This document shows positions 1 to 58,581 of a stretch of 58,581 bases of DNA, one piece after another. The stretch's first letter is position 1, and every line of letters begins with the position of its first letter. The translations under genes were made by a program, and so were the position numbers. Source of the DNA: a virus (Duplodnaviria; Caudoviricetes); IMG/VR virus record IMGVR_UViG_3300004807_000026, positions 1 through 58,581 of that record. One strand, given 5' to 3'. The notes under the pieces were generated by a model. The model did no database searches and was not told where the DNA came from. It saw only the letters and a program-made list of their open reading frames with translations.

Positions 1-6952: not shown

Positions 6953-9900
6953 TATTCGGTGTCTTCTTCGTCTTCGTCTTCGTATTCATCCTGAGGAGTT
7001 TCTTTCATCTCTTTGAATTTTTCAGAAGCCTCGGCATATGATAGCGGTTTTTTCCCTTCTGGGAAGAAAACATGGAAAATATCGTCAAAAGAAGATTTTT
7101 CTGCACCCACACTTCGTGTCCAACCTTGTTCTTCCCAGTTGTGTTTTTCAGCGAACCATAGAATTGCTTGGAGGTCATCAGGGTTCATACCGAGTTTCTT
7201 GGCTGCTCTGTCCATGACAATTTGTCCCAACGCAAAATCATCATTGTTCACTCCCGTCTCCGACCGCGGTTGAATTCGGAATGGTTTTCCGCTGCCTTCA
7301 TACAACAATTGACGAAGGAATCTTGCAGCCCACACGTCAATTGTGGCCTGCACGGTACGACCTGAAAGGTTCCCGGCGAAATTCGGGGTCTTAGGCGCCT
7401 TCCTGTTGTCTAGCCACGTTCCCCCAAGAACCTTGAGGACTGAGTTGGAATTAGCATTAAATTTCTTCCCATTGCTACGCAGGGGAACCATGTCTGTGGC
7501 TGCAGCGGTTACTTTATATCTCCAACTCTTGGATTGTTTCTCTACCGGAGTAGTAACCAAGTCGTTCAAAATCTTAGCCTGCTTCAACAAGGCTTCTTGC
7601 TTTTTACCCGTGTAATTTTCTGCTTCTGCTGAGAATCGGTCGGCTTTTTGTTTGATCGTGTCCAAGTACCCACGATCTCTGATCAAATCGTGAATAGTTC
7701 CGTTCTCTTCTGCAGCTTTGTATTCGAGGTATTGCTTACGATTTTTTTCATATCGTCCGCTCAACCAACCTTCCAACGCGTCCATTGCCTGCAGGAAGTT
7801 CTCATTTACTGGCGTGCGAGCACTTGTAGCACCAAGAAGTTGAGACAACATCTCTCGTCCTTCTGACCCCAACGCGTTCAACAGGTTTTCTCTCATCCTG
7901 CTGTACCATCCTTTGCCTGCAGCAATCTCCGGATTCTGCATGACAACATTGACTTTATTTACAATTGAATTTGCAGCCGCATCGACAGCACCAGAATCGA
8001 TTGCCCGATTGATGGCTTTTTGCCCGGTAGGAGTGACGTCATACGCAAACCCAGCGTAATCGGGTTTAGTCGTGTCTTCTGGGCCTGCTCCCGAATAGTT
8101 AAGAATGTTGGGAGCTGATAGAAGTTTGTAATCTTCAATCTTTATTTTCAATTTGCCTTTAGACATAGCAGGAACCATCACGGGTTTTCCTCGCTTATCA
8201 AACACGGGGACTTCTTCAGTTCCTCCACCTTTTAATTTCTTCGTCTTTGTAGCCTGTACTGCTTCGACATACACGGGGGTAGTCTTTGAATCACCCGGAT
8301 CGAAAACAAACGCACCTACTTTTTCGTCGTATGGCAAACGAGCACTCCCCTCGGATTTTTCCTTGCCTAGTTCATCCATCAATTCGAGGACTGGAGCATC
8401 TACTTTTTTGTCTCCTGTTAGAACGTACCGGAGCGGCATTAGGGCAGCCTTTTGATCCGCGAACCTTTCCCACGTTTCGTGGTAGCCCGCATCTCCCTGC
8501 TTATATGGCTCTCCTGTTTCATCAAGTGTCTTGCGACCATAATTAAAAAATGAATTTTGTCCCCGGGTCTCAGTCGTCAGTGCCCAACGTGCGTATGGGT
8601 CATCGATTGTCCGTAGGTGCGTGTTCCATGCCCCCTCTTCCCCTGCAGCACCGAAGGTGTTGGCAAAGAGACCGTGTGCGACGGCATCGTGAACTGCTCT
8701 CAAAACGTCGTTGTACGTCATCGGATTCCCATCAGCGTCTACGCGTCCAGAATCTTTGAGGAGGGGATGGAACGAGAAATCAAAAGGTTTGCCTGTCTTT
8801 GGGTCTTTTGGGCCGAAGGACTCGGGCTCAGTTTTTAGTACGTAAAGCCTATTGTTATTTCGTATGTCCTGAATTACAGGTGCCGATTCTCCCGGAGGAT
8901 AAATTTTATCCAAGTCTTCGCTAGTACGGACATGGAATTTCATGCCGGGATCCCCTTCCCGGTCTTCGGTCAGAGCATCGTATTGCTTAAGCAGTTCTTC
9001 ATTGAGCCTATCGTACGCTTTTTTTACAAGGGGGTTCTTGTAGTCGTTCGTGGGGAGCATTCGGTCATAGACATCCGCGATCTCAGTCTGCTTCTGGACT
9101 TGTTTCGGGGTAATGTCGGAAGGTTCAAAATACGACCTTGCTCCCTCCTTAACTGCGGCAATGGGTCTACCTAGCAGGCGCGTAATGCGACTGTAGATAG
9201 TATTCTTTACTCCTCCGATTGGCTTGTCGCCCGCTTGAACACGAATTTGTGGGTCGGTGTAAGCGAAGGATCCGGGCTTGAGCTTTTCCGGATCACGGTA
9301 TGATCGGATTGCGGCAACCCCGAGTTCAGAAGTTCCAACATTGATGCCAGCGTTCTTGAGGGCTTCTTTGAATTTGTTGATTTTGTCTCTGAATGCTTCT
9401 CGTTCATCGTCTGTGTTATAGATTTCAATTTCGTTTTTGCCAACACTTAATGCACCTATGTCGGCTTTCTTGCGTGCTTTCTCTAATTGTGAATCTGTTG
9501 CTTTGGTGTAAGGAATCGAGACTACTTCGGTGTGCTGGAACCCATCGTCGTCCGTTCCACCAAGCATATCTTCACGTCCTGCGCCCATCTTGGTTTCAAG
9601 TAATTCAATCTGCTTAGTCTGCGCCGCAATGTCGATCATCCGGGCACGTGCTTTCTGTAGTTCTTCATCGTTCTTTGGTCTAACGATTACCTCGGAGGAA
9701 ATTTCTTTGCCTCCCTCAAATACTCCGCGGACGTGGCGGATCTCAAAATCGAGATCTTTCATATCTGCGAATGCGTGAGTTACAATGCTGCGGTTTAGTT
9801 CCTGCAGCCCTTTCCAATCCTTGTTGTCAATTAGCGCTTTGATCTCAGGGACATAATCAGTACTGGCAGTGAAGTTGAATTTTGCGACAGGCATGTTCTC

Positions 9901-12900
9901 AGGCTTTATTGCAGCCTTGGCGCGTTCTATCGCGTCGTTCAGATTCTTTGCTGGCTCCTCGGAGGGTTCCTGAACTTCCCGGGGCATGAAGTTGATGTTG
10001 CTTTGGTTCTCTAGCCATTTCTCCACTTTAGAGACAGCATCAGCCATATCCTTTGGAGATGGGTTTTTTGGAACTTCTACCCAATAATCATTTTTCCCAA
10101 ATTCCAATTCCCTAAATGGTGATGGATCGTGATTTCGGATGGATATTTTATAGGTTTCAACATCATCTGGATCTCCTTCTTCGTCGCGTGACAGGATGTG
10201 ATCAACGCGATAATAAATGCTGTCATTTGCTGTGTCTCTTACTTCTTTTAACACCATATCGGAAGGAATATGTATCTCTTCCATTATTTCACTTCTTGCG
10301 TCTCGCTGAAGATTATGCTGATCACTTGATGGAGCAGATTCAACATAATGCCTTGCTTGACGCATGGCATCTTCTAAAGTTTCGTGGTCATAAAACATCC
10401 CATCTTCTCCCTTGGAGACATCAAATAAACCATCATCGTTTTTTGTTATAATTGATTCTCTTTCATTTTTAGGAGAAGATACAACCCAAAGTGCATTATT
10501 AATTACATCTCCATCAGCATCTTTTTCGGGAGGTTGATGATAAACAACAGAAGATCCTTTAGAAGATTGGCTTTTGATAAGATCATCATATTTTCTTACT
10601 AAATCATTCCTTGTTTTTTGTTCATTAGTATATTCCTCATCAGCAGGCATGAACCTGATGTCGTTGCTCTTTGGATTAAAGCGTTGTGATAGAGGGATCA
10701 GGTTGCCGTCTTTGTCGTAGGTTGCCGCAGGATAATAAAGTTTACCTTGTTTTGATTTTGCGGAAAGTGTGTCAAATTTATAAATGCCAGCAATCCACTT
10801 TTCTGGTATATTTCCTTCATATCGTATACCACTTCTTACTTCATAAGAGATGTTGAAATTTCCATCCCAATACATTTTTTTAATTTCCTCTATTGGAATT
10901 TCAATATGAACTATTACGTCTTTTTCGTTATTTGACCCCATTACTCCTTCTTGAGCTTTTGGAATTTCGTCAGGTTCAAGGAAAATATATATAGATTCGG
11001 GGCGTAAATTTGCATCACCTCCTGCATTTCCTGTTTGAAAAGCCTTAAGGCCATTTTCTTGAATTTTTATAGGGTCGTATGAAGTTAAGTGGTAAGCATC
11101 TAACGAACTAACTCCTTTTTGTTTAAGTTGCTTGGCATATTGTCCCAAAACTTTGGTTGCTTGTTTATCTCTAGGTCTAGCCCCATCAATTGTTTGCAAC
11201 AAATCTTCAATTTGATTTTCCGAGAGCTTTGGAGAAGGAGGTATTCCATACCCAGCCTTCTTCGCCGCCTCATCCACTAGCCTCTGCGCCTCCTTGGTAT
11301 CGCCTGACTCAATAGCCTTTGCGTGCGCGTCGTCCATCTCTTGAACTTCCCGGGGCATAAAGACGGTCGAAGGATTTTTCAAACGGTTTACTTCACGACG
11401 TATTGTTGAGATATTGGCTACCCTACTACCCCCCGAAGCGCCAGCGATATGCTTTGCAATTTCACCCAACGTGTGCCCGGGCAATCGTTCAGTCAATGCC
11501 ATCACGTCTGCGTTGTGCATGGTACGCAGTCCGTTCAAGATGTTCTCAGGAGAAAGTTTATTCGCGTTAATAAATTCTAGCGCCTTGTTCCGGTCATCCT
11601 TCGACAACTGCGGAAGTTCTTGTACCTCCCGAGGCATCAAATTTTCGTACACGCGTCCCGCGTTCATCTTGTAGTCACGTTCGGGTGTGTGTGCCATGTC
11701 TGCGATAGCGTCAAGTCGGAATGAGCGCCAAAGAGTATCGACGTCACCGGGCTTGCTACCGCGTTTTAGTGGATCTTTTGGAGTTGTCTCAAATGGACGA
11801 TTAGCAAGGTTCATCATGTCGTTGAACTTGCGTTGCTTCATCACTGCCAAGTCGGTCTTCTCAGTCGGGTGCTCAGGATCCAGACCCATCCAACCGGGTT
11901 TGTTCTCGTGCGTATTCTTCAAATACGTGTTGCGGAACTCGTCCATGAAATCTTCCGTAGATCCTCCCCAAGCAGCATACCACCCCGGCATCAGACGTTT
12001 GCGAGTCTTTACTTTTCGATAAAGGGCACCAAGTGAAATAGAACGGTTGTAAAAATTTCCCACTTTAGAAAGTCCCCATCCGATAGGCGCGATTCCATAG
12101 ATTTCGCTGCGGCGTCCCTTGTATTTCTTACCTTGTAAACGTGGGGCATAGTCAATGTCGTACGTGCTACCGTCATTACGTGCCATTGCATCATTGAACT
12201 CAAAAATCTTTTTCTTAATCGAGAGGGGCAGGATGTTTTCTGGAATGTCTTTGATTGCCTGTATTTGTTTCGGCGACATAATTCCCGAGAGAGATTCACC
12301 ATCCGCTGACACCGGAATTAGTCCGACACCTGAGTAACGATCATCGGTCTCTAATGCCTTACGTATTGCTTCAGCGCGGTCATCCGATAACTTGTTGATG
12401 GTCTTGTCGTCATTCCGAATCGGCGTTTTGCCGTCTGGTTCATAAATGAAATCACGCTTTACAGTGACTGTTCCTCCGAGTGGTACTCCCATGCCAGCGG
12501 ATTCGTGCAATTGACCATACCCATCAACCTTTTTGATTGTGTTGGTGGTCTCATCGTGTGTCCACGTTCCCTCCGCGGCATTTTCAGGTAAAGGCACCGG
12601 ACGCCCCACAAGACGACCGTTCTTGTCCCGGATCTCCGCCACAAACTGAGTCTTAAACTCGCCCCCGTTGAGCGAGTAACGACGCCGCATCACAGGATCC
12701 GTACGAAGTACCTTTTCTGGCAAATCGTGTCCCTTTGTTGCCTCGGTAGCGTCCGCAAAGCGTCCATTCTGCTTCGCCAGTGCTGCCAGTGCCGCACGGT
12801 TTGCTGCAACGATTTCAGGACTAAAGGTAGCTCCCAATAATTCGCTATGTATCGGTTTTGCCCCCATCCCTGTAAGGCTACGCAAGGATGCCGTTAGCAT

Positions 12901-15900
12901 GTTGGAGTCCCGGCGCTGAGTTAACCAATCATCGATAGCCGAGTTGTTTTTTTTGAGCTTTCCTAGTCCTTGTCTGAGGTTACCCGCGTTGAGTTCCGCG
13001 ATATATTCCTCCTTCATGTAGTCAACGACTTTCTGTCGATCTATCGTGTTGTTCTTCTCGTCCCAAAGACCGTTGTCCCGGGCAAACTGGATCTTCTGAT
13101 CCATGCTGTCGCCTTTTAGGTACTCATCGAAGTACGACTTTACAAGGTCGTCATCAGAAAATTGTCCCTTAGTCTCAGCGAGTATGTTTCCGGAAAGATC
13201 GCGTTCCTGATGGTCAAACATCAATTTCTCAGCTTGCTCGTTGAGTTTGCGGAACTCGGGGATGTTGGATAAACCGTGTCCGCCACCTTCGTGACGTAAA
13301 GCCTGTGTTGGGGACTCGCCGAATAGTGTCTGCCTGCGCCTGATGTTGTCGGCATTGACGATGAACTCTCCATTATCTTTATTAAAGCGACCGGGACGCC
13401 GGGCTTCCATCTTCATGTCGATGTCAGAACGTCCCAAGTTGTTATTTATGTTCTCTTGTTTTAGTTTTTCAAAAATTTGCTGAGTCGTAAGTACCTCCAT
13501 CTTAATTCTGCCCTGACCCGAACGTGATCCGTTCGCGAGTGCATGGATGTCGGCATAAGTAGACCTGAAGTTCCTCCCGTACTCGTTTCGGGTTTGTACA
13601 TTTGCGCGTAGTACGTCTTTTTGAATCGCTTGAGCAATTTTCAATGCTTGTTGCGCTGCCGTTATTTTCTCTTGATCCCCAGAATCCATCGCATCGGATA
13701 ATTTGGCCTGCATGGTCAAGGTGAACATCTTTGCCCGGTCAACTGCGTGGCTGAAGTCGGATATGTTTGCGATGTTTGCTTTGGTTGCGTCGCTGGCACT
13801 ATTAACTGCGTGATAGATTTCTATGTCACGTTTGGCTCGGTCATCTATTGACTCGCTCATAGGCGTCTCATGCAATCCCTTGAATGCTCCGCCCATCACG
13901 TGAAATCCAATACCGTTCTCAATGCCACTTAATACCGACTGATAATATCCCTTTGGGTCGTCCGAATTGAGTGTGGACGTGACGAGATTCAATAATCCCA
14001 AATCCACCCCAGCCTTTACAGCAGGCGCGATATTTTTGACCAAGTAATCGGCATTCTCTCCACGCTTTCCACCTAAGAAAAATTTAGTGGCAGCACTGGA
14101 TTCAGGACGCATGCCCGCGGTTTCCAATAACCCGCCTTCTCCCGCGGCGATTGCTTGTCTAGCTTCATCAATGCTACGCAGCATCCCGGGGACATGGGCG
14201 AGAGTTGCCGTCAGAGCAAGTCCGCCTAAAATTCCTTCTTTAGGAGCCTCTGGGTTGAGCATCTCCCCAACAACTCCGCCACCTGTAGCGAGTCCGGTAA
14301 GTTGTAGTGCCGACTTTGTAACGGGTTTCCATTTTTCAGGTACTGAATCCCACAAGGCTTTACCTTTTTCAGCTAAATTTTGTTGTGCCTGTTCGACCGT
14401 TTTTCCGGTGGTGCCAACAAAAGAAGGCTTTGCTGCTTGTTGAGTTTTCTTTTCCGCAGCCAACGCTAGACGCGCTTGCTTGGCAGTCAAATAAGCGTTC
14501 ACAGCTTCGTCGGACATCCCGATAAGTTCTGCTGCACCCGCGGCTTTCTTAGCCAGACCAATCGCACCCAAAGCGAATCCTGCTGGGCCTTGCGCTACCG
14601 GGCCGAGTGCCAAGGCACCAAAATCTTCCATTGCCTGATCGTGCTCCTTGTTCCACTTAACTGCTAATTCGTGGCTACTCGTGTCGGCATTCCTGTGGGC
14701 GATATTGTCAAGTGCAACATTCGCCTGCTCATCGGTCATGCCATGAATTGCTCCGTAGACAGACGCGCTAGGTAGTAAGCTGCGCTCACGCTGCACCATG
14801 ATGTCTTGACCGAACGGTGAGTACATCCACTGCGACCACGGGGAAATTTGCTGTTCTCCCTGACGGGCTCTCCAATCTTTTGCGCTATCTTCAGCCTCGG
14901 ATGTCATGCGCTGATGCCAGTGCTGACGTTCTAGTTGAGTGTCTCCGCTGACCATCCGGTTTATGTGATCAAGTGCAGCCAAGCTACCTGATTTAGGTTC
15001 CTTAGCCAAAAGTGCTATCTGTGTTACGAGTGACAGTATTGGATTTGCCCCTCGTCCCCCGGCTACAATGTCAGCGACCTCTTTGTTTTTTTGAAAATCA
15101 GATTGTCCGATAAATTTTTTGCCCATGCGCCACGCTTCAGTGCCTCCTTTTGCAATGGCTCCCAGCATGTTGCGCTCATCTGCCTGCGCCTGCTCAATCA
15201 TCTTTTTATCGTTATCTGACCGATAAATTGGATTGCCATTTGCGTCGTTGACTATTGTTGCGCGACCTGACATCAAAGCATTTATTTCATGCATCCCAAA
15301 ATTTGCCCCACCAATTATTGAATTAAATAAACCAGTGGCAGCAGCCCCCGTAAGATCTTCAGCGTCTTTAGCTGAGAACGGAGCCTCTTGCCTGTGCAAG
15401 AGATACTGCGTGTCTTGTTCTTTCGGTGACATCAATGGGTATGTCCATTGATACCCGCGGCTTATGAGTTGCTTCTTCTGAGTGTCGTCAAGACTGCTGA
15501 TTATTTTTTTAACTTTAGTGGGATCCGTATTATACGGGCCGACTTTATCCAACTCCTTGATGGCTTCGTTGACCATGTCGGATTTTGTGTCTGGCTTGCG
15601 AAGATCTTTTTCAAGGTCGGGGACTTGTAATGTTCCCGGCTGAGCAGCAGGCTGAGTAGTGGGAATGTTTTCTCCAACATAGGGAAGTCTGCCGAGGTTT
15701 TTAACATCCTGTAGAGAATACTTGGATAAACCCTGTGTTTCCGCGGAACTGGAAGCTATGTCGGCAGTAACTTCGGGTATTTTGCTGACGCTTTCAGTAG
15801 CCGACTTGGTTATCTCCTGCTTGGGAGTAATTGCGATGTCTTTACGGAGATCCTTATCGATATCGGGGACAGGCAGGTAGTTGTTTTGCGTCGCGGATAC

Positions 15901-15972
15901 GTCTTTCCTGAGATCTTTATCAACGTCAGGAACTGGCAACGCAGCGGACTGCGATTGGTCGTTATCGGCCAT
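6952..15972 (-). CDS. giant internal virion/ejection polyvalent protein (zincin MPTase-like, ART-like, HDxxxH and HhH-glycosylase-like/DUF7178-like domains)
   Basis: 3006 aa, no Cys; HEGGGH...EEYIAE; YHLT...IQENGL; RAVHDAVAHG...ETRGQNS; GWY...ATS...KTPNFAGNL...TIDVW...LQAILW; last of the ejection-protein run. Confidence 0.75.
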   Translation of the reverse strand: MADNDQSQSAALPVPDVDKDLRKDVSATQNNYLPVPDIDKDLRKDIAITPKQEITKSATESVSKIPEVTADIASSSAETQGLSKYSLQDVKNLGRLPYVGENIPTTQPAAQPGTLQVPDLEKDLRKPDTKSDMVNEAIKELDKVGPYNTDPTKVKKIISSLDDTQKKQLISRGYQWTYPLMSPKEQDTQYLLHRQEAPFSAKDAEDLTGAAATGLFNSIIGGANFGMHEINALMSGRATIVNDANGNPIYRSDNDKKMIEQAQADERNMLGAIAKGGTEAWRMGKKFIGQSDFQKNKEVADIVAGGRGANPILSLVTQIALLAKEPKSGSLAALDHINRMVSGDTQLERQHWHQRMTSEAEDSAKDWRARQGEQQISPWSQWMYSPFGQDIMVQRERSLLPSASVYGAIHGMTDEQANVALDNIAHRNADTSSHELAVKWNKEHDQAMEDFGALALGPVAQGPAGFALGAIGLAKKAAGAAELIGMSDEAVNAYLTAKQARLALAAEKKTQQAAKPSFVGTTGKTVEQAQQNLAEKGKALWDSVPEKWKPVTKSALQLTGLATGGGVVGEMLNPEAPKEGILGGLALTATLAHVPGMLRSIDEARQAIAAGEGGLLETAGMRPESSAATKFFLGGKRGENADYLVKNIAPAVKAGVDLGLLNLVTSTLNSDDPKGYYQSVLSGIENGIGFHVMGGAFKGLHETPMSESIDDRAKRDIEIYHAVNSASDATKANIANISDFSHAVDRAKMFTLTMQAKLSDAMDSGDQEKITAAQQALKIAQAIQKDVLRANVQTRNEYGRNFRSTYADIHALANGSRSGQGRIKMEVLTTQQIFEKLKQENINNNLGRSDIDMKMEARRPGRFNKDNGEFIVNADNIRRRQTLFGESPTQALRHEGGGHGLSNIPEFRKLNEQAEKLMFDHQERDLSGNILAETKGQFSDDDLVKSYFDEYLKGDSMDQKIQFARDNGLWDEKNNTIDRQKVVDYMKEEYIAELNAGNLRQGLGKLKKNNSAIDDWLTQRRDSNMLTASLRSLTGMGAKPIHSELLGATFSPEIVAANRAALAALAKQNGRFADATEATKGHDLPEKVLRTDPVMRRRYSLNGGEFKTQFVAEIRDKNGRLVGRPVPLPENAAEGTWTHDETTNTIKKVDGYGQLHESAGMGVPLGGTVTVKRDFIYEPDGKTPIRNDDKTINKLSDDRAEAIRKALETDDRYSGVGLIPVSADGESLSGIMSPKQIQAIKDIPENILPLSIKKKIFEFNDAMARNDGSTYDIDYAPRLQGKKYKGRRSEIYGIAPIGWGLSKVGNFYNRSISLGALYRKVKTRKRLMPGWYAAWGGSTEDFMDEFRNTYLKNTHENKPGWMGLDPEHPTEKTDLAVMKQRKFNDMMNLANRPFETTPKDPLKRGSKPGDVDTLWRSFRLDAIADMAHTPERDYKMNAGRVYENLMPREVQELPQLSKDDRNKALEFINANKLSPENILNGLRTMHNADVMALTERLPGHTLGEIAKHIAGASGGSRVANISTIRREVNRLKNPSTVFMPREVQEMDDAHAKAIESGDTKEAQRLVDEAAKKAGYGIPPSPKLSENQIEDLLQTIDGARPRDKQATKVLGQYAKQLKQKGVSSLDAYHLTSYDPIKIQENGLKAFQTGNAGGDANLRPESIYIFLEPDEIPKAQEGVMGSNNEKDVIVHIEIPIEEIKKMYWDGNFNISYEVRSGIRYEGNIPEKWIAGIYKFDTLSAKSKQGKLYYPAATYDKDGNLIPLSQRFNPKSNDIRFMPADEEYTNEQKTRNDLVRKYDDLIKSQSSKGSSVVYHQPPEKDADGDVINNALWVVSSPKNERESIITKNDDGLFDVSKGEDGMFYDHETLEDAMRQARHYVESAPSSDQHNLQRDARSEIMEEIHIPSDMVLKEVRDTANDSIYYRVDHILSRDEEGDPDDVETYKISIRNHDPSPFRELEFGKNDYWVEVPKNPSPKDMADAVSKVEKWLENQSNINFMPREVQEPSEEPAKNLNDAIERAKAAIKPENMPVAKFNFTASTDYVPEIKALIDNKDWKGLQELNRSIVTHAFADMKDLDFEIRHVRGVFEGGKEISSEVIVRPKNDEELQKARARMIDIAAQTKQIELLETKMGAGREDMLGGTDDDGFQHTEVVSIPYTKATDSQLEKARKKADIGALSVGKNEIEIYNTDDEREAFRDKINKFKEALKNAGINVGTSELGVAAIRSYRDPEKLKPGSFAYTDPQIRVQAGDKPIGGVKNTIYSRITRLLGRPIAAVKEGARSYFEPSDITPKQVQKQTEIADVYDRMLPTNDYKNPLVKKAYDRLNEELLKQYDALTEDREGDPGMKFHVRTSEDLDKIYPPGESAPVIQDIRNNNRLYVLKTEPESFGPKDPKTGKPFDFSFHPLLKDSGRVDADGNPMTYNDVLRAVHDAVAHGLFANTFGAAGEEGAWNTHLRTIDDPYARWALTTETRGQNSFFNYGRKTLDETGEPYKQGDAGYHETWERFADQKAALMPLRYVLTGDKKVDAPVLELMDELGKEKSEGSARLPYDEKVGAFVFDPGDSKTTPVYVEAVQATKTKKLKGGGTEEVPVFDKRGKPVMVPAMSKGKLKIKIEDYKLLSAPNILNYSGAGPEDTTKPDYAGFAYDVTPTGQKAINRAIDSGAVDAAANSIVNKVNVVMQNPEIAAGKGWYSRMRENLLNALGSEGREMLSQLLGATSARTPVNENFLQAMDALEGWLSGRYEKNRKQYLEYKAAEENGTIHDLIRDRGYLDTIKQKADRFSAEAENYTGKKQEALLKQAKILNDLVTTPVEKQSKSWRYKVTAAATDMVPLRSNGKKFNANSNSVLKVLGGTWLDNRKAPKTPNFAGNLSGRTVQATIDVWAARFLRQLLYEGSGKPFRIQPRSETGVNNDDFALGQIVMDRAAKKLGMNPDDLQAILWFAEKHNWEEQGWTRSVGAEKSSFDDIFHVFFPEGKKPLSYAEASEKFKEMKETPQDEYEDEDEEDTE

Positions 15973-15974
15973 GA

Positions 15975-18074
15975 TTACGGTGTAGTTGGTACTGAAGCGT
16001 TGTCAGGAACTCCACCGTGGAATCCGCGCATCCATCCACCTCGACGAGAATGTGTCCATTGTGTCCAGTTGACCGGGAGTCCTTGTGATTCAGATGCTTG
16101 AGCCATCTCCGCGTCAAACTTGTACTGATCGGCAACTGCTTGGTCGTATTTTTTCTTCAATTCAGAATGTAGTTGCGGTTTGTTGTGTTCACTCGACCAT
16201 TGCATGCCTTTTGTATATTGCCGCATGTCGCGTTGGGCATTTGCAATCTCATTTTTCATGTACTCTTCGCTAAGAAGAGGCTTGAACTCAAGCGGTAGTT
16301 CTTCCGGGCGATACCCCGGATGCTTTGCCACATAATTCTCGCGCAGCGCCTGAATATCAGGGTTCAACACGTTAGCGTTACCGTTGTAATTTTCAACCAT
16401 GAGGGCACGCATTGTACGGATGTCATTCTCCGACAAACGAGCGCCTTCTGCACCTTTGTCGATCTTTTGCCTAAGATCCGCTAAGAATCCCTGCGTGTAA
16501 TTTTGAATTTCCGAGTACTGAGATTCTGTAGGTTGCGTCCCGCGTGCAAAAGCCACGAAAGAATCAATAGCGTCAAGATCGAGTACGCGACGAGACTTGT
16601 TGGGGTCTCCCGATAGTGCCATTTGTGACACATTGAAAAATGCGGGGATCTGTTGTCCACGCATAGTCATCAATTTGATTTGTGGGTCACTATTAAAGTC
16701 GTCTACCTGCGCTTTGATGCCCGCCTCATTCATACGACCGAGACGTTCAGCCGTCTCAATGTGCTTGGTAGCGTGCTCCGCGGCTGCAGCCTCGGTCTTG
16801 AGGCGAGCGTCACGTACATTTTTCCAAGTGATGTGATAAAACCCGGACTTGTCGGGCTTGCTGTCAACTTTTGCAGCCTCGTAATCGGGATTTGAAAACT
16901 TGGACGCGTACAGTGCCGCATCTTGAGGTGACTTGAATACCGAGTACTTGGGAGCCTCATACTCCCGGGTGTCGGGAGCTTTGATTTTTTTGAAAGCGTC
17001 CATCAATTCAGATGGGGTTGCGTATTGCTTGCTTGGATCCAACGGTACAGACGGAGCAGGGGGAGTTGGGGGCGCAGCAGCTTGAACTTCTTGTGGAGGC
17101 GCGGGAGTTGGTGACGTAACAGGAGCAGCCGATTGGTCTTTCGTGACCATCTTCATCTCAGACGTCATCGCTGGCTTTACTTCGCGGACGGTAGGTGTTG
17201 GCTCCGGGGTCGGAGATGGTGTCGGCGCGGGGGTGGGAGTAGGAGTAGCCTGAACTGTTGGGCTCGGCATTGCGGTAGCCTGATGGTATTGATCTGCTGC
17301 AGTGTTGCCCGGATTCACTGCAGCGGGAGTACCTGTGCCTAGATAAGCTGGGTTTGTGTTAATGTCACGAGATGGAACGAGTACTGGAGGCTGAGTATTG
17401 GCTAGCTTAGGAGCAGGTTGATAGGTGACGCTACCCGAATCGAGACCGGGAATTGTCATGGCGGAAAGACTAGCAGCCTGACGGTCAACATTCTCCTGTT
17501 GCGCTTCGGGCGTCAGTATGCTGCCGGGAGTCATCATTCCTAGCTTCTTCGGCTCAATAGTAATACTACCCGGTGCGGTGTCGCGCTGAAATTGTGGCTC
17601 GGTAACGGGTTTTGAAAGGGGTGCAGAGTCAGGAGTCGGTTTAGTATTCAAGAAGTTGTGTGCTTCTTCTGCAGATGCGGATTCTTCTTCTGCGCCCGCA
17701 ATGTCTTTTGGCTGAACTCCCTTAATACGTAGCAACATCATCTTGTCTCGGTAATCCTGAGACCTTTGCTGTGCATCGTACCTATCTTGCTCTTTCTTTG
17801 CGTCCAAGGCTAACTTGGCCTGATCACGAGCATCTTTTATATCTTGTTTGCGTTGCTGATAAGCGACCTGAATGCCCTGACCGATGGCTCCTAATCCCTG
17901 AGAGATGCCCTGAGCTACAAGTTCTGGCTGCGCCGAAGGTATACTCCACCCAGCGAGAGGCTTGATCTGCATCGGGGAGGCACCTGCCATGCTGAATGGC
18001 TTCAGTGATTCCAACGGAGAATTGCCCTGCGGCACTGTTACATTGAATCCGGAAGTATCGAGTGAGAATGCCAT
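15975..18074 (-). CDS. internal virion (ejection) protein
   Basis: 699 aa, Cys-free, amphipathic GISQGLGAIGQGI segment, PT-rich linker, position before the giant protein. Confidence 0.6.
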   Translation of the reverse strand: MAFSLDTSGFNVTVPQGNSPLESLKPFSMAGASPMQIKPLAGWSIPSAQPELVAQGISQGLGAIGQGIQVAYQQRKQDIKDARDQAKLALDAKKEQDRYDAQQRSQDYRDKMMLLRIKGVQPKDIAGAEEESASAEEAHNFLNTKPTPDSAPLSKPVTEPQFQRDTAPGSITIEPKKLGMMTPGSILTPEAQQENVDRQAASLSAMTIPGLDSGSVTYQPAPKLANTQPPVLVPSRDINTNPAYLGTGTPAAVNPGNTAADQYHQATAMPSPTVQATPTPTPAPTPSPTPEPTPTVREVKPAMTSEMKMVTKDQSAAPVTSPTPAPPQEVQAAAPPTPPAPSVPLDPSKQYATPSELMDAFKKIKAPDTREYEAPKYSVFKSPQDAALYASKFSNPDYEAAKVDSKPDKSGFYHITWKNVRDARLKTEAAAAEHATKHIETAERLGRMNEAGIKAQVDDFNSDPQIKLMTMRGQQIPAFFNVSQMALSGDPNKSRRVLDLDAIDSFVAFARGTQPTESQYSEIQNYTQGFLADLRQKIDKGAEGARLSENDIRTMRALMVENYNGNANVLNPDIQALRENYVAKHPGYRPEELPLEFKPLLSEEYMKNEIANAQRDMRQYTKGMQWSSEHNKPQLHSELKKKYDQAVADQYKFDAEMAQASESQGLPVNWTQWTHSRRGGWMRGFHGGVPDNASVPTTP

Positions 18075-18079
18075 GAGAT

Positions 18080-19006
18080 TTAGTTTCCGCCGAAGGTGAG
18101 TCCTTGCATATTGGGCAGGAATGACGGGTTGTTTGCCTGCCCGGTCATGTTCGCCTTTTGCGAAGGTTGTTGGGCATTGTCTGACGGCATGCCCGTCGCT
18201 GTCAATGCATTAAACGCGGCAACTCCCTTCGGTGCTTTTATTCCGGTAGCTGCCTGCTGCGCGGTAGCCGCAACTCCACCCGCCTGACCTTTGTTAGCAA
18301 CATCTGCCTGCGCTTGCTGCAGCGCTAGTTTGGCTTGATCCTGAGCCAGCAAATTCTTCTCTTTTCCTAGAGTCGCAGACTCTCCCGGTAATTGATTGAG
18401 GACTGACTGAACTGTTTTTTGTTGCTGACCGATCTGAGGTGTTAATTTTGAAGCGCCTAGATTTGACGCCTGAACAATGCCTAGTTCTGTTTGCGAAAGG
18501 TTGTACGGGTCAGTGATGCTCTTTGCAATCTGCTGCTGTGCTGCGTTCAACCCTGAAGTTGGGATACCTTGGGATATTTCAGTACCAAGGTTGCTTAAAT
18601 TTGCTCCAGAGTCATTTTGAACTCGTGTATACTCAGTTCTGTACCCGGATGGTGAAGAACTGTCAGGAGTTTGGATTGAGTGCGTCTCGTAGATTCCAAA
18701 CGGACTATTTTTTTGAGCAATCGCTTGATTGTACAGATTGACCGATGTGTCAGCGTTCTTTTGGTACAACTTTTGATTTTGCTGCGCGGTCTTCAAATCA
18801 TTTGCTTTCTGCGTGTCCAATACTCCTAGCTGTGCCTGCTGAGCGGACAAGTACTGATTGGTAAGTGCTTGTATCTGCTGCTGCTTTGCAATTGCATTCT
18901 GCAGATCGGAGATCGTGGCATTACTGATCCCCTGCTTGGGGATCTGGTTCATGTATCCCTGATACTGCTGCTGCAGGGCAGCGAGTTGCTGATCGTAAAC
19001 GCTCAT
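18080..19006 (-). CDS. internal virion protein, Gln-rich
   Basis: 308 aa, Cys-free; ends LPNMQGLTFGGN. Confidence 0.55.
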   Translation of the reverse strand: MSVYDQQLAALQQQYQGYMNQIPKQGISNATISDLQNAIAKQQQIQALTNQYLSAQQAQLGVLDTQKANDLKTAQQNQKLYQKNADTSVNLYNQAIAQKNSPFGIYETHSIQTPDSSSPSGYRTEYTRVQNDSGANLSNLGTEISQGIPTSGLNAAQQQIAKSITDPYNLSQTELGIVQASNLGASKLTPQIGQQQKTVQSVLNQLPGESATLGKEKNLLAQDQAKLALQQAQADVANKGQAGGVAATAQQAATGIKAPKGVAAFNALTATGMPSDNAQQPSQKANMTGQANNPSFLPNMQGLTFGGN

Positions 19007-19018
19007 GGCGAGTAAGTA

Positions 19019-19570
19019 CTACCCGCCGAACTTGAGGTTCGACATGCTCGGCATAGAAAATTGATTTGCTGGACGGTTCAGCGGGCTAGCATTTGAGCCG
19101 AACGATCCAGCAGTTGTCAGCGCAGGATTCACCGCGGGCATCGTTGTCCCGGCCTGATTGTACGCGGTCTTGGGGAGCGTCCCGGCAGCTTGGTTTAGGT
19201 TTGCTGCGGCACCTTGGTTCATCGCGTTGATGTTTACGGGAGCACCGACCTGAGATTGACCTAATTGCTGCTCTGCAGCCTGCATCGCAGCCTGTACGGG
19301 TTGATCCTTAATCGCTTGTACCTGTCCAGCAGTTTCAATTCCCTGCTGAGCAAGTTGGCTACCTTGCTGAGCCTGTTGCTGTTGCTGCGCGGCTTGAGCG
19401 GCATTAAGAGCATCTGTTTGAGCTTTTTGCTGAGCCGCAAGTGCTTGCTGCTCCTGCGTATTCATTTGCTGCAAGAACCCTAGCAATTGATCTTGAGACA
19501 ATTGTTGTTGATATTGACCTACAGCTCCTTCGCTGGCATTTCCGCCTCCTGATGAAAACATTCCGCCCAT
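19019..19570 (-). CDS. internal virion protein, Gln/Ala-rich
   Basis: starts MGG; ends MPSMSNLKFGG. Confidence 0.55.
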   Translation of the reverse strand: MGGMFSSGGGNASEGAVGQYQQQLSQDQLLGFLQQMNTQEQQALAAQQKAQTDALNAAQAAQQQQQAQQGSQLAQQGIETAGQVQAIKDQPVQAAMQAAEQQLGQSQVGAPVNINAMNQGAAANLNQAAGTLPKTAYNQAGTTMPAVNPALTTAGSFGSNASPLNRPANQFSMPSMSNLKFGG

Positions 19571-19590
19571 AATTTTAGTTGGTTAGTGAT

Positions 19591-20646
19591 TTATTGCCCG
19601 GGCATTCTCCACCCAGACATTGTGTACATCCCCGGTGTTGATGCTGGTGAAATCATTGGAGATCCCTGTGCAGGATTTCCTGTGCTGTACGCGTTATACG
19701 CAGCCTGTGGAGAAGCGTAGTATCCACCTATAGATGCCGGGCCACCGTTTTCTACCGTGGAAGACGAACTGAATGGTGAACTATTCAATCCCGTACCTTG
19801 GTTAATCCCTTGCGCTAATGCGTTACCAAGAACTCCACCAAATCCTCCACCAAGTGCAGCGCCACCAATAGTTCCAGCAGCCGAGACAAGTGCCCCGGTT
19901 GTAGCATTCTGGCTAGCACGGTTCCCAGCGGCAGCGTTGAGTAGTGCCTGCTGGTAATTCTGCCAGTTTTGCTGATTGGCTCCCACAGCTTGGCTAGCAT
20001 TTGCCATCTGCGAGTTGATCCAGTCACTGGTAGACTGAAGATTGGCCTGCGTACTGCCCATCATTGCATTCTGATTGGCGTTGGCATTCTGTACTGCCTG
20101 TGCCTGTGCAGCCTGCTGCGCTGAGACAAGGGCACCGGGGTCTATCCCTGCATTGGGAGCCTGATTCTGTGCCAAGTAATTGGCTGCAGCCTGTTCAGCG
20201 GCCTGCTTACGTGCCAATCCCTGTGCGGTGTTGGTGTCAAAGTAAGCGGACTTGCCAATTGTGCTGTCCTGCATCCCTGATCCAAAAAGCTGTGCAAGAT
20301 TCTGCTGTGTGTAGGGAGAAGATGCTCCAACTCCAGACGCTGCCGTGAGATCAGATGCCAGTTGCTTGGGAAGAGCCTGCCGCAATGCCGCAGCGTCGGG
20401 TGACATCGCTTTTTCTAGTGCCTGCGAGTTGGCAGCATTGATAAGTGCTTCTTGCTGCGCCAGTTTTTGCATACCCGGTAAGTTGGGTATGTACGACTGA
20501 GTCGGGTGTTGCGCTTGCCACATCAACGCTTGATTCCTGAGATTCTGCGTCTGCTGACCCAATCCCATTTGCATTGTCAGCAACTCCTCCGGGAGCACGT
20601 TGCTCGGAGGAGAGATAAAAGAGCCTGCGTTTACACTTCCACCCAT
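19591..20646 (-). CDS. DNA pilot/ejection protein (P22 gp7-like position)
   Basis: start MGGSVNAG; Gln/Ala/Asn-rich; Gly-rich hydrophobic segment GALVSAAGTIGGAALGGGFGGVLG. Confidence 0.6.
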   Translation of the reverse strand: MGGSVNAGSFISPPSNVLPEELLTMQMGLGQQTQNLRNQALMWQAQHPTQSYIPNLPGMQKLAQQEALINAANSQALEKAMSPDAAALRQALPKQLASDLTAASGVGASSPYTQQNLAQLFGSGMQDSTIGKSAYFDTNTAQGLARKQAAEQAAANYLAQNQAPNAGIDPGALVSAQQAAQAQAVQNANANQNAMMGSTQANLQSTSDWINSQMANASQAVGANQQNWQNYQQALLNAAAGNRASQNATTGALVSAAGTIGGAALGGGFGGVLGNALAQGINQGTGLNSSPFSSSSTVENGGPASIGGYYASPQAAYNAYSTGNPAQGSPMISPASTPGMYTMSGWRMPGQ

Positions 20647-20650
20647 AAAA

Positions 20651-21031
20651 TCACATAGGGCAATAAACCTCACGGTTCATACGCGCCAGTCCTAGTTTGT
20701 TCATCGTTGCTTCGGGAAAATTGGGTCTCGCGTTGTCGAGTGGCACACCTACATAAAGTGGCTTGCCCGAAAGTTGAGAATGTGCCCTGTAGTCGTTCAT
20801 AACTTGCACCACATCGCGAGGTCGAGTGAACTCGGGATGAAAAGCGGGGTAAATTGTGGGTACGAATACATGGTCACAGTATCCGAAACATACATTATCT
20901 CTGTAGTGCGCGTAAACATTAATTTGAGGATGTGAGACAATTGTATGGTCAAACGTCCCGGCAAATTCCTGAAGTTTTTCAAACTTTTCAGTATTGGGAG
21001 CGACGTACTCGTATCGAATTGGTGATCTCAT
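20651..21031 (-). CDS. hypothetical protein, possibly GNAT-like (T7 gp13-like position)
   Basis: 126 aa between nozzle and ejection genes; C-terminal MNKLGL.R pattern. Confidence 0.4.
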   Translation of the reverse strand: MRSPIRYEYVAPNTEKFEKLQEFAGTFDHTIVSHPQINVYAHYRDNVCFGYCDHVFVPTIYPAFHPEFTRPRDVVQVMNDYRAHSQLSGKPLYVGVPLDNARPNFPEATMNKLGLARMNREVYCPM

Positions 21032-21033
21032 GA

Positions 21034-21294
21034 TTAGGGATAGTTAATAGTAGTTGTGTAGGATACTGAATTTGCGGAAACCGTTAAGTTGCTGTTGGCT
21101 GCTTGACTGTTTGTCAGAATATCCGACCGAGATTGAGACGTACCACAAACTACGCACGGTAAACACGTTCCGGAAGGAAGATTGGGGATTGGAACCGATG
21201 AGTAGACAGGAATGACGCCATCTTGACCGTACGGGCTACCGAATAGGTTAGAAAACCCGGTTCCTACATACTGTGAATCGGTTATTGATGGCAT
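21034..21294 (-). CDS. small virion-associated protein with CxxCxxC
   Basis: GTCLPCVVCG; Ser/Thr-rich. Confidence 0.5.
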   Translation of the reverse strand: MPSITDSQYVGTGFSNLFGSPYGQDGVIPVYSSVPIPNLPSGTCLPCVVCGTSQSRSDILTNSQAANSNLTVSANSVSYTTTINYP

Positions 21295-21296
21295 AA

Positions 21297-23420
21297 TTAG
21301 CAGTGAGTTGCGAGTCCTTTGGCGATAACTTTAGCCTCATTCAGCGCCATGTTGTACGCTACCGATTCAGCGTCGGTATATGATACGTAAGAAGTAACAG
21401 AGGCAGTTGCTGAGACGTAGATGATGTTGCCTGATGTAGCACACGTAGTGGAAGCTCCCGCAGTTTGAGTGGAAGTATAGGCGACCTCCTGATATGCGGG
21501 ATCTTCTTGAGGGGCGGGCGGAAGATTAACGAGGATACTGGAACCGTTTTCTCCTACCACGCAATATTCATTCTCGTTGGAATTCGGATTGCCAATTGAC
21601 TTCTCCGACCAAGGATCCATGAACATGCGGACGGCTTCGACGCCAAATTCTCCGCACCATTCGATGAGGAAACTAAATGCCTTGTCCACATCGAGTGTCA
21701 GGTTGGACTCGCACGATTGAAGTTTGACGTTTCTCTGTATGTTCTCGGTTGTCAATCGTCGGTACTGAGTGCTCAGGAACCCAAGGTCAGCAATGGCATC
21801 AGCAGAGGGACTGTACGCATATTGGTACGCTTCAGTAGCTGCCAGTAACCGGGTACTGAGTATCGGTGTGTACGCTCCCTTGCTACCGCGGAAAGATACC
21901 GTCACATCGACAGTACCACCGACTTGCATGCACTCGATTTCTCCGTACACAAATTGCTTGTGATCAAAACCGTCGCCTAGAAGTGCGGTCTCCATCTGAC
22001 AGTAAATCCTGTTGTAGTATTCGGTCGTTGTGCCGTCACTATTGATCGACAAGACCGTATCGTATCTTTCCGGGAGGAAAGACTCCCACAGGTGGTTGTA
22101 AGAACCGTCGTTGGTCGGCGCGTAATCAACAGAAAAGTGAAATGCCCGGGGAGTTCCATCAATCACTCCGGTAGTCCAAATAACCGGGTGCGTGCCGTTC
22201 CAAACTCCCGCCCATGCGGGTGACCTCGATTGGTTCCACTCGGATGCTGGCGCGTAATCCAATATCATCGTGGCACTGTTCAAGGTCTCCAAGTACGGGA
22301 TGCTATACAATAGGTAATTCTCAAACGACACCGCGCAGATCCCTGTGTAATCGGGTGCCATGTACCTCTTGGCGCGAGCCATCTCGACGTCCTTGTACAG
22401 AACTTGGGAGGATAAGTAAGCGGAGGCAGCGACGTCGGCTGAAATAAGACCTCCCTGTGAGTACCACCACATCATGCCCGCCTGAAAAGCAATACTGTTC
22501 CCGGCAATACACCCGATGTTGGGGTAAAGCGTTGTCACAAAATTCTGCACTGTCGTCCATTGCGTACGATCAAGAATGCCGCTTGAAATTGAGTATGTCG
22601 TGCGGTCGGAAAAGACGTACAGCTTCGTGTCGTTGTTCTGACCAATGTAATCAACAAGCGCCGTTATGGGACGTGCGAAGCTAAAGTCTCCTCGGGAGAC
22701 TCCTGACTGACGCTCAAGCCAACTCAAAGGATTACCAAGATCAGACGCCAGCACAATGTTGCCAGCAGCGACCCATAGACGGTTGCCTGAGTATGCCATC
22801 CACGTCCCGGTAGGAATCGCAGCAGACTGTCCTCCGATTGTGTCGCTACCGTCCCAATAAGCAGGCGCTGAGATCCCATCCTGAATCATTACCAATCGGT
22901 GACTCGGAGTAACCGTTACATTTCCCCCGGATGAAACGCTAGCCGATTGAGTCGCTACGCAAAAGTGAACCTGCTTGACGTTGGGATCCATCTGAATCCC
23001 GGTAAGTTGATAGTCAATCCATGCCTTGGGCTGAGTCAGAGGAAACGGAGAGAAATAGACATTGCCGTCAACGCAAAATACAATGTACGAGAGTTCGGTC
23101 GCCGAGGATGGCGTGCCGTCGTAGTTGTAAATTGTCTGCGCGGTATTGGTGACAATATTGTTCAGCGTTGTGGACGTCGCAGCGGTATAAACTTTATTAG
23201 CGTTGAATACTAATCCACCTTGGAAATTGCCTTTAGGCAAAGACAGTCGCATCGCCTGACCGGGGCGGGTTTGCACAATCCCGCCGCGTATGGACGTGTT
23301 AACTCCCCACTTGAATTGATCTTCCGGGAGACCCCAAGCATTCCGCACTGAGTTGACACCGTGCATCCATCCCGCGGAGGTCTTTTGCATCCTCCCCGAG
23401 GTTATCGAGGGAGACTTCAT
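21297..23420 (-). CDS. tail tubular/nozzle protein (T7 gp12/P22 gp10-like)
   Basis: 707 aa from MKSPSIT; beta-rich; N-terminal GxN...RPG and internal NRLWV motif; follows the adaptor-like gene. Confidence 0.65.
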   Translation of the reverse strand: MKSPSITSGRMQKTSAGWMHGVNSVRNAWGLPEDQFKWGVNTSIRGGIVQTRPGQAMRLSLPKGNFQGGLVFNANKVYTAATSTTLNNIVTNTAQTIYNYDGTPSSATELSYIVFCVDGNVYFSPFPLTQPKAWIDYQLTGIQMDPNVKQVHFCVATQSASVSSGGNVTVTPSHRLVMIQDGISAPAYWDGSDTIGGQSAAIPTGTWMAYSGNRLWVAAGNIVLASDLGNPLSWLERQSGVSRGDFSFARPITALVDYIGQNNDTKLYVFSDRTTYSISSGILDRTQWTTVQNFVTTLYPNIGCIAGNSIAFQAGMMWWYSQGGLISADVAASAYLSSQVLYKDVEMARAKRYMAPDYTGICAVSFENYLLYSIPYLETLNSATMILDYAPASEWNQSRSPAWAGVWNGTHPVIWTTGVIDGTPRAFHFSVDYAPTNDGSYNHLWESFLPERYDTVLSINSDGTTTEYYNRIYCQMETALLGDGFDHKQFVYGEIECMQVGGTVDVTVSFRGSKGAYTPILSTRLLAATEAYQYAYSPSADAIADLGFLSTQYRRLTTENIQRNVKLQSCESNLTLDVDKAFSFLIEWCGEFGVEAVRMFMDPWSEKSIGNPNSNENEYCVVGENGSSILVNLPPAPQEDPAYQEVAYTSTQTAGASTTCATSGNIIYVSATASVTSYVSYTDAESVAYNMALNEAKVIAKGLATHC

Positions 23421-26400
23421 TAGAAGTAGAATTGGCACCCGTCAATGACAGGATCTGTCCCGTCACCGTACGTGATGTTGTTGATCTGAGGCGGATTGAA
23501 CGCATGCCCGTCCATGCTGTTCTGCTGATTCTTGAGGTAACTCATTGCCATTGCCCAGTACTTCGTGGCCTGATCCATGAAATCTTTATCCTCTAGGTCA
23601 ACCGCGTGAACAGCAGCGATAATTGCCCGGGTCTGCTCCAGCGGGATGTAGTCGTAGATGCTCGTGATGGTAGGAGCTTTCACCCGGTACAGGATGCGAG
23701 CCCACGCGCATGATTGACCGATCTTGATCCTGCGATACATCGGATTTGTCTCACTGGGGTGATACTGACCGATCAAGGTCATGTCGTTCGTGCGACCGCG
23801 GTCGAAAGCATAGAGACTGACGTACCCATCGGTCAGTGGTTTGTCGATGTGTTGTACTGACTTGACAACGACCGCGGTTACTACTGCGTCCACAAAGAAT
23901 GTTGACTCTACCGTATTTCCTACGGATGAAAAAGTCTGCAATCCAGTGATTGAACTTGGAGTAGTTGCGTGTGCGTATGTGTCAAACAGTTCAAACGTAT
24001 TGTTGTCCAACCTACGGATGTAGTACGGAACATTGCTAGGCAATACTGTTCCACTATGCAGCTTGGGCAGTGAGTCTCCGGTATTAGCCCGGACAAAAAC
24101 TTCTGTCCCGGTTTCGTACATTGATTCAGAGGCTACAATTGAAGAAAGAGATGGAATTGACACGTCCGATTGAACAGTCATGTACAATTGACCAATTGGT
24201 AACTCATTCGCATTTCCCGATGGGGTACCAGTTAGAGTAATTGCTCCTCCACTTATGTTTCCAATTGTCCTAGTCGCAGTTTGATCCATCCAAGAAGGAA
24301 CCAATCCCGCCGAGGTAAATATCACATTCTGACCAACAGCAAGATTTGATGTTGAGCTAGGTACTATCTGACTTCCAAGGCAGACAACTCCACCAACTAG
24401 GGGGACAACATAATAACCTTGACCTGTTCCTAGTGTTGTAACGGTTATCGAGGGAGGTAGAGAAATTTGAACTGTCGGAACTCCAGAATATCCGCTGCCT
24501 GCTGAAACTTTTACCAACGAAAATATAGAACCGTCGATACTGTTTATAAAACCTACATACGAAGCTCCTGTTCCATTTCCTGTAATAACAAGTGAGACGG
24601 CTCCGGGAGTAATCACACATCCCGAGCCAGTAGTAAAACCAGACACAGTACCAAGAGTTAAAACGGATGACTTAGTGTACCCAGTACCTGCTGTGGTTAC
24701 ATTTACCGATTGAACAACACCGCTAGAGTTAACTACTACTGTTCCAAGCGCTCCGGATCCTTGCCCCGTTGAGTCTACAATTGGTACGCTTGAATATGGG
24801 GATGATGCATACGCATACCCAGTACCCCCACTAAGTAAACCCAAATTTGATGCGGTTAAAGTTATACCAGATAGTATAGAAGTGGTGTTGGAAATATATC
24901 CCGATCCGGGATTTGTAATCGTTAGAGAAGATATTCCTGTGCTACTGATATTCGCAGTTGCCGTTGCAAATGTGCCATTGAACAAGAAGGCTTCTGTATT
25001 AGAAATTGGGAAGAGACCATAATTGACCCCAGATGATAAAGGAGCAGGAGCCAAGTAATCAGTCCCAAACTGGACAACGGTAGGTTCTGTATTAGTCGAA
25101 TTATATAGACCTGTGAAATCGCCTGCCCACTTTGTGGTATTGCTTACGCTTCGCCCTGCAACTGTTCCAGAAGCTGAGTTGAACGAGAGACCGAACGCAC
25201 GACTGATGACAAGGTAGAAAGTTCCAGACCCTGTATCTGTAATGTTTACAGCACTGAAGTCTGCATTCTTGACCGTAAAACTCGTTGCAGTGTCGGGTGC
25301 CTCGGCGCGGTAGGGAACTCCTGAGACAAGCGGAGAAGGCAATGTGCCTGTCGAAGAGAATTGCACAAAGACATTTGTAGACGGCGTAATTGTGACCGTA
25401 GGAGCTGAGGTGTATCCGCTACCCAATGACACGGGTGTGATTGCAGCCAATGTCCCATCGGAATTGATTGATGCGGTTGCAGTAGCACCAGTCCCTCCTC
25501 CACCAGTTATTGTGACTTGAGGAACCTGAGTATATCCAGATCCGGGATTTTGGATGAAATAATTATTTACTGATGTGTATTGCGCCAAAGTATATGCCGT
25601 TGCAGCAGTACTGTGTGATCCCGTAATCGTAACTCTTGGAGGAAAAATATACCCCGTACCACTTTCTTGAACCACTATACTAGTTATTACTCCAGACCCC
25701 ACTGTTATAGCTGCTTGAGCACCCGTACCTAATGGCTGCAAAGTTATCGCGCTGATGTTTCCTGTAGAGTTTACAGTTGCTGTGGCTACTGCACCATATC
25801 CTCCACCACCTGTAATAGACACAATTGGCGGATTAACGGTAGAATATCCTGTACCTGCAGTCGTAGGGACAATTGAAGAAATATATTTGTACCCGGTAGC
25901 GGAATCCGTCTGAAGCGTGACACTTCCCGACCCAAAAGTTGCGGGTGTTCCTGTGTATCCAACTGGAGGTATCAATGTAACTGTTGGTGCACTTGTATAT
26001 TGATAACCTCCAACATCACTAAAAGATATTGTCGGCGTCGTATACCCTGTTCCACCGGAAACAATGTTTACGCTAATTATACCCCCTTCGGGATAGGCAT
26101 TTACAATGGCTCCGCTACCAGAAGCAGGTGTTGCAGCAAGATTAAAACCAGAAGCCTGAATTTGATTTGTGCTACCAACTACTGCCGTTGCAGGTATCAA
26201 CTTGGCGAATGAATTTACTCCTGACCCTGTAGTCGTGACAACAATCGGATTTTTCCCTGTTGCAGCGTCGGTCGAATTAGTGTGAATGCTAATCGACGTA
26301 GTGCTGATGACGTGGACAAAGTAATTGACATTGGTAAGTAATGGTTGTGGAAGAGTGCCACTAGTCACTGCCTCAACAACGTCTCCGGTAGAAAAGTAGT

Positions 26401-27988
26401 GAGGAGCCGAAAACGTAAAAATGCTTTCGGGATTCATCGCCTTTCGCAGTCCCATGTTTACGAAAAACTCAGGTACAGGAGTATAATAAGAAGAGGGACT
26501 GTTTTCGGTCTGACCATTAAGGTAAATCGGATTGTTGTTGTTTTCCGCATCAGACAACGATCCGTAAATTTGAAAGTCAGCGGTAGTATCTAATTGTTTT
26601 GCAAAGTATGTGACGCCAGTAACAAGAGGACTTGGCACTGCTGCAGGATATCCTGAGAGATAAGTAATTGTTGCTGTACCATTCGTCTGTGTTTGGGTGT
26701 ACCCAGAATCAGGTGGGCCGAGTGGAGGAGTGACTCCAAATATTCCAGCACCTGATACAAAATACAGATATTGGTTGTAGTAAAACCTTTCTCCCGCAGT
26801 TGCATACGCTCCCGATGTCCAAACAGTGAATGGAGAGAACGTCACCTCGTTGATCGTAGATTCAGATGTTAGCGCAGCAATTCGTGTGTCAGTTACCTGA
26901 ACTGCTGTGAGAAGATTTACAGGACGTGTGTCGGTTAATCGGAAAGATCCGGGGACACCACAATTACCACCTCCGGGATTTATCCATCCAAGATTGACCG
27001 TGCCATTTGTTTGAGCGCTAGAATAATTTGTGGGAGGAGATCCACCTAAGACTCCATCGTTTGTAGCAAAATATAACCGATCTCCCCAATAAATATTCTG
27101 ACCATTAGATACGGGAAGATACGGTGACCAGTTTATATACCCTGACCCCTGTACGTATGTGTTTGGATTTCCAGTTGGGAAACTTTGGATAGCAATCGGA
27201 TTGATGCCAGCATTCGCGTCGGAAAGGGAATTAAAAAGTTGAAAAGAAGTCGCGCCAGTCGATGTAGTGGTCACCGAACCAATATAATACGTCGTACCGT
27301 CAACAAGGAATGGAAACGCACCCGTGGGAGTTTGCCCGGCAGTCGAGCCGTTTGAACCTAGCGAACTAAAAACCATTGCTTCTCCAGCGACTAAAGCCGT
27401 CTGCGTGGAAAGGAAAGTATTGATTGGTGACATTGCAACCTCACGCGTCTTTACGGTGAGGTCATCAGCAATCGGTGTCCCGTATGGGTAGTCCGCCTGA
27501 GAGTGAATAGGAAGCAAGAGCCCATCTACACCTGTGCCGTCGGGCAACTGGCTACGGAGTGGACGGTTCCCGGCATCTGTTCCGACTACGCGCAGTACTT
27601 TCCCGGCGTCGTTTGTGGACTCAGCTATCGCGATCAATTGACCGGGCTGCTTGATGTCCATCAGCGTCGCTACAAATCCTCGGTCGTCCCATGCCCACGA
27701 CACCGGGTTGTACATGCCCCCGGCGTTGACGTGGTACTGGAACAAGCGACCGCGGAAGTACGTCGGAGACCCGTCAATATTCACTGCCAACGGTACTTCA
27801 ATACCGCGTGGCAGCGTGATTGTTTGACCGTCCCATCCCGTGCAGACATCGACCTCGGCGTTGGTATGATACCAGTGCCCAGACTCCATAAGAGCCTGAA
27901 CTGCCTGAGTTAGCTTGCGAAAGACCTTGCTCTGATCGGTTGTTCCAAGGATCTCGCTAGCCTCGTCGTATATCTCCGAGACGAACAT
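23420..27988 (-). CDS. tail adaptor (tubular A-like) protein with large repeat insertion
   Basis: helical N-terminus (MFVSEIYDEASEILG) and C-terminus (AIIAAVHA...ATKYWAMAMSYL) enclosing ~1200 aa of Gly/Ser/Thr repeats. Confidence 0.6.
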   Translation of the reverse strand: MFVSEIYDEASEILGTTDQSKVFRKLTQAVQALMESGHWYHTNAEVDVCTGWDGQTITLPRGIEVPLAVNIDGSPTYFRGRLFQYHVNAGGMYNPVSWAWDDRGFVATLMDIKQPGQLIAIAESTNDAGKVLRVVGTDAGNRPLRSQLPDGTGVDGLLLPIHSQADYPYGTPIADDLTVKTREVAMSPINTFLSTQTALVAGEAMVFSSLGSNGSTAGQTPTGAFPFLVDGTTYYIGSVTTTSTGATSFQLFNSLSDANAGINPIAIQSFPTGNPNTYVQGSGYINWSPYLPVSNGQNIYWGDRLYFATNDGVLGGSPPTNYSSAQTNGTVNLGWINPGGGNCGVPGSFRLTDTRPVNLLTAVQVTDTRIAALTSESTINEVTFSPFTVWTSGAYATAGERFYYNQYLYFVSGAGIFGVTPPLGPPDSGYTQTQTNGTATITYLSGYPAAVPSPLVTGVTYFAKQLDTTADFQIYGSLSDAENNNNPIYLNGQTENSPSSYYTPVPEFFVNMGLRKAMNPESIFTFSAPHYFSTGDVVEAVTSGTLPQPLLTNVNYFVHVISTTSISIHTNSTDAATGKNPIVVTTTGSGVNSFAKLIPATAVVGSTNQIQASGFNLAATPASGSGAIVNAYPEGGIISVNIVSGGTGYTTPTISFSDVGGYQYTSAPTVTLIPPVGYTGTPATFGSGSVTLQTDSATGYKYISSIVPTTAGTGYSTVNPPIVSITGGGGYGAVATATVNSTGNISAITLQPLGTGAQAAITVGSGVITSIVVQESGTGYIFPPRVTITGSHSTAATAYTLAQYTSVNNYFIQNPGSGYTQVPQVTITGGGGTGATATASINSDGTLAAITPVSLGSGYTSAPTVTITPSTNVFVQFSSTGTLPSPLVSGVPYRAEAPDTATSFTVKNADFSAVNITDTGSGTFYLVISRAFGLSFNSASGTVAGRSVSNTTKWAGDFTGLYNSTNTEPTVVQFGTDYLAPAPLSSGVNYGLFPISNTEAFLFNGTFATATANISSTGISSLTITNPGSGYISNTTSILSGITLTASNLGLLSGGTGYAYASSPYSSVPIVDSTGQGSGALGTVVVNSSGVVQSVNVTTAGTGYTKSSVLTLGTVSGFTTGSGCVITPGAVSLVITGNGTGASYVGFINSIDGSIFSLVKVSAGSGYSGVPTVQISLPPSITVTTLGTGQGYYVVPLVGGVVCLGSQIVPSSTSNLAVGQNVIFTSAGLVPSWMDQTATRTIGNISGGAITLTGTPSGNANELPIGQLYMTVQSDVSIPSLSSIVASESMYETGTEVFVRANTGDSLPKLHSGTVLPSNVPYYIRRLDNNTFELFDTYAHATTPSSITGLQTFSSVGNTVESTFFVDAVVTAVVVKSVQHIDKPLTDGYVSLYAFDRGRTNDMTLIGQYHPSETNPMYRRIKIGQSCAWARILYRVKAPTITSIYDYIPLEQTRAIIAAVHAVDLEDKDFMDQATKYWAMAMSYLKNQQNSMDGHAFNPPQINNITYGDGTDPVIDGCQFYF

Positions 27989-28000
27989 CGAGTGATTGGT

Positions 28001-28390
28001 TTATCGGTTTCGGGCGCTAAGTTGCTGAGCAAAGTTCGCCAGATCCTGATCGTCCGGGCTCGGGCCTGCAGGAGGAGCGCCAGCGCCGGGAGCCATAGGA
28101 GGTGCTCCTGCGCCGGGAGGCATTGGAGGAGCCCCCGCGGGAGCGCCACCTTCAGCCTGAGCTTTTTGGTCGTTGACCTGACCTGCGGCTGCATCAAGGG
28201 CAGAGGCAAGTTGAACCACGAGTTGATGAATCGCGTCGAAGGCGGGTTTAGGCATCTGCATCATGACGGATCCGTCTCCACCATCTTGAGGAGCTCCCAT
28301 AGGAGCACCACCCATATCGCCACCGCTAGGCATTCCGCCTGCGGGCATGTCGTTTGGATCGGAGGGAGGCATTGAGGTATCGGAGGGCAT
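28001..28390 (-). CDS. Pro/Gly/Met-rich low-complexity protein
   Basis: 129 aa; GAPPM repeats flanking one helix. Confidence 0.55.
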   Translation of the reverse strand: MPSDTSMPPSDPNDMPAGGMPSGGDMGGAPMGAPQDGGDGSVMMQMPKPAFDAIHQLVVQLASALDAAAGQVNDQKAQAEGGAPAGAPPMPPGAGAPPMAPGAGAPPAGPSPDDQDLANFAQQLSARNR

Positions 28391-28394
28391 AGGA

Positions 28395-28805
28395 TTAAGC
28401 GTTTGAGGTTTCTTTTGACGCTGCTTCTAATCCCTTTTCGATGGCGTCCTCATCTTTGGGCATCGTTGCACGGGTCTCACCATAGTTCTCGGCCTTTGCG
28501 GACTTGATACCGTGGATCTGAATCCCGACAGAGTGATGGTGCTTGGTCTGACCGTCGCGGGTTTCTTGCCTGTGACCTTCGGAAATCTTCTTGAAGTGGA
28601 TCGTGGCAGTACCGTGTTCACCAAGATGCTTCTTCAGCTTCTCCGCGTGTTCACCGTGGAAGTGAAGTTCAGGATAGTGGACGCTTGTTGTCTTGTCCTT
28701 AGCGTCAGTTGCCTCTGGATCAACTCCACCGAACATGCCGGGTGTGTCGTGCTCGCCGAGATCGTGGAATCCCTCGGGAATTTCTTGTTTTGTGTCGTAT
28801 GCCAT
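28395..28805 (-). CDS. hypothetical His-rich protein
   Basis: 136-aa ATG ORF tightly packed in the late operon. Confidence 0.6.
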   Translation of the reverse strand: MAYDTKQEIPEGFHDLGEHDTPGMFGGVDPEATDAKDKTTSVHYPELHFHGEHAEKLKKHLGEHGTATIHFKKISEGHRQETRDGQTKHHHSVGIQIHGIKSAKAENYGETRATMPKDEDAIEKGLEAASKETSNA

Positions 28806-28813
28806 AAATTGAA

Positions 28814-29422
28814 TTAGTAAATGATGAAGCTAAATGATTCTGCAGTTGGGGTTGACCCGGCATAGGTAGTGACAGTGCAAGAACCAGTGCCGAGATTTAC
28901 TAAAGGCCCGTAACCAGCACCGCTTGTCTGATTAACAATTACCTTTGAAGTGGAAGAGATGCCAGAATACGTAATTGTAAAAACTCCCGAGGATCCTTGT
29001 GGCGCTACACTCAGTCCTGATGCGGGTAAGAAGCTACCCGCTACCAATGCACCCCCAGTAGTTACGTTTCCGTAGGCTTTAGGTACTGTCCCGGTAGTCG
29101 CAGCGGATCCGGTAGTCAACGCACGGAGGAGGAAGCAAAGGAATCCTTCTCCAGTATTGGGAGTAATTCCAAAAACCGATGTCGTTGACGTGGGGGCACA
29201 GGCTACTGTCCAGACGACCTGTCCATTTACGACACTCTTGGTGATCCCGCTAGTGGACGTAACGCCCGCCGGGATGTTTTGGAAGGCTCCGTATAGCGAC
29301 GTGGCAAGGTTGGTGATCTGAGACGTTACAGACTCAGGTGACACCTGTGGATAGGGGACGTCGGGTTGGCAGACGTAGCCATACCCGTACCCGTAAGATA
29401 AATCGCCATTGCAACAAGACAT
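28814..29422 (-). CDS. virion structural protein (fibre/decoration-like)
   Basis: 202 aa, MSCC start, Thr/Gly/Ser-rich; C-terminal beta domain ending FSFIIY. Confidence 0.55.
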   Translation of the reverse strand: MSCCNGDLSYGYGYGYVCQPDVPYPQVSPESVTSQITNLATSLYGAFQNIPAGVTSTSGITKSVVNGQVVWTVACAPTSTTSVFGITPNTGEGFLCFLLRALTTGSAATTGTVPKAYGNVTTGGALVAGSFLPASGLSVAPQGSSGVFTITYSGISSTSKVIVNQTSGAGYGPLVNLGTGSCTVTTYAGSTPTAESFSFIIY

Positions 29423-29467
29423 GCCTTTGAAAATGGTACTTTGACTTACAATTGTAAAGAGGAAAAA

Positions 29468-29734
29468 TCACACAAGTAGATTCATCACTACTTTTACGTG
29501 CGCCTCGTCAATCAGGTTCCCCAGATCCTCGACTGCCTCCTCGTCCAGATCTCGGCACCGGGCATGAATAATCTCGTGAGAAAGGCAATTCAACAGGCTC
29601 CCATTCGACTTACGCCTGAGCGTAATGACACGCGTCTCGTAATCGCACAACGCATCCCGATTCGGCCCGGGATTACCAAACTTGATCGTCCAGATGTGCC
29701 CAAGGATATTCATCTTTATGGATTTTTTCTTCAT
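29468..29734 (-). CDS. small zincin-like metallopeptidase
   Basis: LCD...R.I.L...LSHEIIHA (HExxH)...EEAVE. Confidence 0.7.
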   Translation of the reverse strand: MKKKSIKMNILGHIWTIKFGNPGPNRDALCDYETRVITLRRKSNGSLLNCLSHEIIHARCRDLDEEAVEDLGNLIDEAHVKVVMNLLV

Positions 29735-30138
29735 AGCGGAGGGCAAGGTATCTGGTTGTTGTGAATCATTGCATGACAATTTTTGCAGACAAGGACGCAC
29801 TTTTTTATTTCAGCCCAGAGTTTATCAATGCTCACTCCCCGGCGGGCGGATATCGTAAAATCCTTCTCATCCGGGTTCACGTGGTGCCAATCGAGGGAGC
29901 TTAAAGATTGGTTGAAACCACACGATTGACACTTACCCCCACGACTGTTTTTCAATTCCCTATTACTACTATTCCTTCTTTCTCTTCGATACTCCTGTCT
30001 CCTCTCCTTGCTCGTGTCACTTACAAAATAAGAAATGGTAGACTTCGCACATCCCAGCTTGTGCTCTATTTCCCGGTAGCTCAGTCCCTGCTTCCGGAGC
30101 GCAAGGATCCTATCTTTCAACGGGGCAGGTTGGCGCAT
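29731..30138 (-). CDS. HTH-HNH homing endonuclease
   Basis: GLSYREIEHKLGCAKSTISY HTH; CQSCG...LDWHH...EIKKCVLVCKNCH. Confidence 0.85.
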   Translation of the reverse strand: MRQPAPLKDRILALRKQGLSYREIEHKLGCAKSTISYFVSDTSKERRQEYRRERRNSSNRELKNSRGGKCQSCGFNQSLSSLDWHHVNPDEKDFTISARRGVSIDKLWAEIKKCVLVCKNCHAMIHNNQIPCPPL

Positions 30139-30139
30139 A

Positions 30140-30364
30140 CTACTCGGGGAGTTCGTCGTCGTCGTGAGTATACAAACCCGCAGCTACCCACTGAGCGATG
30201 TGGTTCTGCAGGGCAAAGGCATTGCCTACCATGTACTCACCGTGCTTGGTCTTACCATCTTCCATCCATGATACAAACACCGCGACATTGGCACTGTCAA
30301 AGTGCTCTCCCAGCGTCCTCGCTGCATGCTCTAGTGGGATTAACGCTTTCGGAGTTGGGTTCAT
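30140..30364 (-). CDS. hypothetical protein
   Basis: MNPTPK start with ATGA overlap to the endolysin stop. Confidence 0.55.
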   Translation of the reverse strand: MNPTPKALIPLEHAARTLGEHFDSANVAVFVSWMEDGKTKHGEYMVGNAFALQNHIAQWVAAGLYTHDDDELPE

Positions 30365-30807
30365 ACGTCCGCTTTCCAAGGCACATTGTTCACGGCAGCA
30401 AGACTGCTCAGTCTATTGAGCCAACCGCGAAGATACTTTTTAGAGGTAGGACGAGTATTTGCAAGGTCTATATAAAAACTTCTTTGTGCTGACAGGAAAC
30501 CGTACGCGGTTCCGTTTGATTGAACCATCAACTTGTCCGCCCGGGTTTTGCCACAATTGACGCACGCGTTGAAGAAAATCCAGTCCATCGGAACCCGCAT
30601 CTTTAAGGATCCCGTCGAGACGTACTCGTTCCAGTAGATCTGAGTTGCGTCTTGAGCGGTCAATTCCCGGATGTTGACTCCCGGGTGACTGCGCTGATCA
30701 ATACCGTACTTGGTCGCGCCTCCCGGGTCGTCAGGATCGTTCTCATACACCGTTCCCTCCCACGTGAAGAGCCACGGTATGATCTGCTGCTCAAATCGTC
30801 CCGTCAT
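30361..30807 (-). CDS. endolysin, glycoside hydrolase family 108
   Basis: WEG..YENDPDDPGGATKYGI and C-terminal YLRGWLNR. Confidence 0.9.
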   Translation of the reverse strand: MTGRFEQQIIPWLFTWEGTVYENDPDDPGGATKYGIDQRSHPGVNIRELTAQDATQIYWNEYVSTGSLKMRVPMDWIFFNACVNCGKTRADKLMVQSNGTAYGFLSAQRSFYIDLANTRPTSKKYLRGWLNRLSSLAAVNNVPWKADV

Positions 30808-31144
30808 CGAAGTCACGTGGTCGGCGTCCTATGTACGTCTCTTCCATAGGTGCCTGAGCGTTTGTATCGACGTGCTCATCTATGTGCTGCAGTGCCGAAA
30901 TTGCTTTCCAGTCCATCGCTGCCTGCCCGGTGATTAACGTCGTAATTGTTGCACCAAAGAATAAGACGACCAAGTTGGCTAGCTCGACAATTTCCTTTGC
31001 AGCCTCAGCGTGCGCCAAGATCAAATACGCGCTCATCGCAAATACTGCCAGTACACAGACACCACCGATCAAAGCGTAGATCGCTTTTTTGGAGTCCAGA
31101 GGCTTCTGCTCTAGCTTCTTTGTAATTACAGAAGAAAACGCCAT
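30791..31144 (-). CDS. putative holin (2 TM)
   Basis: SKK followed by two TM segments and GQAAMD; directly upstream of the endolysin. Confidence 0.65.
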   Translation of the reverse strand: MAFSSVITKKLEQKPLDSKKAIYALIGGVCVLAVFAMSAYLILAHAEAAKEIVELANLVVLFFGATITTLITGQAAMDWKAISALQHIDEHVDTNAQAPMEETYIGRRPRDFDDGTI

Positions 31145-31539
31145 GACAGTCGGAAACCTATGTACCCCACAACTGCCAGCACCGACATTAGAGCAATCGC
31201 CCTCCACATCCACAACTCTTTGAGAGCTTTAGTTTGCTTCTCGTGCCAGTAATTAGCCTCGTCGGAAACTTTACTTAACAATGCCGTCTGTGTTTCTACT
31301 TTACCAGTATATAAACCAAGGTCATCCTGCGCCTTCGATAGCGCGTCTACAACTTGCTGGGCGGCTTTTTTATCTCCCTTGACTGCCTTTACCACAGATG
31401 CCTTTGCGGACACTACATCCTGAACTACTGCGGCACTAGATGGAGGAATGAATGAATGGGTTTCTTGGTGGGCGCACCCTGCTAGACAAGCAAGTAACGC
31501 TCCCAAAAGCGGCATCAATGCTTCCCAAGTCTTTTTCAT
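31126..31539 (-). CDS. putative unimolecular spanin
   Basis: N-terminal lipobox LLACLAG-C, coiled-coil middle, C-terminal TM (AIALMSVLAVVGYIGF). Confidence 0.65.
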   Translation of the reverse strand: MKKTWEALMPLLGALLACLAGCAHQETHSFIPPSSAAVVQDVVSAKASVVKAVKGDKKAAQQVVDALSKAQDDLGLYTGKVETQTALLSKVSDEANYWHEKQTKALKELWMWRAIALMSVLAVVGYIGFRLSWRFLL

Positions 31540-31697
31540 TTGTGTGACTGCTTGATGATCGTCAGGACAGATGCCGTTGCTGATAGCAGGAGGCAGATCC
31601 ATTGAGCAAGAGGAGGAACTTCAGGTACAAATGAAAACAGCAAAAAGGAAACACTTGTTGCGGCTCCAAGTAGAGGCGTTTGTCCTGAAGAATGCAT
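31536..31697 (-). CDS. small 2-TM membrane protein (holin/antiholin-like), absent from the ORF track
   Basis: 53 aa MHSSGQTPLLGAATSVSFLLFSFVPEVPPLAQWICLLLSATASVLTIIKQSHK; TAATG and ATGA couplings on both sides. Confidence 0.6.
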   Translation of the reverse strand: MHSSGQTPLLGAATSVSFLLFSFVPEVPPLAQWICLLLSATASVLTIIKQSHK

Positions 31698-32605
31698 TAT
31701 GGTGTAGTTGTTGTATCAGGATTTGCTGAATTATCAACTGGATTTGCAGTCGCATCCGTGGTCGTTGAATCCGTAGCAGGAGCAGGAGCAACTATGGTAG
31801 GTTGTGCAGATACTTGGGCATATAATGCAACATCGTCAGCATAAATGGTGCGTAATATTGCTATTTGATCGTCAGTAAGAACTGGTTTTTTATCTGTGCT
31901 GGTTTCATTAATAACTGGAACTGGCGTTGGAAGCCCAAAGATTGCGGCTAATTCATTAAAATCAGATTTGAAATCGTGATACACGATTCCCTGTGGAGGC
32001 GTGAGTCCAAGAAGAAGCGTTTGCTTGCGGAAGTGCTTGTTAATTGTTGTTTGATCTTGCTGACCAAGCCAATCAATAAATTCATCAACACCAAGCCAGC
32101 ATGGAACACCGCCAGTTCTCAAAGCATAAGCGGAAACAAACCTTTCAATAGGGTCACGAATAATTGCGTGAGGAGTTCCAGATGGAAGTATTGATGTTTT
32201 CATTCCAGAAAGATTTTGAACAGATTGTCCAATATCAAAGTAGGGATCGTAAAATGTTTTTCTTATGAGACCAGTGAACAATGAAGAAGCATTTCGATAA
32301 ATAACACAATAAGAAGTTCCGTTTGGAAGGTCTATGTAAGTAGACTTTATTGGATTTTCTGTCCTTACTTGCGGATAAAAACCATCTGTATTTTTATCGT
32401 AATAAAATCCTATCCTAGCCTCACGCCTTCTTTTCCCACTTCCAGCAGGAAATGATTGAACAAGTTTTCCTTCTTCTATATTTCCATTTCCGTAGTTGTT
32501 TTTAACAAAAGTTATTCCATCTTCTTCTGTAGGAACATTTTGGTCATCTACTAAAATTAAAGTAGAAACAATATTGTTTGAGTCAAGTAAAGCAAATGTA
32601 GCCAT
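31697..32605 (-). CDS. tail-associated N-domain fused to sulfotransferase (Sulfotransfer_2-like) domain
   Basis: MATFALLDSNNIV N-domain; IYRNASS (5'-PSB-like), IRDPIERFVSAY (3'-PB), HFRKQ. Confidence 0.7.
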   Translation of the reverse strand: MATFALLDSNNIVSTLILVDDQNVPTEEDGITFVKNNYGNGNIEEGKLVQSFPAGSGKRRREARIGFYYDKNTDGFYPQVRTENPIKSTYIDLPNGTSYCVIYRNASSLFTGLIRKTFYDPYFDIGQSVQNLSGMKTSILPSGTPHAIIRDPIERFVSAYALRTGGVPCWLGVDEFIDWLGQQDQTTINKHFRKQTLLLGLTPPQGIVYHDFKSDFNELAAIFGLPTPVPVINETSTDKKPVLTDDQIAILRTIYADDVALYAQVSAQPTIVAPAPATDSTTTDATANPVDNSANPDTTTTP

Positions 32606-32610
32606 ATATT

Positions 32611-33402
32611 TTAGATAGTAAATTGTCCCTGTGTTGTAAATGTTAAAATTGTATTTGATCCTACTACATCTCTTTGTGCAGTTGGTGTAAATGTTCCTAA
32701 TTGACCAAATTGAGAACTTGATCCCATGATTTTTACTACTCCTTGTTTTCCTTTTTCTGCGTTAGAAGTATTTCCAGCGGAACCTGCATTTCCTCCGCTT
32801 CCATAATTGTCATATCCATTTCCTCCTGTTGTGGCATCGTCACCATTCCCATAAGTACCACCACCTCCAGCCGCATAATAAATTGGAAGATTAGTTACAA
32901 AATCAATAATAGGGATACCATCACCACCAAAAAGTTGCGTGTAATTTCCGTTAAATCCGTATCTATCATCATGAGGAAGTGTGATTCCATTTCCTCCAGA
33001 TCCACCTATGTTATTTCCAAGAAGCGTTCCTTGATATTGTGCTGTAACTCCAGAATTCCCACCAATAGCAGTAATATTTGTATATGGAGATGAATATATT
33101 TGTGAATTTCCACCATCCGTTGGATCAGCTACTTCTGTATTAGAAGTAGCACTATTACCATCTCCATATCTTGCACTAGCACCAGCACTTCCAACATAAA
33201 TATAATATGTATATCCTTTCCTAAAATTATTAGATCCTAGCAAAACTTGGCCTCCATTTCCTCCAGTTCCGTATTGAACTCTTTGGGTGTCTTGCCCACC
33301 ACCACCTCCTCCCACAAGGAGATAGTTAAGCACAACTCCAGCAAAAGCAGGATATCTATAAAGCCAAGCATCAGGCGTTAGCTTTAGACCAAGATATGGC
33401 AT
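32611..33402 (-). CDS. glycine-rich tail fibre-like protein
   Basis: YLLVGGGGGG, YYAAGGGG, GKQGVVKI, TILTFTTQGQFTI. Confidence 0.7.
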   Translation of the reverse strand: MPYLGLKLTPDAWLYRYPAFAGVVLNYLLVGGGGGGQDTQRVQYGTGGNGGQVLLGSNNFRKGYTYYIYVGSAGASARYGDGNSATSNTEVADPTDGGNSQIYSSPYTNITAIGGNSGVTAQYQGTLLGNNIGGSGGNGITLPHDDRYGFNGNYTQLFGGDGIPIIDFVTNLPIYYAAGGGGTYGNGDDATTGGNGYDNYGSGGNAGSAGNTSNAEKGKQGVVKIMGSSSQFGQLGTFTPTAQRDVVGSNTILTFTTQGQFTI

Positions 33403-33405
33403 AAC

Positions 33406-33759
33406 TTAGGCGTTATACGCGATAATCGTTCCGCTCGCGAGCGTGATAGCAGAGAAGTTACCAAAGAAAATAGTCCCAGCAGGGAAGCTGAATGTGCTAA
33501 TGGCAGTCCCTGTGCGAGTAGAATCAGTAAGCGTTGTAAACACTGCTGTAGCTAGCACCTGAATGGCATACCAGTTTCCTGTGCGAGCAGTTGTGTCGTT
33601 AAAAAATGTTGATCCTGAAATTGCCGCATTGTGATCTTTTACAGCCAGTGGGCCACCATTGTTATTGTCTATTTCAATTCCATTTTTAAGGAAAGTGAGT
33701 ACGCTTGCTCTAAAGTTGGCAGTTGAAAGATTGGATGTGATTTCAGGGAATTGCGACAT
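33406..33759 (-). CDS. virion structural protein
   Basis: C-terminal GNFSAITLASGTIIAY beta motif. Confidence 0.55.
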   Translation of the reverse strand: MSQFPEITSNLSTANFRASVLTFLKNGIEIDNNNGGPLAVKDHNAAISGSTFFNDTTARTGNWYAIQVLATAVFTTLTDSTRTGTAISTFSFPAGTIFFGNFSAITLASGTIIAYNA

Positions 33760-33762
33760 AGG

Positions 33763-34329
33763 TTAGGCGAGTTGGATGATATTTACATTTACGCTAGGGG
33801 CAAATGGTCGTGTTGGTAATGTTCCTGCGGCAGTGGGTGTTAATGCTATTGCCGATGGACTGATGTCTGACCACCAGTAGAATTGAATATAATCACCAGC
33901 ATGGAAATAATTGATGTCAGTAACATTTGTGAGAGTTTGAGATCTTTGTGCGCTACCAATCGTAAATGTATAACTGGAATTCGGTGCATTGACTCCGTTT
34001 ACTGCATACCAATTAGTAATGTCGTAGTTGGTTGTTCCACCACTGAATAAAAACTGACCTTGGAAATCTATGTAGTAGTTTCCTGCGTTAGAAAAAGTAA
34101 TTTGACTTCCATTAACAACTGAAATTCCATTTGCATAGTCAGTTGAGTTTATGCCAACAAGGTTTGCCGTAGTCAGTCCACCACTGCCTTGAGTTGTGGT
34201 ATCGAAGAACGCACCAAAGTTAATGCTGTTCACCACAGAAGGATTGTTCAACAAAGATTGCTTGTAGTGCCTCCATGTGGGAGCACCTGCGGCTAGGTTA
34301 GTTTGAAGGGAATATTCTTGTGGCGTCAT
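33763..34329 (-). CDS. virion structural protein (C1q/BclA-like beta sandwich)
   Basis: FGAFFDTTTQ...ITFSNAGNY...AGDYIQFYW...PSV. Confidence 0.6.
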   Translation of the reverse strand: MTPQEYSLQTNLAAGAPTWRHYKQSLLNNPSVVNSINFGAFFDTTTQGSGGLTTANLVGINSTDYANGISVVNGSQITFSNAGNYYIDFQGQFLFSGGTTNYDITNWYAVNGVNAPNSSYTFTIGSAQRSQTLTNVTDINYFHAGDYIQFYWWSDISPSAIALTPTAAGTLPTRPFAPSVNVNIIQLA

Positions 34330-34353
34330 AGGGAAAGATGTTGTCTGACTAAG

Positions 34354-34383
34354 TGGGAGCCAGCGTATTCGCTGACTCCCACC
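34354..34383 (-). terminator. hairpin downstream of the major capsid gene
   Basis: GTGGGAGTCAGCG-AATA-CGCTGGCTCCCAC 13-bp stem; weak U-tract. Confidence 0.55.
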
Positions 34384-34399
34384 CGTGTCAAACTACTTC

Positions 34400-35794
34400 T
34401 TACAGACCAGTCGAGCTAGTCGAGCAAGGAAGCGGTGCACCATCGAATGGGCAGCGCTTGTAAGCAATCGCGCAGACGTTCTGCGGGCGGATCGGTTGGA
34501 TCGCACGCTGAATCTGATAGATGTGCTGACCGAAATCTCCGTAGAGGTTGCAGTCGTTGTCGCGGAAGTATGTCCACTCCAGTTCGCCCATAGCAAGCTG
34601 AGGAGCGAAACGGAAGGTTCCTTCTCCAACATACTGCTCGGGAACGAGACGCTTGAAAGCCTCGCCAGCGATGACGAAGGCGATCTCGTACGTCCCGGCG
34701 ACCCAAGTAGGATTGCGGCGTTGACCGAAACCGTTGGTGACCGTGGCCTGATAGATCGGGTTGATCACGTCAGGAATACCGGACGTAGGATCAATCGTGT
34801 TGAAGCGCAGAGGCTGCTGATCGATACCGAAGGCGAAGCCGCGGTAGCCCATGAACTGATAACCACTGATGGACTCCTCACCGAGGGTGAAGGATCCGGC
34901 GGTCAAGTACAGGAGGTCTTCCTTGACGTCGGCATCATTGCGGATGTTTTCGATAGCGTCGGCGCTAGCGAGAACTTGGAAGTACTCACCTTCCTTGGTG
35001 GCGAAAGGCTCGGCGAGCATCTCTTCACGCAAGAACGTACCGATGCGGTACAGAGTCTTGAAGTTCAGGGCACTGTCAGGATAGACACCATTGCTGGCAG
35101 TCTGGAACAGTGTGTTGATCTGCTGCATGTCCCCGGTGAGGTTCGTGGTGAACGACTGAGTGCTGTTCACGACGTACTTGATACCGGACTGGACAAGGTA
35201 TTGATACCGGATGTCAGCGTTGATCAGTTGGAGGATGGTCTTCTCAAGAGAGACCTGAGCCTGAAGGTAGCTGCCCTTGAATGCGGCGCGAGCTTGCTTA
35301 ACGCAAACACGCGGGCCTGCACCACGCAGGGTAGCAAGTTGGAACTGGTACTCGGTCGAACCTACGACGTCAGGAGTAGCACCAACACCGCAGAGGTTAA
35401 GATCTGCGACGAAGTTTGGCGCTGCAAGTGAAGCGTTAGGCACTGCCATTTCCTCAACGACCGAACGGACAACGTCGGAAACATTGGGGATCGTTCCACC
35501 ATCAATCGAGTTGATGTAGGGGCTCTTGCGGGCAAGAACCTTGGCGATCTGACCGATGATACGGTTGACGTCCTTGGAAGCGAAGTTTTGGACAGTAGCG
35601 AGAGGGATACAGTTGCTGCTGGAACCGCTGAAGTTTCCGTTACCGGAGACAAGAGAGGTTGGGCCAGAGGCAACGGATCCTGCTGCTGCAAGACCTGCGC
35701 TAGTTTGGTCGTAGGATCCGGGTTGAGTACCGGAAGCGTACGTGGTTGTGCCCGTAGGATACGCTGGGCCAGCAAATGGATTGGTATAGGCCAT
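34400..35794 (-). CDS. major capsid protein
   Basis: 464 aa; own promoter and downstream hairpin; strong C-ending codon bias; position after scaffold. Confidence 0.75.
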   Translation of the reverse strand: MAYTNPFAGPAYPTGTTTYASGTQPGSYDQTSAGLAAAGSVASGPTSLVSGNGNFSGSSSNCIPLATVQNFASKDVNRIIGQIAKVLARKSPYINSIDGGTIPNVSDVVRSVVEEMAVPNASLAAPNFVADLNLCGVGATPDVVGSTEYQFQLATLRGAGPRVCVKQARAAFKGSYLQAQVSLEKTILQLINADIRYQYLVQSGIKYVVNSTQSFTTNLTGDMQQINTLFQTASNGVYPDSALNFKTLYRIGTFLREEMLAEPFATKEGEYFQVLASADAIENIRNDADVKEDLLYLTAGSFTLGEESISGYQFMGYRGFAFGIDQQPLRFNTIDPTSGIPDVINPIYQATVTNGFGQRRNPTWVAGTYEIAFVIAGEAFKRLVPEQYVGEGTFRFAPQLAMGELEWTYFRDNDCNLYGDFGQHIYQIQRAIQPIRPQNVCAIAYKRCPFDGAPLPCSTSSTGL

Positions 35795-35823
35795 AATTTT
35801 GAGTTTGTTTCCCTGTCCTCACC

Positions 35824-36006
35824 GCTCGGTGGTTTTGGTTATGAGCGACGATGCCAAGGAGTAGACGGCATCCGGTTTCCCGGAAACGGTCTGAGTTGGT
35901 TTAGATTCTTTCGTCGCTCCCGGCACGCTGGAGCAATGGTTGCGGCCTGATCAGTGAATCTTTTGGCTTCCACCGAGCCACCTTCATACGGAGAAGGCAC
36001 ACCGAG
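35824..36006 (-). ncRNA. structured 5' leader of the capsid mRNA
   Basis: multiple hairpins (UCCGG-GAAA-CCGGA, GAUGCC/GGCAUC, CCUUC/GAAGG, AGAUUC/GAAUCU) and long-range CUCGGUG/CACCGAG pairing. Confidence 0.55.
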
Positions 36007-36015
36007 TTATTTGCA

Positions 36016-36044
36016 CTATTACGAAAAACGTAAGACGACGTCAA
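36016..36044 (-). promoter_or_regulatory. late-type promoter with GTCTTAC spacer motif
   Basis: TTGACG-tcGTCTTAC...-TAATAG (17-nt spacer). Confidence 0.6.
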
Positions 36045-36054
36045 CTATTTTTTT

Positions 36055-36705
36055 TTAATCAATCAATTTTAAGTGTATCTTGTTGTGTGGAAAATTTTTT
36101 CCGTGAAATCCAAAAGATGATTTTGGATCTTTAGTTGAAGAGATATCATTTAGAATAGACTCAACAGAAAATCTTGCCGCTACTTCTATCGAAGGAAATA
36201 CAATCCCTAAATTTACAAGAGTTTTTCGGTAATCGCTACATATGACTCTATCTTCCGGGGTCAATAAAGGATCTTCATTAAATGCATCCATTGGTATGAC
36301 TTTTGGAATTAATTCACACAACCGTTTGCTGCGAAGACTAAACCCACCGTTTCCAACCCGATAGTACCCATCAGGCCACGGTGCCCCAATGTAATCATAT
36401 TCAAGGAAAGAATGTTCCCACTTGTCAGGGTTAACTACAAACCCATCTGGATGAATCATTAAACAATGTGAAGTATCAAAGTACTTATGCAAATGGAATA
36501 CATGAAATTTATTAAAATCAGAAAAACTACCCAACAGATTACCCACATTCACGGTTTGAATGCCGGGATACTCAAAATCAAATGGAGATAATACAATGCA
36601 ACTGTTAAAAATAATTTTTTTGGCGCTATACTCGATAGCTTTACACGACTGTATCGGATCTAATCGATTGACCGAAATTGCGGTTACCCCCGAAAGATCT
36701 AACAT
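36055..36705 (-). CDS. DUF5672 family GT-A-like protein
   Basis: HCLMIHPDGFVVNPDKW...EYDYIGAPW...VGNGGFSLRSK...PED...FGFHG. Confidence 0.85.
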   Translation of the reverse strand: MLDLSGVTAISVNRLDPIQSCKAIEYSAKKIIFNSCIVLSPFDFEYPGIQTVNVGNLLGSFSDFNKFHVFHLHKYFDTSHCLMIHPDGFVVNPDKWEHSFLEYDYIGAPWPDGYYRVGNGGFSLRSKRLCELIPKVIPMDAFNEDPLLTPEDRVICSDYRKTLVNLGIVFPSIEVAARFSVESILNDISSTKDPKSSFGFHGKNFPHNKIHLKLID

Positions 36706-36710
36706 TTTTT

Positions 36711-37280
36711 TTATTTTTCAAAAATTCTTACATTGGGATTCAAATGATTTCCGATGGAAAAACCTTTTATCACCATAAGTTGATCCAGACCCGCATGACT
36801 AAAGATAGTCGAATGCCCAATCTCTGGATTTAAGTACCCGTGTCCTAGCTCAACCCAATTTGAAAAAGAAGTTTCAACAAACAAAACCCCCCTCGGATTG
36901 AGTAATGAAAAAATCTCGTCCAACTCACTATAGGGTTCACACGTATGTTCAATGACCTCAATCATTGTGACCACGTCAAACTTCTCACTAGGTAGTGTCT
37001 TATACTTTTCACTGAATGGGTCGTACCCGCTGGCAGGTATGCCCCGGGCGCAAAGGTAATCAACAAAATCTCCGCGACCGCACCCGTAGTCGAGCACTGT
37101 CCGGTTGCCTATGTAGTCAGCACGTCCACTGTGATTATCTTCCCTATTACCAGTGCCCCCGACCATATTTGATTGATCAAGGCACCCAGTAAATAATGAA
37201 CCTGTAGCGTCTACGTAATACGGAATACCCGCCACTTCGCAGGACACGTCCATTTTTTCTCCGGTAATAAAAGATCTCAT
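36711..37280 (-). CDS. class I SAM-dependent methyltransferase
   Basis: VLDYGCGRG, GYDPF, FDVVTMIEVIEH, LLNPRG. Confidence 0.9.
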   Translation of the reverse strand: MRSFITGEKMDVSCEVAGIPYYVDATGSLFTGCLDQSNMVGGTGNREDNHSGRADYIGNRTVLDYGCGRGDFVDYLCARGIPASGYDPFSEKYKTLPSEKFDVVTMIEVIEHTCEPYSELDEIFSLLNPRGVLFVETSFSNWVELGHGYLNPEIGHSTIFSHAGLDQLMVIKGFSIGNHLNPNVRIFEK

Positions 37281-37996
37281 AGGTCTAAATTACCGTTACT
37301 GCAGTACACTGCTCTATCGTAAGGCACGATACTATTTTTTAATGTATCGTGCGTCTCTTGAATCAAAGGTTTCATCAGTGCCGCGGCTATCCAGAACGAA
37401 CTAGACTGATTACCAACAAAGAAATCGGATCCTTCAATTGCTTCTGCAACTTGTAAACAAGATGGTGTCTTATAATACTCTACATTTCCAACTACCTCGC
37501 AAAAATCTTTGTGCTCATCCTCTGTCCCGGTAAACAATGCTCGGTCTCCAAAATGCTTTAGAACTTTTTTCCAAGGAAATTTTTCATTCCTGTACCTGTG
37601 GGATCTATTAAAAATTATTCGTCCTTTAGTTGCAGGATCCGCGTTAACTCGTATCCAAGGCTCTTGAATGTTCATGTGCCCATTTCTACGATCTACTAAG
37701 TTCACGTATCTAGCTTGTGAATCCATCAAAGAAATGTCGTCCCGGTAGCACTCTCTCCATCCTGTCATGTCAAAATCGATACTTCCGTAAGAACTAAAAC
37801 CCGTTTCGATACCTTGACTCAAAAGTAAAGGTTTCAAAGAATCGTACTTAAACCCAGACATAGGCAACATACCGGGATCATCGCGGATAATTAACGAAGT
37901 ACCACCTAGCTTTCTATAGATAGGCAAGAAAGCTATGATGTCACCTATGTGTCCGGTGTGGACAAAGGTTGTTCGCTTACGGAATGGGTCGTTCAT
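37277..37996 (-). CDS. GT9 (heptosyltransferase)-like glycosyltransferase
   Basis: HTGHIGDII; AEAIEGSDFFVGNQSS. Confidence 0.7.
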   Translation of the reverse strand: MNDPFRKRTTFVHTGHIGDIIAFLPIYRKLGGTSLIIRDDPGMLPMSGFKYDSLKPLLLSQGIETGFSSYGSIDFDMTGWRECYRDDISLMDSQARYVNLVDRRNGHMNIQEPWIRVNADPATKGRIIFNRSHRYRNEKFPWKKVLKHFGDRALFTGTEDEHKDFCEVVGNVEYYKTPSCLQVAEAIEGSDFFVGNQSSSFWIAAALMKPLIQETHDTLKNSIVPYDRAVYCSNGNLDL

Positions 37997-38549
37997 TAGT
38001 TAGAGATTCACGCATCTGATCGACGCGGGTTCCATCAGCATTCCGCTTAGCGTGGAACAATTTTGATTTTATGCCTGCAAGTGAGTTGTTAGTATTTTGT
38101 AATACATCGCTTTCTACAGGGTAATCGGGGTTATATGGGGGAAGTTCTAGGAACTTCTTAATCATATATCCCAGATGATCTTTCGACGCGTAGAACAAAT
38201 AGCAAGGCTCGCCGACAATCAAGTGTGGCCCGTCTTTCTCCATAGCTTCAGCCTCGTTCTTACTGAATCCGAGATTCGCAACGTCGTAGTCGCTCATCCA
38301 TCCGCCCCCGGCAGCGTGCAACGCACACCAACGGACGTACCGGGCAGCACGTGCTCCCTTGATGTTCATCTGAATCAAATGCCACATCAACTTGGTCAGC
38401 AGCGGACTAATCGTTGCGTGACTCTTGTTCAGCATCGTACACGTCCAACCATTTGCCTCCCATGACGCTTTCCAATGATTGGCACAACCAAACTCATCCC
38501 CTTGATTGCTACCGGGGATCGACTCGTAGTAGGCAAAGATCTGCTTCAT
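37977..38549 (-). CDS. DxD glycosyltransferase (GT32/Gly_transf_sug-like)
   Basis: WKASW...GW, RWCALHAAGGGWMSDYDV. Confidence 0.7.
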   Translation of the reverse strand: MKQIFAYYESIPGSNQGDEFGCANHWKASWEANGWTCTMLNKSHATISPLLTKLMWHLIQMNIKGARAARYVRWCALHAAGGGWMSDYDVANLGFSKNEAEAMEKDGPHLIVGEPCYLFYASKDHLGYMIKKFLELPPYNPDYPVESDVLQNTNNSLAGIKSKLFHAKRNADGTRVDQMRESLTNERPIP

Positions 38550-38550
38550 C

Positions 38551-39612
38551 CTAGTACGTCTTGAATCCTACGTGAAAGACTGGCAACCCAAGATCCACGT
38601 GTGGTTGGTGCCCGGCTTGCTTTGCTCTGAGACAGAATGACACATCTTCTCCGCGGGCACTATCGAATGGTCTGAAGTAGTCGTACGTGTAGTCGGGAAC
38701 GTCAATCTCCAACGAATCCTTGAACGTCTCCCGGATGTCTTCAAATACCTTGCGGTGAATGAGCATGCAGCCAGTGCCTACCCAATCCACGGGAACTACT
38801 GCGTCCTCGTACGCCTTTGCCCGGGGAGCAAGTTTGGGATCCGCGCACATGATAGCGCCTCCCTCCTGCCTTCCAAAGTAAGCGGCACCAACAATCGTCT
38901 TGTTTGCTCCGATCAACCTATGGAGGACGTGCCTCTGCAATGGTTGATCGAGGATTGTACGTGCCCCGGCTACCCAGTACCGGAACCATGCGGGTCTACC
39001 GATGGACGGTATGATGTCGTCATCCATCATCAGTAACCACTTGGCGTCGGTCTCCAAGAACTTGTGTGTAAGACGATTGCGAGAGTGCTCGATCTTTGCG
39101 TCGCCAATCGACATGTCGAACCGGATCTTGTCCCGGCCAAAGTCCAGTGCCATCGCTACGTTCACAGCAGCCGTCACCGGGTTACTCGACTTGTACCAAG
39201 GCCACCCAACAAAAATATCTCGTCCTTCAAACTCACACCTGTACGAGGGCAATCCCTCAGTGCTGCGAGTCTCGACTACGGGATTGTGAAAGTCAGGTTC
39301 ACTTTGGATCGGCTCTTTTGTGAACTCCACTTTAATTTCCTCGCTAGCCTTGGTTGCCCTTGGCTTTCGCGGCTTGATCGTTACCTTCGGCTGCTCAACG
39401 GGCTCAGGAGCTACGACTGGCGCTTCTTCGACCGCGGGCTCGATGACTTGCGGGGAGACAACAGATACCGGAGCAACGTCACCGTAACGGTTCTTAGGAG
39501 CGACGGGCTTGCCTCCCTGCAACATTGGCAGAGGTTTGCTTGCGAACGGATTCGGCGATGCGAGCGCGTCGGTTGTGACTCGCTCCATCCTTGCGATGAG
39601 AGATTCAGCCAT
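38551..39612 (-). CDS. GT2/GT-A glycosyltransferase with disordered N-terminal extension
   Basis: SRNRL..KFL...WLLMMDDD, VGTGCMLIHRKVF, GEDVSFC..A...G, HVG. Confidence 0.8.
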   Translation of the reverse strand: MAESLIARMERVTTDALASPNPFASKPLPMLQGGKPVAPKNRYGDVAPVSVVSPQVIEPAVEEAPVVAPEPVEQPKVTIKPRKPRATKASEEIKVEFTKEPIQSEPDFHNPVVETRSTEGLPSYRCEFEGRDIFVGWPWYKSSNPVTAAVNVAMALDFGRDKIRFDMSIGDAKIEHSRNRLTHKFLETDAKWLLMMDDDIIPSIGRPAWFRYWVAGARTILDQPLQRHVLHRLIGANKTIVGAAYFGRQEGGAIMCADPKLAPRAKAYEDAVVPVDWVGTGCMLIHRKVFEDIRETFKDSLEIDVPDYTYDYFRPFDSARGEDVSFCLRAKQAGHQPHVDLGLPVFHVGFKTY

Positions 39613-39615
39613 AAA

Positions 39616-40935
39616 TTATTGCCCAGCTTCATCAAGACCAAAGTCAATCGCGTCGGAGGTAGACATCTTGAGTCTGTCCGCCATCGACGTGGATTTCCGC
39701 GAACTCTCAGGAGTCGGGTTTGCCTTCGGGATCCTCCCCGCGTTCTTTAGACTATTGTTCTCAGCCTGCAATCGCTTCAGCTCAGCCTGCATCTTGGAGA
39801 TGGAACTCTGTTCCAGTCTCAGTTGCTCGGACAGGACGTGACTAGCAACCGCGGCAGCAGCAACCTCAGACCTCTCCTGTGGCGTCGTCGGCCACAGTGC
39901 CGCGTTGAATCGCTTCGACAGTTCGGTGACTGCAGCGTTGTGCTTCTGAATCTCGGCACGTTCCTCGGGACTTGACGTCGGCTTTATCTCCCGGAAGTTT
40001 GCCCAAGGAATGTCCTTGATGATCTGATTGGTGTGCTCCTGAATGATCTTGTTCTGCTCGTAGAACTGCTCGACCTTCTGAGTCTCACGCTGACGCAAGA
40101 ACTCCTCTCGCTTCTCGGCAGTATCTCCAATCTCCTTTTGGCGTCCCTCCTTGAGGTCGATGACATCCACAAGAGACTTCTTGAGCCTTTCGGAATCGGT
40201 AAGGTCTAGTTTGTCTAGTGCTTGGGTCTTCCACCACTGCTGACTGATCTTGTCCGGGCCTCCTGCCTTCTCAATAGAACTGATGACGTCGTCAGACGCG
40301 CCGTTCTTCTTGAGTATATTGTAAATGTTCTCCTTGGCGGATTGGATGGGCAAGTCGTACTTGCTCTTGAAGTCAGGGTCATTTTCAGTATCAAATATAG
40401 CGCGGAACTTCTTTAGCTCCTCGTAATCGGGAGGTGTCTGCGTGGGAGTTTGTTCGACCTGAGACAACTTCTGACGAAGCTCCTCTGCCTCCAGTGCCTG
40501 TTTCTTGTACTGAGTAGCCGTCTCCTGCAACTTTTTCCAGTTGCTCTGGTTAGCCTCGGACAGATTCCTTGGCTGCTCAATGGCAGCAATTTCAGGATCA
40601 ATCTCTGGCTCCGCTGTAACGTCTGGCGTTATAGCTGCAACCTCTGGCTCAGGCTCAGGCGGAAGGTTACGCTCAAACTGACCGGGGTTCCCGGTAATCT
40701 CGTCAAAGATAGGATCCGAGGTGTCTCCACCCTTGTCATCCGGTTCACGCGGTGTCTCAGGGATTTGCGGAGGCTCGCCAGCGTAGATCTTCGTTGTGTT
40801 CGCCTCAGCCTCATCGAGCATCTTGTCGAGGAAGTCTAAGGTGTTATTGTCAACGCGGTCGGCGTCGAGTGAAGGAGCCCCCATGCGACCACTGGCTGCT
40901 GTTGACTCCGGTACTATGTTGTCGTTGTCTTCCAT
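39616..40935 (-). CDS. capsid scaffolding protein (putative)
   Basis: 439 aa, acidic disordered N-terminus, coiled coils, between portal and capsid. Confidence 0.65.
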   Translation of the reverse strand: MEDNDNIVPESTAASGRMGAPSLDADRVDNNTLDFLDKMLDEAEANTTKIYAGEPPQIPETPREPDDKGGDTSDPIFDEITGNPGQFERNLPPEPEPEVAAITPDVTAEPEIDPEIAAIEQPRNLSEANQSNWKKLQETATQYKKQALEAEELRQKLSQVEQTPTQTPPDYEELKKFRAIFDTENDPDFKSKYDLPIQSAKENIYNILKKNGASDDVISSIEKAGGPDKISQQWWKTQALDKLDLTDSERLKKSLVDVIDLKEGRQKEIGDTAEKREEFLRQRETQKVEQFYEQNKIIQEHTNQIIKDIPWANFREIKPTSSPEERAEIQKHNAAVTELSKRFNAALWPTTPQERSEVAAAAVASHVLSEQLRLEQSSISKMQAELKRLQAENNSLKNAGRIPKANPTPESSRKSTSMADRLKMSTSDAIDFGLDEAGQ

Positions 40936-40938
40936 AAA

Positions 40939-41187
40939 TTACATTGCGGTAAAACCGCTGGACGATGCGTCGTCCTGCTTGCGTTCAACAATTGAGAGTT
41001 GTTTCAGCGTCTCGATTGCCTTCAAATATCCTTCCTTGAAAGCACCGCTCAGTGCGATGCCGTCAACCGTTGACTTCTCGGTAATCGTAATCACCGGAGC
41101 CGTTGAATCCATGTGTGCAAATAAATTTGCCCTATGTTTTAACAGGTAGTCCCTGAATGCCACCGCGTCAGATTGTTCCCAAGACAT
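40939..41187 (-). CDS. hypothetical protein
   Basis: 82 aa between portal and scaffold. Confidence 0.55.
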   Translation of the reverse strand: MSWEQSDAVAFRDYLLKHRANLFAHMDSTAPVITITEKSTVDGIALSGAFKEGYLKAIETLKQLSIVERKQDDASSSGFTAM

Positions 41188-41190
41188 AAT

Positions 41191-41673
41191 TTATTTTTGT
41201 TCTGCGTTTCTAATTCCCCGTTCGATCTCGTTTTCTTTCCTACCTGTCGTAATCACATCACGACCGTAGAAATTGGGTGTTGCTCTGAAACCGGGATTCG
41301 GTGCTGGAATTTCATTAGGTTGTGCCCAGACACTCTTGCCCTCAGCGATACGGTGTTTTGCAAAATCAACTGCCTTCGCCCGGATCTCATTCATCAACTT
41401 GGGGTTTTGACGATCCTGCTGATCAATAGGAATTGTCTGCAGGTACGTCTGCTCATTCAACGTAGTCGTTGGGATAATCTTGGGGATATCCATCTCCTTC
41501 CCGGTCACGTCTTCAGTTCCAAAAGACTGCTCGCCAGTAACTGCGAACCTTGGGTTTGGCGTAAGATCGGGAAGCAATCCCTTGTACCCAAGTGACTTCA
41601 TTGACCCATCCGCCCGGTAGGACGTTGGGTTGTTGGGATCTAAAGCGATAGGATTAGGATTGGCTCCGCCCAT
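41191..41673 (-). CDS. hypothetical protein
   Basis: 160 aa; RADGSMKSLGYKG...IP.I.PT...AVDFAKHRIAEGKS. Confidence 0.6.
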   Translation of the reverse strand: MGGANPNPIALDPNNPTSYRADGSMKSLGYKGLLPDLTPNPRFAVTGEQSFGTEDVTGKEMDIPKIIPTTTLNEQTYLQTIPIDQQDRQNPKLMNEIRAKAVDFAKHRIAEGKSVWAQPNEIPAPNPGFRATPNFYGRDVITTGRKENEIERGIRNAEQK

Positions 41674-41674
41674 A

Positions 41675-44080
41675 TTATTCTGCAGTTGCTGGTCGTGGAG
41701 GTGTAGCTACGTTCTGAACGTGTCCCGCTTGTGAAGGAATATTCATCGACATATCTTCCATCGGTGCTGCCTGTGGCTTGCTTGCCCTAGCATGATGCCC
41801 CCCGCCATGATGCGCTGCAGCAGGGACAACCTGTGGCATTGGTACCTTGGCGTGGCCTTGCGTAAGGTGACTGACAGCTTCCTGCAGTCCCTTCTTGAAC
41901 GGTGCCAGTTGCTGCTTCTTTGCGCCCTTCTGCTCGGCCTGCTGCAAGTGACCTTGGAAGTGCTGCAGTGCTTTTGTGAACGGTGCGACCATCTCGGGAG
42001 TCAATCCTCCGGGAGGAGCGTTTTGGATCACTGGGAACAACTTCTGAGCCATCGTCTGAATGTGAACCATGTCGTTATCCCTTGGGGAGATAGGTACTTC
42101 CTGACCCGCCAAGATGCTCTGGAGTTCCACAATCTGCTGACGTGTCGCCTCAATTGCCAGTGCCTCGACCTGATCCTTCGGAAGGATGAGTGCGTTAGCC
42201 TTAGCCTCACCTACCTTGTACGAGAGATCCATCTTCAGCATCTCGTCTTGATTCACGTTCGGGTTGCCCGAGTACCGCTGAACCACAAGATCAAACAATT
42301 GCTGATCGTTAGCCGTCGTATCCGGAAGCAACTCGCTTGCGGGACTATAAGCCATAAGGAGAATATCAGAAGGAGGTACATTCCTTTCCAGCATCTGAAG
42401 ACACGCATGGATAGCGTCTTCATCCAAGTGCTCGTGAACCTCAAAGGGAACCAAGAACTTAGGAAGATCCATGCCGCTACGGTCAAAGGCATCCACTACC
42501 TCGCGACGTGCCCAGATAGCCGAAGGCTCAACACTGCGAACCTGATCCAGCATGCCCTTCAAATCTGCTGCAGCCTTCACGTGCTCAGGGTGACAAATGC
42601 CTCGTTGCATCCGCTCAACACCCCTCGTGTACTGCTTGCTCCAGCGCATCAGGATACCCTGACGTAGTTGATTCTCAATCGCTGCGACCCTGTTAACTTC
42701 TGAAGCAGTCTGTCTCTGACCCTGCTTCTCTGTCACCGCACCGGGTAGAAACGTGCCAACCTGAATCTCAGCTAGACCACTTACGAACTGATCCAACTTC
42801 AGGAAGTCATCCACGTCCGCAGGCATCTGCTGCGGGATCACCTCGTAGCCTTCGGCAACGTAAGCAATAGGATGCATCACCGAAAGAGGTGCCGTATCAG
42901 GACGTGCATTTGGCCCGCGCTTCATTAGCAGCAGACCTTTAAGATACGTGTTGTCGATGACCAAGTTACGCGCCTTCTCAATGGCAACGTGTGTGTTGTA
43001 CAGATCTCGCCCGGCTCCGCGGCTTGACATCAGATTGCCAGCGCCAACCTCGACCGAGAACAAGGCAATTGCCTCGCTCATGTGATTGTAACGATCAAGC
43101 TGAGTACAGATCTCGTCGCCCGACTTGTCGTCAAACAAATACCGGGAGATCTTACCATGAGGCTCCCGAACTAAAATCTCCCCGAGCTCGACGTACTTGG
43201 CGTCGTTCTCATAGCTTGCTCCGTAGCTACCTTCCCGGATCCAGTCTTCGTACCTACGAGCATCGTCGTCGGCGTCCAATGTCCTGCCAGCAGGGATAGC
43301 AGCGTTGATGGAACGAACCAAGTTGTTGATGTGCCACCCAGCCAGTGCCGACATCTCGGGCTTCTCTAAGACAGGCAAGAGTTCGTAAATTTGATACCTA
43401 CGCTTGCGTCCCACAATAGGTGTTGCGTCTGTGTCCTGCGGCGTTTCGATACTGAAGAACGTGTAATCCTGACGCATGAACTCTGGCTTCCAGTCGCGAA
43501 GATCGTCCCACACCCATCCACAGAATCCAAAGCATGTATTCTCGTGAGTCGTTTGAGCTAGAAGATCATCGTGACCTTTCCATCCGCGGATACACTTTGT
43601 GATCTCTTCCCGGAATACCTTTGTCTTGTTCTCCGAGTCCGCTGACTCCAAGGGATACTTTGAAAAGGTAAGCGTCGGTGAATTCTCAATCACCTCGCGG
43701 AACGGAGGCTGAATCCTTGATACCATCGTCGAGAGGAACCCGGTAGGACGATTGCTCCTCCAATTCTGACCCATCGACTCCAACTTCTTCATGGAGTACG
43801 GGGGTTCGTTGTTCAGCTTCTTCTGGATGAGTTGATTCTTGCGATTCCTTTCCACGTTCTGCTGCTTCAACCTGCGGTAAGCACTGTGCGCTTGACGCGC
43901 ATCCTTGAACGTCCTGCGGACTTGAAGCGTGCGAGGATTGACCGTGTCGTTGGACGAATCGTCGGCACTGACAACGTCGAGATCTAAAATGCGAGGCTTG
44001 CTGTGCGGGTCAACAATTCTCGGTGCATGATCCGCGAAGCGATCAGTTACTTTTGGGTCTAGTGGATCGAAGTCGGCCAT
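41675..44080 (-). CDS. portal protein
   Basis: 801 aa after TerL; RQTASEV motif typical of podoviral portals; Gln/Pro-rich C-terminus. Confidence 0.75.
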   Translation of the reverse strand: MADFDPLDPKVTDRFADHAPRIVDPHSKPRILDLDVVSADDSSNDTVNPRTLQVRRTFKDARQAHSAYRRLKQQNVERNRKNQLIQKKLNNEPPYSMKKLESMGQNWRSNRPTGFLSTMVSRIQPPFREVIENSPTLTFSKYPLESADSENKTKVFREEITKCIRGWKGHDDLLAQTTHENTCFGFCGWVWDDLRDWKPEFMRQDYTFFSIETPQDTDATPIVGRKRRYQIYELLPVLEKPEMSALAGWHINNLVRSINAAIPAGRTLDADDDARRYEDWIREGSYGASYENDAKYVELGEILVREPHGKISRYLFDDKSGDEICTQLDRYNHMSEAIALFSVEVGAGNLMSSRGAGRDLYNTHVAIEKARNLVIDNTYLKGLLLMKRGPNARPDTAPLSVMHPIAYVAEGYEVIPQQMPADVDDFLKLDQFVSGLAEIQVGTFLPGAVTEKQGQRQTASEVNRVAAIENQLRQGILMRWSKQYTRGVERMQRGICHPEHVKAAADLKGMLDQVRSVEPSAIWARREVVDAFDRSGMDLPKFLVPFEVHEHLDEDAIHACLQMLERNVPPSDILLMAYSPASELLPDTTANDQQLFDLVVQRYSGNPNVNQDEMLKMDLSYKVGEAKANALILPKDQVEALAIEATRQQIVELQSILAGQEVPISPRDNDMVHIQTMAQKLFPVIQNAPPGGLTPEMVAPFTKALQHFQGHLQQAEQKGAKKQQLAPFKKGLQEAVSHLTQGHAKVPMPQVVPAAAHHGGGHHARASKPQAAPMEDMSMNIPSQAGHVQNVATPPRPATAE

Positions 44081-44084
44081 GTGC

Positions 44085-44669
44085 TTAGCGTTTTACCCAA
44101 CAGTGGTCAGGAAGGTTAGAAGTTGAGGACAGTGCGTCCTTCTCGATGAATACCGCGGTACGATTGTCGTGACGAAGCACGTGGCAACCTAAAATTCTTG
44201 GTGACGTAACCGTGTCCCGGGCTTGACGAACAGAAGCACACATGCGCTCGGTCGATACCACACAGGAAGAACATCCTCCCTTCCACTGCGCGTTGTTCGG
44301 GCAGCGGGCACAGATCCTTGCGCGAGATTCAGCCTCGTCGTCAGACACCAATGCAAACGGTTTGATCGACTGCTGCATGTTCTTAGCCCATGTCTGGATG
44401 TCATTCATCAACTGAGACCCAGCAGTAGGGTGATCAACACTCGTGATGCTCACCGTAACCTTGTCCACACCGTGGCAGAAGTGTGGGCTTCGTCCACATA
44501 GTTGACTGTTGATGTCACCAGTCACGTCTCCTACCGGGAGACCGTTCTCTGCACGGTACTTTTGCACGACGAGATAGAGATCGTCGAGTGTCGGAGCTTC
44601 CAACTTGACGTCACTTTGAAAAAAGTGCCACCCGCCGGGAGGAATCATGCCGTTAATCGGTTTTGCCAC
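44085..44669 (-). CDS. Cys-rich hypothetical protein
   Basis: GTG start VAKPING; PPGGW; LC..SPHFC; RARICARCP.N..W..GCSSC; C; GC; HCW. Confidence 0.65.
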   Translation of the reverse strand: MAKPINGMIPPGGWHFFQSDVKLEAPTLDDLYLVVQKYRAENGLPVGDVTGDINSQLCGRSPHFCHGVDKVTVSITSVDHPTAGSQLMNDIQTWAKNMQQSIKPFALVSDDEAESRARICARCPNNAQWKGGCSSCVVSTERMCASVRQARDTVTSPRILGCHVLRHDNRTAVFIEKDALSSTSNLPDHCWVKR

Positions 44670-44677
44670 AGGGTTCT

Positions 44678-44706
44678 GAAATAGTTTGTTGTGTAAGACT
44701 AAGCAA
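44678..44706 (-). promoter_or_regulatory. late-type promoter with GTCTTAC spacer motif
   Basis: TTGCTT-aGTCTTAC...-TATTTC (17-nt spacer). Confidence 0.55.
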
Positions 44707-44715
44707 GTACTATTT

Positions 44716-46596
44716 TTACTCCGTAAAATCAACGTAATCCAACGTATCCACGATACTTTGCAGCTTTTTTTCCCGAATTCGGCGTTCCGGAGCCTTGTTT
44801 TCGACCATTTCAGCCGAAAATCCCGACCTCTGACGCATGAGGTAGACAAGTAATGAGAGAGAATCCAACGCGTCGGGAGATTTACTTCTTGTACGTTTAA
44901 CAAAGTCCGCCTTCGACTCCACACGAACCAGTCCCTTGCCCTTTTGCTTGTACCTTCTCGACGTTGCCTGCCTGATTAACTCCTCGTGCCTGAACCCCGG
45001 GGCGATCTTCAGGTATCCAAACTCAATGTACTTAGCCAGTCCGAACAAAAGTTCAGTCACAACCCCGCTATACAACTCATTAGCCTTCTGCGTGTCGTCT
45101 CCAAGCACCCGTGTCTCGGTTGCTGCCCACGAATAGTTCACACCCATGACCTCTTTGCCGAACAAACTACACAAACTGTCGTGGATACCGGATCCGTTAC
45201 CCGTCCTGTCCACGCACAACCAGTTCGGCCCGATACGCATCTGTTTGCAAAACCTGATAATTGCTGTGGACTGCTCCAGCGTTGCCTTCTTTGGGAACGT
45301 GATCTGTGAATCCAACTGCAGCACCGTCTTCGCCTTTGGAAACGACTGGAACTTGCCAGATAGATCGGTAAATCCATCCGACAATCCAAACCTACCGTAG
45401 CTGCAGACGACGCTGTCGTTGCCCTCTAGCGCCAAGTCAAATGCTGCCAGCGGCACGACCGGGCCAATGAACCGCACGACCCCGACCGAGTTGTTCATCA
45501 TCGCTGGCGTCATCACTGCCATTGCCATACCTTCCTCCGGGAACCACCCACGCGCCATCGTGTAGTACTCCGCTGTGTGCCCGCGGTTAGAATAACTCTG
45601 GAATCCCTCGAACGTCTGCAGCCCGGCGTACATCACCCGCTTCTCCATGACGTTCTCGCACTTGGACGCGTCGATCCTGAGCACGTGATACCCCTCGCGA
45701 CTGTCCCACTCGTAGTCGTCCTCGCAGTCCACTGAACCCCATCCGTTCTTTGGCTCGCACCGGACACCGAAATCAGACGTGCGATCCTTCGGGTTCGATG
45801 CTGCAAAGATCTTGATGTGCCCGCGGAACATGTCGTCGTCCATCGATGACGCGATGTTGTTGACGCCTTCCCACACTCCGCCCGGGATCTCTTCAGCCTC
45901 GTCCAAGATGACGCGGATCCTCGATAGGCGTCCGTACTTGGGGTGCGCCTTGCCGAACCGCGGTGACGGGTGGAATCCGCGCAGCGTGCCCGCGCCCGAC
46001 TCGCCCCGGGGGATCGCCACAAGGTGAATGCCCTGCTTGCTGTCCTCGTTCGCTTGAATGCTCGTGACCAATGCGTCCCCCTTCGGGAACTCTGGCTTGA
46101 CTAGCGCGGCCCGGTGAAAGTTCTTGATGTGCGCGTAGATGTTGCGCTCAGCGTGCTCCCGGGTCAGCGAGATCACCTTGATCGCCGTGTAGAACGGATC
46201 CCGGAGCCAGTCCAGATAGAACCACGCAGCCGCGTTGAACGACTTGCCCATCGCGCCCGCTCCCTGCACCAGTGTCTTGTCGTACCGGAACAGGCAGCGC
46301 CACGTGTCCTGTGCCGACCGGGGACGCCAGTCGTAGACGTCAGCGCCCCACTGGATCGTTGCCGCGGCCTCGAACTGATTCTTGTCGAGTAGGTGCTGGA
46401 CGAACTGCAATACGATTGCCTTGGCCTTGGGCAGCGTGATGACCGTGTTCTCGGGCTCCTTGGTCGCGTGCTGCAGGATGTACTTGGCCGCGTACAGGAT
46501 GCCCTTCTCCTCGTCCCGGTCAACCTGCTTACGGATCTCTGTCGCGAGCTTGAGCGCGTGCGAGATGTTACGCGCTGGCGTCGGGGTCTCGCTCAT
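44716..46596 (-). CDS. terL: terminase large subunit
   Basis: Walker A GAGAMGKS, Walker B VILDEAEE, ASNP coupling motif, RNase H-like AFDLALEGND, VDRTGNG, SPDALDS. Confidence 0.9.
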   Translation of the reverse strand: MSETPTPARNISHALKLATEIRKQVDRDEEKGILYAAKYILQHATKEPENTVITLPKAKAIVLQFVQHLLDKNQFEAAATIQWGADVYDWRPRSAQDTWRCLFRYDKTLVQGAGAMGKSFNAAAWFYLDWLRDPFYTAIKVISLTREHAERNIYAHIKNFHRAALVKPEFPKGDALVTSIQANEDSKQGIHLVAIPRGESGAGTLRGFHPSPRFGKAHPKYGRLSRIRVILDEAEEIPGGVWEGVNNIASSMDDDMFRGHIKIFAASNPKDRTSDFGVRCEPKNGWGSVDCEDDYEWDSREGYHVLRIDASKCENVMEKRVMYAGLQTFEGFQSYSNRGHTAEYYTMARGWFPEEGMAMAVMTPAMMNNSVGVVRFIGPVVPLAAFDLALEGNDSVVCSYGRFGLSDGFTDLSGKFQSFPKAKTVLQLDSQITFPKKATLEQSTAIIRFCKQMRIGPNWLCVDRTGNGSGIHDSLCSLFGKEVMGVNYSWAATETRVLGDDTQKANELYSGVVTELLFGLAKYIEFGYLKIAPGFRHEELIRQATSRRYKQKGKGLVRVESKADFVKRTRSKSPDALDSLSLLVYLMRQRSGFSAEMVENKAPERRIREKKLQSIVDTLDYVDFTE

Positions 46597-47101
46597 GGGG
46601 TATCTCGACCTTGTCGTCGATGCTCAGGACATCCTCGGCGTCCGGGATCAGGACAGCGTCCATGACTCCCTCACCGTCGATCTCCTTGCTGTTGCGGTCG
46701 CGCACGGTGAACGTCAGGGACATGTTGGCGTCCTGAGAGATTTTGAGTCGGTCGTCCAGTTCGCCCGCGAGCTTGGCGTCGAGTTGGATGGCTGCGAGTT
46801 TATCGTAGACCTCCTCGACACCGTTGGCGCGGTTGATGACCTTGGTCGGCACGATGCCCTCTCCCATCTGCCGCAGGAGCTCGCGCTTCCGGGTGAGAGC
46901 CAGCACAGACCGGGACAGCACCTCTTCGCGGATCTCCGCGATGCGGGCGTTGATGTCAGGGCGCTTCGACAGCGTCGAGGCGTACCCGTCGGGGTTCTTA
47001 GCCTTCGGGTTGACCTTAGCGTAGGCAGCGGTCGCGCTGTCGCCTTGCTCGGCGATCAGGTGCGCGAACTTCTCGTGGGACGGGTTATTGAGTGCAGGCA
47101 T
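46568..47101 (-). CDS. terS: terminase small subunit
   Basis: MPALNNPSHEKFAHLI..G.SATAAY...ASTL...DINARIAEI; overlaps TerL start. Confidence 0.8.
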   Translation of the reverse strand: MPALNNPSHEKFAHLIAEQGDSATAAYAKVNPKAKNPDGYASTLSKRPDINARIAEIREEVLSRSVLALTRKRELLRQMGEGIVPTKVINRANGVEEVYDKLAAIQLDAKLAGELDDRLKISQDANMSLTFTVRDRNSKEIDGEGVMDAVLIPDAEDVLSIDDKVEIPHERDPDASA

Positions 47102-47139
47102 GGGTGTGCCGGGAGCGCCCCGGCAGGCGGGTCAGTCTA

Positions 47140-47445
47140 TCAGTTCTGACCGCTAGTCGTGTCCTTGCCAGTCGTGTAATTGCTGTGGCAGATAGGGGCG
47201 TTGGGGAAACGTCCGTAGGGATAGATGAATGCACCGTTAGCGTCGAAGTACAACTCGTACCGCTTGCTGTTGTTGTTGTGGTTTAGGAAGACGCCATTAG
47301 CCTCGGTGATAGCGTGGCAGACGAAGTTCTCCGGGAGAGGTACAACGGGCTTGCTGGTGGTGACCGTAGCCTGAGTCGTGCCGTGGTTCAGCGTGGACTG
47401 GGTGGGATAGGTGTTGCCTGCGATAAAAGACGTGCGTGTTGCCAT
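47140..47445 (-). CDS. hypothetical protein
   Basis: MATRTSF start just after a late-type promoter. Confidence 0.55.
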   Translation of the reverse strand: MATRTSFIAGNTYPTQSTLNHGTTQATVTTSKPVVPLPENFVCHAITEANGVFLNHNNNSKRYELYFDANGAFIYPYGRFPNAPICHSNYTTGKDTTSGQN

Positions 47446-47453
47446 ATGCCGGG

Positions 47454-47482
47454 ATGATGGCGGAATGTGTAAGACGTTGCAA
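47454..47482 (-). promoter_or_regulatory. late-type promoter with GTCTTAC spacer motif
   Basis: TTGCAA-cGTCTTAC...-CATCAT (17-nt spacer). Confidence 0.6.
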
Positions 47483-47528
47483 GTAAATTGTCGTTGAATA
47501 TGCACTGCATACCTGAAACACTGAAGCA

Positions 47529-47972
47529 GTGAACGCGAGACTCGACTGGTTAAAGAACCCGAAACATGCCGCGCTGCTGCAGGAGTCGAAGGATAAATCG
47601 ATCCGGTTGTATCAGGAGAGTCAGTTGAAGTACGCAGATAGACGCGAAAAGATTAACCGGAACTACAGGCAGCGTTACCCGGAACGCGTGTCGGAGTTCG
47701 CAGCGCGACGACGTGCCCGCCTACGGGGTCAGGCACCCAAACTGAGCCCGGATGACCGCGGGATCATTTCAACGATCAGGGAGACCGCTCAGCGCGTCGA
47801 GCGGTGTACTGGGATCCAGTTTGACGTTGACCACGTCATGCCGATTGCATTGGGCGGATTGCACGTCCCCGGCAATATGCGCGTCATGCCTGCGTACTGG
47901 AACCGAAAAAAGAACGCCAAACACCCAGAAGAATTTGCACAAATGCTTGATGCGTTGGGAGTTACACTCTAA
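47529..47972 (+). CDS. HNH endonuclease
   Basis: FDVDHVMPIALGGLHVPGNMRVMPAYWNRKKNAK; only plus-strand gene. Confidence 0.85.
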   Translation: MNARLDWLKNPKHAALLQESKDKSIRLYQESQLKYADRREKINRNYRQRYPERVSEFAARRRARLRGQAPKLSPDDRGIISTIRETAQRVERCTGIQFDVDHVMPIALGGLHVPGNMRVMPAYWNRKKNAKHPEEFAQMLDALGVTL

Positions 47973-48208
47973 TGACGACTGGACAGGTGCAGCATTATTT
48001 ATTTTTCTTCATTGTCTGATGTTATGGAATAAGTTGTTGATTTTAAGCGTGTTGACTTTGTAGGACATATCGGGATGTATAATTATTTGCTGTTAGATGG
48101 GTTTTTAATCTTGCATTGTAGCAGTGTAATTTGATACACTTAATAAAAAATACTTATATCGGGCAGCAGCGGGATACGAAGACCCTTGGTATAACCTATT
48201 GGGAGGTG

Positions 48209-48863
48209 TGCATGATATGCATGACTTGCATCATTCTTCAGCTATCTACGAAAAGGGGGTGTTTCTATATGGTTTGAAATATCATGCAAGTGATGCAAGT
48301 CATGTATCCCCCGGAAACCGCGGATCCCGGCTGCAGTGCGACACTGATACCCTGCGACACTGAAACAGTGCTACAGGGCAACCTCGACGCAGCGATGAGC
48401 GCCACAAGAGGTCGGTTAGTCTACAGAGACGAGGATTACGATAGAGACATTGTGAGACAACAGAGACAAAGTGTCTCTATTTCAGAGTAAAGCGGATTCC
48501 GGACACAGATCCTTGAACGACAAGGTTGAGCCTCACAGGGTAAAACGCATGGACTTGCATGGACTGCAGGGGATGCAGGGGGAAGACGCTTGACCATCCA
48601 TGCAGCCGCGAGCCCGCACCAATACAGGCGCTAGGAGCCATCTGCATGGAGTGCATGGAGTATATCTATATATTGTATTTTAATTTTTTTTTTATTTAGA
48701 GCTCCGCGCCGTCCACCGCGCACCGCGCTCCGCCCCGCACGTCCCATACCCCTCCATGCACTCCATGCACTCCATGCAGAGACCACTTAACCTTGTAACC
48801 CTGAAGCACTTACACACTGCATGGGTGAATTCTGAGCCCGCATGGACTAAAACCCTCCATGCG
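48209..48863. repeat. iteron-like GCATG(G/A) repeats in inverted arrangement around AT-rich cores (origin/terminus candidate)
   Basis: about 11 GCATGG copies at 48547-48863; perfect 20-bp IR 48641-48660/48761-48780 flanking AT-rich 48661-48698; second IR set 48209-48304. Confidence 0.65.
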
Positions 48864-48948
48864 CTAACAACAAACAATATCAATGTAAAAAGAAAAACTG
48901 CTACACTGATTCAGTGCAGCAGTTAAACTTTGACTTAATGTAGACTGG

Positions 48949-49158
48949 TTACTCGTCTACTTGATCCGGGTCGAACTTTTCGATAAGAAGTTCGATGAGT
49001 CGCTGCTTCTCTTGGTAGCAACTCAGCACCCTATCGTGCTTGCTCTTGGATACTTCGAGTTGCTCCTTAGCGAGCGTGAGTTCGTTTGTTAGCTCTTTAA
49101 GCCTAGCCCGGTGCTCGATGATTAGCTTGGTGATCTCGGGTGGTATTGTGTCTGACAT
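48949..49158 (-). CDS. hypothetical coiled-coil protein
   Basis: MSDTIPP start; heptad pattern. Confidence 0.55.
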   Translation of the reverse strand: MSDTIPPEITKLIIEHRARLKELTNELTLAKEQLEVSKSKHDRVLSCYQEKQRLIELLIEKFDPDQVDE

Positions 49159-49160
49159 AG

Positions 49161-49442
49161 TTATTCGGGTTGATCGAGCCAAGCGGGTTCCGGGCGCGGT
49201 TCGATGGGCTTGATGTTCTCCTGCTTGCGGAGCGCCTTGATGTTGTTGACGATCTCCCGGGCGCGTGTGGTGGAGATTCGTACCTGATCGAGACCGTGAG
49301 CGTCGGCGATCTTGAGGTTGGATCCGAGTGCTGCCTCGATTTCGAGAGCAATCTCCCGGTATTGTGCGAGGCGGGTGATGCGCTGGCTTTCGACTTTGTT
49401 TTCGGCGAGCGTCTCTTTGGCGATGAGTTCGTAGAGTGTCAT
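49161..49442 (-). CDS. hypothetical protein
   Basis: 93-aa ATG ORF, tightly packed. Confidence 0.55.
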   Translation of the reverse strand: MTLYELIAKETLAENKVESQRITRLAQYREIALEIEAALGSNLKIADAHGLDQVRISTTRAREIVNNIKALRKQENIKPIEPRPEPAWLDQPE

Positions 49443-49447
49443 GGTGG

Positions 49448-49675
49448 TTACTTTTTTAGTGGTGGTGGTTCTAGGTTGTCCTCTGGGTTGAGTACCTGTG
49501 GGTACTCGTCATTCCAGTGAAAAGTGGTGACGCCCCAAGCGTTGGACTCGAAGTGCGCGGCGTGGTGGACGACTGCCTCGTGCTGCCCGAGTATCAGGCA
49601 GGCGAGGATGAGGAATACGATGCAGCCGAGAGTCCCGGCTACGAAGAACGCGAGGTTCAGTGACTTGTCTTTCAT
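49448..49675 (-). CDS. small membrane protein
   Basis: single N-terminal TM. Confidence 0.55.
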   Translation of the reverse strand: MKDKSLNLAFFVAGTLGCIVFLILACLILGQHEAVVHHAAHFESNAWGVTTFHWNDEYPQVLNPEDNLEPPPLKK

Positions 49676-49704
49676 GGGTGTTGTATGTGTTTGGTTTGGT
49701 TTGG

Positions 49705-49944
49705 TTATTTAGAAACGCAGGTTGGATTCCAAAATTCAGCATTCTGTTTTACAAAATGGCTTCTTGCTATGCGCTTTCCAAAACGCAAAGCCATCCATTT
49801 TTCCAATTCATATGGAGTGTCTTCGTAGTGGGTAATCGTTTCTCCGTTCCATCCGGATCCGATTTCGTATTCGCAACGAAACAAGTCTCCGATTCTATCA
49901 ACGGAAATACTCAATTCAGATGCGTGTGGCAGTTTTGTGTTCAT
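49705..49944 (-). CDS. hypothetical early protein
   Basis: MNTKLPH start after an A/C-rich leader and promoter. Confidence 0.55.
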   Translation of the reverse strand: MNTKLPHASELSISVDRIGDLFRCEYEIGSGWNGETITHYEDTPYELEKWMALRFGKRIARSHFVKQNAEFWNPTCVSK

Positions 49945-49983
49945 GTGTGTTTGTTGGTTGGTTGTAGTTGACTGTCGAGATGA

Positions 49984-50012
49984 TTGATAACCTAAGCGGA
50001 GTTGGTTGTCTA
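49984..50012 (-). promoter_or_regulatory. putative early promoter
   Basis: AAAATAATTG-TAGACA-17-TATCAA, same upstream context as the 50444 promoter. Confidence 0.5.
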
Positions 50013-50015
50013 CAA

Positions 50016-50363
50016 TTATTTTAAGCCGAAAGAAACGAAGGGTGACTTGAATGCCCACTCGGTCTTGGAATAGGTCTGACGAGAACGGATCCAGCGGGAA
50101 CCGTACCACTCTTTGTTGACCCGGGACTGGCGCCACACGTAGGTCTGGATGAACCGGGAGAGGTGCGCCTTGAGTTGGTCGGAGGACTTGTTGAACCACC
50201 AGCGACGTGCCTCCGGGGAAAGGTTGCGCTCAGCCTCGAAGAATTCGGCGCGGAGTTGTTGCGTGGTCTCAGCGAGTCTGTCCTCGTGGTACGCGGTTTG
50301 GAGTGAGTGTTGGAGGCTCAGGAGGTGCTTGAGTTCCGCGACGTAAGTGTAGGTCTTGTTCAT
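50016..50363 (-). CDS. hypothetical early protein
   Basis: 115 aa, first ORF after an early promoter. Confidence 0.6.
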   Translation of the reverse strand: MNKTYTYVAELKHLLSLQHSLQTAYHEDRLAETTQQLRAEFFEAERNLSPEARRWWFNKSSDQLKAHLSRFIQTYVWRQSRVNKEWYGSRWIRSRQTYSKTEWAFKSPFVSFGLK

Positions 50364-50398
50364 TTTAATGTGTTGGTTGGTGTTTGGTGTGTTTGGTG

Positions 50399-50500
50399 TT
50401 GGTTGTTACTGTCTGGAATCAATGTACCCAAGTTGCTTGGGTTTGTAAACAATTATTTTCAATTATTTTTATGCCCCGCGGAACCGCATAAATACTGGCT
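50399..50500 (-). promoter_or_regulatory. early promoter with conserved upstream block (copy 2)
   Basis: TTTACA-17-TACATT; block shared with 4482-4583. Confidence 0.7.
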
Positions 50501-50561
50501 GCAACCCTGATGCACTGACGCAGTGATTCTTTGTAAGACTACAGCACAACTCCCCATATAG

Positions 50562-51015
50562 GTAATCAAGTACTAAAACGATTACAATTAGTAGTTGGGT
50601 GATCCCAATCGGGTATAATTCGGTGATAATTTTGATTTATAACTCATGAATCATACCCAATCAGGTATAATTTTGATTTATAACTCATGAATCATACCCA
50701 ATCAGGTATAATGCAGTGAGTAATCAGGTGTCTACGATCATGAACATTTTACAGATGTCTACGATCTGCTACACAATTTGGATATATGTAGCGTGCTCAC
50801 TACAATGCTTCTTTGTAGCGTGCTCACTACGCTTGTCTGCTATATCGGTATTGCTGACTTATTCTTATTGAATCCAAACCACTAAATACTATTGAATGTG
50901 TACTACCAATTGGTAATAAATCGTTTATATTACTTTTGAATAATAAATTTTGTCAGAAATAGTGTATGCTTTTTCCGTGATAGCTGTTAAAAATATGTAG
51001 CGGTTTTTTTAACAG
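50562..51015. repeat. array of about a dozen different imperfect palindromes, including a 41-bp tandem duplication
   Basis: e.g. ATACCCAATCAGGTAT x2, TGTAGCGTGCTCACTAC x2, TACTACCAATTGGTAATA, CTGTTAAAAA-N12-TTTTTAACAG. Confidence 0.75.
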
Positions 51016-51024
51016 ATTACTCTG

Positions 51025-51300
51025 TTAGTTGCCGTATTCCCTCAACCCTGCTTGGCAGAGTTCTTCATGGGCTTTGGCTAATTGGGTTTCTAAGTCGTAG
51101 AGCCACTTGGGATCCACAAAGACCTTTCCTTGTTTTAGTTCGGCGTTCTCCTCACGGAGCATTGCGACCTCTTTGGTTGCTTTGCAGAGAGCATTGTACA
51201 GTTCTACCGAGTCAGATTGCGTGGTTAGCATGGATTGATTCTTACGAATGGTTTCTTCCCCTCGCAGGATTTGGTTAATCTTGTCTTGGATTCCGTACAT
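51025..51300 (-). CDS. hypothetical protein
   Basis: 91 aa; KEVAMLR coiled coil. Confidence 0.55.
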   Translation of the reverse strand: MYGIQDKINQILRGEETIRKNQSMLTTQSDSVELYNALCKATKEVAMLREENAELKQGKVFVDPKWLYDLETQLAKAHEELCQAGLREYGN

Positions 51301-51301
51301 A

Positions 51302-51613
51302 TCAGTTGATGTCTTCTGGTTTCACTTCTCGCTTTATAGCGTTGAGCAAATCGCAATGACGCTGACATACATCTCCATCGTCGAAAGACGCTTCCATAGG
51401 CCAATCAGCAGTTGTTCCAAGGTTCTCATCCATAAAGTCGATATATTCTCGCATGACTTTACGGAGCCTTGCGACCTCTTTGGTTTTCTCGCTGAGTTCG
51501 CGTTCTAGCTGGCGGGAGGTCTCTACTGGCACTACAAAGGCTTTTAAGCCCATGGCCTCGCAAGCCTCATCCGTCCTAGGCGTTGGTGTGGTGTCGGTGG
51601 TTGATGTATTCAT
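51302..51613 (-). CDS. hypothetical protein (TPRTD...RQLEREL small phage family)
   Basis: TPRTDEAC...SRQLERELS..TKEVARLR. Confidence 0.6.
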   Translation of the reverse strand: MNTSTTDTTPTPRTDEACEAMGLKAFVVPVETSRQLERELSEKTKEVARLRKVMREYIDFMDENLGTTADWPMEASFDDGDVCQRHCDLLNAIKREVKPEDIN

Positions 51614-51864
51614 TTGTATTGAAGCTGACTCAAAAGGTGATTTGGGAAATCAGGGTAAAATCCGAACCGCAATGATTTTTTTTCAAGATGAGGATAAATC
51701 TTTCCGTAAATTTGAAGCAAGTCTGCGGCAATGAATTCTTCAACACGACCACCAGAAATGTAATATCGGCGTCCTGACATGAAGTTGTCATAGCATCCTT
51801 GTAACAGATGAACAAATTCTGGACTTGCAACTTCGTTTTTGCTGTCGGTGGTTGATGTATTCAT
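51610..51864 (-). CDS. hypothetical protein
   Basis: MNTSTTDS start identical at DNA level to the next gene's start. Confidence 0.55.
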   Translation of the reverse strand: MNTSTTDSKNEVASPEFVHLLQGCYDNFMSGRRYYISGGRVEEFIAADLLQIYGKIYPHLEKKSLRFGFYPDFPNHLLSQLQYK

Positions 51865-51902
51865 GAAGCTCAATAAAAAACCCAAGCTGATTCAATGACA
51901 AG

Positions 51903-52069
51903 AAAAAAAGGTCGGAGGAGGTTCAGGTCGCTAGTCGTTCGGTTTCCGCCTAACTAGTAAACTAGGATTGCTCCCCTACACAGACCCCCTCAATGCCTCC
52001 TCCGATTATAAGCGTCCAACCGAGTCTTTTCAGACTCAATCAGAGCAGTGGTTCACCGAAGATCCCCAC
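51903..52069 (-). ncRNA. unrecognised structured RNA downstream of tRNA-Gln
   Basis: 10-bp closing stem, GAAA/GCAA tetraloops, G-U pairs that work only on the minus strand, U7 tail. Confidence 0.6.
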
Positions 52070-52138
52070 GAGATTACAAATCCTATGCACTTATGAATAT
52101 CTGTCAATTATTTGTAAACTCCCTAAACTTCCTATAAT

Positions 52139-52213
52139 TGGCTACCCGGCATGGACTCGAACCATGAATGAGGCTTCCAAAGAGCCTAGTGTTACCAATT
52201 ACACCACCGGGTA
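52139..52213 (-). tRNA. tRNA-Gln (UUG)
   Basis: acceptor TACCCGG/CCGGGTA, D-arm GTGT/ACAC, anticodon arm AGGCT-CTTTGGA-AGCCT, T-arm CATGG-TTCGAGT-CCATG, encoded CCA. Confidence 0.95.
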
Positions 52214-52218
52214 TTAGC

Positions 52219-54423
52219 TTAAAACGGCTCTTCGATCTGCTCGTCGTGGGAAAGGCGGGCCTTGCCAAAGTAGAATTTGTAGACGTTCTTCCCGACGCGG
52301 TTGAGGCGCTTACCAATTAGCTCGGGCACCATCTTCTGTTCGAGTAGCTTTCTAAGCATGATGCCGATGCTGCGGGCACCGAACTTCTTGAGTGATTCAC
52401 CGACTCCCTCAACGACCGCGAGTTGATTGAGTAACTCGGTCGCCATGATCTCGATCTCCTCGATGCCCTCGGCACGTTTGGCGTTGACCCATCGGTCGAG
52501 GATCTCGCTGAAAATATACTCCTGACTCTCGACCTGCGCCTGATGCACGAGGTCTTGGTGATGGAACGACCGGACTCCGAACCGCTTGTAGATTGGATCC
52601 TCGATCTTGTCCTCTAGCTTTACGTCGAGCACCCACCGAAGGAAGTACGGAAGCTCGCGCTTGATGCGCTCCTCGTTCTGGTAGTTGCTGCCGTAGAAGT
52701 GTGGCCTGAATCCCTGCGACAGCTTGAACAGCATGACCTTGTCCCGGATGGTGCCGTCGAGCGTGGGGAGAATTTTAAGCGACTCGCTGTCGATGTTGCA
52801 GGTGACCACGACGCGCCCGAGGAACGGTAGCTCGATGGAGTCCCGGAACTTGGGCTGGTAAAGCTGCGAGGGGTTTGCAGCCATCTGCTTGAGGCTTTTG
52901 GTGAAGAGTTGCCGGGTGCCGTGATCCCCCTCGGTAGCCGCATCGTCGCAGCGCCACAGGGCGCACTCGGCTCCCTGCTTGTTAAATGACGTCTGCTTGA
53001 GCAGGAGAGGCTCCGCGTCCACTGAGCCGCCGACGGCTTCGCCGATGACCCACTTGTTCAGGAACGACTTGCCCGTGTGCGCTTCGCCCGCGATGATCAC
53101 GACCTGCCCCGGTAGAGGCTTGCAGTCGAGGCAGGATCCGTAGAAGCGCCTGAACCACGAGATGAAGTACTGCCACGCCGGGACACCGTCCTGATGACTG
53201 TCGAACGCGTTCATCACGAACTCGTGCAGCCACGGGAACTTGGTCATGTCTAGCGTGTCCGCGGGTTTCATGGCACGCTTGTTGGAGATGTTCAGGTAGC
53301 GCTCGCCCCCCCACTCCACGACCTCGTCCGGTGAGAAGAGCACAGGCACTGCTGCAGTGACGCGTCTTGCCGTGTGGAGGTGCATCAGCACGCGCTCGAC
53401 CTCTGAGATACGTGATCCCCGGGATGGACGGTCGTCGCAGCCTGTGCCCTTGATGTGTAGCTTGGCGTCCTCCTTACCGAGGTAGACGTACGAGTGACCG
53501 TTGTGCTTCGTCCAGTAGTGCTTGCCGTCGAACCAGAAGAGGGACGCGGCCTTGCCTGTCTGTTCCGCCTCGAACCGCTCGACGAACTTAGCGCCAAGTA
53601 TCGACTTCCACGTCTTGAAGTTGGTGCCAGCGCGGTCGCTGAAGCAGACCATGCCGTTCTCGGTGACGATAGCGCCCTCGCGCTGAATGCCGTCGTCGAG
53701 CCAGAATAAAGGCTGCTTGTTACCGATCTCGAATGGGCGCGTGAGTCGGTCGGGAAACTGTGCCTGAATCTCTGCAGCGACTACGTCGAGCGGGATGATC
53801 GGGGCGTCGCTAGGTGCTACTTTGGAACGCTCGCCAGCGACCATCATGCAGGCTTCCAGTAAAGTCTCCGGGAGGGGAGGGATTGTGTTCTCGCCTAATC
53901 GTAGCATGTCCCAAGCGTTGCCGAACTCGAAGTACTGAGATGGCTCGAACGACTTCTTGTCGAATCCGGGAAGTGCGTCGGAGATCCGCACTCGCTTGTT
54001 GAGCTCGCGGATGAATTCCTCGGCGACGTCTGGGTTGAGTACGTTGACTGGCTTCTCGAACATCCAGATAAGCCGCACCTTGCCGGGAGTGAATGTGGCG
54101 ATGACATATGTCGGCAGGTACGCGGTTGACTTGGCGAGGTCATCGATGCGATCCATCGCGGTGTCCGCGTCGTAGTCCGCGACGACACCGTGCATCCACT
54201 TTGCCGGGTTATCCTTGGTGATGCGCTGCGCCGGGGTGACTCCCTCGAATGCGGAGATGAATATGCCGCGGGTGTCCGCTAGCCCGCACCACGCCATGTA
54301 CTCGTCCTTGGTCTTAGGCGGACGGTCGAGCATGAGTCGCGGGTTGTCTGTCTCGTAAAGCAAGGTGTCTGTGGTCTCGGTGACCTCGTGACTGACGACG
54401 TTTTGTAGGGTGAACAGTTTCAT
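52219..54423 (-). CDS. primase-helicase (AEP-like N-terminus plus SF3/DUF5906 helicase)
   Basis: GVVADYD and TPGKVRLIW primase-like motifs; Walker A GEAHTGKS, CDD Walker B, VVTCN motif C. Confidence 0.8.
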   Translation of the reverse strand: MKLFTLQNVVSHEVTETTDTLLYETDNPRLMLDRPPKTKDEYMAWCGLADTRGIFISAFEGVTPAQRITKDNPAKWMHGVVADYDADTAMDRIDDLAKSTAYLPTYVIATFTPGKVRLIWMFEKPVNVLNPDVAEEFIRELNKRVRISDALPGFDKKSFEPSQYFEFGNAWDMLRLGENTIPPLPETLLEACMMVAGERSKVAPSDAPIIPLDVVAAEIQAQFPDRLTRPFEIGNKQPLFWLDDGIQREGAIVTENGMVCFSDRAGTNFKTWKSILGAKFVERFEAEQTGKAASLFWFDGKHYWTKHNGHSYVYLGKEDAKLHIKGTGCDDRPSRGSRISEVERVLMHLHTARRVTAAVPVLFSPDEVVEWGGERYLNISNKRAMKPADTLDMTKFPWLHEFVMNAFDSHQDGVPAWQYFISWFRRFYGSCLDCKPLPGQVVIIAGEAHTGKSFLNKWVIGEAVGGSVDAEPLLLKQTSFNKQGAECALWRCDDAATEGDHGTRQLFTKSLKQMAANPSQLYQPKFRDSIELPFLGRVVVTCNIDSESLKILPTLDGTIRDKVMLFKLSQGFRPHFYGSNYQNEERIKRELPYFLRWVLDVKLEDKIEDPIYKRFGVRSFHHQDLVHQAQVESQEYIFSEILDRWVNAKRAEGIEEIEIMATELLNQLAVVEGVGESLKKFGARSIGIMLRKLLEQKMVPELIGKRLNRVGKNVYKFYFGKARLSHDEQIEEPF

Positions 54424-54469
54424 TCGTAGGGGTTGTGTTTGTAGTGGTGGTTGGGTTAATAGGGCAAGA

Positions 54470-54619
54470 TTATTTGTCTGACAGGCGTCGCTTCTGCTTC
54501 CGGGCACGCTTTACGACCTTTCGGACTTTCTTGTAGATCATCCAAAAGAAGACACCGAATCCTATGGCTAGAAGTGAGACGGTAACGTGTCCCAGCATAG
54601 GCATGTCGTTGTAGTTCAT
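54470..54619 (-). CDS. small membrane protein, absent from the ORF track
   Basis: 49 aa MNYNDMPMLGHVTVSLLAIGFGVFFWMIYKKVRK...; TM plus basic tail. Confidence 0.45.
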   Translation of the reverse strand: MNYNDMPMLGHVTVSLLAIGFGVFFWMIYKKVRKVVKRARKQKRRLSDK

Positions 54620-54680
54620 ACGTCGTCGTCGTTGTTCCAGTCGTCTTCGTCCGGTTCGGGTTCTTTGTACGGTTTCATAA

Positions 54681-55157
54681 TTAAAGTAATGGGAACCAAC
54701 GATAGTCCATGATCCAACTTTCTAATGCATTGCCACTGCCATCTAATCCGCGGTTCAAATATCTATGTAACTTAGCGTTTCCATCTTTTATGCACTTCAA
54801 TATCTCACTGATTGACGCGAGTCTTATCTGTGACTCGGTCATGTCTTTGAATTTGATATCGAGTACAACTAGGAAAAAGGAATACGGTGTGTATCTTTTT
54901 ACGTCTTTATCATTAAGCGTGAATGCGTAATCAGGATCGAATCCATATTGGTTAGACGTAAAAAACTTTGTCCGGATTGTTTTAATGTCGGAAGGAACAA
55001 TTGTAAAAATATCGTGCGCGTATTTGTTAGACGATTTTTCTGGGTTCTTAAAAAAAACAAGATCAGAACTTAAATGACTCGACAAAAAAACCTCTTCCTG
55101 TTGTTCACCGTATTTGCACCAAGCATCTTTATTTTGTCTATCTATGTAAGTGTCCAT
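54681..55157 (-). CDS. AT-rich PD-(D/E)xK-like nuclease, possible homing endonuclease
   Basis: GEQQEE...HDIF....DIKT; composition differs from neighbours. Confidence 0.5.
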   Translation of the reverse strand: MDTYIDRQNKDAWCKYGEQQEEVFLSSHLSSDLVFFKNPEKSSNKYAHDIFTIVPSDIKTIRTKFFTSNQYGFDPDYAFTLNDKDVKRYTPYSFFLVVLDIKFKDMTESQIRLASISEILKCIKDGNAKLHRYLNRGLDGSGNALESWIMDYRWFPLL

Positions 55158-55159
55158 AT

Positions 55160-56929
55160 TTATTTCTTGTAGCACTGCGACAGTGATCCCTCGGCACCTA
55201 GAGGCAGTCCCTCTGCCCACTCAGGAGGTGTTGACATGATGTGTGTGATGGCTTCGAGCGCGAGGTCAGCGGTGCCGTCGTCAATTGTCTGGCAGACGAC
55301 TTCGTCGTGCACGCGCATGATGATCGGGCAGTACAGAGTCTCGTTGAGCTTTGCAATGCGGAGGCAGCAGTCCATGAAAACATCGCGTGCAACCGCTTGT
55401 ACGAGGTTCTCACAAATTACGCCCCCCCAAAATCCGAGACGCATCATCTGACCCTGTCGGGGGATCATCGCGGTGAGTCCACCGTGATCCACTGACACCT
55501 TGCGGTACGTGAGCGTGCGACCGGATGGCAGCGGGAAGTGAGCGTCGGTGTCGTTTGGATCCTGCGCCGTGCTGCGGAGGTTATCTTCGAGGTCGCGCCA
55601 CAGCTTGGTAATCAATGGATTCTTACTGCGGTACATCTTGACTAGTCGCTCGGCTTCCGCAGGCTCGACGTCCGAGACACTGGCGAACTTCTTAGCGCCC
55701 ATGCCGTAGCCTAGTCCTAGTGCTAGTTGCTTGATCTGATGCCGTAGCGCCTTGTCTGTGTCCTTGAGTGCTCCATCCTTGCTGTAGAGTCCCCACGCAC
55801 GCGCCTGAGCCTCGTACAGGTCAGGGATCTCCCGGATGTACTGGAGCATCTTAGTGTCCCCGGCTAGCCAGTGCAGGACACGAGGCTCGATCTGTGCAAG
55901 ATCGCAAATGACAAAGGTTTTACCCTTCGGTGCGCGTATCATGCTGCGGACGTCAACGCCGAGGATCTCTCCCTTGGGGAGATTCTGCAGGTTAATTCCA
56001 GCGTCGCCCGAGTCGCGCCCGGTATGAGCGCCAAAGTATTTTAATGAGTAGGGCATGGTGCCGTCCTCCCGTAGACGGGATCGCATCGCCTGCAGCGTCG
56101 CCACGTGCTTGTTAGCGCGTCTGTAGCTTCGTACTGCTTTGATCCACGCATGTTGCAGGTGGAACTCGTCCTCCCACTTCTCTGCTTCGGGATCGTCCTT
56201 GGCAAACGAGTTAGGTGCCCAGATCCCTACCTTCTTGCATTCGTCTCGAATTGCTCCCGGGGATAGGATCGCTTCGCGGTCTGCCCACGGGATGTTGATC
56301 TTTGCTTCCCAGATCTCGGTCTGGAGTGTGGTGATGGCGCGGTCGATGCCCTCCTTGTCAAGCGGCACTCCTTCCGAACACATAGACCGTGTGAGGTATG
56401 ATATGTCGCGCTCGAACTTGCTGAACTTGTCCCCGTGCTCCTGATACAATCTCAGGCAGTAGCGGGAGTCATCGATGGCGTACTTGATCACGTCCTGCTG
56501 GAAGAAAATATCCATGTCCCCCCATCTCTTGCCCTTCATGTTGTCGCGTACCGTCTTCGACAACTCTACCCCTAGCATCTGCTGGCACGCCTCCTTAAGG
56601 CTGCGCGGGTATCCAAGTGCTGCAGCCATGTCCGCGGTGCATACCCACTCCTTGATAACTATGTCCTCGGGCGCGTGACCTAGTTCCTGCATGCGCTCGA
56701 CGACCATGCTATCAAAGGCTGCGTTGTGTGAAAGCCACGTGACGTCTTCACCGACTATCTGCGACCAATCAAAATCTTTGGGGTGTCCCGCCCATTCGAG
56801 TCCGGTGTCAGTGACAACGGAGAGTAGGTACAGATCCGCCTGCGGGTGGCGGAGGTACTGATAGATTCCCTGTACCTTGAGGGAAACTTCGTCCGAGTAG
56901 AATGTCTCGGTATCTAAAGCGACGATCAT
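55160..56929 (-). CDS. polA: DNA polymerase family A with 3'-5' exonuclease
   Basis: DTET, HNAAFD, YAIDD exo motifs; HTGR.SG..INLQN; DLAQIEPR (A); RHQIKQLALGLGYG (B); VHDEV (C). Confidence 0.95.
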   Translation of the reverse strand: MIVALDTETFYSDEVSLKVQGIYQYLRHPQADLYLLSVVTDTGLEWAGHPKDFDWSQIVGEDVTWLSHNAAFDSMVVERMQELGHAPEDIVIKEWVCTADMAAALGYPRSLKEACQQMLGVELSKTVRDNMKGKRWGDMDIFFQQDVIKYAIDDSRYCLRLYQEHGDKFSKFERDISYLTRSMCSEGVPLDKEGIDRAITTLQTEIWEAKINIPWADREAILSPGAIRDECKKVGIWAPNSFAKDDPEAEKWEDEFHLQHAWIKAVRSYRRANKHVATLQAMRSRLREDGTMPYSLKYFGAHTGRDSGDAGINLQNLPKGEILGVDVRSMIRAPKGKTFVICDLAQIEPRVLHWLAGDTKMLQYIREIPDLYEAQARAWGLYSKDGALKDTDKALRHQIKQLALGLGYGMGAKKFASVSDVEPAEAERLVKMYRSKNPLITKLWRDLEDNLRSTAQDPNDTDAHFPLPSGRTLTYRKVSVDHGGLTAMIPRQGQMMRLGFWGGVICENLVQAVARDVFMDCCLRIAKLNETLYCPIIMRVHDEVVCQTIDDGTADLALEAITHIMSTPPEWAEGLPLGAEGSLSQCYKK

Positions 56930-56947
56930 TTAGTTTGTAGTAGTAGA

Positions 56948-57034
56948 GAAGCCCGCCGCGTGATCACTACGCGTCAGCAAACAGCACCCACGCGGTTCGG
57001 AGATCTCCTCCGACTCCTACGCACGGCGAGCTTC
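56948..57034 (-). ncRNA. structured intergenic RNA element upstream of polA
   Basis: 13-bp closing stem with two minus-strand G-U pairs enclosing two hairpins. Confidence 0.5.
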
Positions 57035-57041
57035 AGATTAC

Positions 57042-57803
57042 TTAGAGTCCAGCGATAGCTTGGAAAAACTCTGGATTCTTGTGCTTGCCAGCGAACTGAG
57101 CAACGGGGACATACCACGAGTTTTGAGCCGTCTTGCGGATCTCACTGTGGAGGTTGTAGTACCCGGTGAACAGACCACCGCGCAGGAGACCGACTGAGTC
57201 GGTGATCAGGCGCTTAGCGAGCGACGTGTAGGCGGAGCTTCCGACCGTGTACATCGCGAGCGCGTAGCTGTGGTTCCCGTCGTTGTACGGGAAGTACTGC
57301 ATGTTCTCATCGCTGAGGTCATCGGGAGCCGCAACTGCGAGTAGGATGTCTGCCATCTCGACGCAATACTTCTCGTCGCCGTACTGCAGCGATCCGCCGA
57401 AGGCGCGTACCTCGTCCATCGTGTTGAACTTCGGAGGCATGTCCTGAGACGTACCAAACTCAACCTTGAGTTGGTAATACTTCTTGAGGCGCAGCGGGGT
57501 GACGACGAACGACTCGCCAGTCTTTGCCAGTGGGATCTGCTTCTCGAAGAGGAAGACTCCGGGAGAAAAGTCGTTGCTGAGGTTACCGGACTTCTGCACC
57601 AAGTTGATGCGAGGAACCCGGATGTCGGAGGCACTGATGTCACCGTCGATGCCGACCCCTGTAGCAGGAGCTACGGAAAGCGTGTTGCAGGACGATTCAG
57701 CGAGTGTGGTGTCCGCCTCGCAGACCTCTGCGGTACGGTTGATCTCGGCAACGGGTGCCGTGGTGGTGCGTGTGCCCTTGGGGGCGAGTGTTAATGTAGC
57801 CAT
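57042..57803 (-). CDS. putative single-stranded DNA-binding protein
   Basis: DIRVPRINLVQKSG, SWYVP; position between the Cas4-like nuclease and polA. Confidence 0.6.
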   Translation of the reverse strand: MATLTLAPKGTRTTTAPVAEINRTAEVCEADTTLAESSCNTLSVAPATGVGIDGDISASDIRVPRINLVQKSGNLSNDFSPGVFLFEKQIPLAKTGESFVVTPLRLKKYYQLKVEFGTSQDMPPKFNTMDEVRAFGGSLQYGDEKYCVEMADILLAVAAPDDLSDENMQYFPYNDGNHSYALAMYTVGSSAYTSLAKRLITDSVGLLRGGLFTGYYNLHSEIRKTAQNSWYVPVAQFAGKHKNPEFFQAIAGL

Positions 57804-57837
57804 AGGACTAGTTTTTTGGTGTTTGGTGTTTTGGTGT

Positions 57838-58581
57838 TTACTTACGGATGGGCTTCAAGAAATGGATTACTCCCTCTTCTTTCAACGCACCTTTGTCGCG
57901 GAGTCTGTCTTCCAGTTGCTGTCGGACGTTGCCCTTCTGCCCCCGGTCGGCTTTCTCTGCGACTATCTTTTCCAGCGTGGGTACACTCACTCGAGTGCAC
58001 GCGCTGAGAAATTCTTCAAAGGTCATCATGTCGCTGACTGCGGCGAAGCCGAGTAGCGGCGACTCGACGGTACGTGATGTCTTGCGTTCCTGAATCCTGA
58101 AGTCTGGTAGTTCAAGACCTTCCTCCAGCGACTGGCGGAGCATCTCCTTCTTCGTAGACTCTGCCCACTCCGCAAGCATATTTGCGAGCTTCAGGATCTT
58201 GTTCTTGTCCTCCGCGGATCCCTGTGTCGAGACGTCTTCAGGAACCTCGTACCCGGCTTTCTTAGCCACGAGGAGTGCCTTGCCTGCTAGCGCCCGGCAG
58301 GAGCCTTGACGCGCACAGTAGTCGCACACTCCCTCGGTAGGATTGAAGTACTGAGGATCCTGAAATACTGCCGTGCGTGCTTCTTTAGCGCGGGCAATTA
58401 CTGTTCCCACTCGAAGCCCGAGTCGCGCAAGGTCTCCGCGGGTAAATTCGGCCACAGAGACTTCGTGTCTTCTTGGGAGAACAAAATAAAAGTCGATCCT
58501 TTCCACGTTAGGGAACATGCTAAATACGCCGATGGAGTAGGCGATAGCTTGTAAATTGACTTCAGCGTCTTCGACGGCACC
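57838..58581 (-). CDS. Cas4-like/DUF2800 PD-(D/E)xK exonuclease (5'-partial)
   Basis: frame open to the window edge; NLQAIAY (QxxxY) and CDYC...C Fe-S motif. Confidence 0.8.
   Translation of the reverse strand, partial: GAVEDAEVNLQAIAYSIGVFSMFPNVERIDFYFVLPRRHEVSVAEFTRGDLARLGLRVGTVIARAKEARTAVFQDPQYFNPTEGVCDYCARQGSCRALAGKALLVAKKAGYEVPEDVSTQGSAEDKNKILKLANMLAEWAESTKKEMLRQSLEEGLELPDFRIQERKTSRTVESPLLGFAAVSDMMTFEEFLSACTRVSVPTLEKIVAEKADRGQKGNVRQQLEDRLRDKGALKEEGVIHFLKPIRK

Follow-up and report, generated by a model that had tools for sequence, protein, structure and literature searches.

Co-varying capsid cysteine pairs, cysteine-free putative ejection proteins and an accessory Erv-like gene in an uncultured podovirus-like phage

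Cysteine content of the virion genes

The window, that is, the whole 58,581-nucleotide stretch of DNA analysed here, comprises almost all of the genome (~58 kb) of a podovirus-like, uncultured phage. Searches of 50,697 GenBank phage records by megablast and tblastn found no cultured relative or annotated host: neither nucleotides 34000-47200 (megablast) nor the capsid and Erv-like proteins (tblastn) gave a match. The genes of concern (Table 1) encode a major capsid protein, putative portal, scaffolding, nozzle and ejection proteins, several smaller Cys-bearing proteins and an Erv-like protein; the roles of scaffold, nozzle and ejection proteins are assigned from gene order alone. The original prediction for this DNA was that a Cys-rich, disulfide-stabilized shell surrounds Cys-free internal proteins and is served by the Erv oxidase.

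Table 1. Features of the window considered in the analysis
Feature	Position	Strand	Basis
Two-domain Erv-like protein, 228 aa	4602..5288	-	PF04777 + AF2 fold
Erv/ALR-like C-terminal domain, residues ~133-228	nt 4605-4892	-	PF04777, VIA
Cys174-Pro175-Cys176, at position of Erv CxxC	4761..4769	-	alignment
Putative ejection (internal virion) protein, 3006 aa, 0 Cys	6952..15972	-	gene order
Putative ejection protein, 699 aa, 0 Cys	15975-18074	-	gene order
Putative ejection protein, 308 aa, 0 Cys	18080-19006	-	gene order
Putative ejection protein, 183 aa, 0 Cys	19019-19570	-	gene order
Putative ejection protein, 360 aa, 1 Cys	19591-20673	-	gene order
86-aa protein, C-x2-C-x2-C (CLPCVVC; Cys 44, 47, 50)	21034..21294	-	ORF count
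Putative nozzle/tail tube protein, 713 aa, 11 Cys, ends THC	21297..23438	-	gene order
202-aa protein, N-terminus MSCC, 6 Cys	28814..29422	-	ORF count
Major capsid protein, HK97 fold, 464 aa, 7 Cys	34400..35794	-	AF2 model + Foldseek
Putative scaffolding protein, 439 aa, 0 Cys	39616..40935	-	position after portal
Putative portal protein, 801 aa, 6 Cys	41675..44080	-	size + position
187-aa protein, 9 Cys, between large terminase and portal	44085..44648	-	Met start at 44648

By its predicted structure, the product of 34400-35794 is an HK97-fold major capsid protein. The AF2 model (pLDDT 82.4) gave 329 Foldseek matches at E <= 0.001, in which all entries listed are phage capsid or virion structures, including Pan3 9vye (E 3.8e-12), N4 9e99 and HK97 1ohg; Pfam and PHROG profile searches with the protein returned no match. 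Residues 1 to ~58 form a low-confidence extension missing from most homologues (402 aa). The 353-aa ORF after the scaffold gene (38551-39612) was rejected as the capsid gene, as it reads as glycosyltransferase-like with a DDD motif, and it is also ruled out by the HK97 fold of the 464-aa ORF. The ORF count agrees with the seven capsid Cys first described: they occupy positions 62, 135, 164, 415, 441, 448 and 457, three of them within the final 24 residues, whereas the 263-, 117- and 188-aa ORFs adjoining the gene contain none. At 1.5% Cys, the protein compares with a median of 0.212% for 606 reference phage capsid clusters, as given in a preprint (10.64898/2026.07.03.736451).

The five putative ejection ORFs together contain a single Cys in 4556 aa, against 48.1 predicted from the position-specific base composition of these ORFs. 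If Cys were as frequent as in 34 other ORFs (background 1.27%), the probability of zero Cys in 4556 aa would be 5.5e-26, and one was observed. The 3006-aa protein has none where 34.4 are expected from base composition. The sole Cys lies at position 7 when the 360-aa ORF is read at its longest, and orthologues of that protein have no Cys; the claim that all five lack Cys therefore holds for four of them and fails for the 360-aa ORF in its longest reading. For the scaffold it holds throughout, with none in 439 aa and none in any of the 15 orthologues found. The 360-aa and 183-aa families are present in 15 of 16 genomes, and the latter is Cys-free except for a 243-aa paralogue with one Cys in three genomes. 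The largest ORF of each of the 16 genomes (1879-4269 aa) lies in the same place in the late region and has 0-2 Cys; these ORFs do not form a single family at the clustering thresholds used. The Cys partition is real and is conserved in the 16 genomes. Its Cys-free half is a generic feature, as had been expected, because T7 and N4 are alike in this respect: T7 gp15 (0/747) and gp16 (0/1318) and N4 vRNAP (0/3500), gp51 (0/644) and gp52 (0/150) lack Cys, as does the T7 scaffold gp9 (0/307).

The Cys-bearing half is less uniform. External proteins had been described as Cys-rich, but this holds unevenly: the nozzle has 1.5% Cys, near the 1.27% background, and a 1522-aa tail protein is Cys-poor (0.39%); tail-region ORFs of 129 and 136 aa have no Cys. 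The individual sequence features reported earlier, namely the MSCC start at 29422, the CLPCVVC motif, the HC terminus of the nozzle and, given a Met start at 44648, the 9-Cys protein before the portal, are all present. Eight nozzle Cys (310, 368, 503, 576, 595, 626, 666 and the C-terminal 713) are each retained in 13-15 of 15 orthologues (24-73% identity). All three Cys of the 86-aa protein are found by tblastn in 15 of 16 genomes, with or without Erv. Residues 1-~102 of the MSCC protein have tblastn matches in 15 of 16 genomes, and this N-terminus of about 100 residues opens tail-fibre-like ORFs of 1089-1366 aa and 21-27 Cys in some relatives. Portal Cys 325 and 496 occur in 16 of 17 family members, and family profile searches with the putative portal gave no match. 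The pre-portal protein, which has 12 Cys in the longest ORF, recurs in 15 of 16 genomes with 8-9 Cys; its count of nine stands, its CxxC-x9-CxxC motif looks like a zinc ribbon, and its place among the structural proteins is putative.

Co-varying cysteine pairs in the capsid protein

Across 87 diverse homologues extending to ~20% identity, six of the capsid Cys co-vary two by two, as the pairs 135/164, 448/457 and 62/415. C135 and C164 are both present in 76 homologues, neither is present in 11, and in none does one occur alone; on the tree each changes nine times, and six of six independent contrasts run in the same direction (p 0.031). The corresponding counts for both, one alone, the other alone and neither are 74 / 0 / 3 / 10 for C448/C457 (p 0.0625) and 48 / 17 / 3 / 19 for the N-terminal Cys and C415 (p 0.016), and cross-pairs give p 0.25-1; these contrast tests comprise only 6-9 independent pairs on a FastTree topology. 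In the 122-row close-homologue alignment, one unrelated protein (P0003) accounts for one non-Cys row per column. For the Cys-less capsid representatives P0258 and P0261, no relative was found among viral contigs. In position, C135 and C164 flank a beta-hairpin directly before the spine helix, C448 and C457 sit in the C-terminal tail, and Cys62, the partner of C415, is in the N-arm. Such co-variation is the behaviour expected of disulfide partners and makes capsid disulfides probable. That a large capsid family of uncultured phages has three such pairs is of interest on its own, as a testable prediction of covalent disulfide stapling.

The capsid Cys could instead be unbonded, either buried in packing or acting as metal ligands, with the Erv-like protein directed to another virion or host protein or to the thiol redox balance of the host. 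The same preprint reports that most conserved capsid Cys of gut phages are buried and isolated rather than bonded: of 47 such residues, 83% are buried and only one is within bonding distance (10.64898/2026.07.03.736451). Conservation alone is for this reason weak evidence for bonding. Consistent with unbonded Cys, the Erv gene is optional and tied to no capsid feature, and the Erv domain is joined to a distinct N-terminal domain, which three relatives keep on its own. However, the strict pairwise gain and loss of C135 and C164 is unexpected for residues buried independently of each other, and since the pairs are lost independently in the 87-homologue alignment, a single four-Cys metal site shared among them is disfavoured. 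We regard unbonded capsid Cys as unlikely.

An accessory Erv-like protein with a Cys-Pro-Cys site

The Erv oxidase gene of the original prediction is present as an Erv-like gene, identified by PF04777 and a predicted Erv fold. Its start was placed at 5288 because a longer GTG ORF overlaps the upstream gene. The PF04777 score exceeds the cut-off by a narrow margin (29.3 against 27.6 bits; 29.9 bits, E 3.2e-8 in a second search), and Erv/ALR enzymes make up all of the top 24 Foldseek matches of the AF2 model (pLDDT 93.6), with E from 2e-3 to 0.2. VIA comparison of the domain gave Z 13.3 to 3gwl, 12.2 to 3w4y and 11.5 to 1jr8; six Erv chains span Z 13.3-11.2, and the next unrelated fold lies at ~5.7 or less. 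On the strength of the model, the C-terminal domain has the Erv fold. The N-terminal domain (residues 1-126) yielded weak zincin-like VIA matches, with Z 4.4-5.4 under the caution line of the tool.

The CxxC redox motif of the Erv/ALR family is replaced by CPC. In alignments to 3gwl and ALR, C176 falls on the second Cys of the CxxC, and the two Cys are one residue closer together. Cys174 and Cys176 are each found in 77 of 78 aligned homologue clusters, and the family-type CxxC is absent from 77 of the 78. C174, P175 and C176 are invariant in a 31-row alignment of Erv homologues, as are W143, E145, L146, H147, H179, H202, N203, V205, N206 and R208; W143, H147, H202, N203, V205 and N206 align with matching residues of 3gwl and ALR. 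The W/H on the first helix and HNxVN on the fourth are what we take to be the flavin-contacting motifs of Erv/ALR proteins, and the invariant residues thus appear to fall where Erv enzymes hold the flavin. Related viral proteins have CDC, CSC or CGC in some cases and a canonical CxxC in others. A homologue search with the Erv domain only retrieved mainly the same two-domain family, together with a 134-aa fragment-like protein and one distant stand-alone protein of 132 aa. As CPC is not the CxxC of the family, the oxidase activity of this domain is uncertain.

The domain may accordingly have lost its activity, with the CxC form kept as a structural or binding module. The absence of CxxC from nearly all homologue clusters, the Pfam score barely above threshold and the dispensability of the domain in the clade would all suit such a loss; yet homologues down to ~43% identity all keep both Cys and the residues on the flavin side, and among close viral relatives there are CxC as well as canonical CxxC forms, with one C-terminal motif in common. 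A Cys-x-Cys site can moreover have redox activity; the CPC of Mia40 is an example. The CxC forms are also those tied to hyper-Cys neighbours: elsewhere among viral contigs, an ORF with 15-38 Cys precedes the Erv-like gene on the same strand at 18 of 18 CxC-type loci, and one further Erv-like locus, neither CxC nor CxxC, precedes an ORF with 50 Cys. In a complete siphovirus record, the tape measure gene is followed by a 290-aa ORF, a 122-aa ORF, a 463-aa ORF (39 Cys) and Erv. We think loss of activity improbable. Because Cys-rich ORFs lie beside Erv-like genes at 19 of 19 viral loci, a phage Erv-like oxidase that acts on virion proteins stays plausible. The Erv gene of the window has no hyper-Cys neighbour.

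Among 18 relatives that are at least 90% complete and share the same six capsid Cys, eight carry the Erv domain, three the N-terminal domain only and seven neither, with the caveat that records labelled 'linear' could be missing the Erv region itself (for example G003, 91% complete). In the three, the Erv domain is cleanly missing and its N-terminal partner retained. A capsid tree for 19 genomes requires at least five changes in the presence of the domain. Where Erv-bearing genomes were examined, the gene follows the giant putative ejection gene within one to three ORFs. The Erv-like gene is a late-region accessory, dispensable in the clade, and its link to the capsid is weak. Comparison of 16 genomes found no gene family or Cys count that clearly tracks Erv. 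The small Cys-rich proteins were rejected as such markers, as the CLPCVVC, MSCC and pre-portal proteins occur in 15 of 16 genomes by tblastn; a 110-aa ORF (29468-29800) is skewed to Erv-bearing genomes (6/8 against 2/8). The 432-aa neighbour (5278-6576), which occurs in 8 of 22 related records and accompanies Erv in the window, was rejected as an Erv partner since it is absent from six of eight near-complete Erv-bearing relatives.

These distributions bear on the strongest form of the original prediction, in which Erv is a dedicated catalyst of the capsid disulfides in a poxvirus-like pathway on which the Cys-rich shell depends. An Erv fold and capsid Cys pairs do share one genome, the Erv gene closes the structural gene block, and this capsid family is encoded by nine of nine further two-domain-Erv records of at least 90% completeness (eight with six Cys, one without C415). 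But service of the shell by Erv is not supported: the domain is missing from 10 of the 18 relatives whose capsids have these Cys, so that the predicted co-occurrence is seen in only eight of them; dependence is further disfavoured by the repeated changes in Erv presence and by small Cys-rich proteins that persist in 15 of 16 genomes regardless. The 125 ORFs of two Erv-less genomes yielded no thioredoxin, Dsb or Erv family, and among the 66 window ORFs no thioredoxin, glutaredoxin, Dsb or adaptor family was detected (Pfam, E <= 0.01), a search that small or divergent partners could escape. A poxvirus-like pathway overstates what is a single optional component with a CPC site, and we consider a dedicated catalyst very doubtful.

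Interpretation and comparison with known systems

Taken together, the account that we favour, and to which we give about an even chance, combines paired capsid disulfides, Cys-free ejected proteins and an accessory Erv-like thiol oxidase. The outer proteins with conserved Cys would be the HK97-fold capsid, the putative nozzle and the tail-fibre anchor, and C135-C164, C448-C457 and Cys62-C415 would form structural disulfides in the mature virion. The putative scaffold and the proteins presumed to leave through the tail carry no Cys and so could not be trapped by cross-links. The Erv-like protein would probably be a thiol oxidase that lets Cys-rich virion proteins oxidize in the reducing host cell; relatives without Erv presumably oxidize their virions after lysis, in oxygenated water.

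More broadly, and tentatively, tailed phages, some of them bin-linked to Pirellula (Planctomycetota), may carry their own branch of Erv/ALR proteins, many with a Cys-x-Cys site, that make disulfides in Cys-rich virion proteins in the bacterial cytoplasm; here their targets would be a Cys-rich tail and a capsid whose subunits each contain three disulfides. Although we rate this as possible rather than probable, such a phage Erv branch would, if real, be the first machinery for disulfide formation in a virus of prokaryotes. Active phage enzymes would show how a virus assembles particles rich in disulfides despite the reducing interior of a bacterial cell, extend the Erv family by an active-site variant, Cys-x-Cys, and provide an oxidase naturally adapted to the bacterial cytoplasm for making disulfide-bonded proteins, a use to which yeast Erv1p is already put in E. 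coli.

Eukaryotes and their large DNA viruses are the known sources of Erv-type oxidases, and the phage literature searched contained no report of one in a phage. The closest counterpart is ASFV pB119L (3gwl), with which the predicted domain shares a helical-bundle fold (Z 13.3, rmsd 2.2 A over 92 residues, 27% identity); Erv1, Erv2 and mimivirus R596 resemble it in fold at Z 11-12. As in compact viral and yeast Erv proteins, PF04777 is above threshold and the W..H and HNxVN-type motifs are conserved, and as for the viral enzymes the gene belongs to a virus that assembles in a reducing compartment. Unlike pB119L and its kin, the phage protein has Cys-Pro-Cys and a fused, unrelated N-terminal domain of ~126 residues, is encoded by a tailed bacterial phage, is accessory rather than core and is known here from sequence and a model.

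In vaccinia, E10R, A2.5L and G4L form a cytoplasmic disulfide pathway in which a virus-encoded Erv-type oxidase serves virion proteins. The proposed phage system would be similar in concept, with a viral Erv-type oxidase and virion disulfides in the cytoplasm, but differs in that Pfam detected no adaptor or thioredoxin-fold partner among the 66 window ORFs and the oxidase is missing from over half of the close relatives; the conservation of the oxidase with Cys-rich virion substrates that marks the poxvirus and ASFV pathways extends to 8 of 18 relatives here. The vaccinia-type pathway is mentioned in PMC10598087 and PMC13576161. Among tailed phages, Agrobacterium phage Milano (PMC10491603), 7-7-1, Pam3 and Jabs are reported to have structural proteins cross-linked or stapled by Cys, and a siphovirus tail tube is likewise reported as disulfide-linked (PMC13576161). 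The present phage resembles Milano, 7-7-1, Pam3 and Jabs as a tailed phage with Cys in structural proteins; the bonds of those virions are reported from structures, whereas here they are suggested by covariation. With T7 and N4 it shares large Cys-free proteins that are, or here would be, carried inside the head and delivered through the tail, a likeness that comes with no established sequence homology, and it departs from both in its shell: their capsid proteins are Cys-poor (2/345 and 0/401), compared with 7/464 here.

Genome context and capsid cysteine pairs

The virus record (58,581 bases) is estimated at 93% completeness, and all the genes that we accepted are on the minus strand. Neither the capsid region nor the capsid or Erv protein has a match among 50,697 GenBank phage records, and the phage belongs to an uncultured lineage. 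We named the scaffold, nozzle and ejection proteins, and assigned the tail and internal roles that go with these names, by gene order; genes in relatives were called with a simple longest-ORF script. Two ORFs of the modification block, of 353 and 190 aa, form a core found in 15 of 16 genomes (the window and 15 relatives), and the predicted functions suggest virion glycosylation. The HNH endonuclease occurs in only 1 of the 15 relatives, which suggests a mobile homing-type insertion.

Features of the window, in gene order, and of siphovirus record G024
Feature	Position	Strand	Remarks
DNA polymerase A; DUF5906 primase-helicase-like protein		-	Replication genes, first in gene order
Terminase subunits, small and large		-	After replication genes
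187-aa 9-Cys protein, then putative portal and two small ORFs		-	After terminases
Putative scaffold (439 aa), then glycosyltransferase-/methyltransferase-like block		-	After portal region
Modification genes	36055-39612	-	Between scaffold and capsid gene; 353-aa glycosyltransferase-like ORF (DDD motif), methyltransferase (PF13489), DUF5672 protein
Capsid gene, then lysis genes and HNH endonuclease gene		-	After modification block
Start of capsid ORF	35621-35794	-	~58 codons; Gly/Ser/Ala/Thr-rich N-terminal extension
Sulfotransferase-like ORF	31697-32605	-	Beyond modification block
HNH endonuclease	29731-30138	-	Inside late region; N-terminal helix-turn-helix; 7 Cys
Tail genes, then five putative ejection proteins (3006-aa giant last), then Erv-like gene		-	End of gene order
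432-aa, 8-Cys protein	5278-6576	-	Directly upstream of Erv-like gene
Longest Erv ORF	4602-5435	-	Runs into upstream gene
N-terminal domain of Erv-like protein	4893-5288	-	Residues 1-~132
G024 loci L225/L226	about 30093-31484 and 29758-29922 of record
G024 gene order			Tape measure (750 aa, 0 Cys), 290-aa ORF, 122-aa ORF, 463-aa ORF (39 Cys), Erv-like gene, metallophosphoesterase

As originally predicted, the capsid protein contains seven cysteines, three of them within its last 24 residues. Modelled with AlphaFold2 from 87 homologues (mean pLDDT 82.4, pTM 0.79), the protein matches solved phage capsids, namely Pan3 (9vye, E 3.8e-12) followed by N4, GP4 and HK97; as modelled, it has the HK97 fold. 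Among 8000 candidates scored, close homologues form 727 clusters at E <= 0.001, and each of the seven cysteines is kept in 113-121 of 122 aligned rows, one row being an unrelated protein. Most homologues are 402 aa long and begin near residue 59, so that their first conserved Cys falls roughly at position 4. The N-terminal extension of the window ORF is modelled at pLDDT < 50, and the true start is uncertain.

The capsid cysteines behave in pairs. From the best 150 of 176 matches, we kept 86 of 380-470 aa, dropping 64 shorter or longer ones, to give 87 rows with the query. Cys135 and Cys164 occur together in 76 rows and are jointly missing from the other 11, with no row that has only one of them; when the Cys columns are left out of tree building, each residue changes 9 times on the resulting tree, and all six independent contrasts on supported branches run in the same direction (p 0.031), although, as in every contrast test here, independent events are few. 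For Cys448 and Cys457 the counts are 74 rows with both, 0 and 3 with one and 10 with neither (median p 0.0625). At residue 62 or a neighbouring alignment column, an N-terminal Cys accompanies Cys415 in 48 rows, with 17 and 3 single and 19 lacking both (p 0.016). Residues from different pairs, 135/448 for example, yield p 0.25 to 1, and Cys441 is not conserved (13 of 87 rows). Some homologues have lost 135/164 while keeping 448/457, and vice versa; separate two-Cys units therefore fit better than one four-Cys metal site. In the model, Cys135 and Cys164 flank a hairpin (146-159) just before a long helix (173-202), apparently at the E-loop place of HK97-fold proteins, while Cys448 and Cys457 lie in the tail beyond the last strand.

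Cysteines that are not bonded, together with an Erv role unrelated to the capsid, would be an unlikely combination given this pairing; nonetheless, in a preprint (10.64898/2026.07.03.736451) conserved capsid cysteines are mostly buried, with only 1 of 47 within bonding distance, so that a bonded reading needs caution.

The Erv-like protein and its distribution

Since the longest Erv ORF overlaps the upstream gene, the Met at 5288 is the likely start, yielding 228 aa. The protein scores 29.3 bits against PF04777 (Pfam cut-off 27.6), and among solved structures ASFV pB119L is the closest to it in sequence (E 2e-4). In the AlphaFold2 model (pLDDT 93.6), six Erv-family chains align with residues 133-228 at Z 13.3 to 11.2, and the next matches, at Z 5.7 or less, are QSOX Erv domains and unrelated folds; in Foldseek, 24 of the 24 best-ranked matches are Erv/ALR enzymes. 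Fold and profile are thus those of the family and the CxxC feature is missing: the model shows an Erv fold with CPC, Cys174-Pro-Cys176 replacing CxxC. Cys174 and Cys176 each occur in 77 of 78 homologue clusters, and a 31-row alignment shows no variation in the motif or in W143, H147, H179 and H202-N-x-V-N206. An inactive domain, to which the altered motif might point, appears less likely still, given how strictly both cysteines are retained.

The N-terminal part of the protein (residues 1-126) is a domain of its own, with a conserved Cys57 and weak similarity in fold to zincins (Z about 5; selecase 5.4, YbeY, SprT-like). Three relatives without the Erv domain (G002, G005 and G014) encode it by itself, in an ORF of 131-149 aa. 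The 432-aa protein, which has no match in Pfam or PHROG, occurs in 8 of 22 related records, each time adjoining an Erv or N-domain-only gene.

Starting from 80 IMG/VR loci that encode a close relative of the capsid protein (77-85% identity in all but two), we took as our sample the 22 whose contigs are 45.8 kb or longer, 18 of them at least 90% complete. Applied to these 18 relatives, the Erv alignment found the Erv domain in 8, the N-terminal domain alone in 3 and nothing in 7; PF04777 gave no match at E <= 1 in the ten without an Erv domain. Cys 62, 135, 164, 415, 448 and 457 are present in all 18. Across 19 genomes, which are mosaic, presence of the Erv domain changes at least 5 times on the capsid tree; completeness is only 91% for one of the records without Erv. 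Pfam found no thioredoxin, Dsb or Erv family in 125 ORFs of two Erv-less genomes (ORFs < 55 aa, > 1500 aa or spanning stretch boundaries excluded). All nine further two-domain-Erv records at least 90% complete carry the window's capsid family, with the six cysteines in 8 and C415 missing in 1. Irrespective of Erv, 15 of 16 genomes encode the 9-Cys protein, the CLPCVVC protein and the MSCC domain. Within this sample, therefore, the Erv gene is confined to the window's capsid clade but optional there.

The original prediction that the Erv oxidase serves a disulfide-stabilised shell is not supported by these counts, with six shared cysteines in 18 of 18 relatives and the Erv domain in 8 of 18, close to the pattern it had itself named as adverse. 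A dedicated Erv capsid pathway, for all that the gene keeps to this clade, is the least probable reading. The reading that we prefer, and would give an even chance as a whole, is that the capsid pairs would be disulfides in the mature particle and that the Erv-like domain would be an active flavin oxidase helping Cys-rich virion proteins to oxidise before lysis, while relatives without Erv would oxidise their virions after release.

Erv-like genes in other phages

An IMG/VR scan with the Erv alignment retained 80 of 226 relatives, including 26 Erv-domain-only loci, which were not de-replicated and represent ~7 distinct types by ORF size. Eighteen carry CxC (CDC or CSC), 7 canonical CxxC and 1 neither. 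An ORF with 15-38 Cys lies just upstream on the same strand at 18 of 18 CxC loci (433-471 aa, with one exception cut by a contig end), and a 498-aa ORF with 50 Cys lies just downstream at the one locus that has neither motif; none of the 7 CxxC loci has a Cys-rich neighbour within 1.5 kb. CxC Erv-like genes are thus tightly linked with hyper-Cys proteins in other phages. In G024, a complete siphovirus of 39,357 bp with terminal repeats, the 39-Cys ORF occupies the tail-tip position and is directly followed by a 138-aa CSC-type Erv-like gene, a pair that recurs in 18 other loci. The 463-aa product has no Pfam match, and the G024 capsid protein has only 3 Cys.

Against 185,579 species genomes, the Erv alignment found only four loci, three in Pirellula sp. 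bins (L241-L243) and one in a Bacteroidetes bin (L244); the former hint at possible hosts among the Planctomycetota for some members of the phage family. Record G029 (94,385 bases; loci L165, L173, L233 and L240), rated 100% complete, has two capsid and two Erv-like genes, the duplicates ~60-62 kb apart with slightly different scores, and has the appearance of a concatemer or of a chimera assembled from two related phages.

Cysteine partition and comparison with known phages

The scaffold and ejection proteins had been described as Cys-free. This holds for the scaffold (p 0.004 against a background of 1.27% Cys in 34 other ORFs); the five ejection ORFs (4556 aa) hold one Cys, residue 7 in the longest reading of the 360-aa ORF and absent from its orthologues. 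From the position-specific base composition of these five ORFs, 48.1 Cys would be expected, and at the same background a stretch of 4556 aa would be entirely Cys-free with a probability of 5.5e-26. The partition is conserved across the 16 genomes: the largest ORF of each (1879-4269 aa, at the same late-region place) has 0, 1 or 2 Cys, scaffold orthologues have none in 15 of 15, and the 360-aa and 183-aa families have none apart from one Cys in a 243-aa paralogue of the latter. The predicted Cys-rich exterior is uneven, fitting the capsid protein but neither the nozzle, near background at 1.5%, nor a Cys-poor 1522-aa tail protein (0.39%); Cys is also missing from five ORFs that lie next to the capsid gene or within the tail region. 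Eight nozzle cysteines are kept in 13-15 of 15 orthologues (24-73% identity). The CxxC-x9-CxxC motif of the 9-Cys protein looks like a zinc ribbon.

A Cys-free interior was correctly anticipated as ordinary. Among annotated proteins, T7 gp15 (0/747), gp16 (0/1318) and gp14 (1/196) and N4 vRNAP (0/3500), gp51 (0/644) and gp52 (0/150) are likewise nearly devoid of Cys, as is, like the window scaffold, T7 gp9 (0/307); this half is generic and needs no Erv. We found no report of an Erv-type oxidase in a phage in the literature searched, which covered few subscription journals. Disulfide-linked particles have been reported for Milano, 7-7-1, Pam3 and Jabs, and a disulfide-linked tail tube for a siphovirus (PMC13576161). 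With seven Cys, the window capsid protein differs from the Cys-poor ones of T7 (2/345) and N4 (0/401), and its 1.5% compares with a median of 0.212% for 606 reference phage capsid clusters in the preprint (10.64898/2026.07.03.736451).
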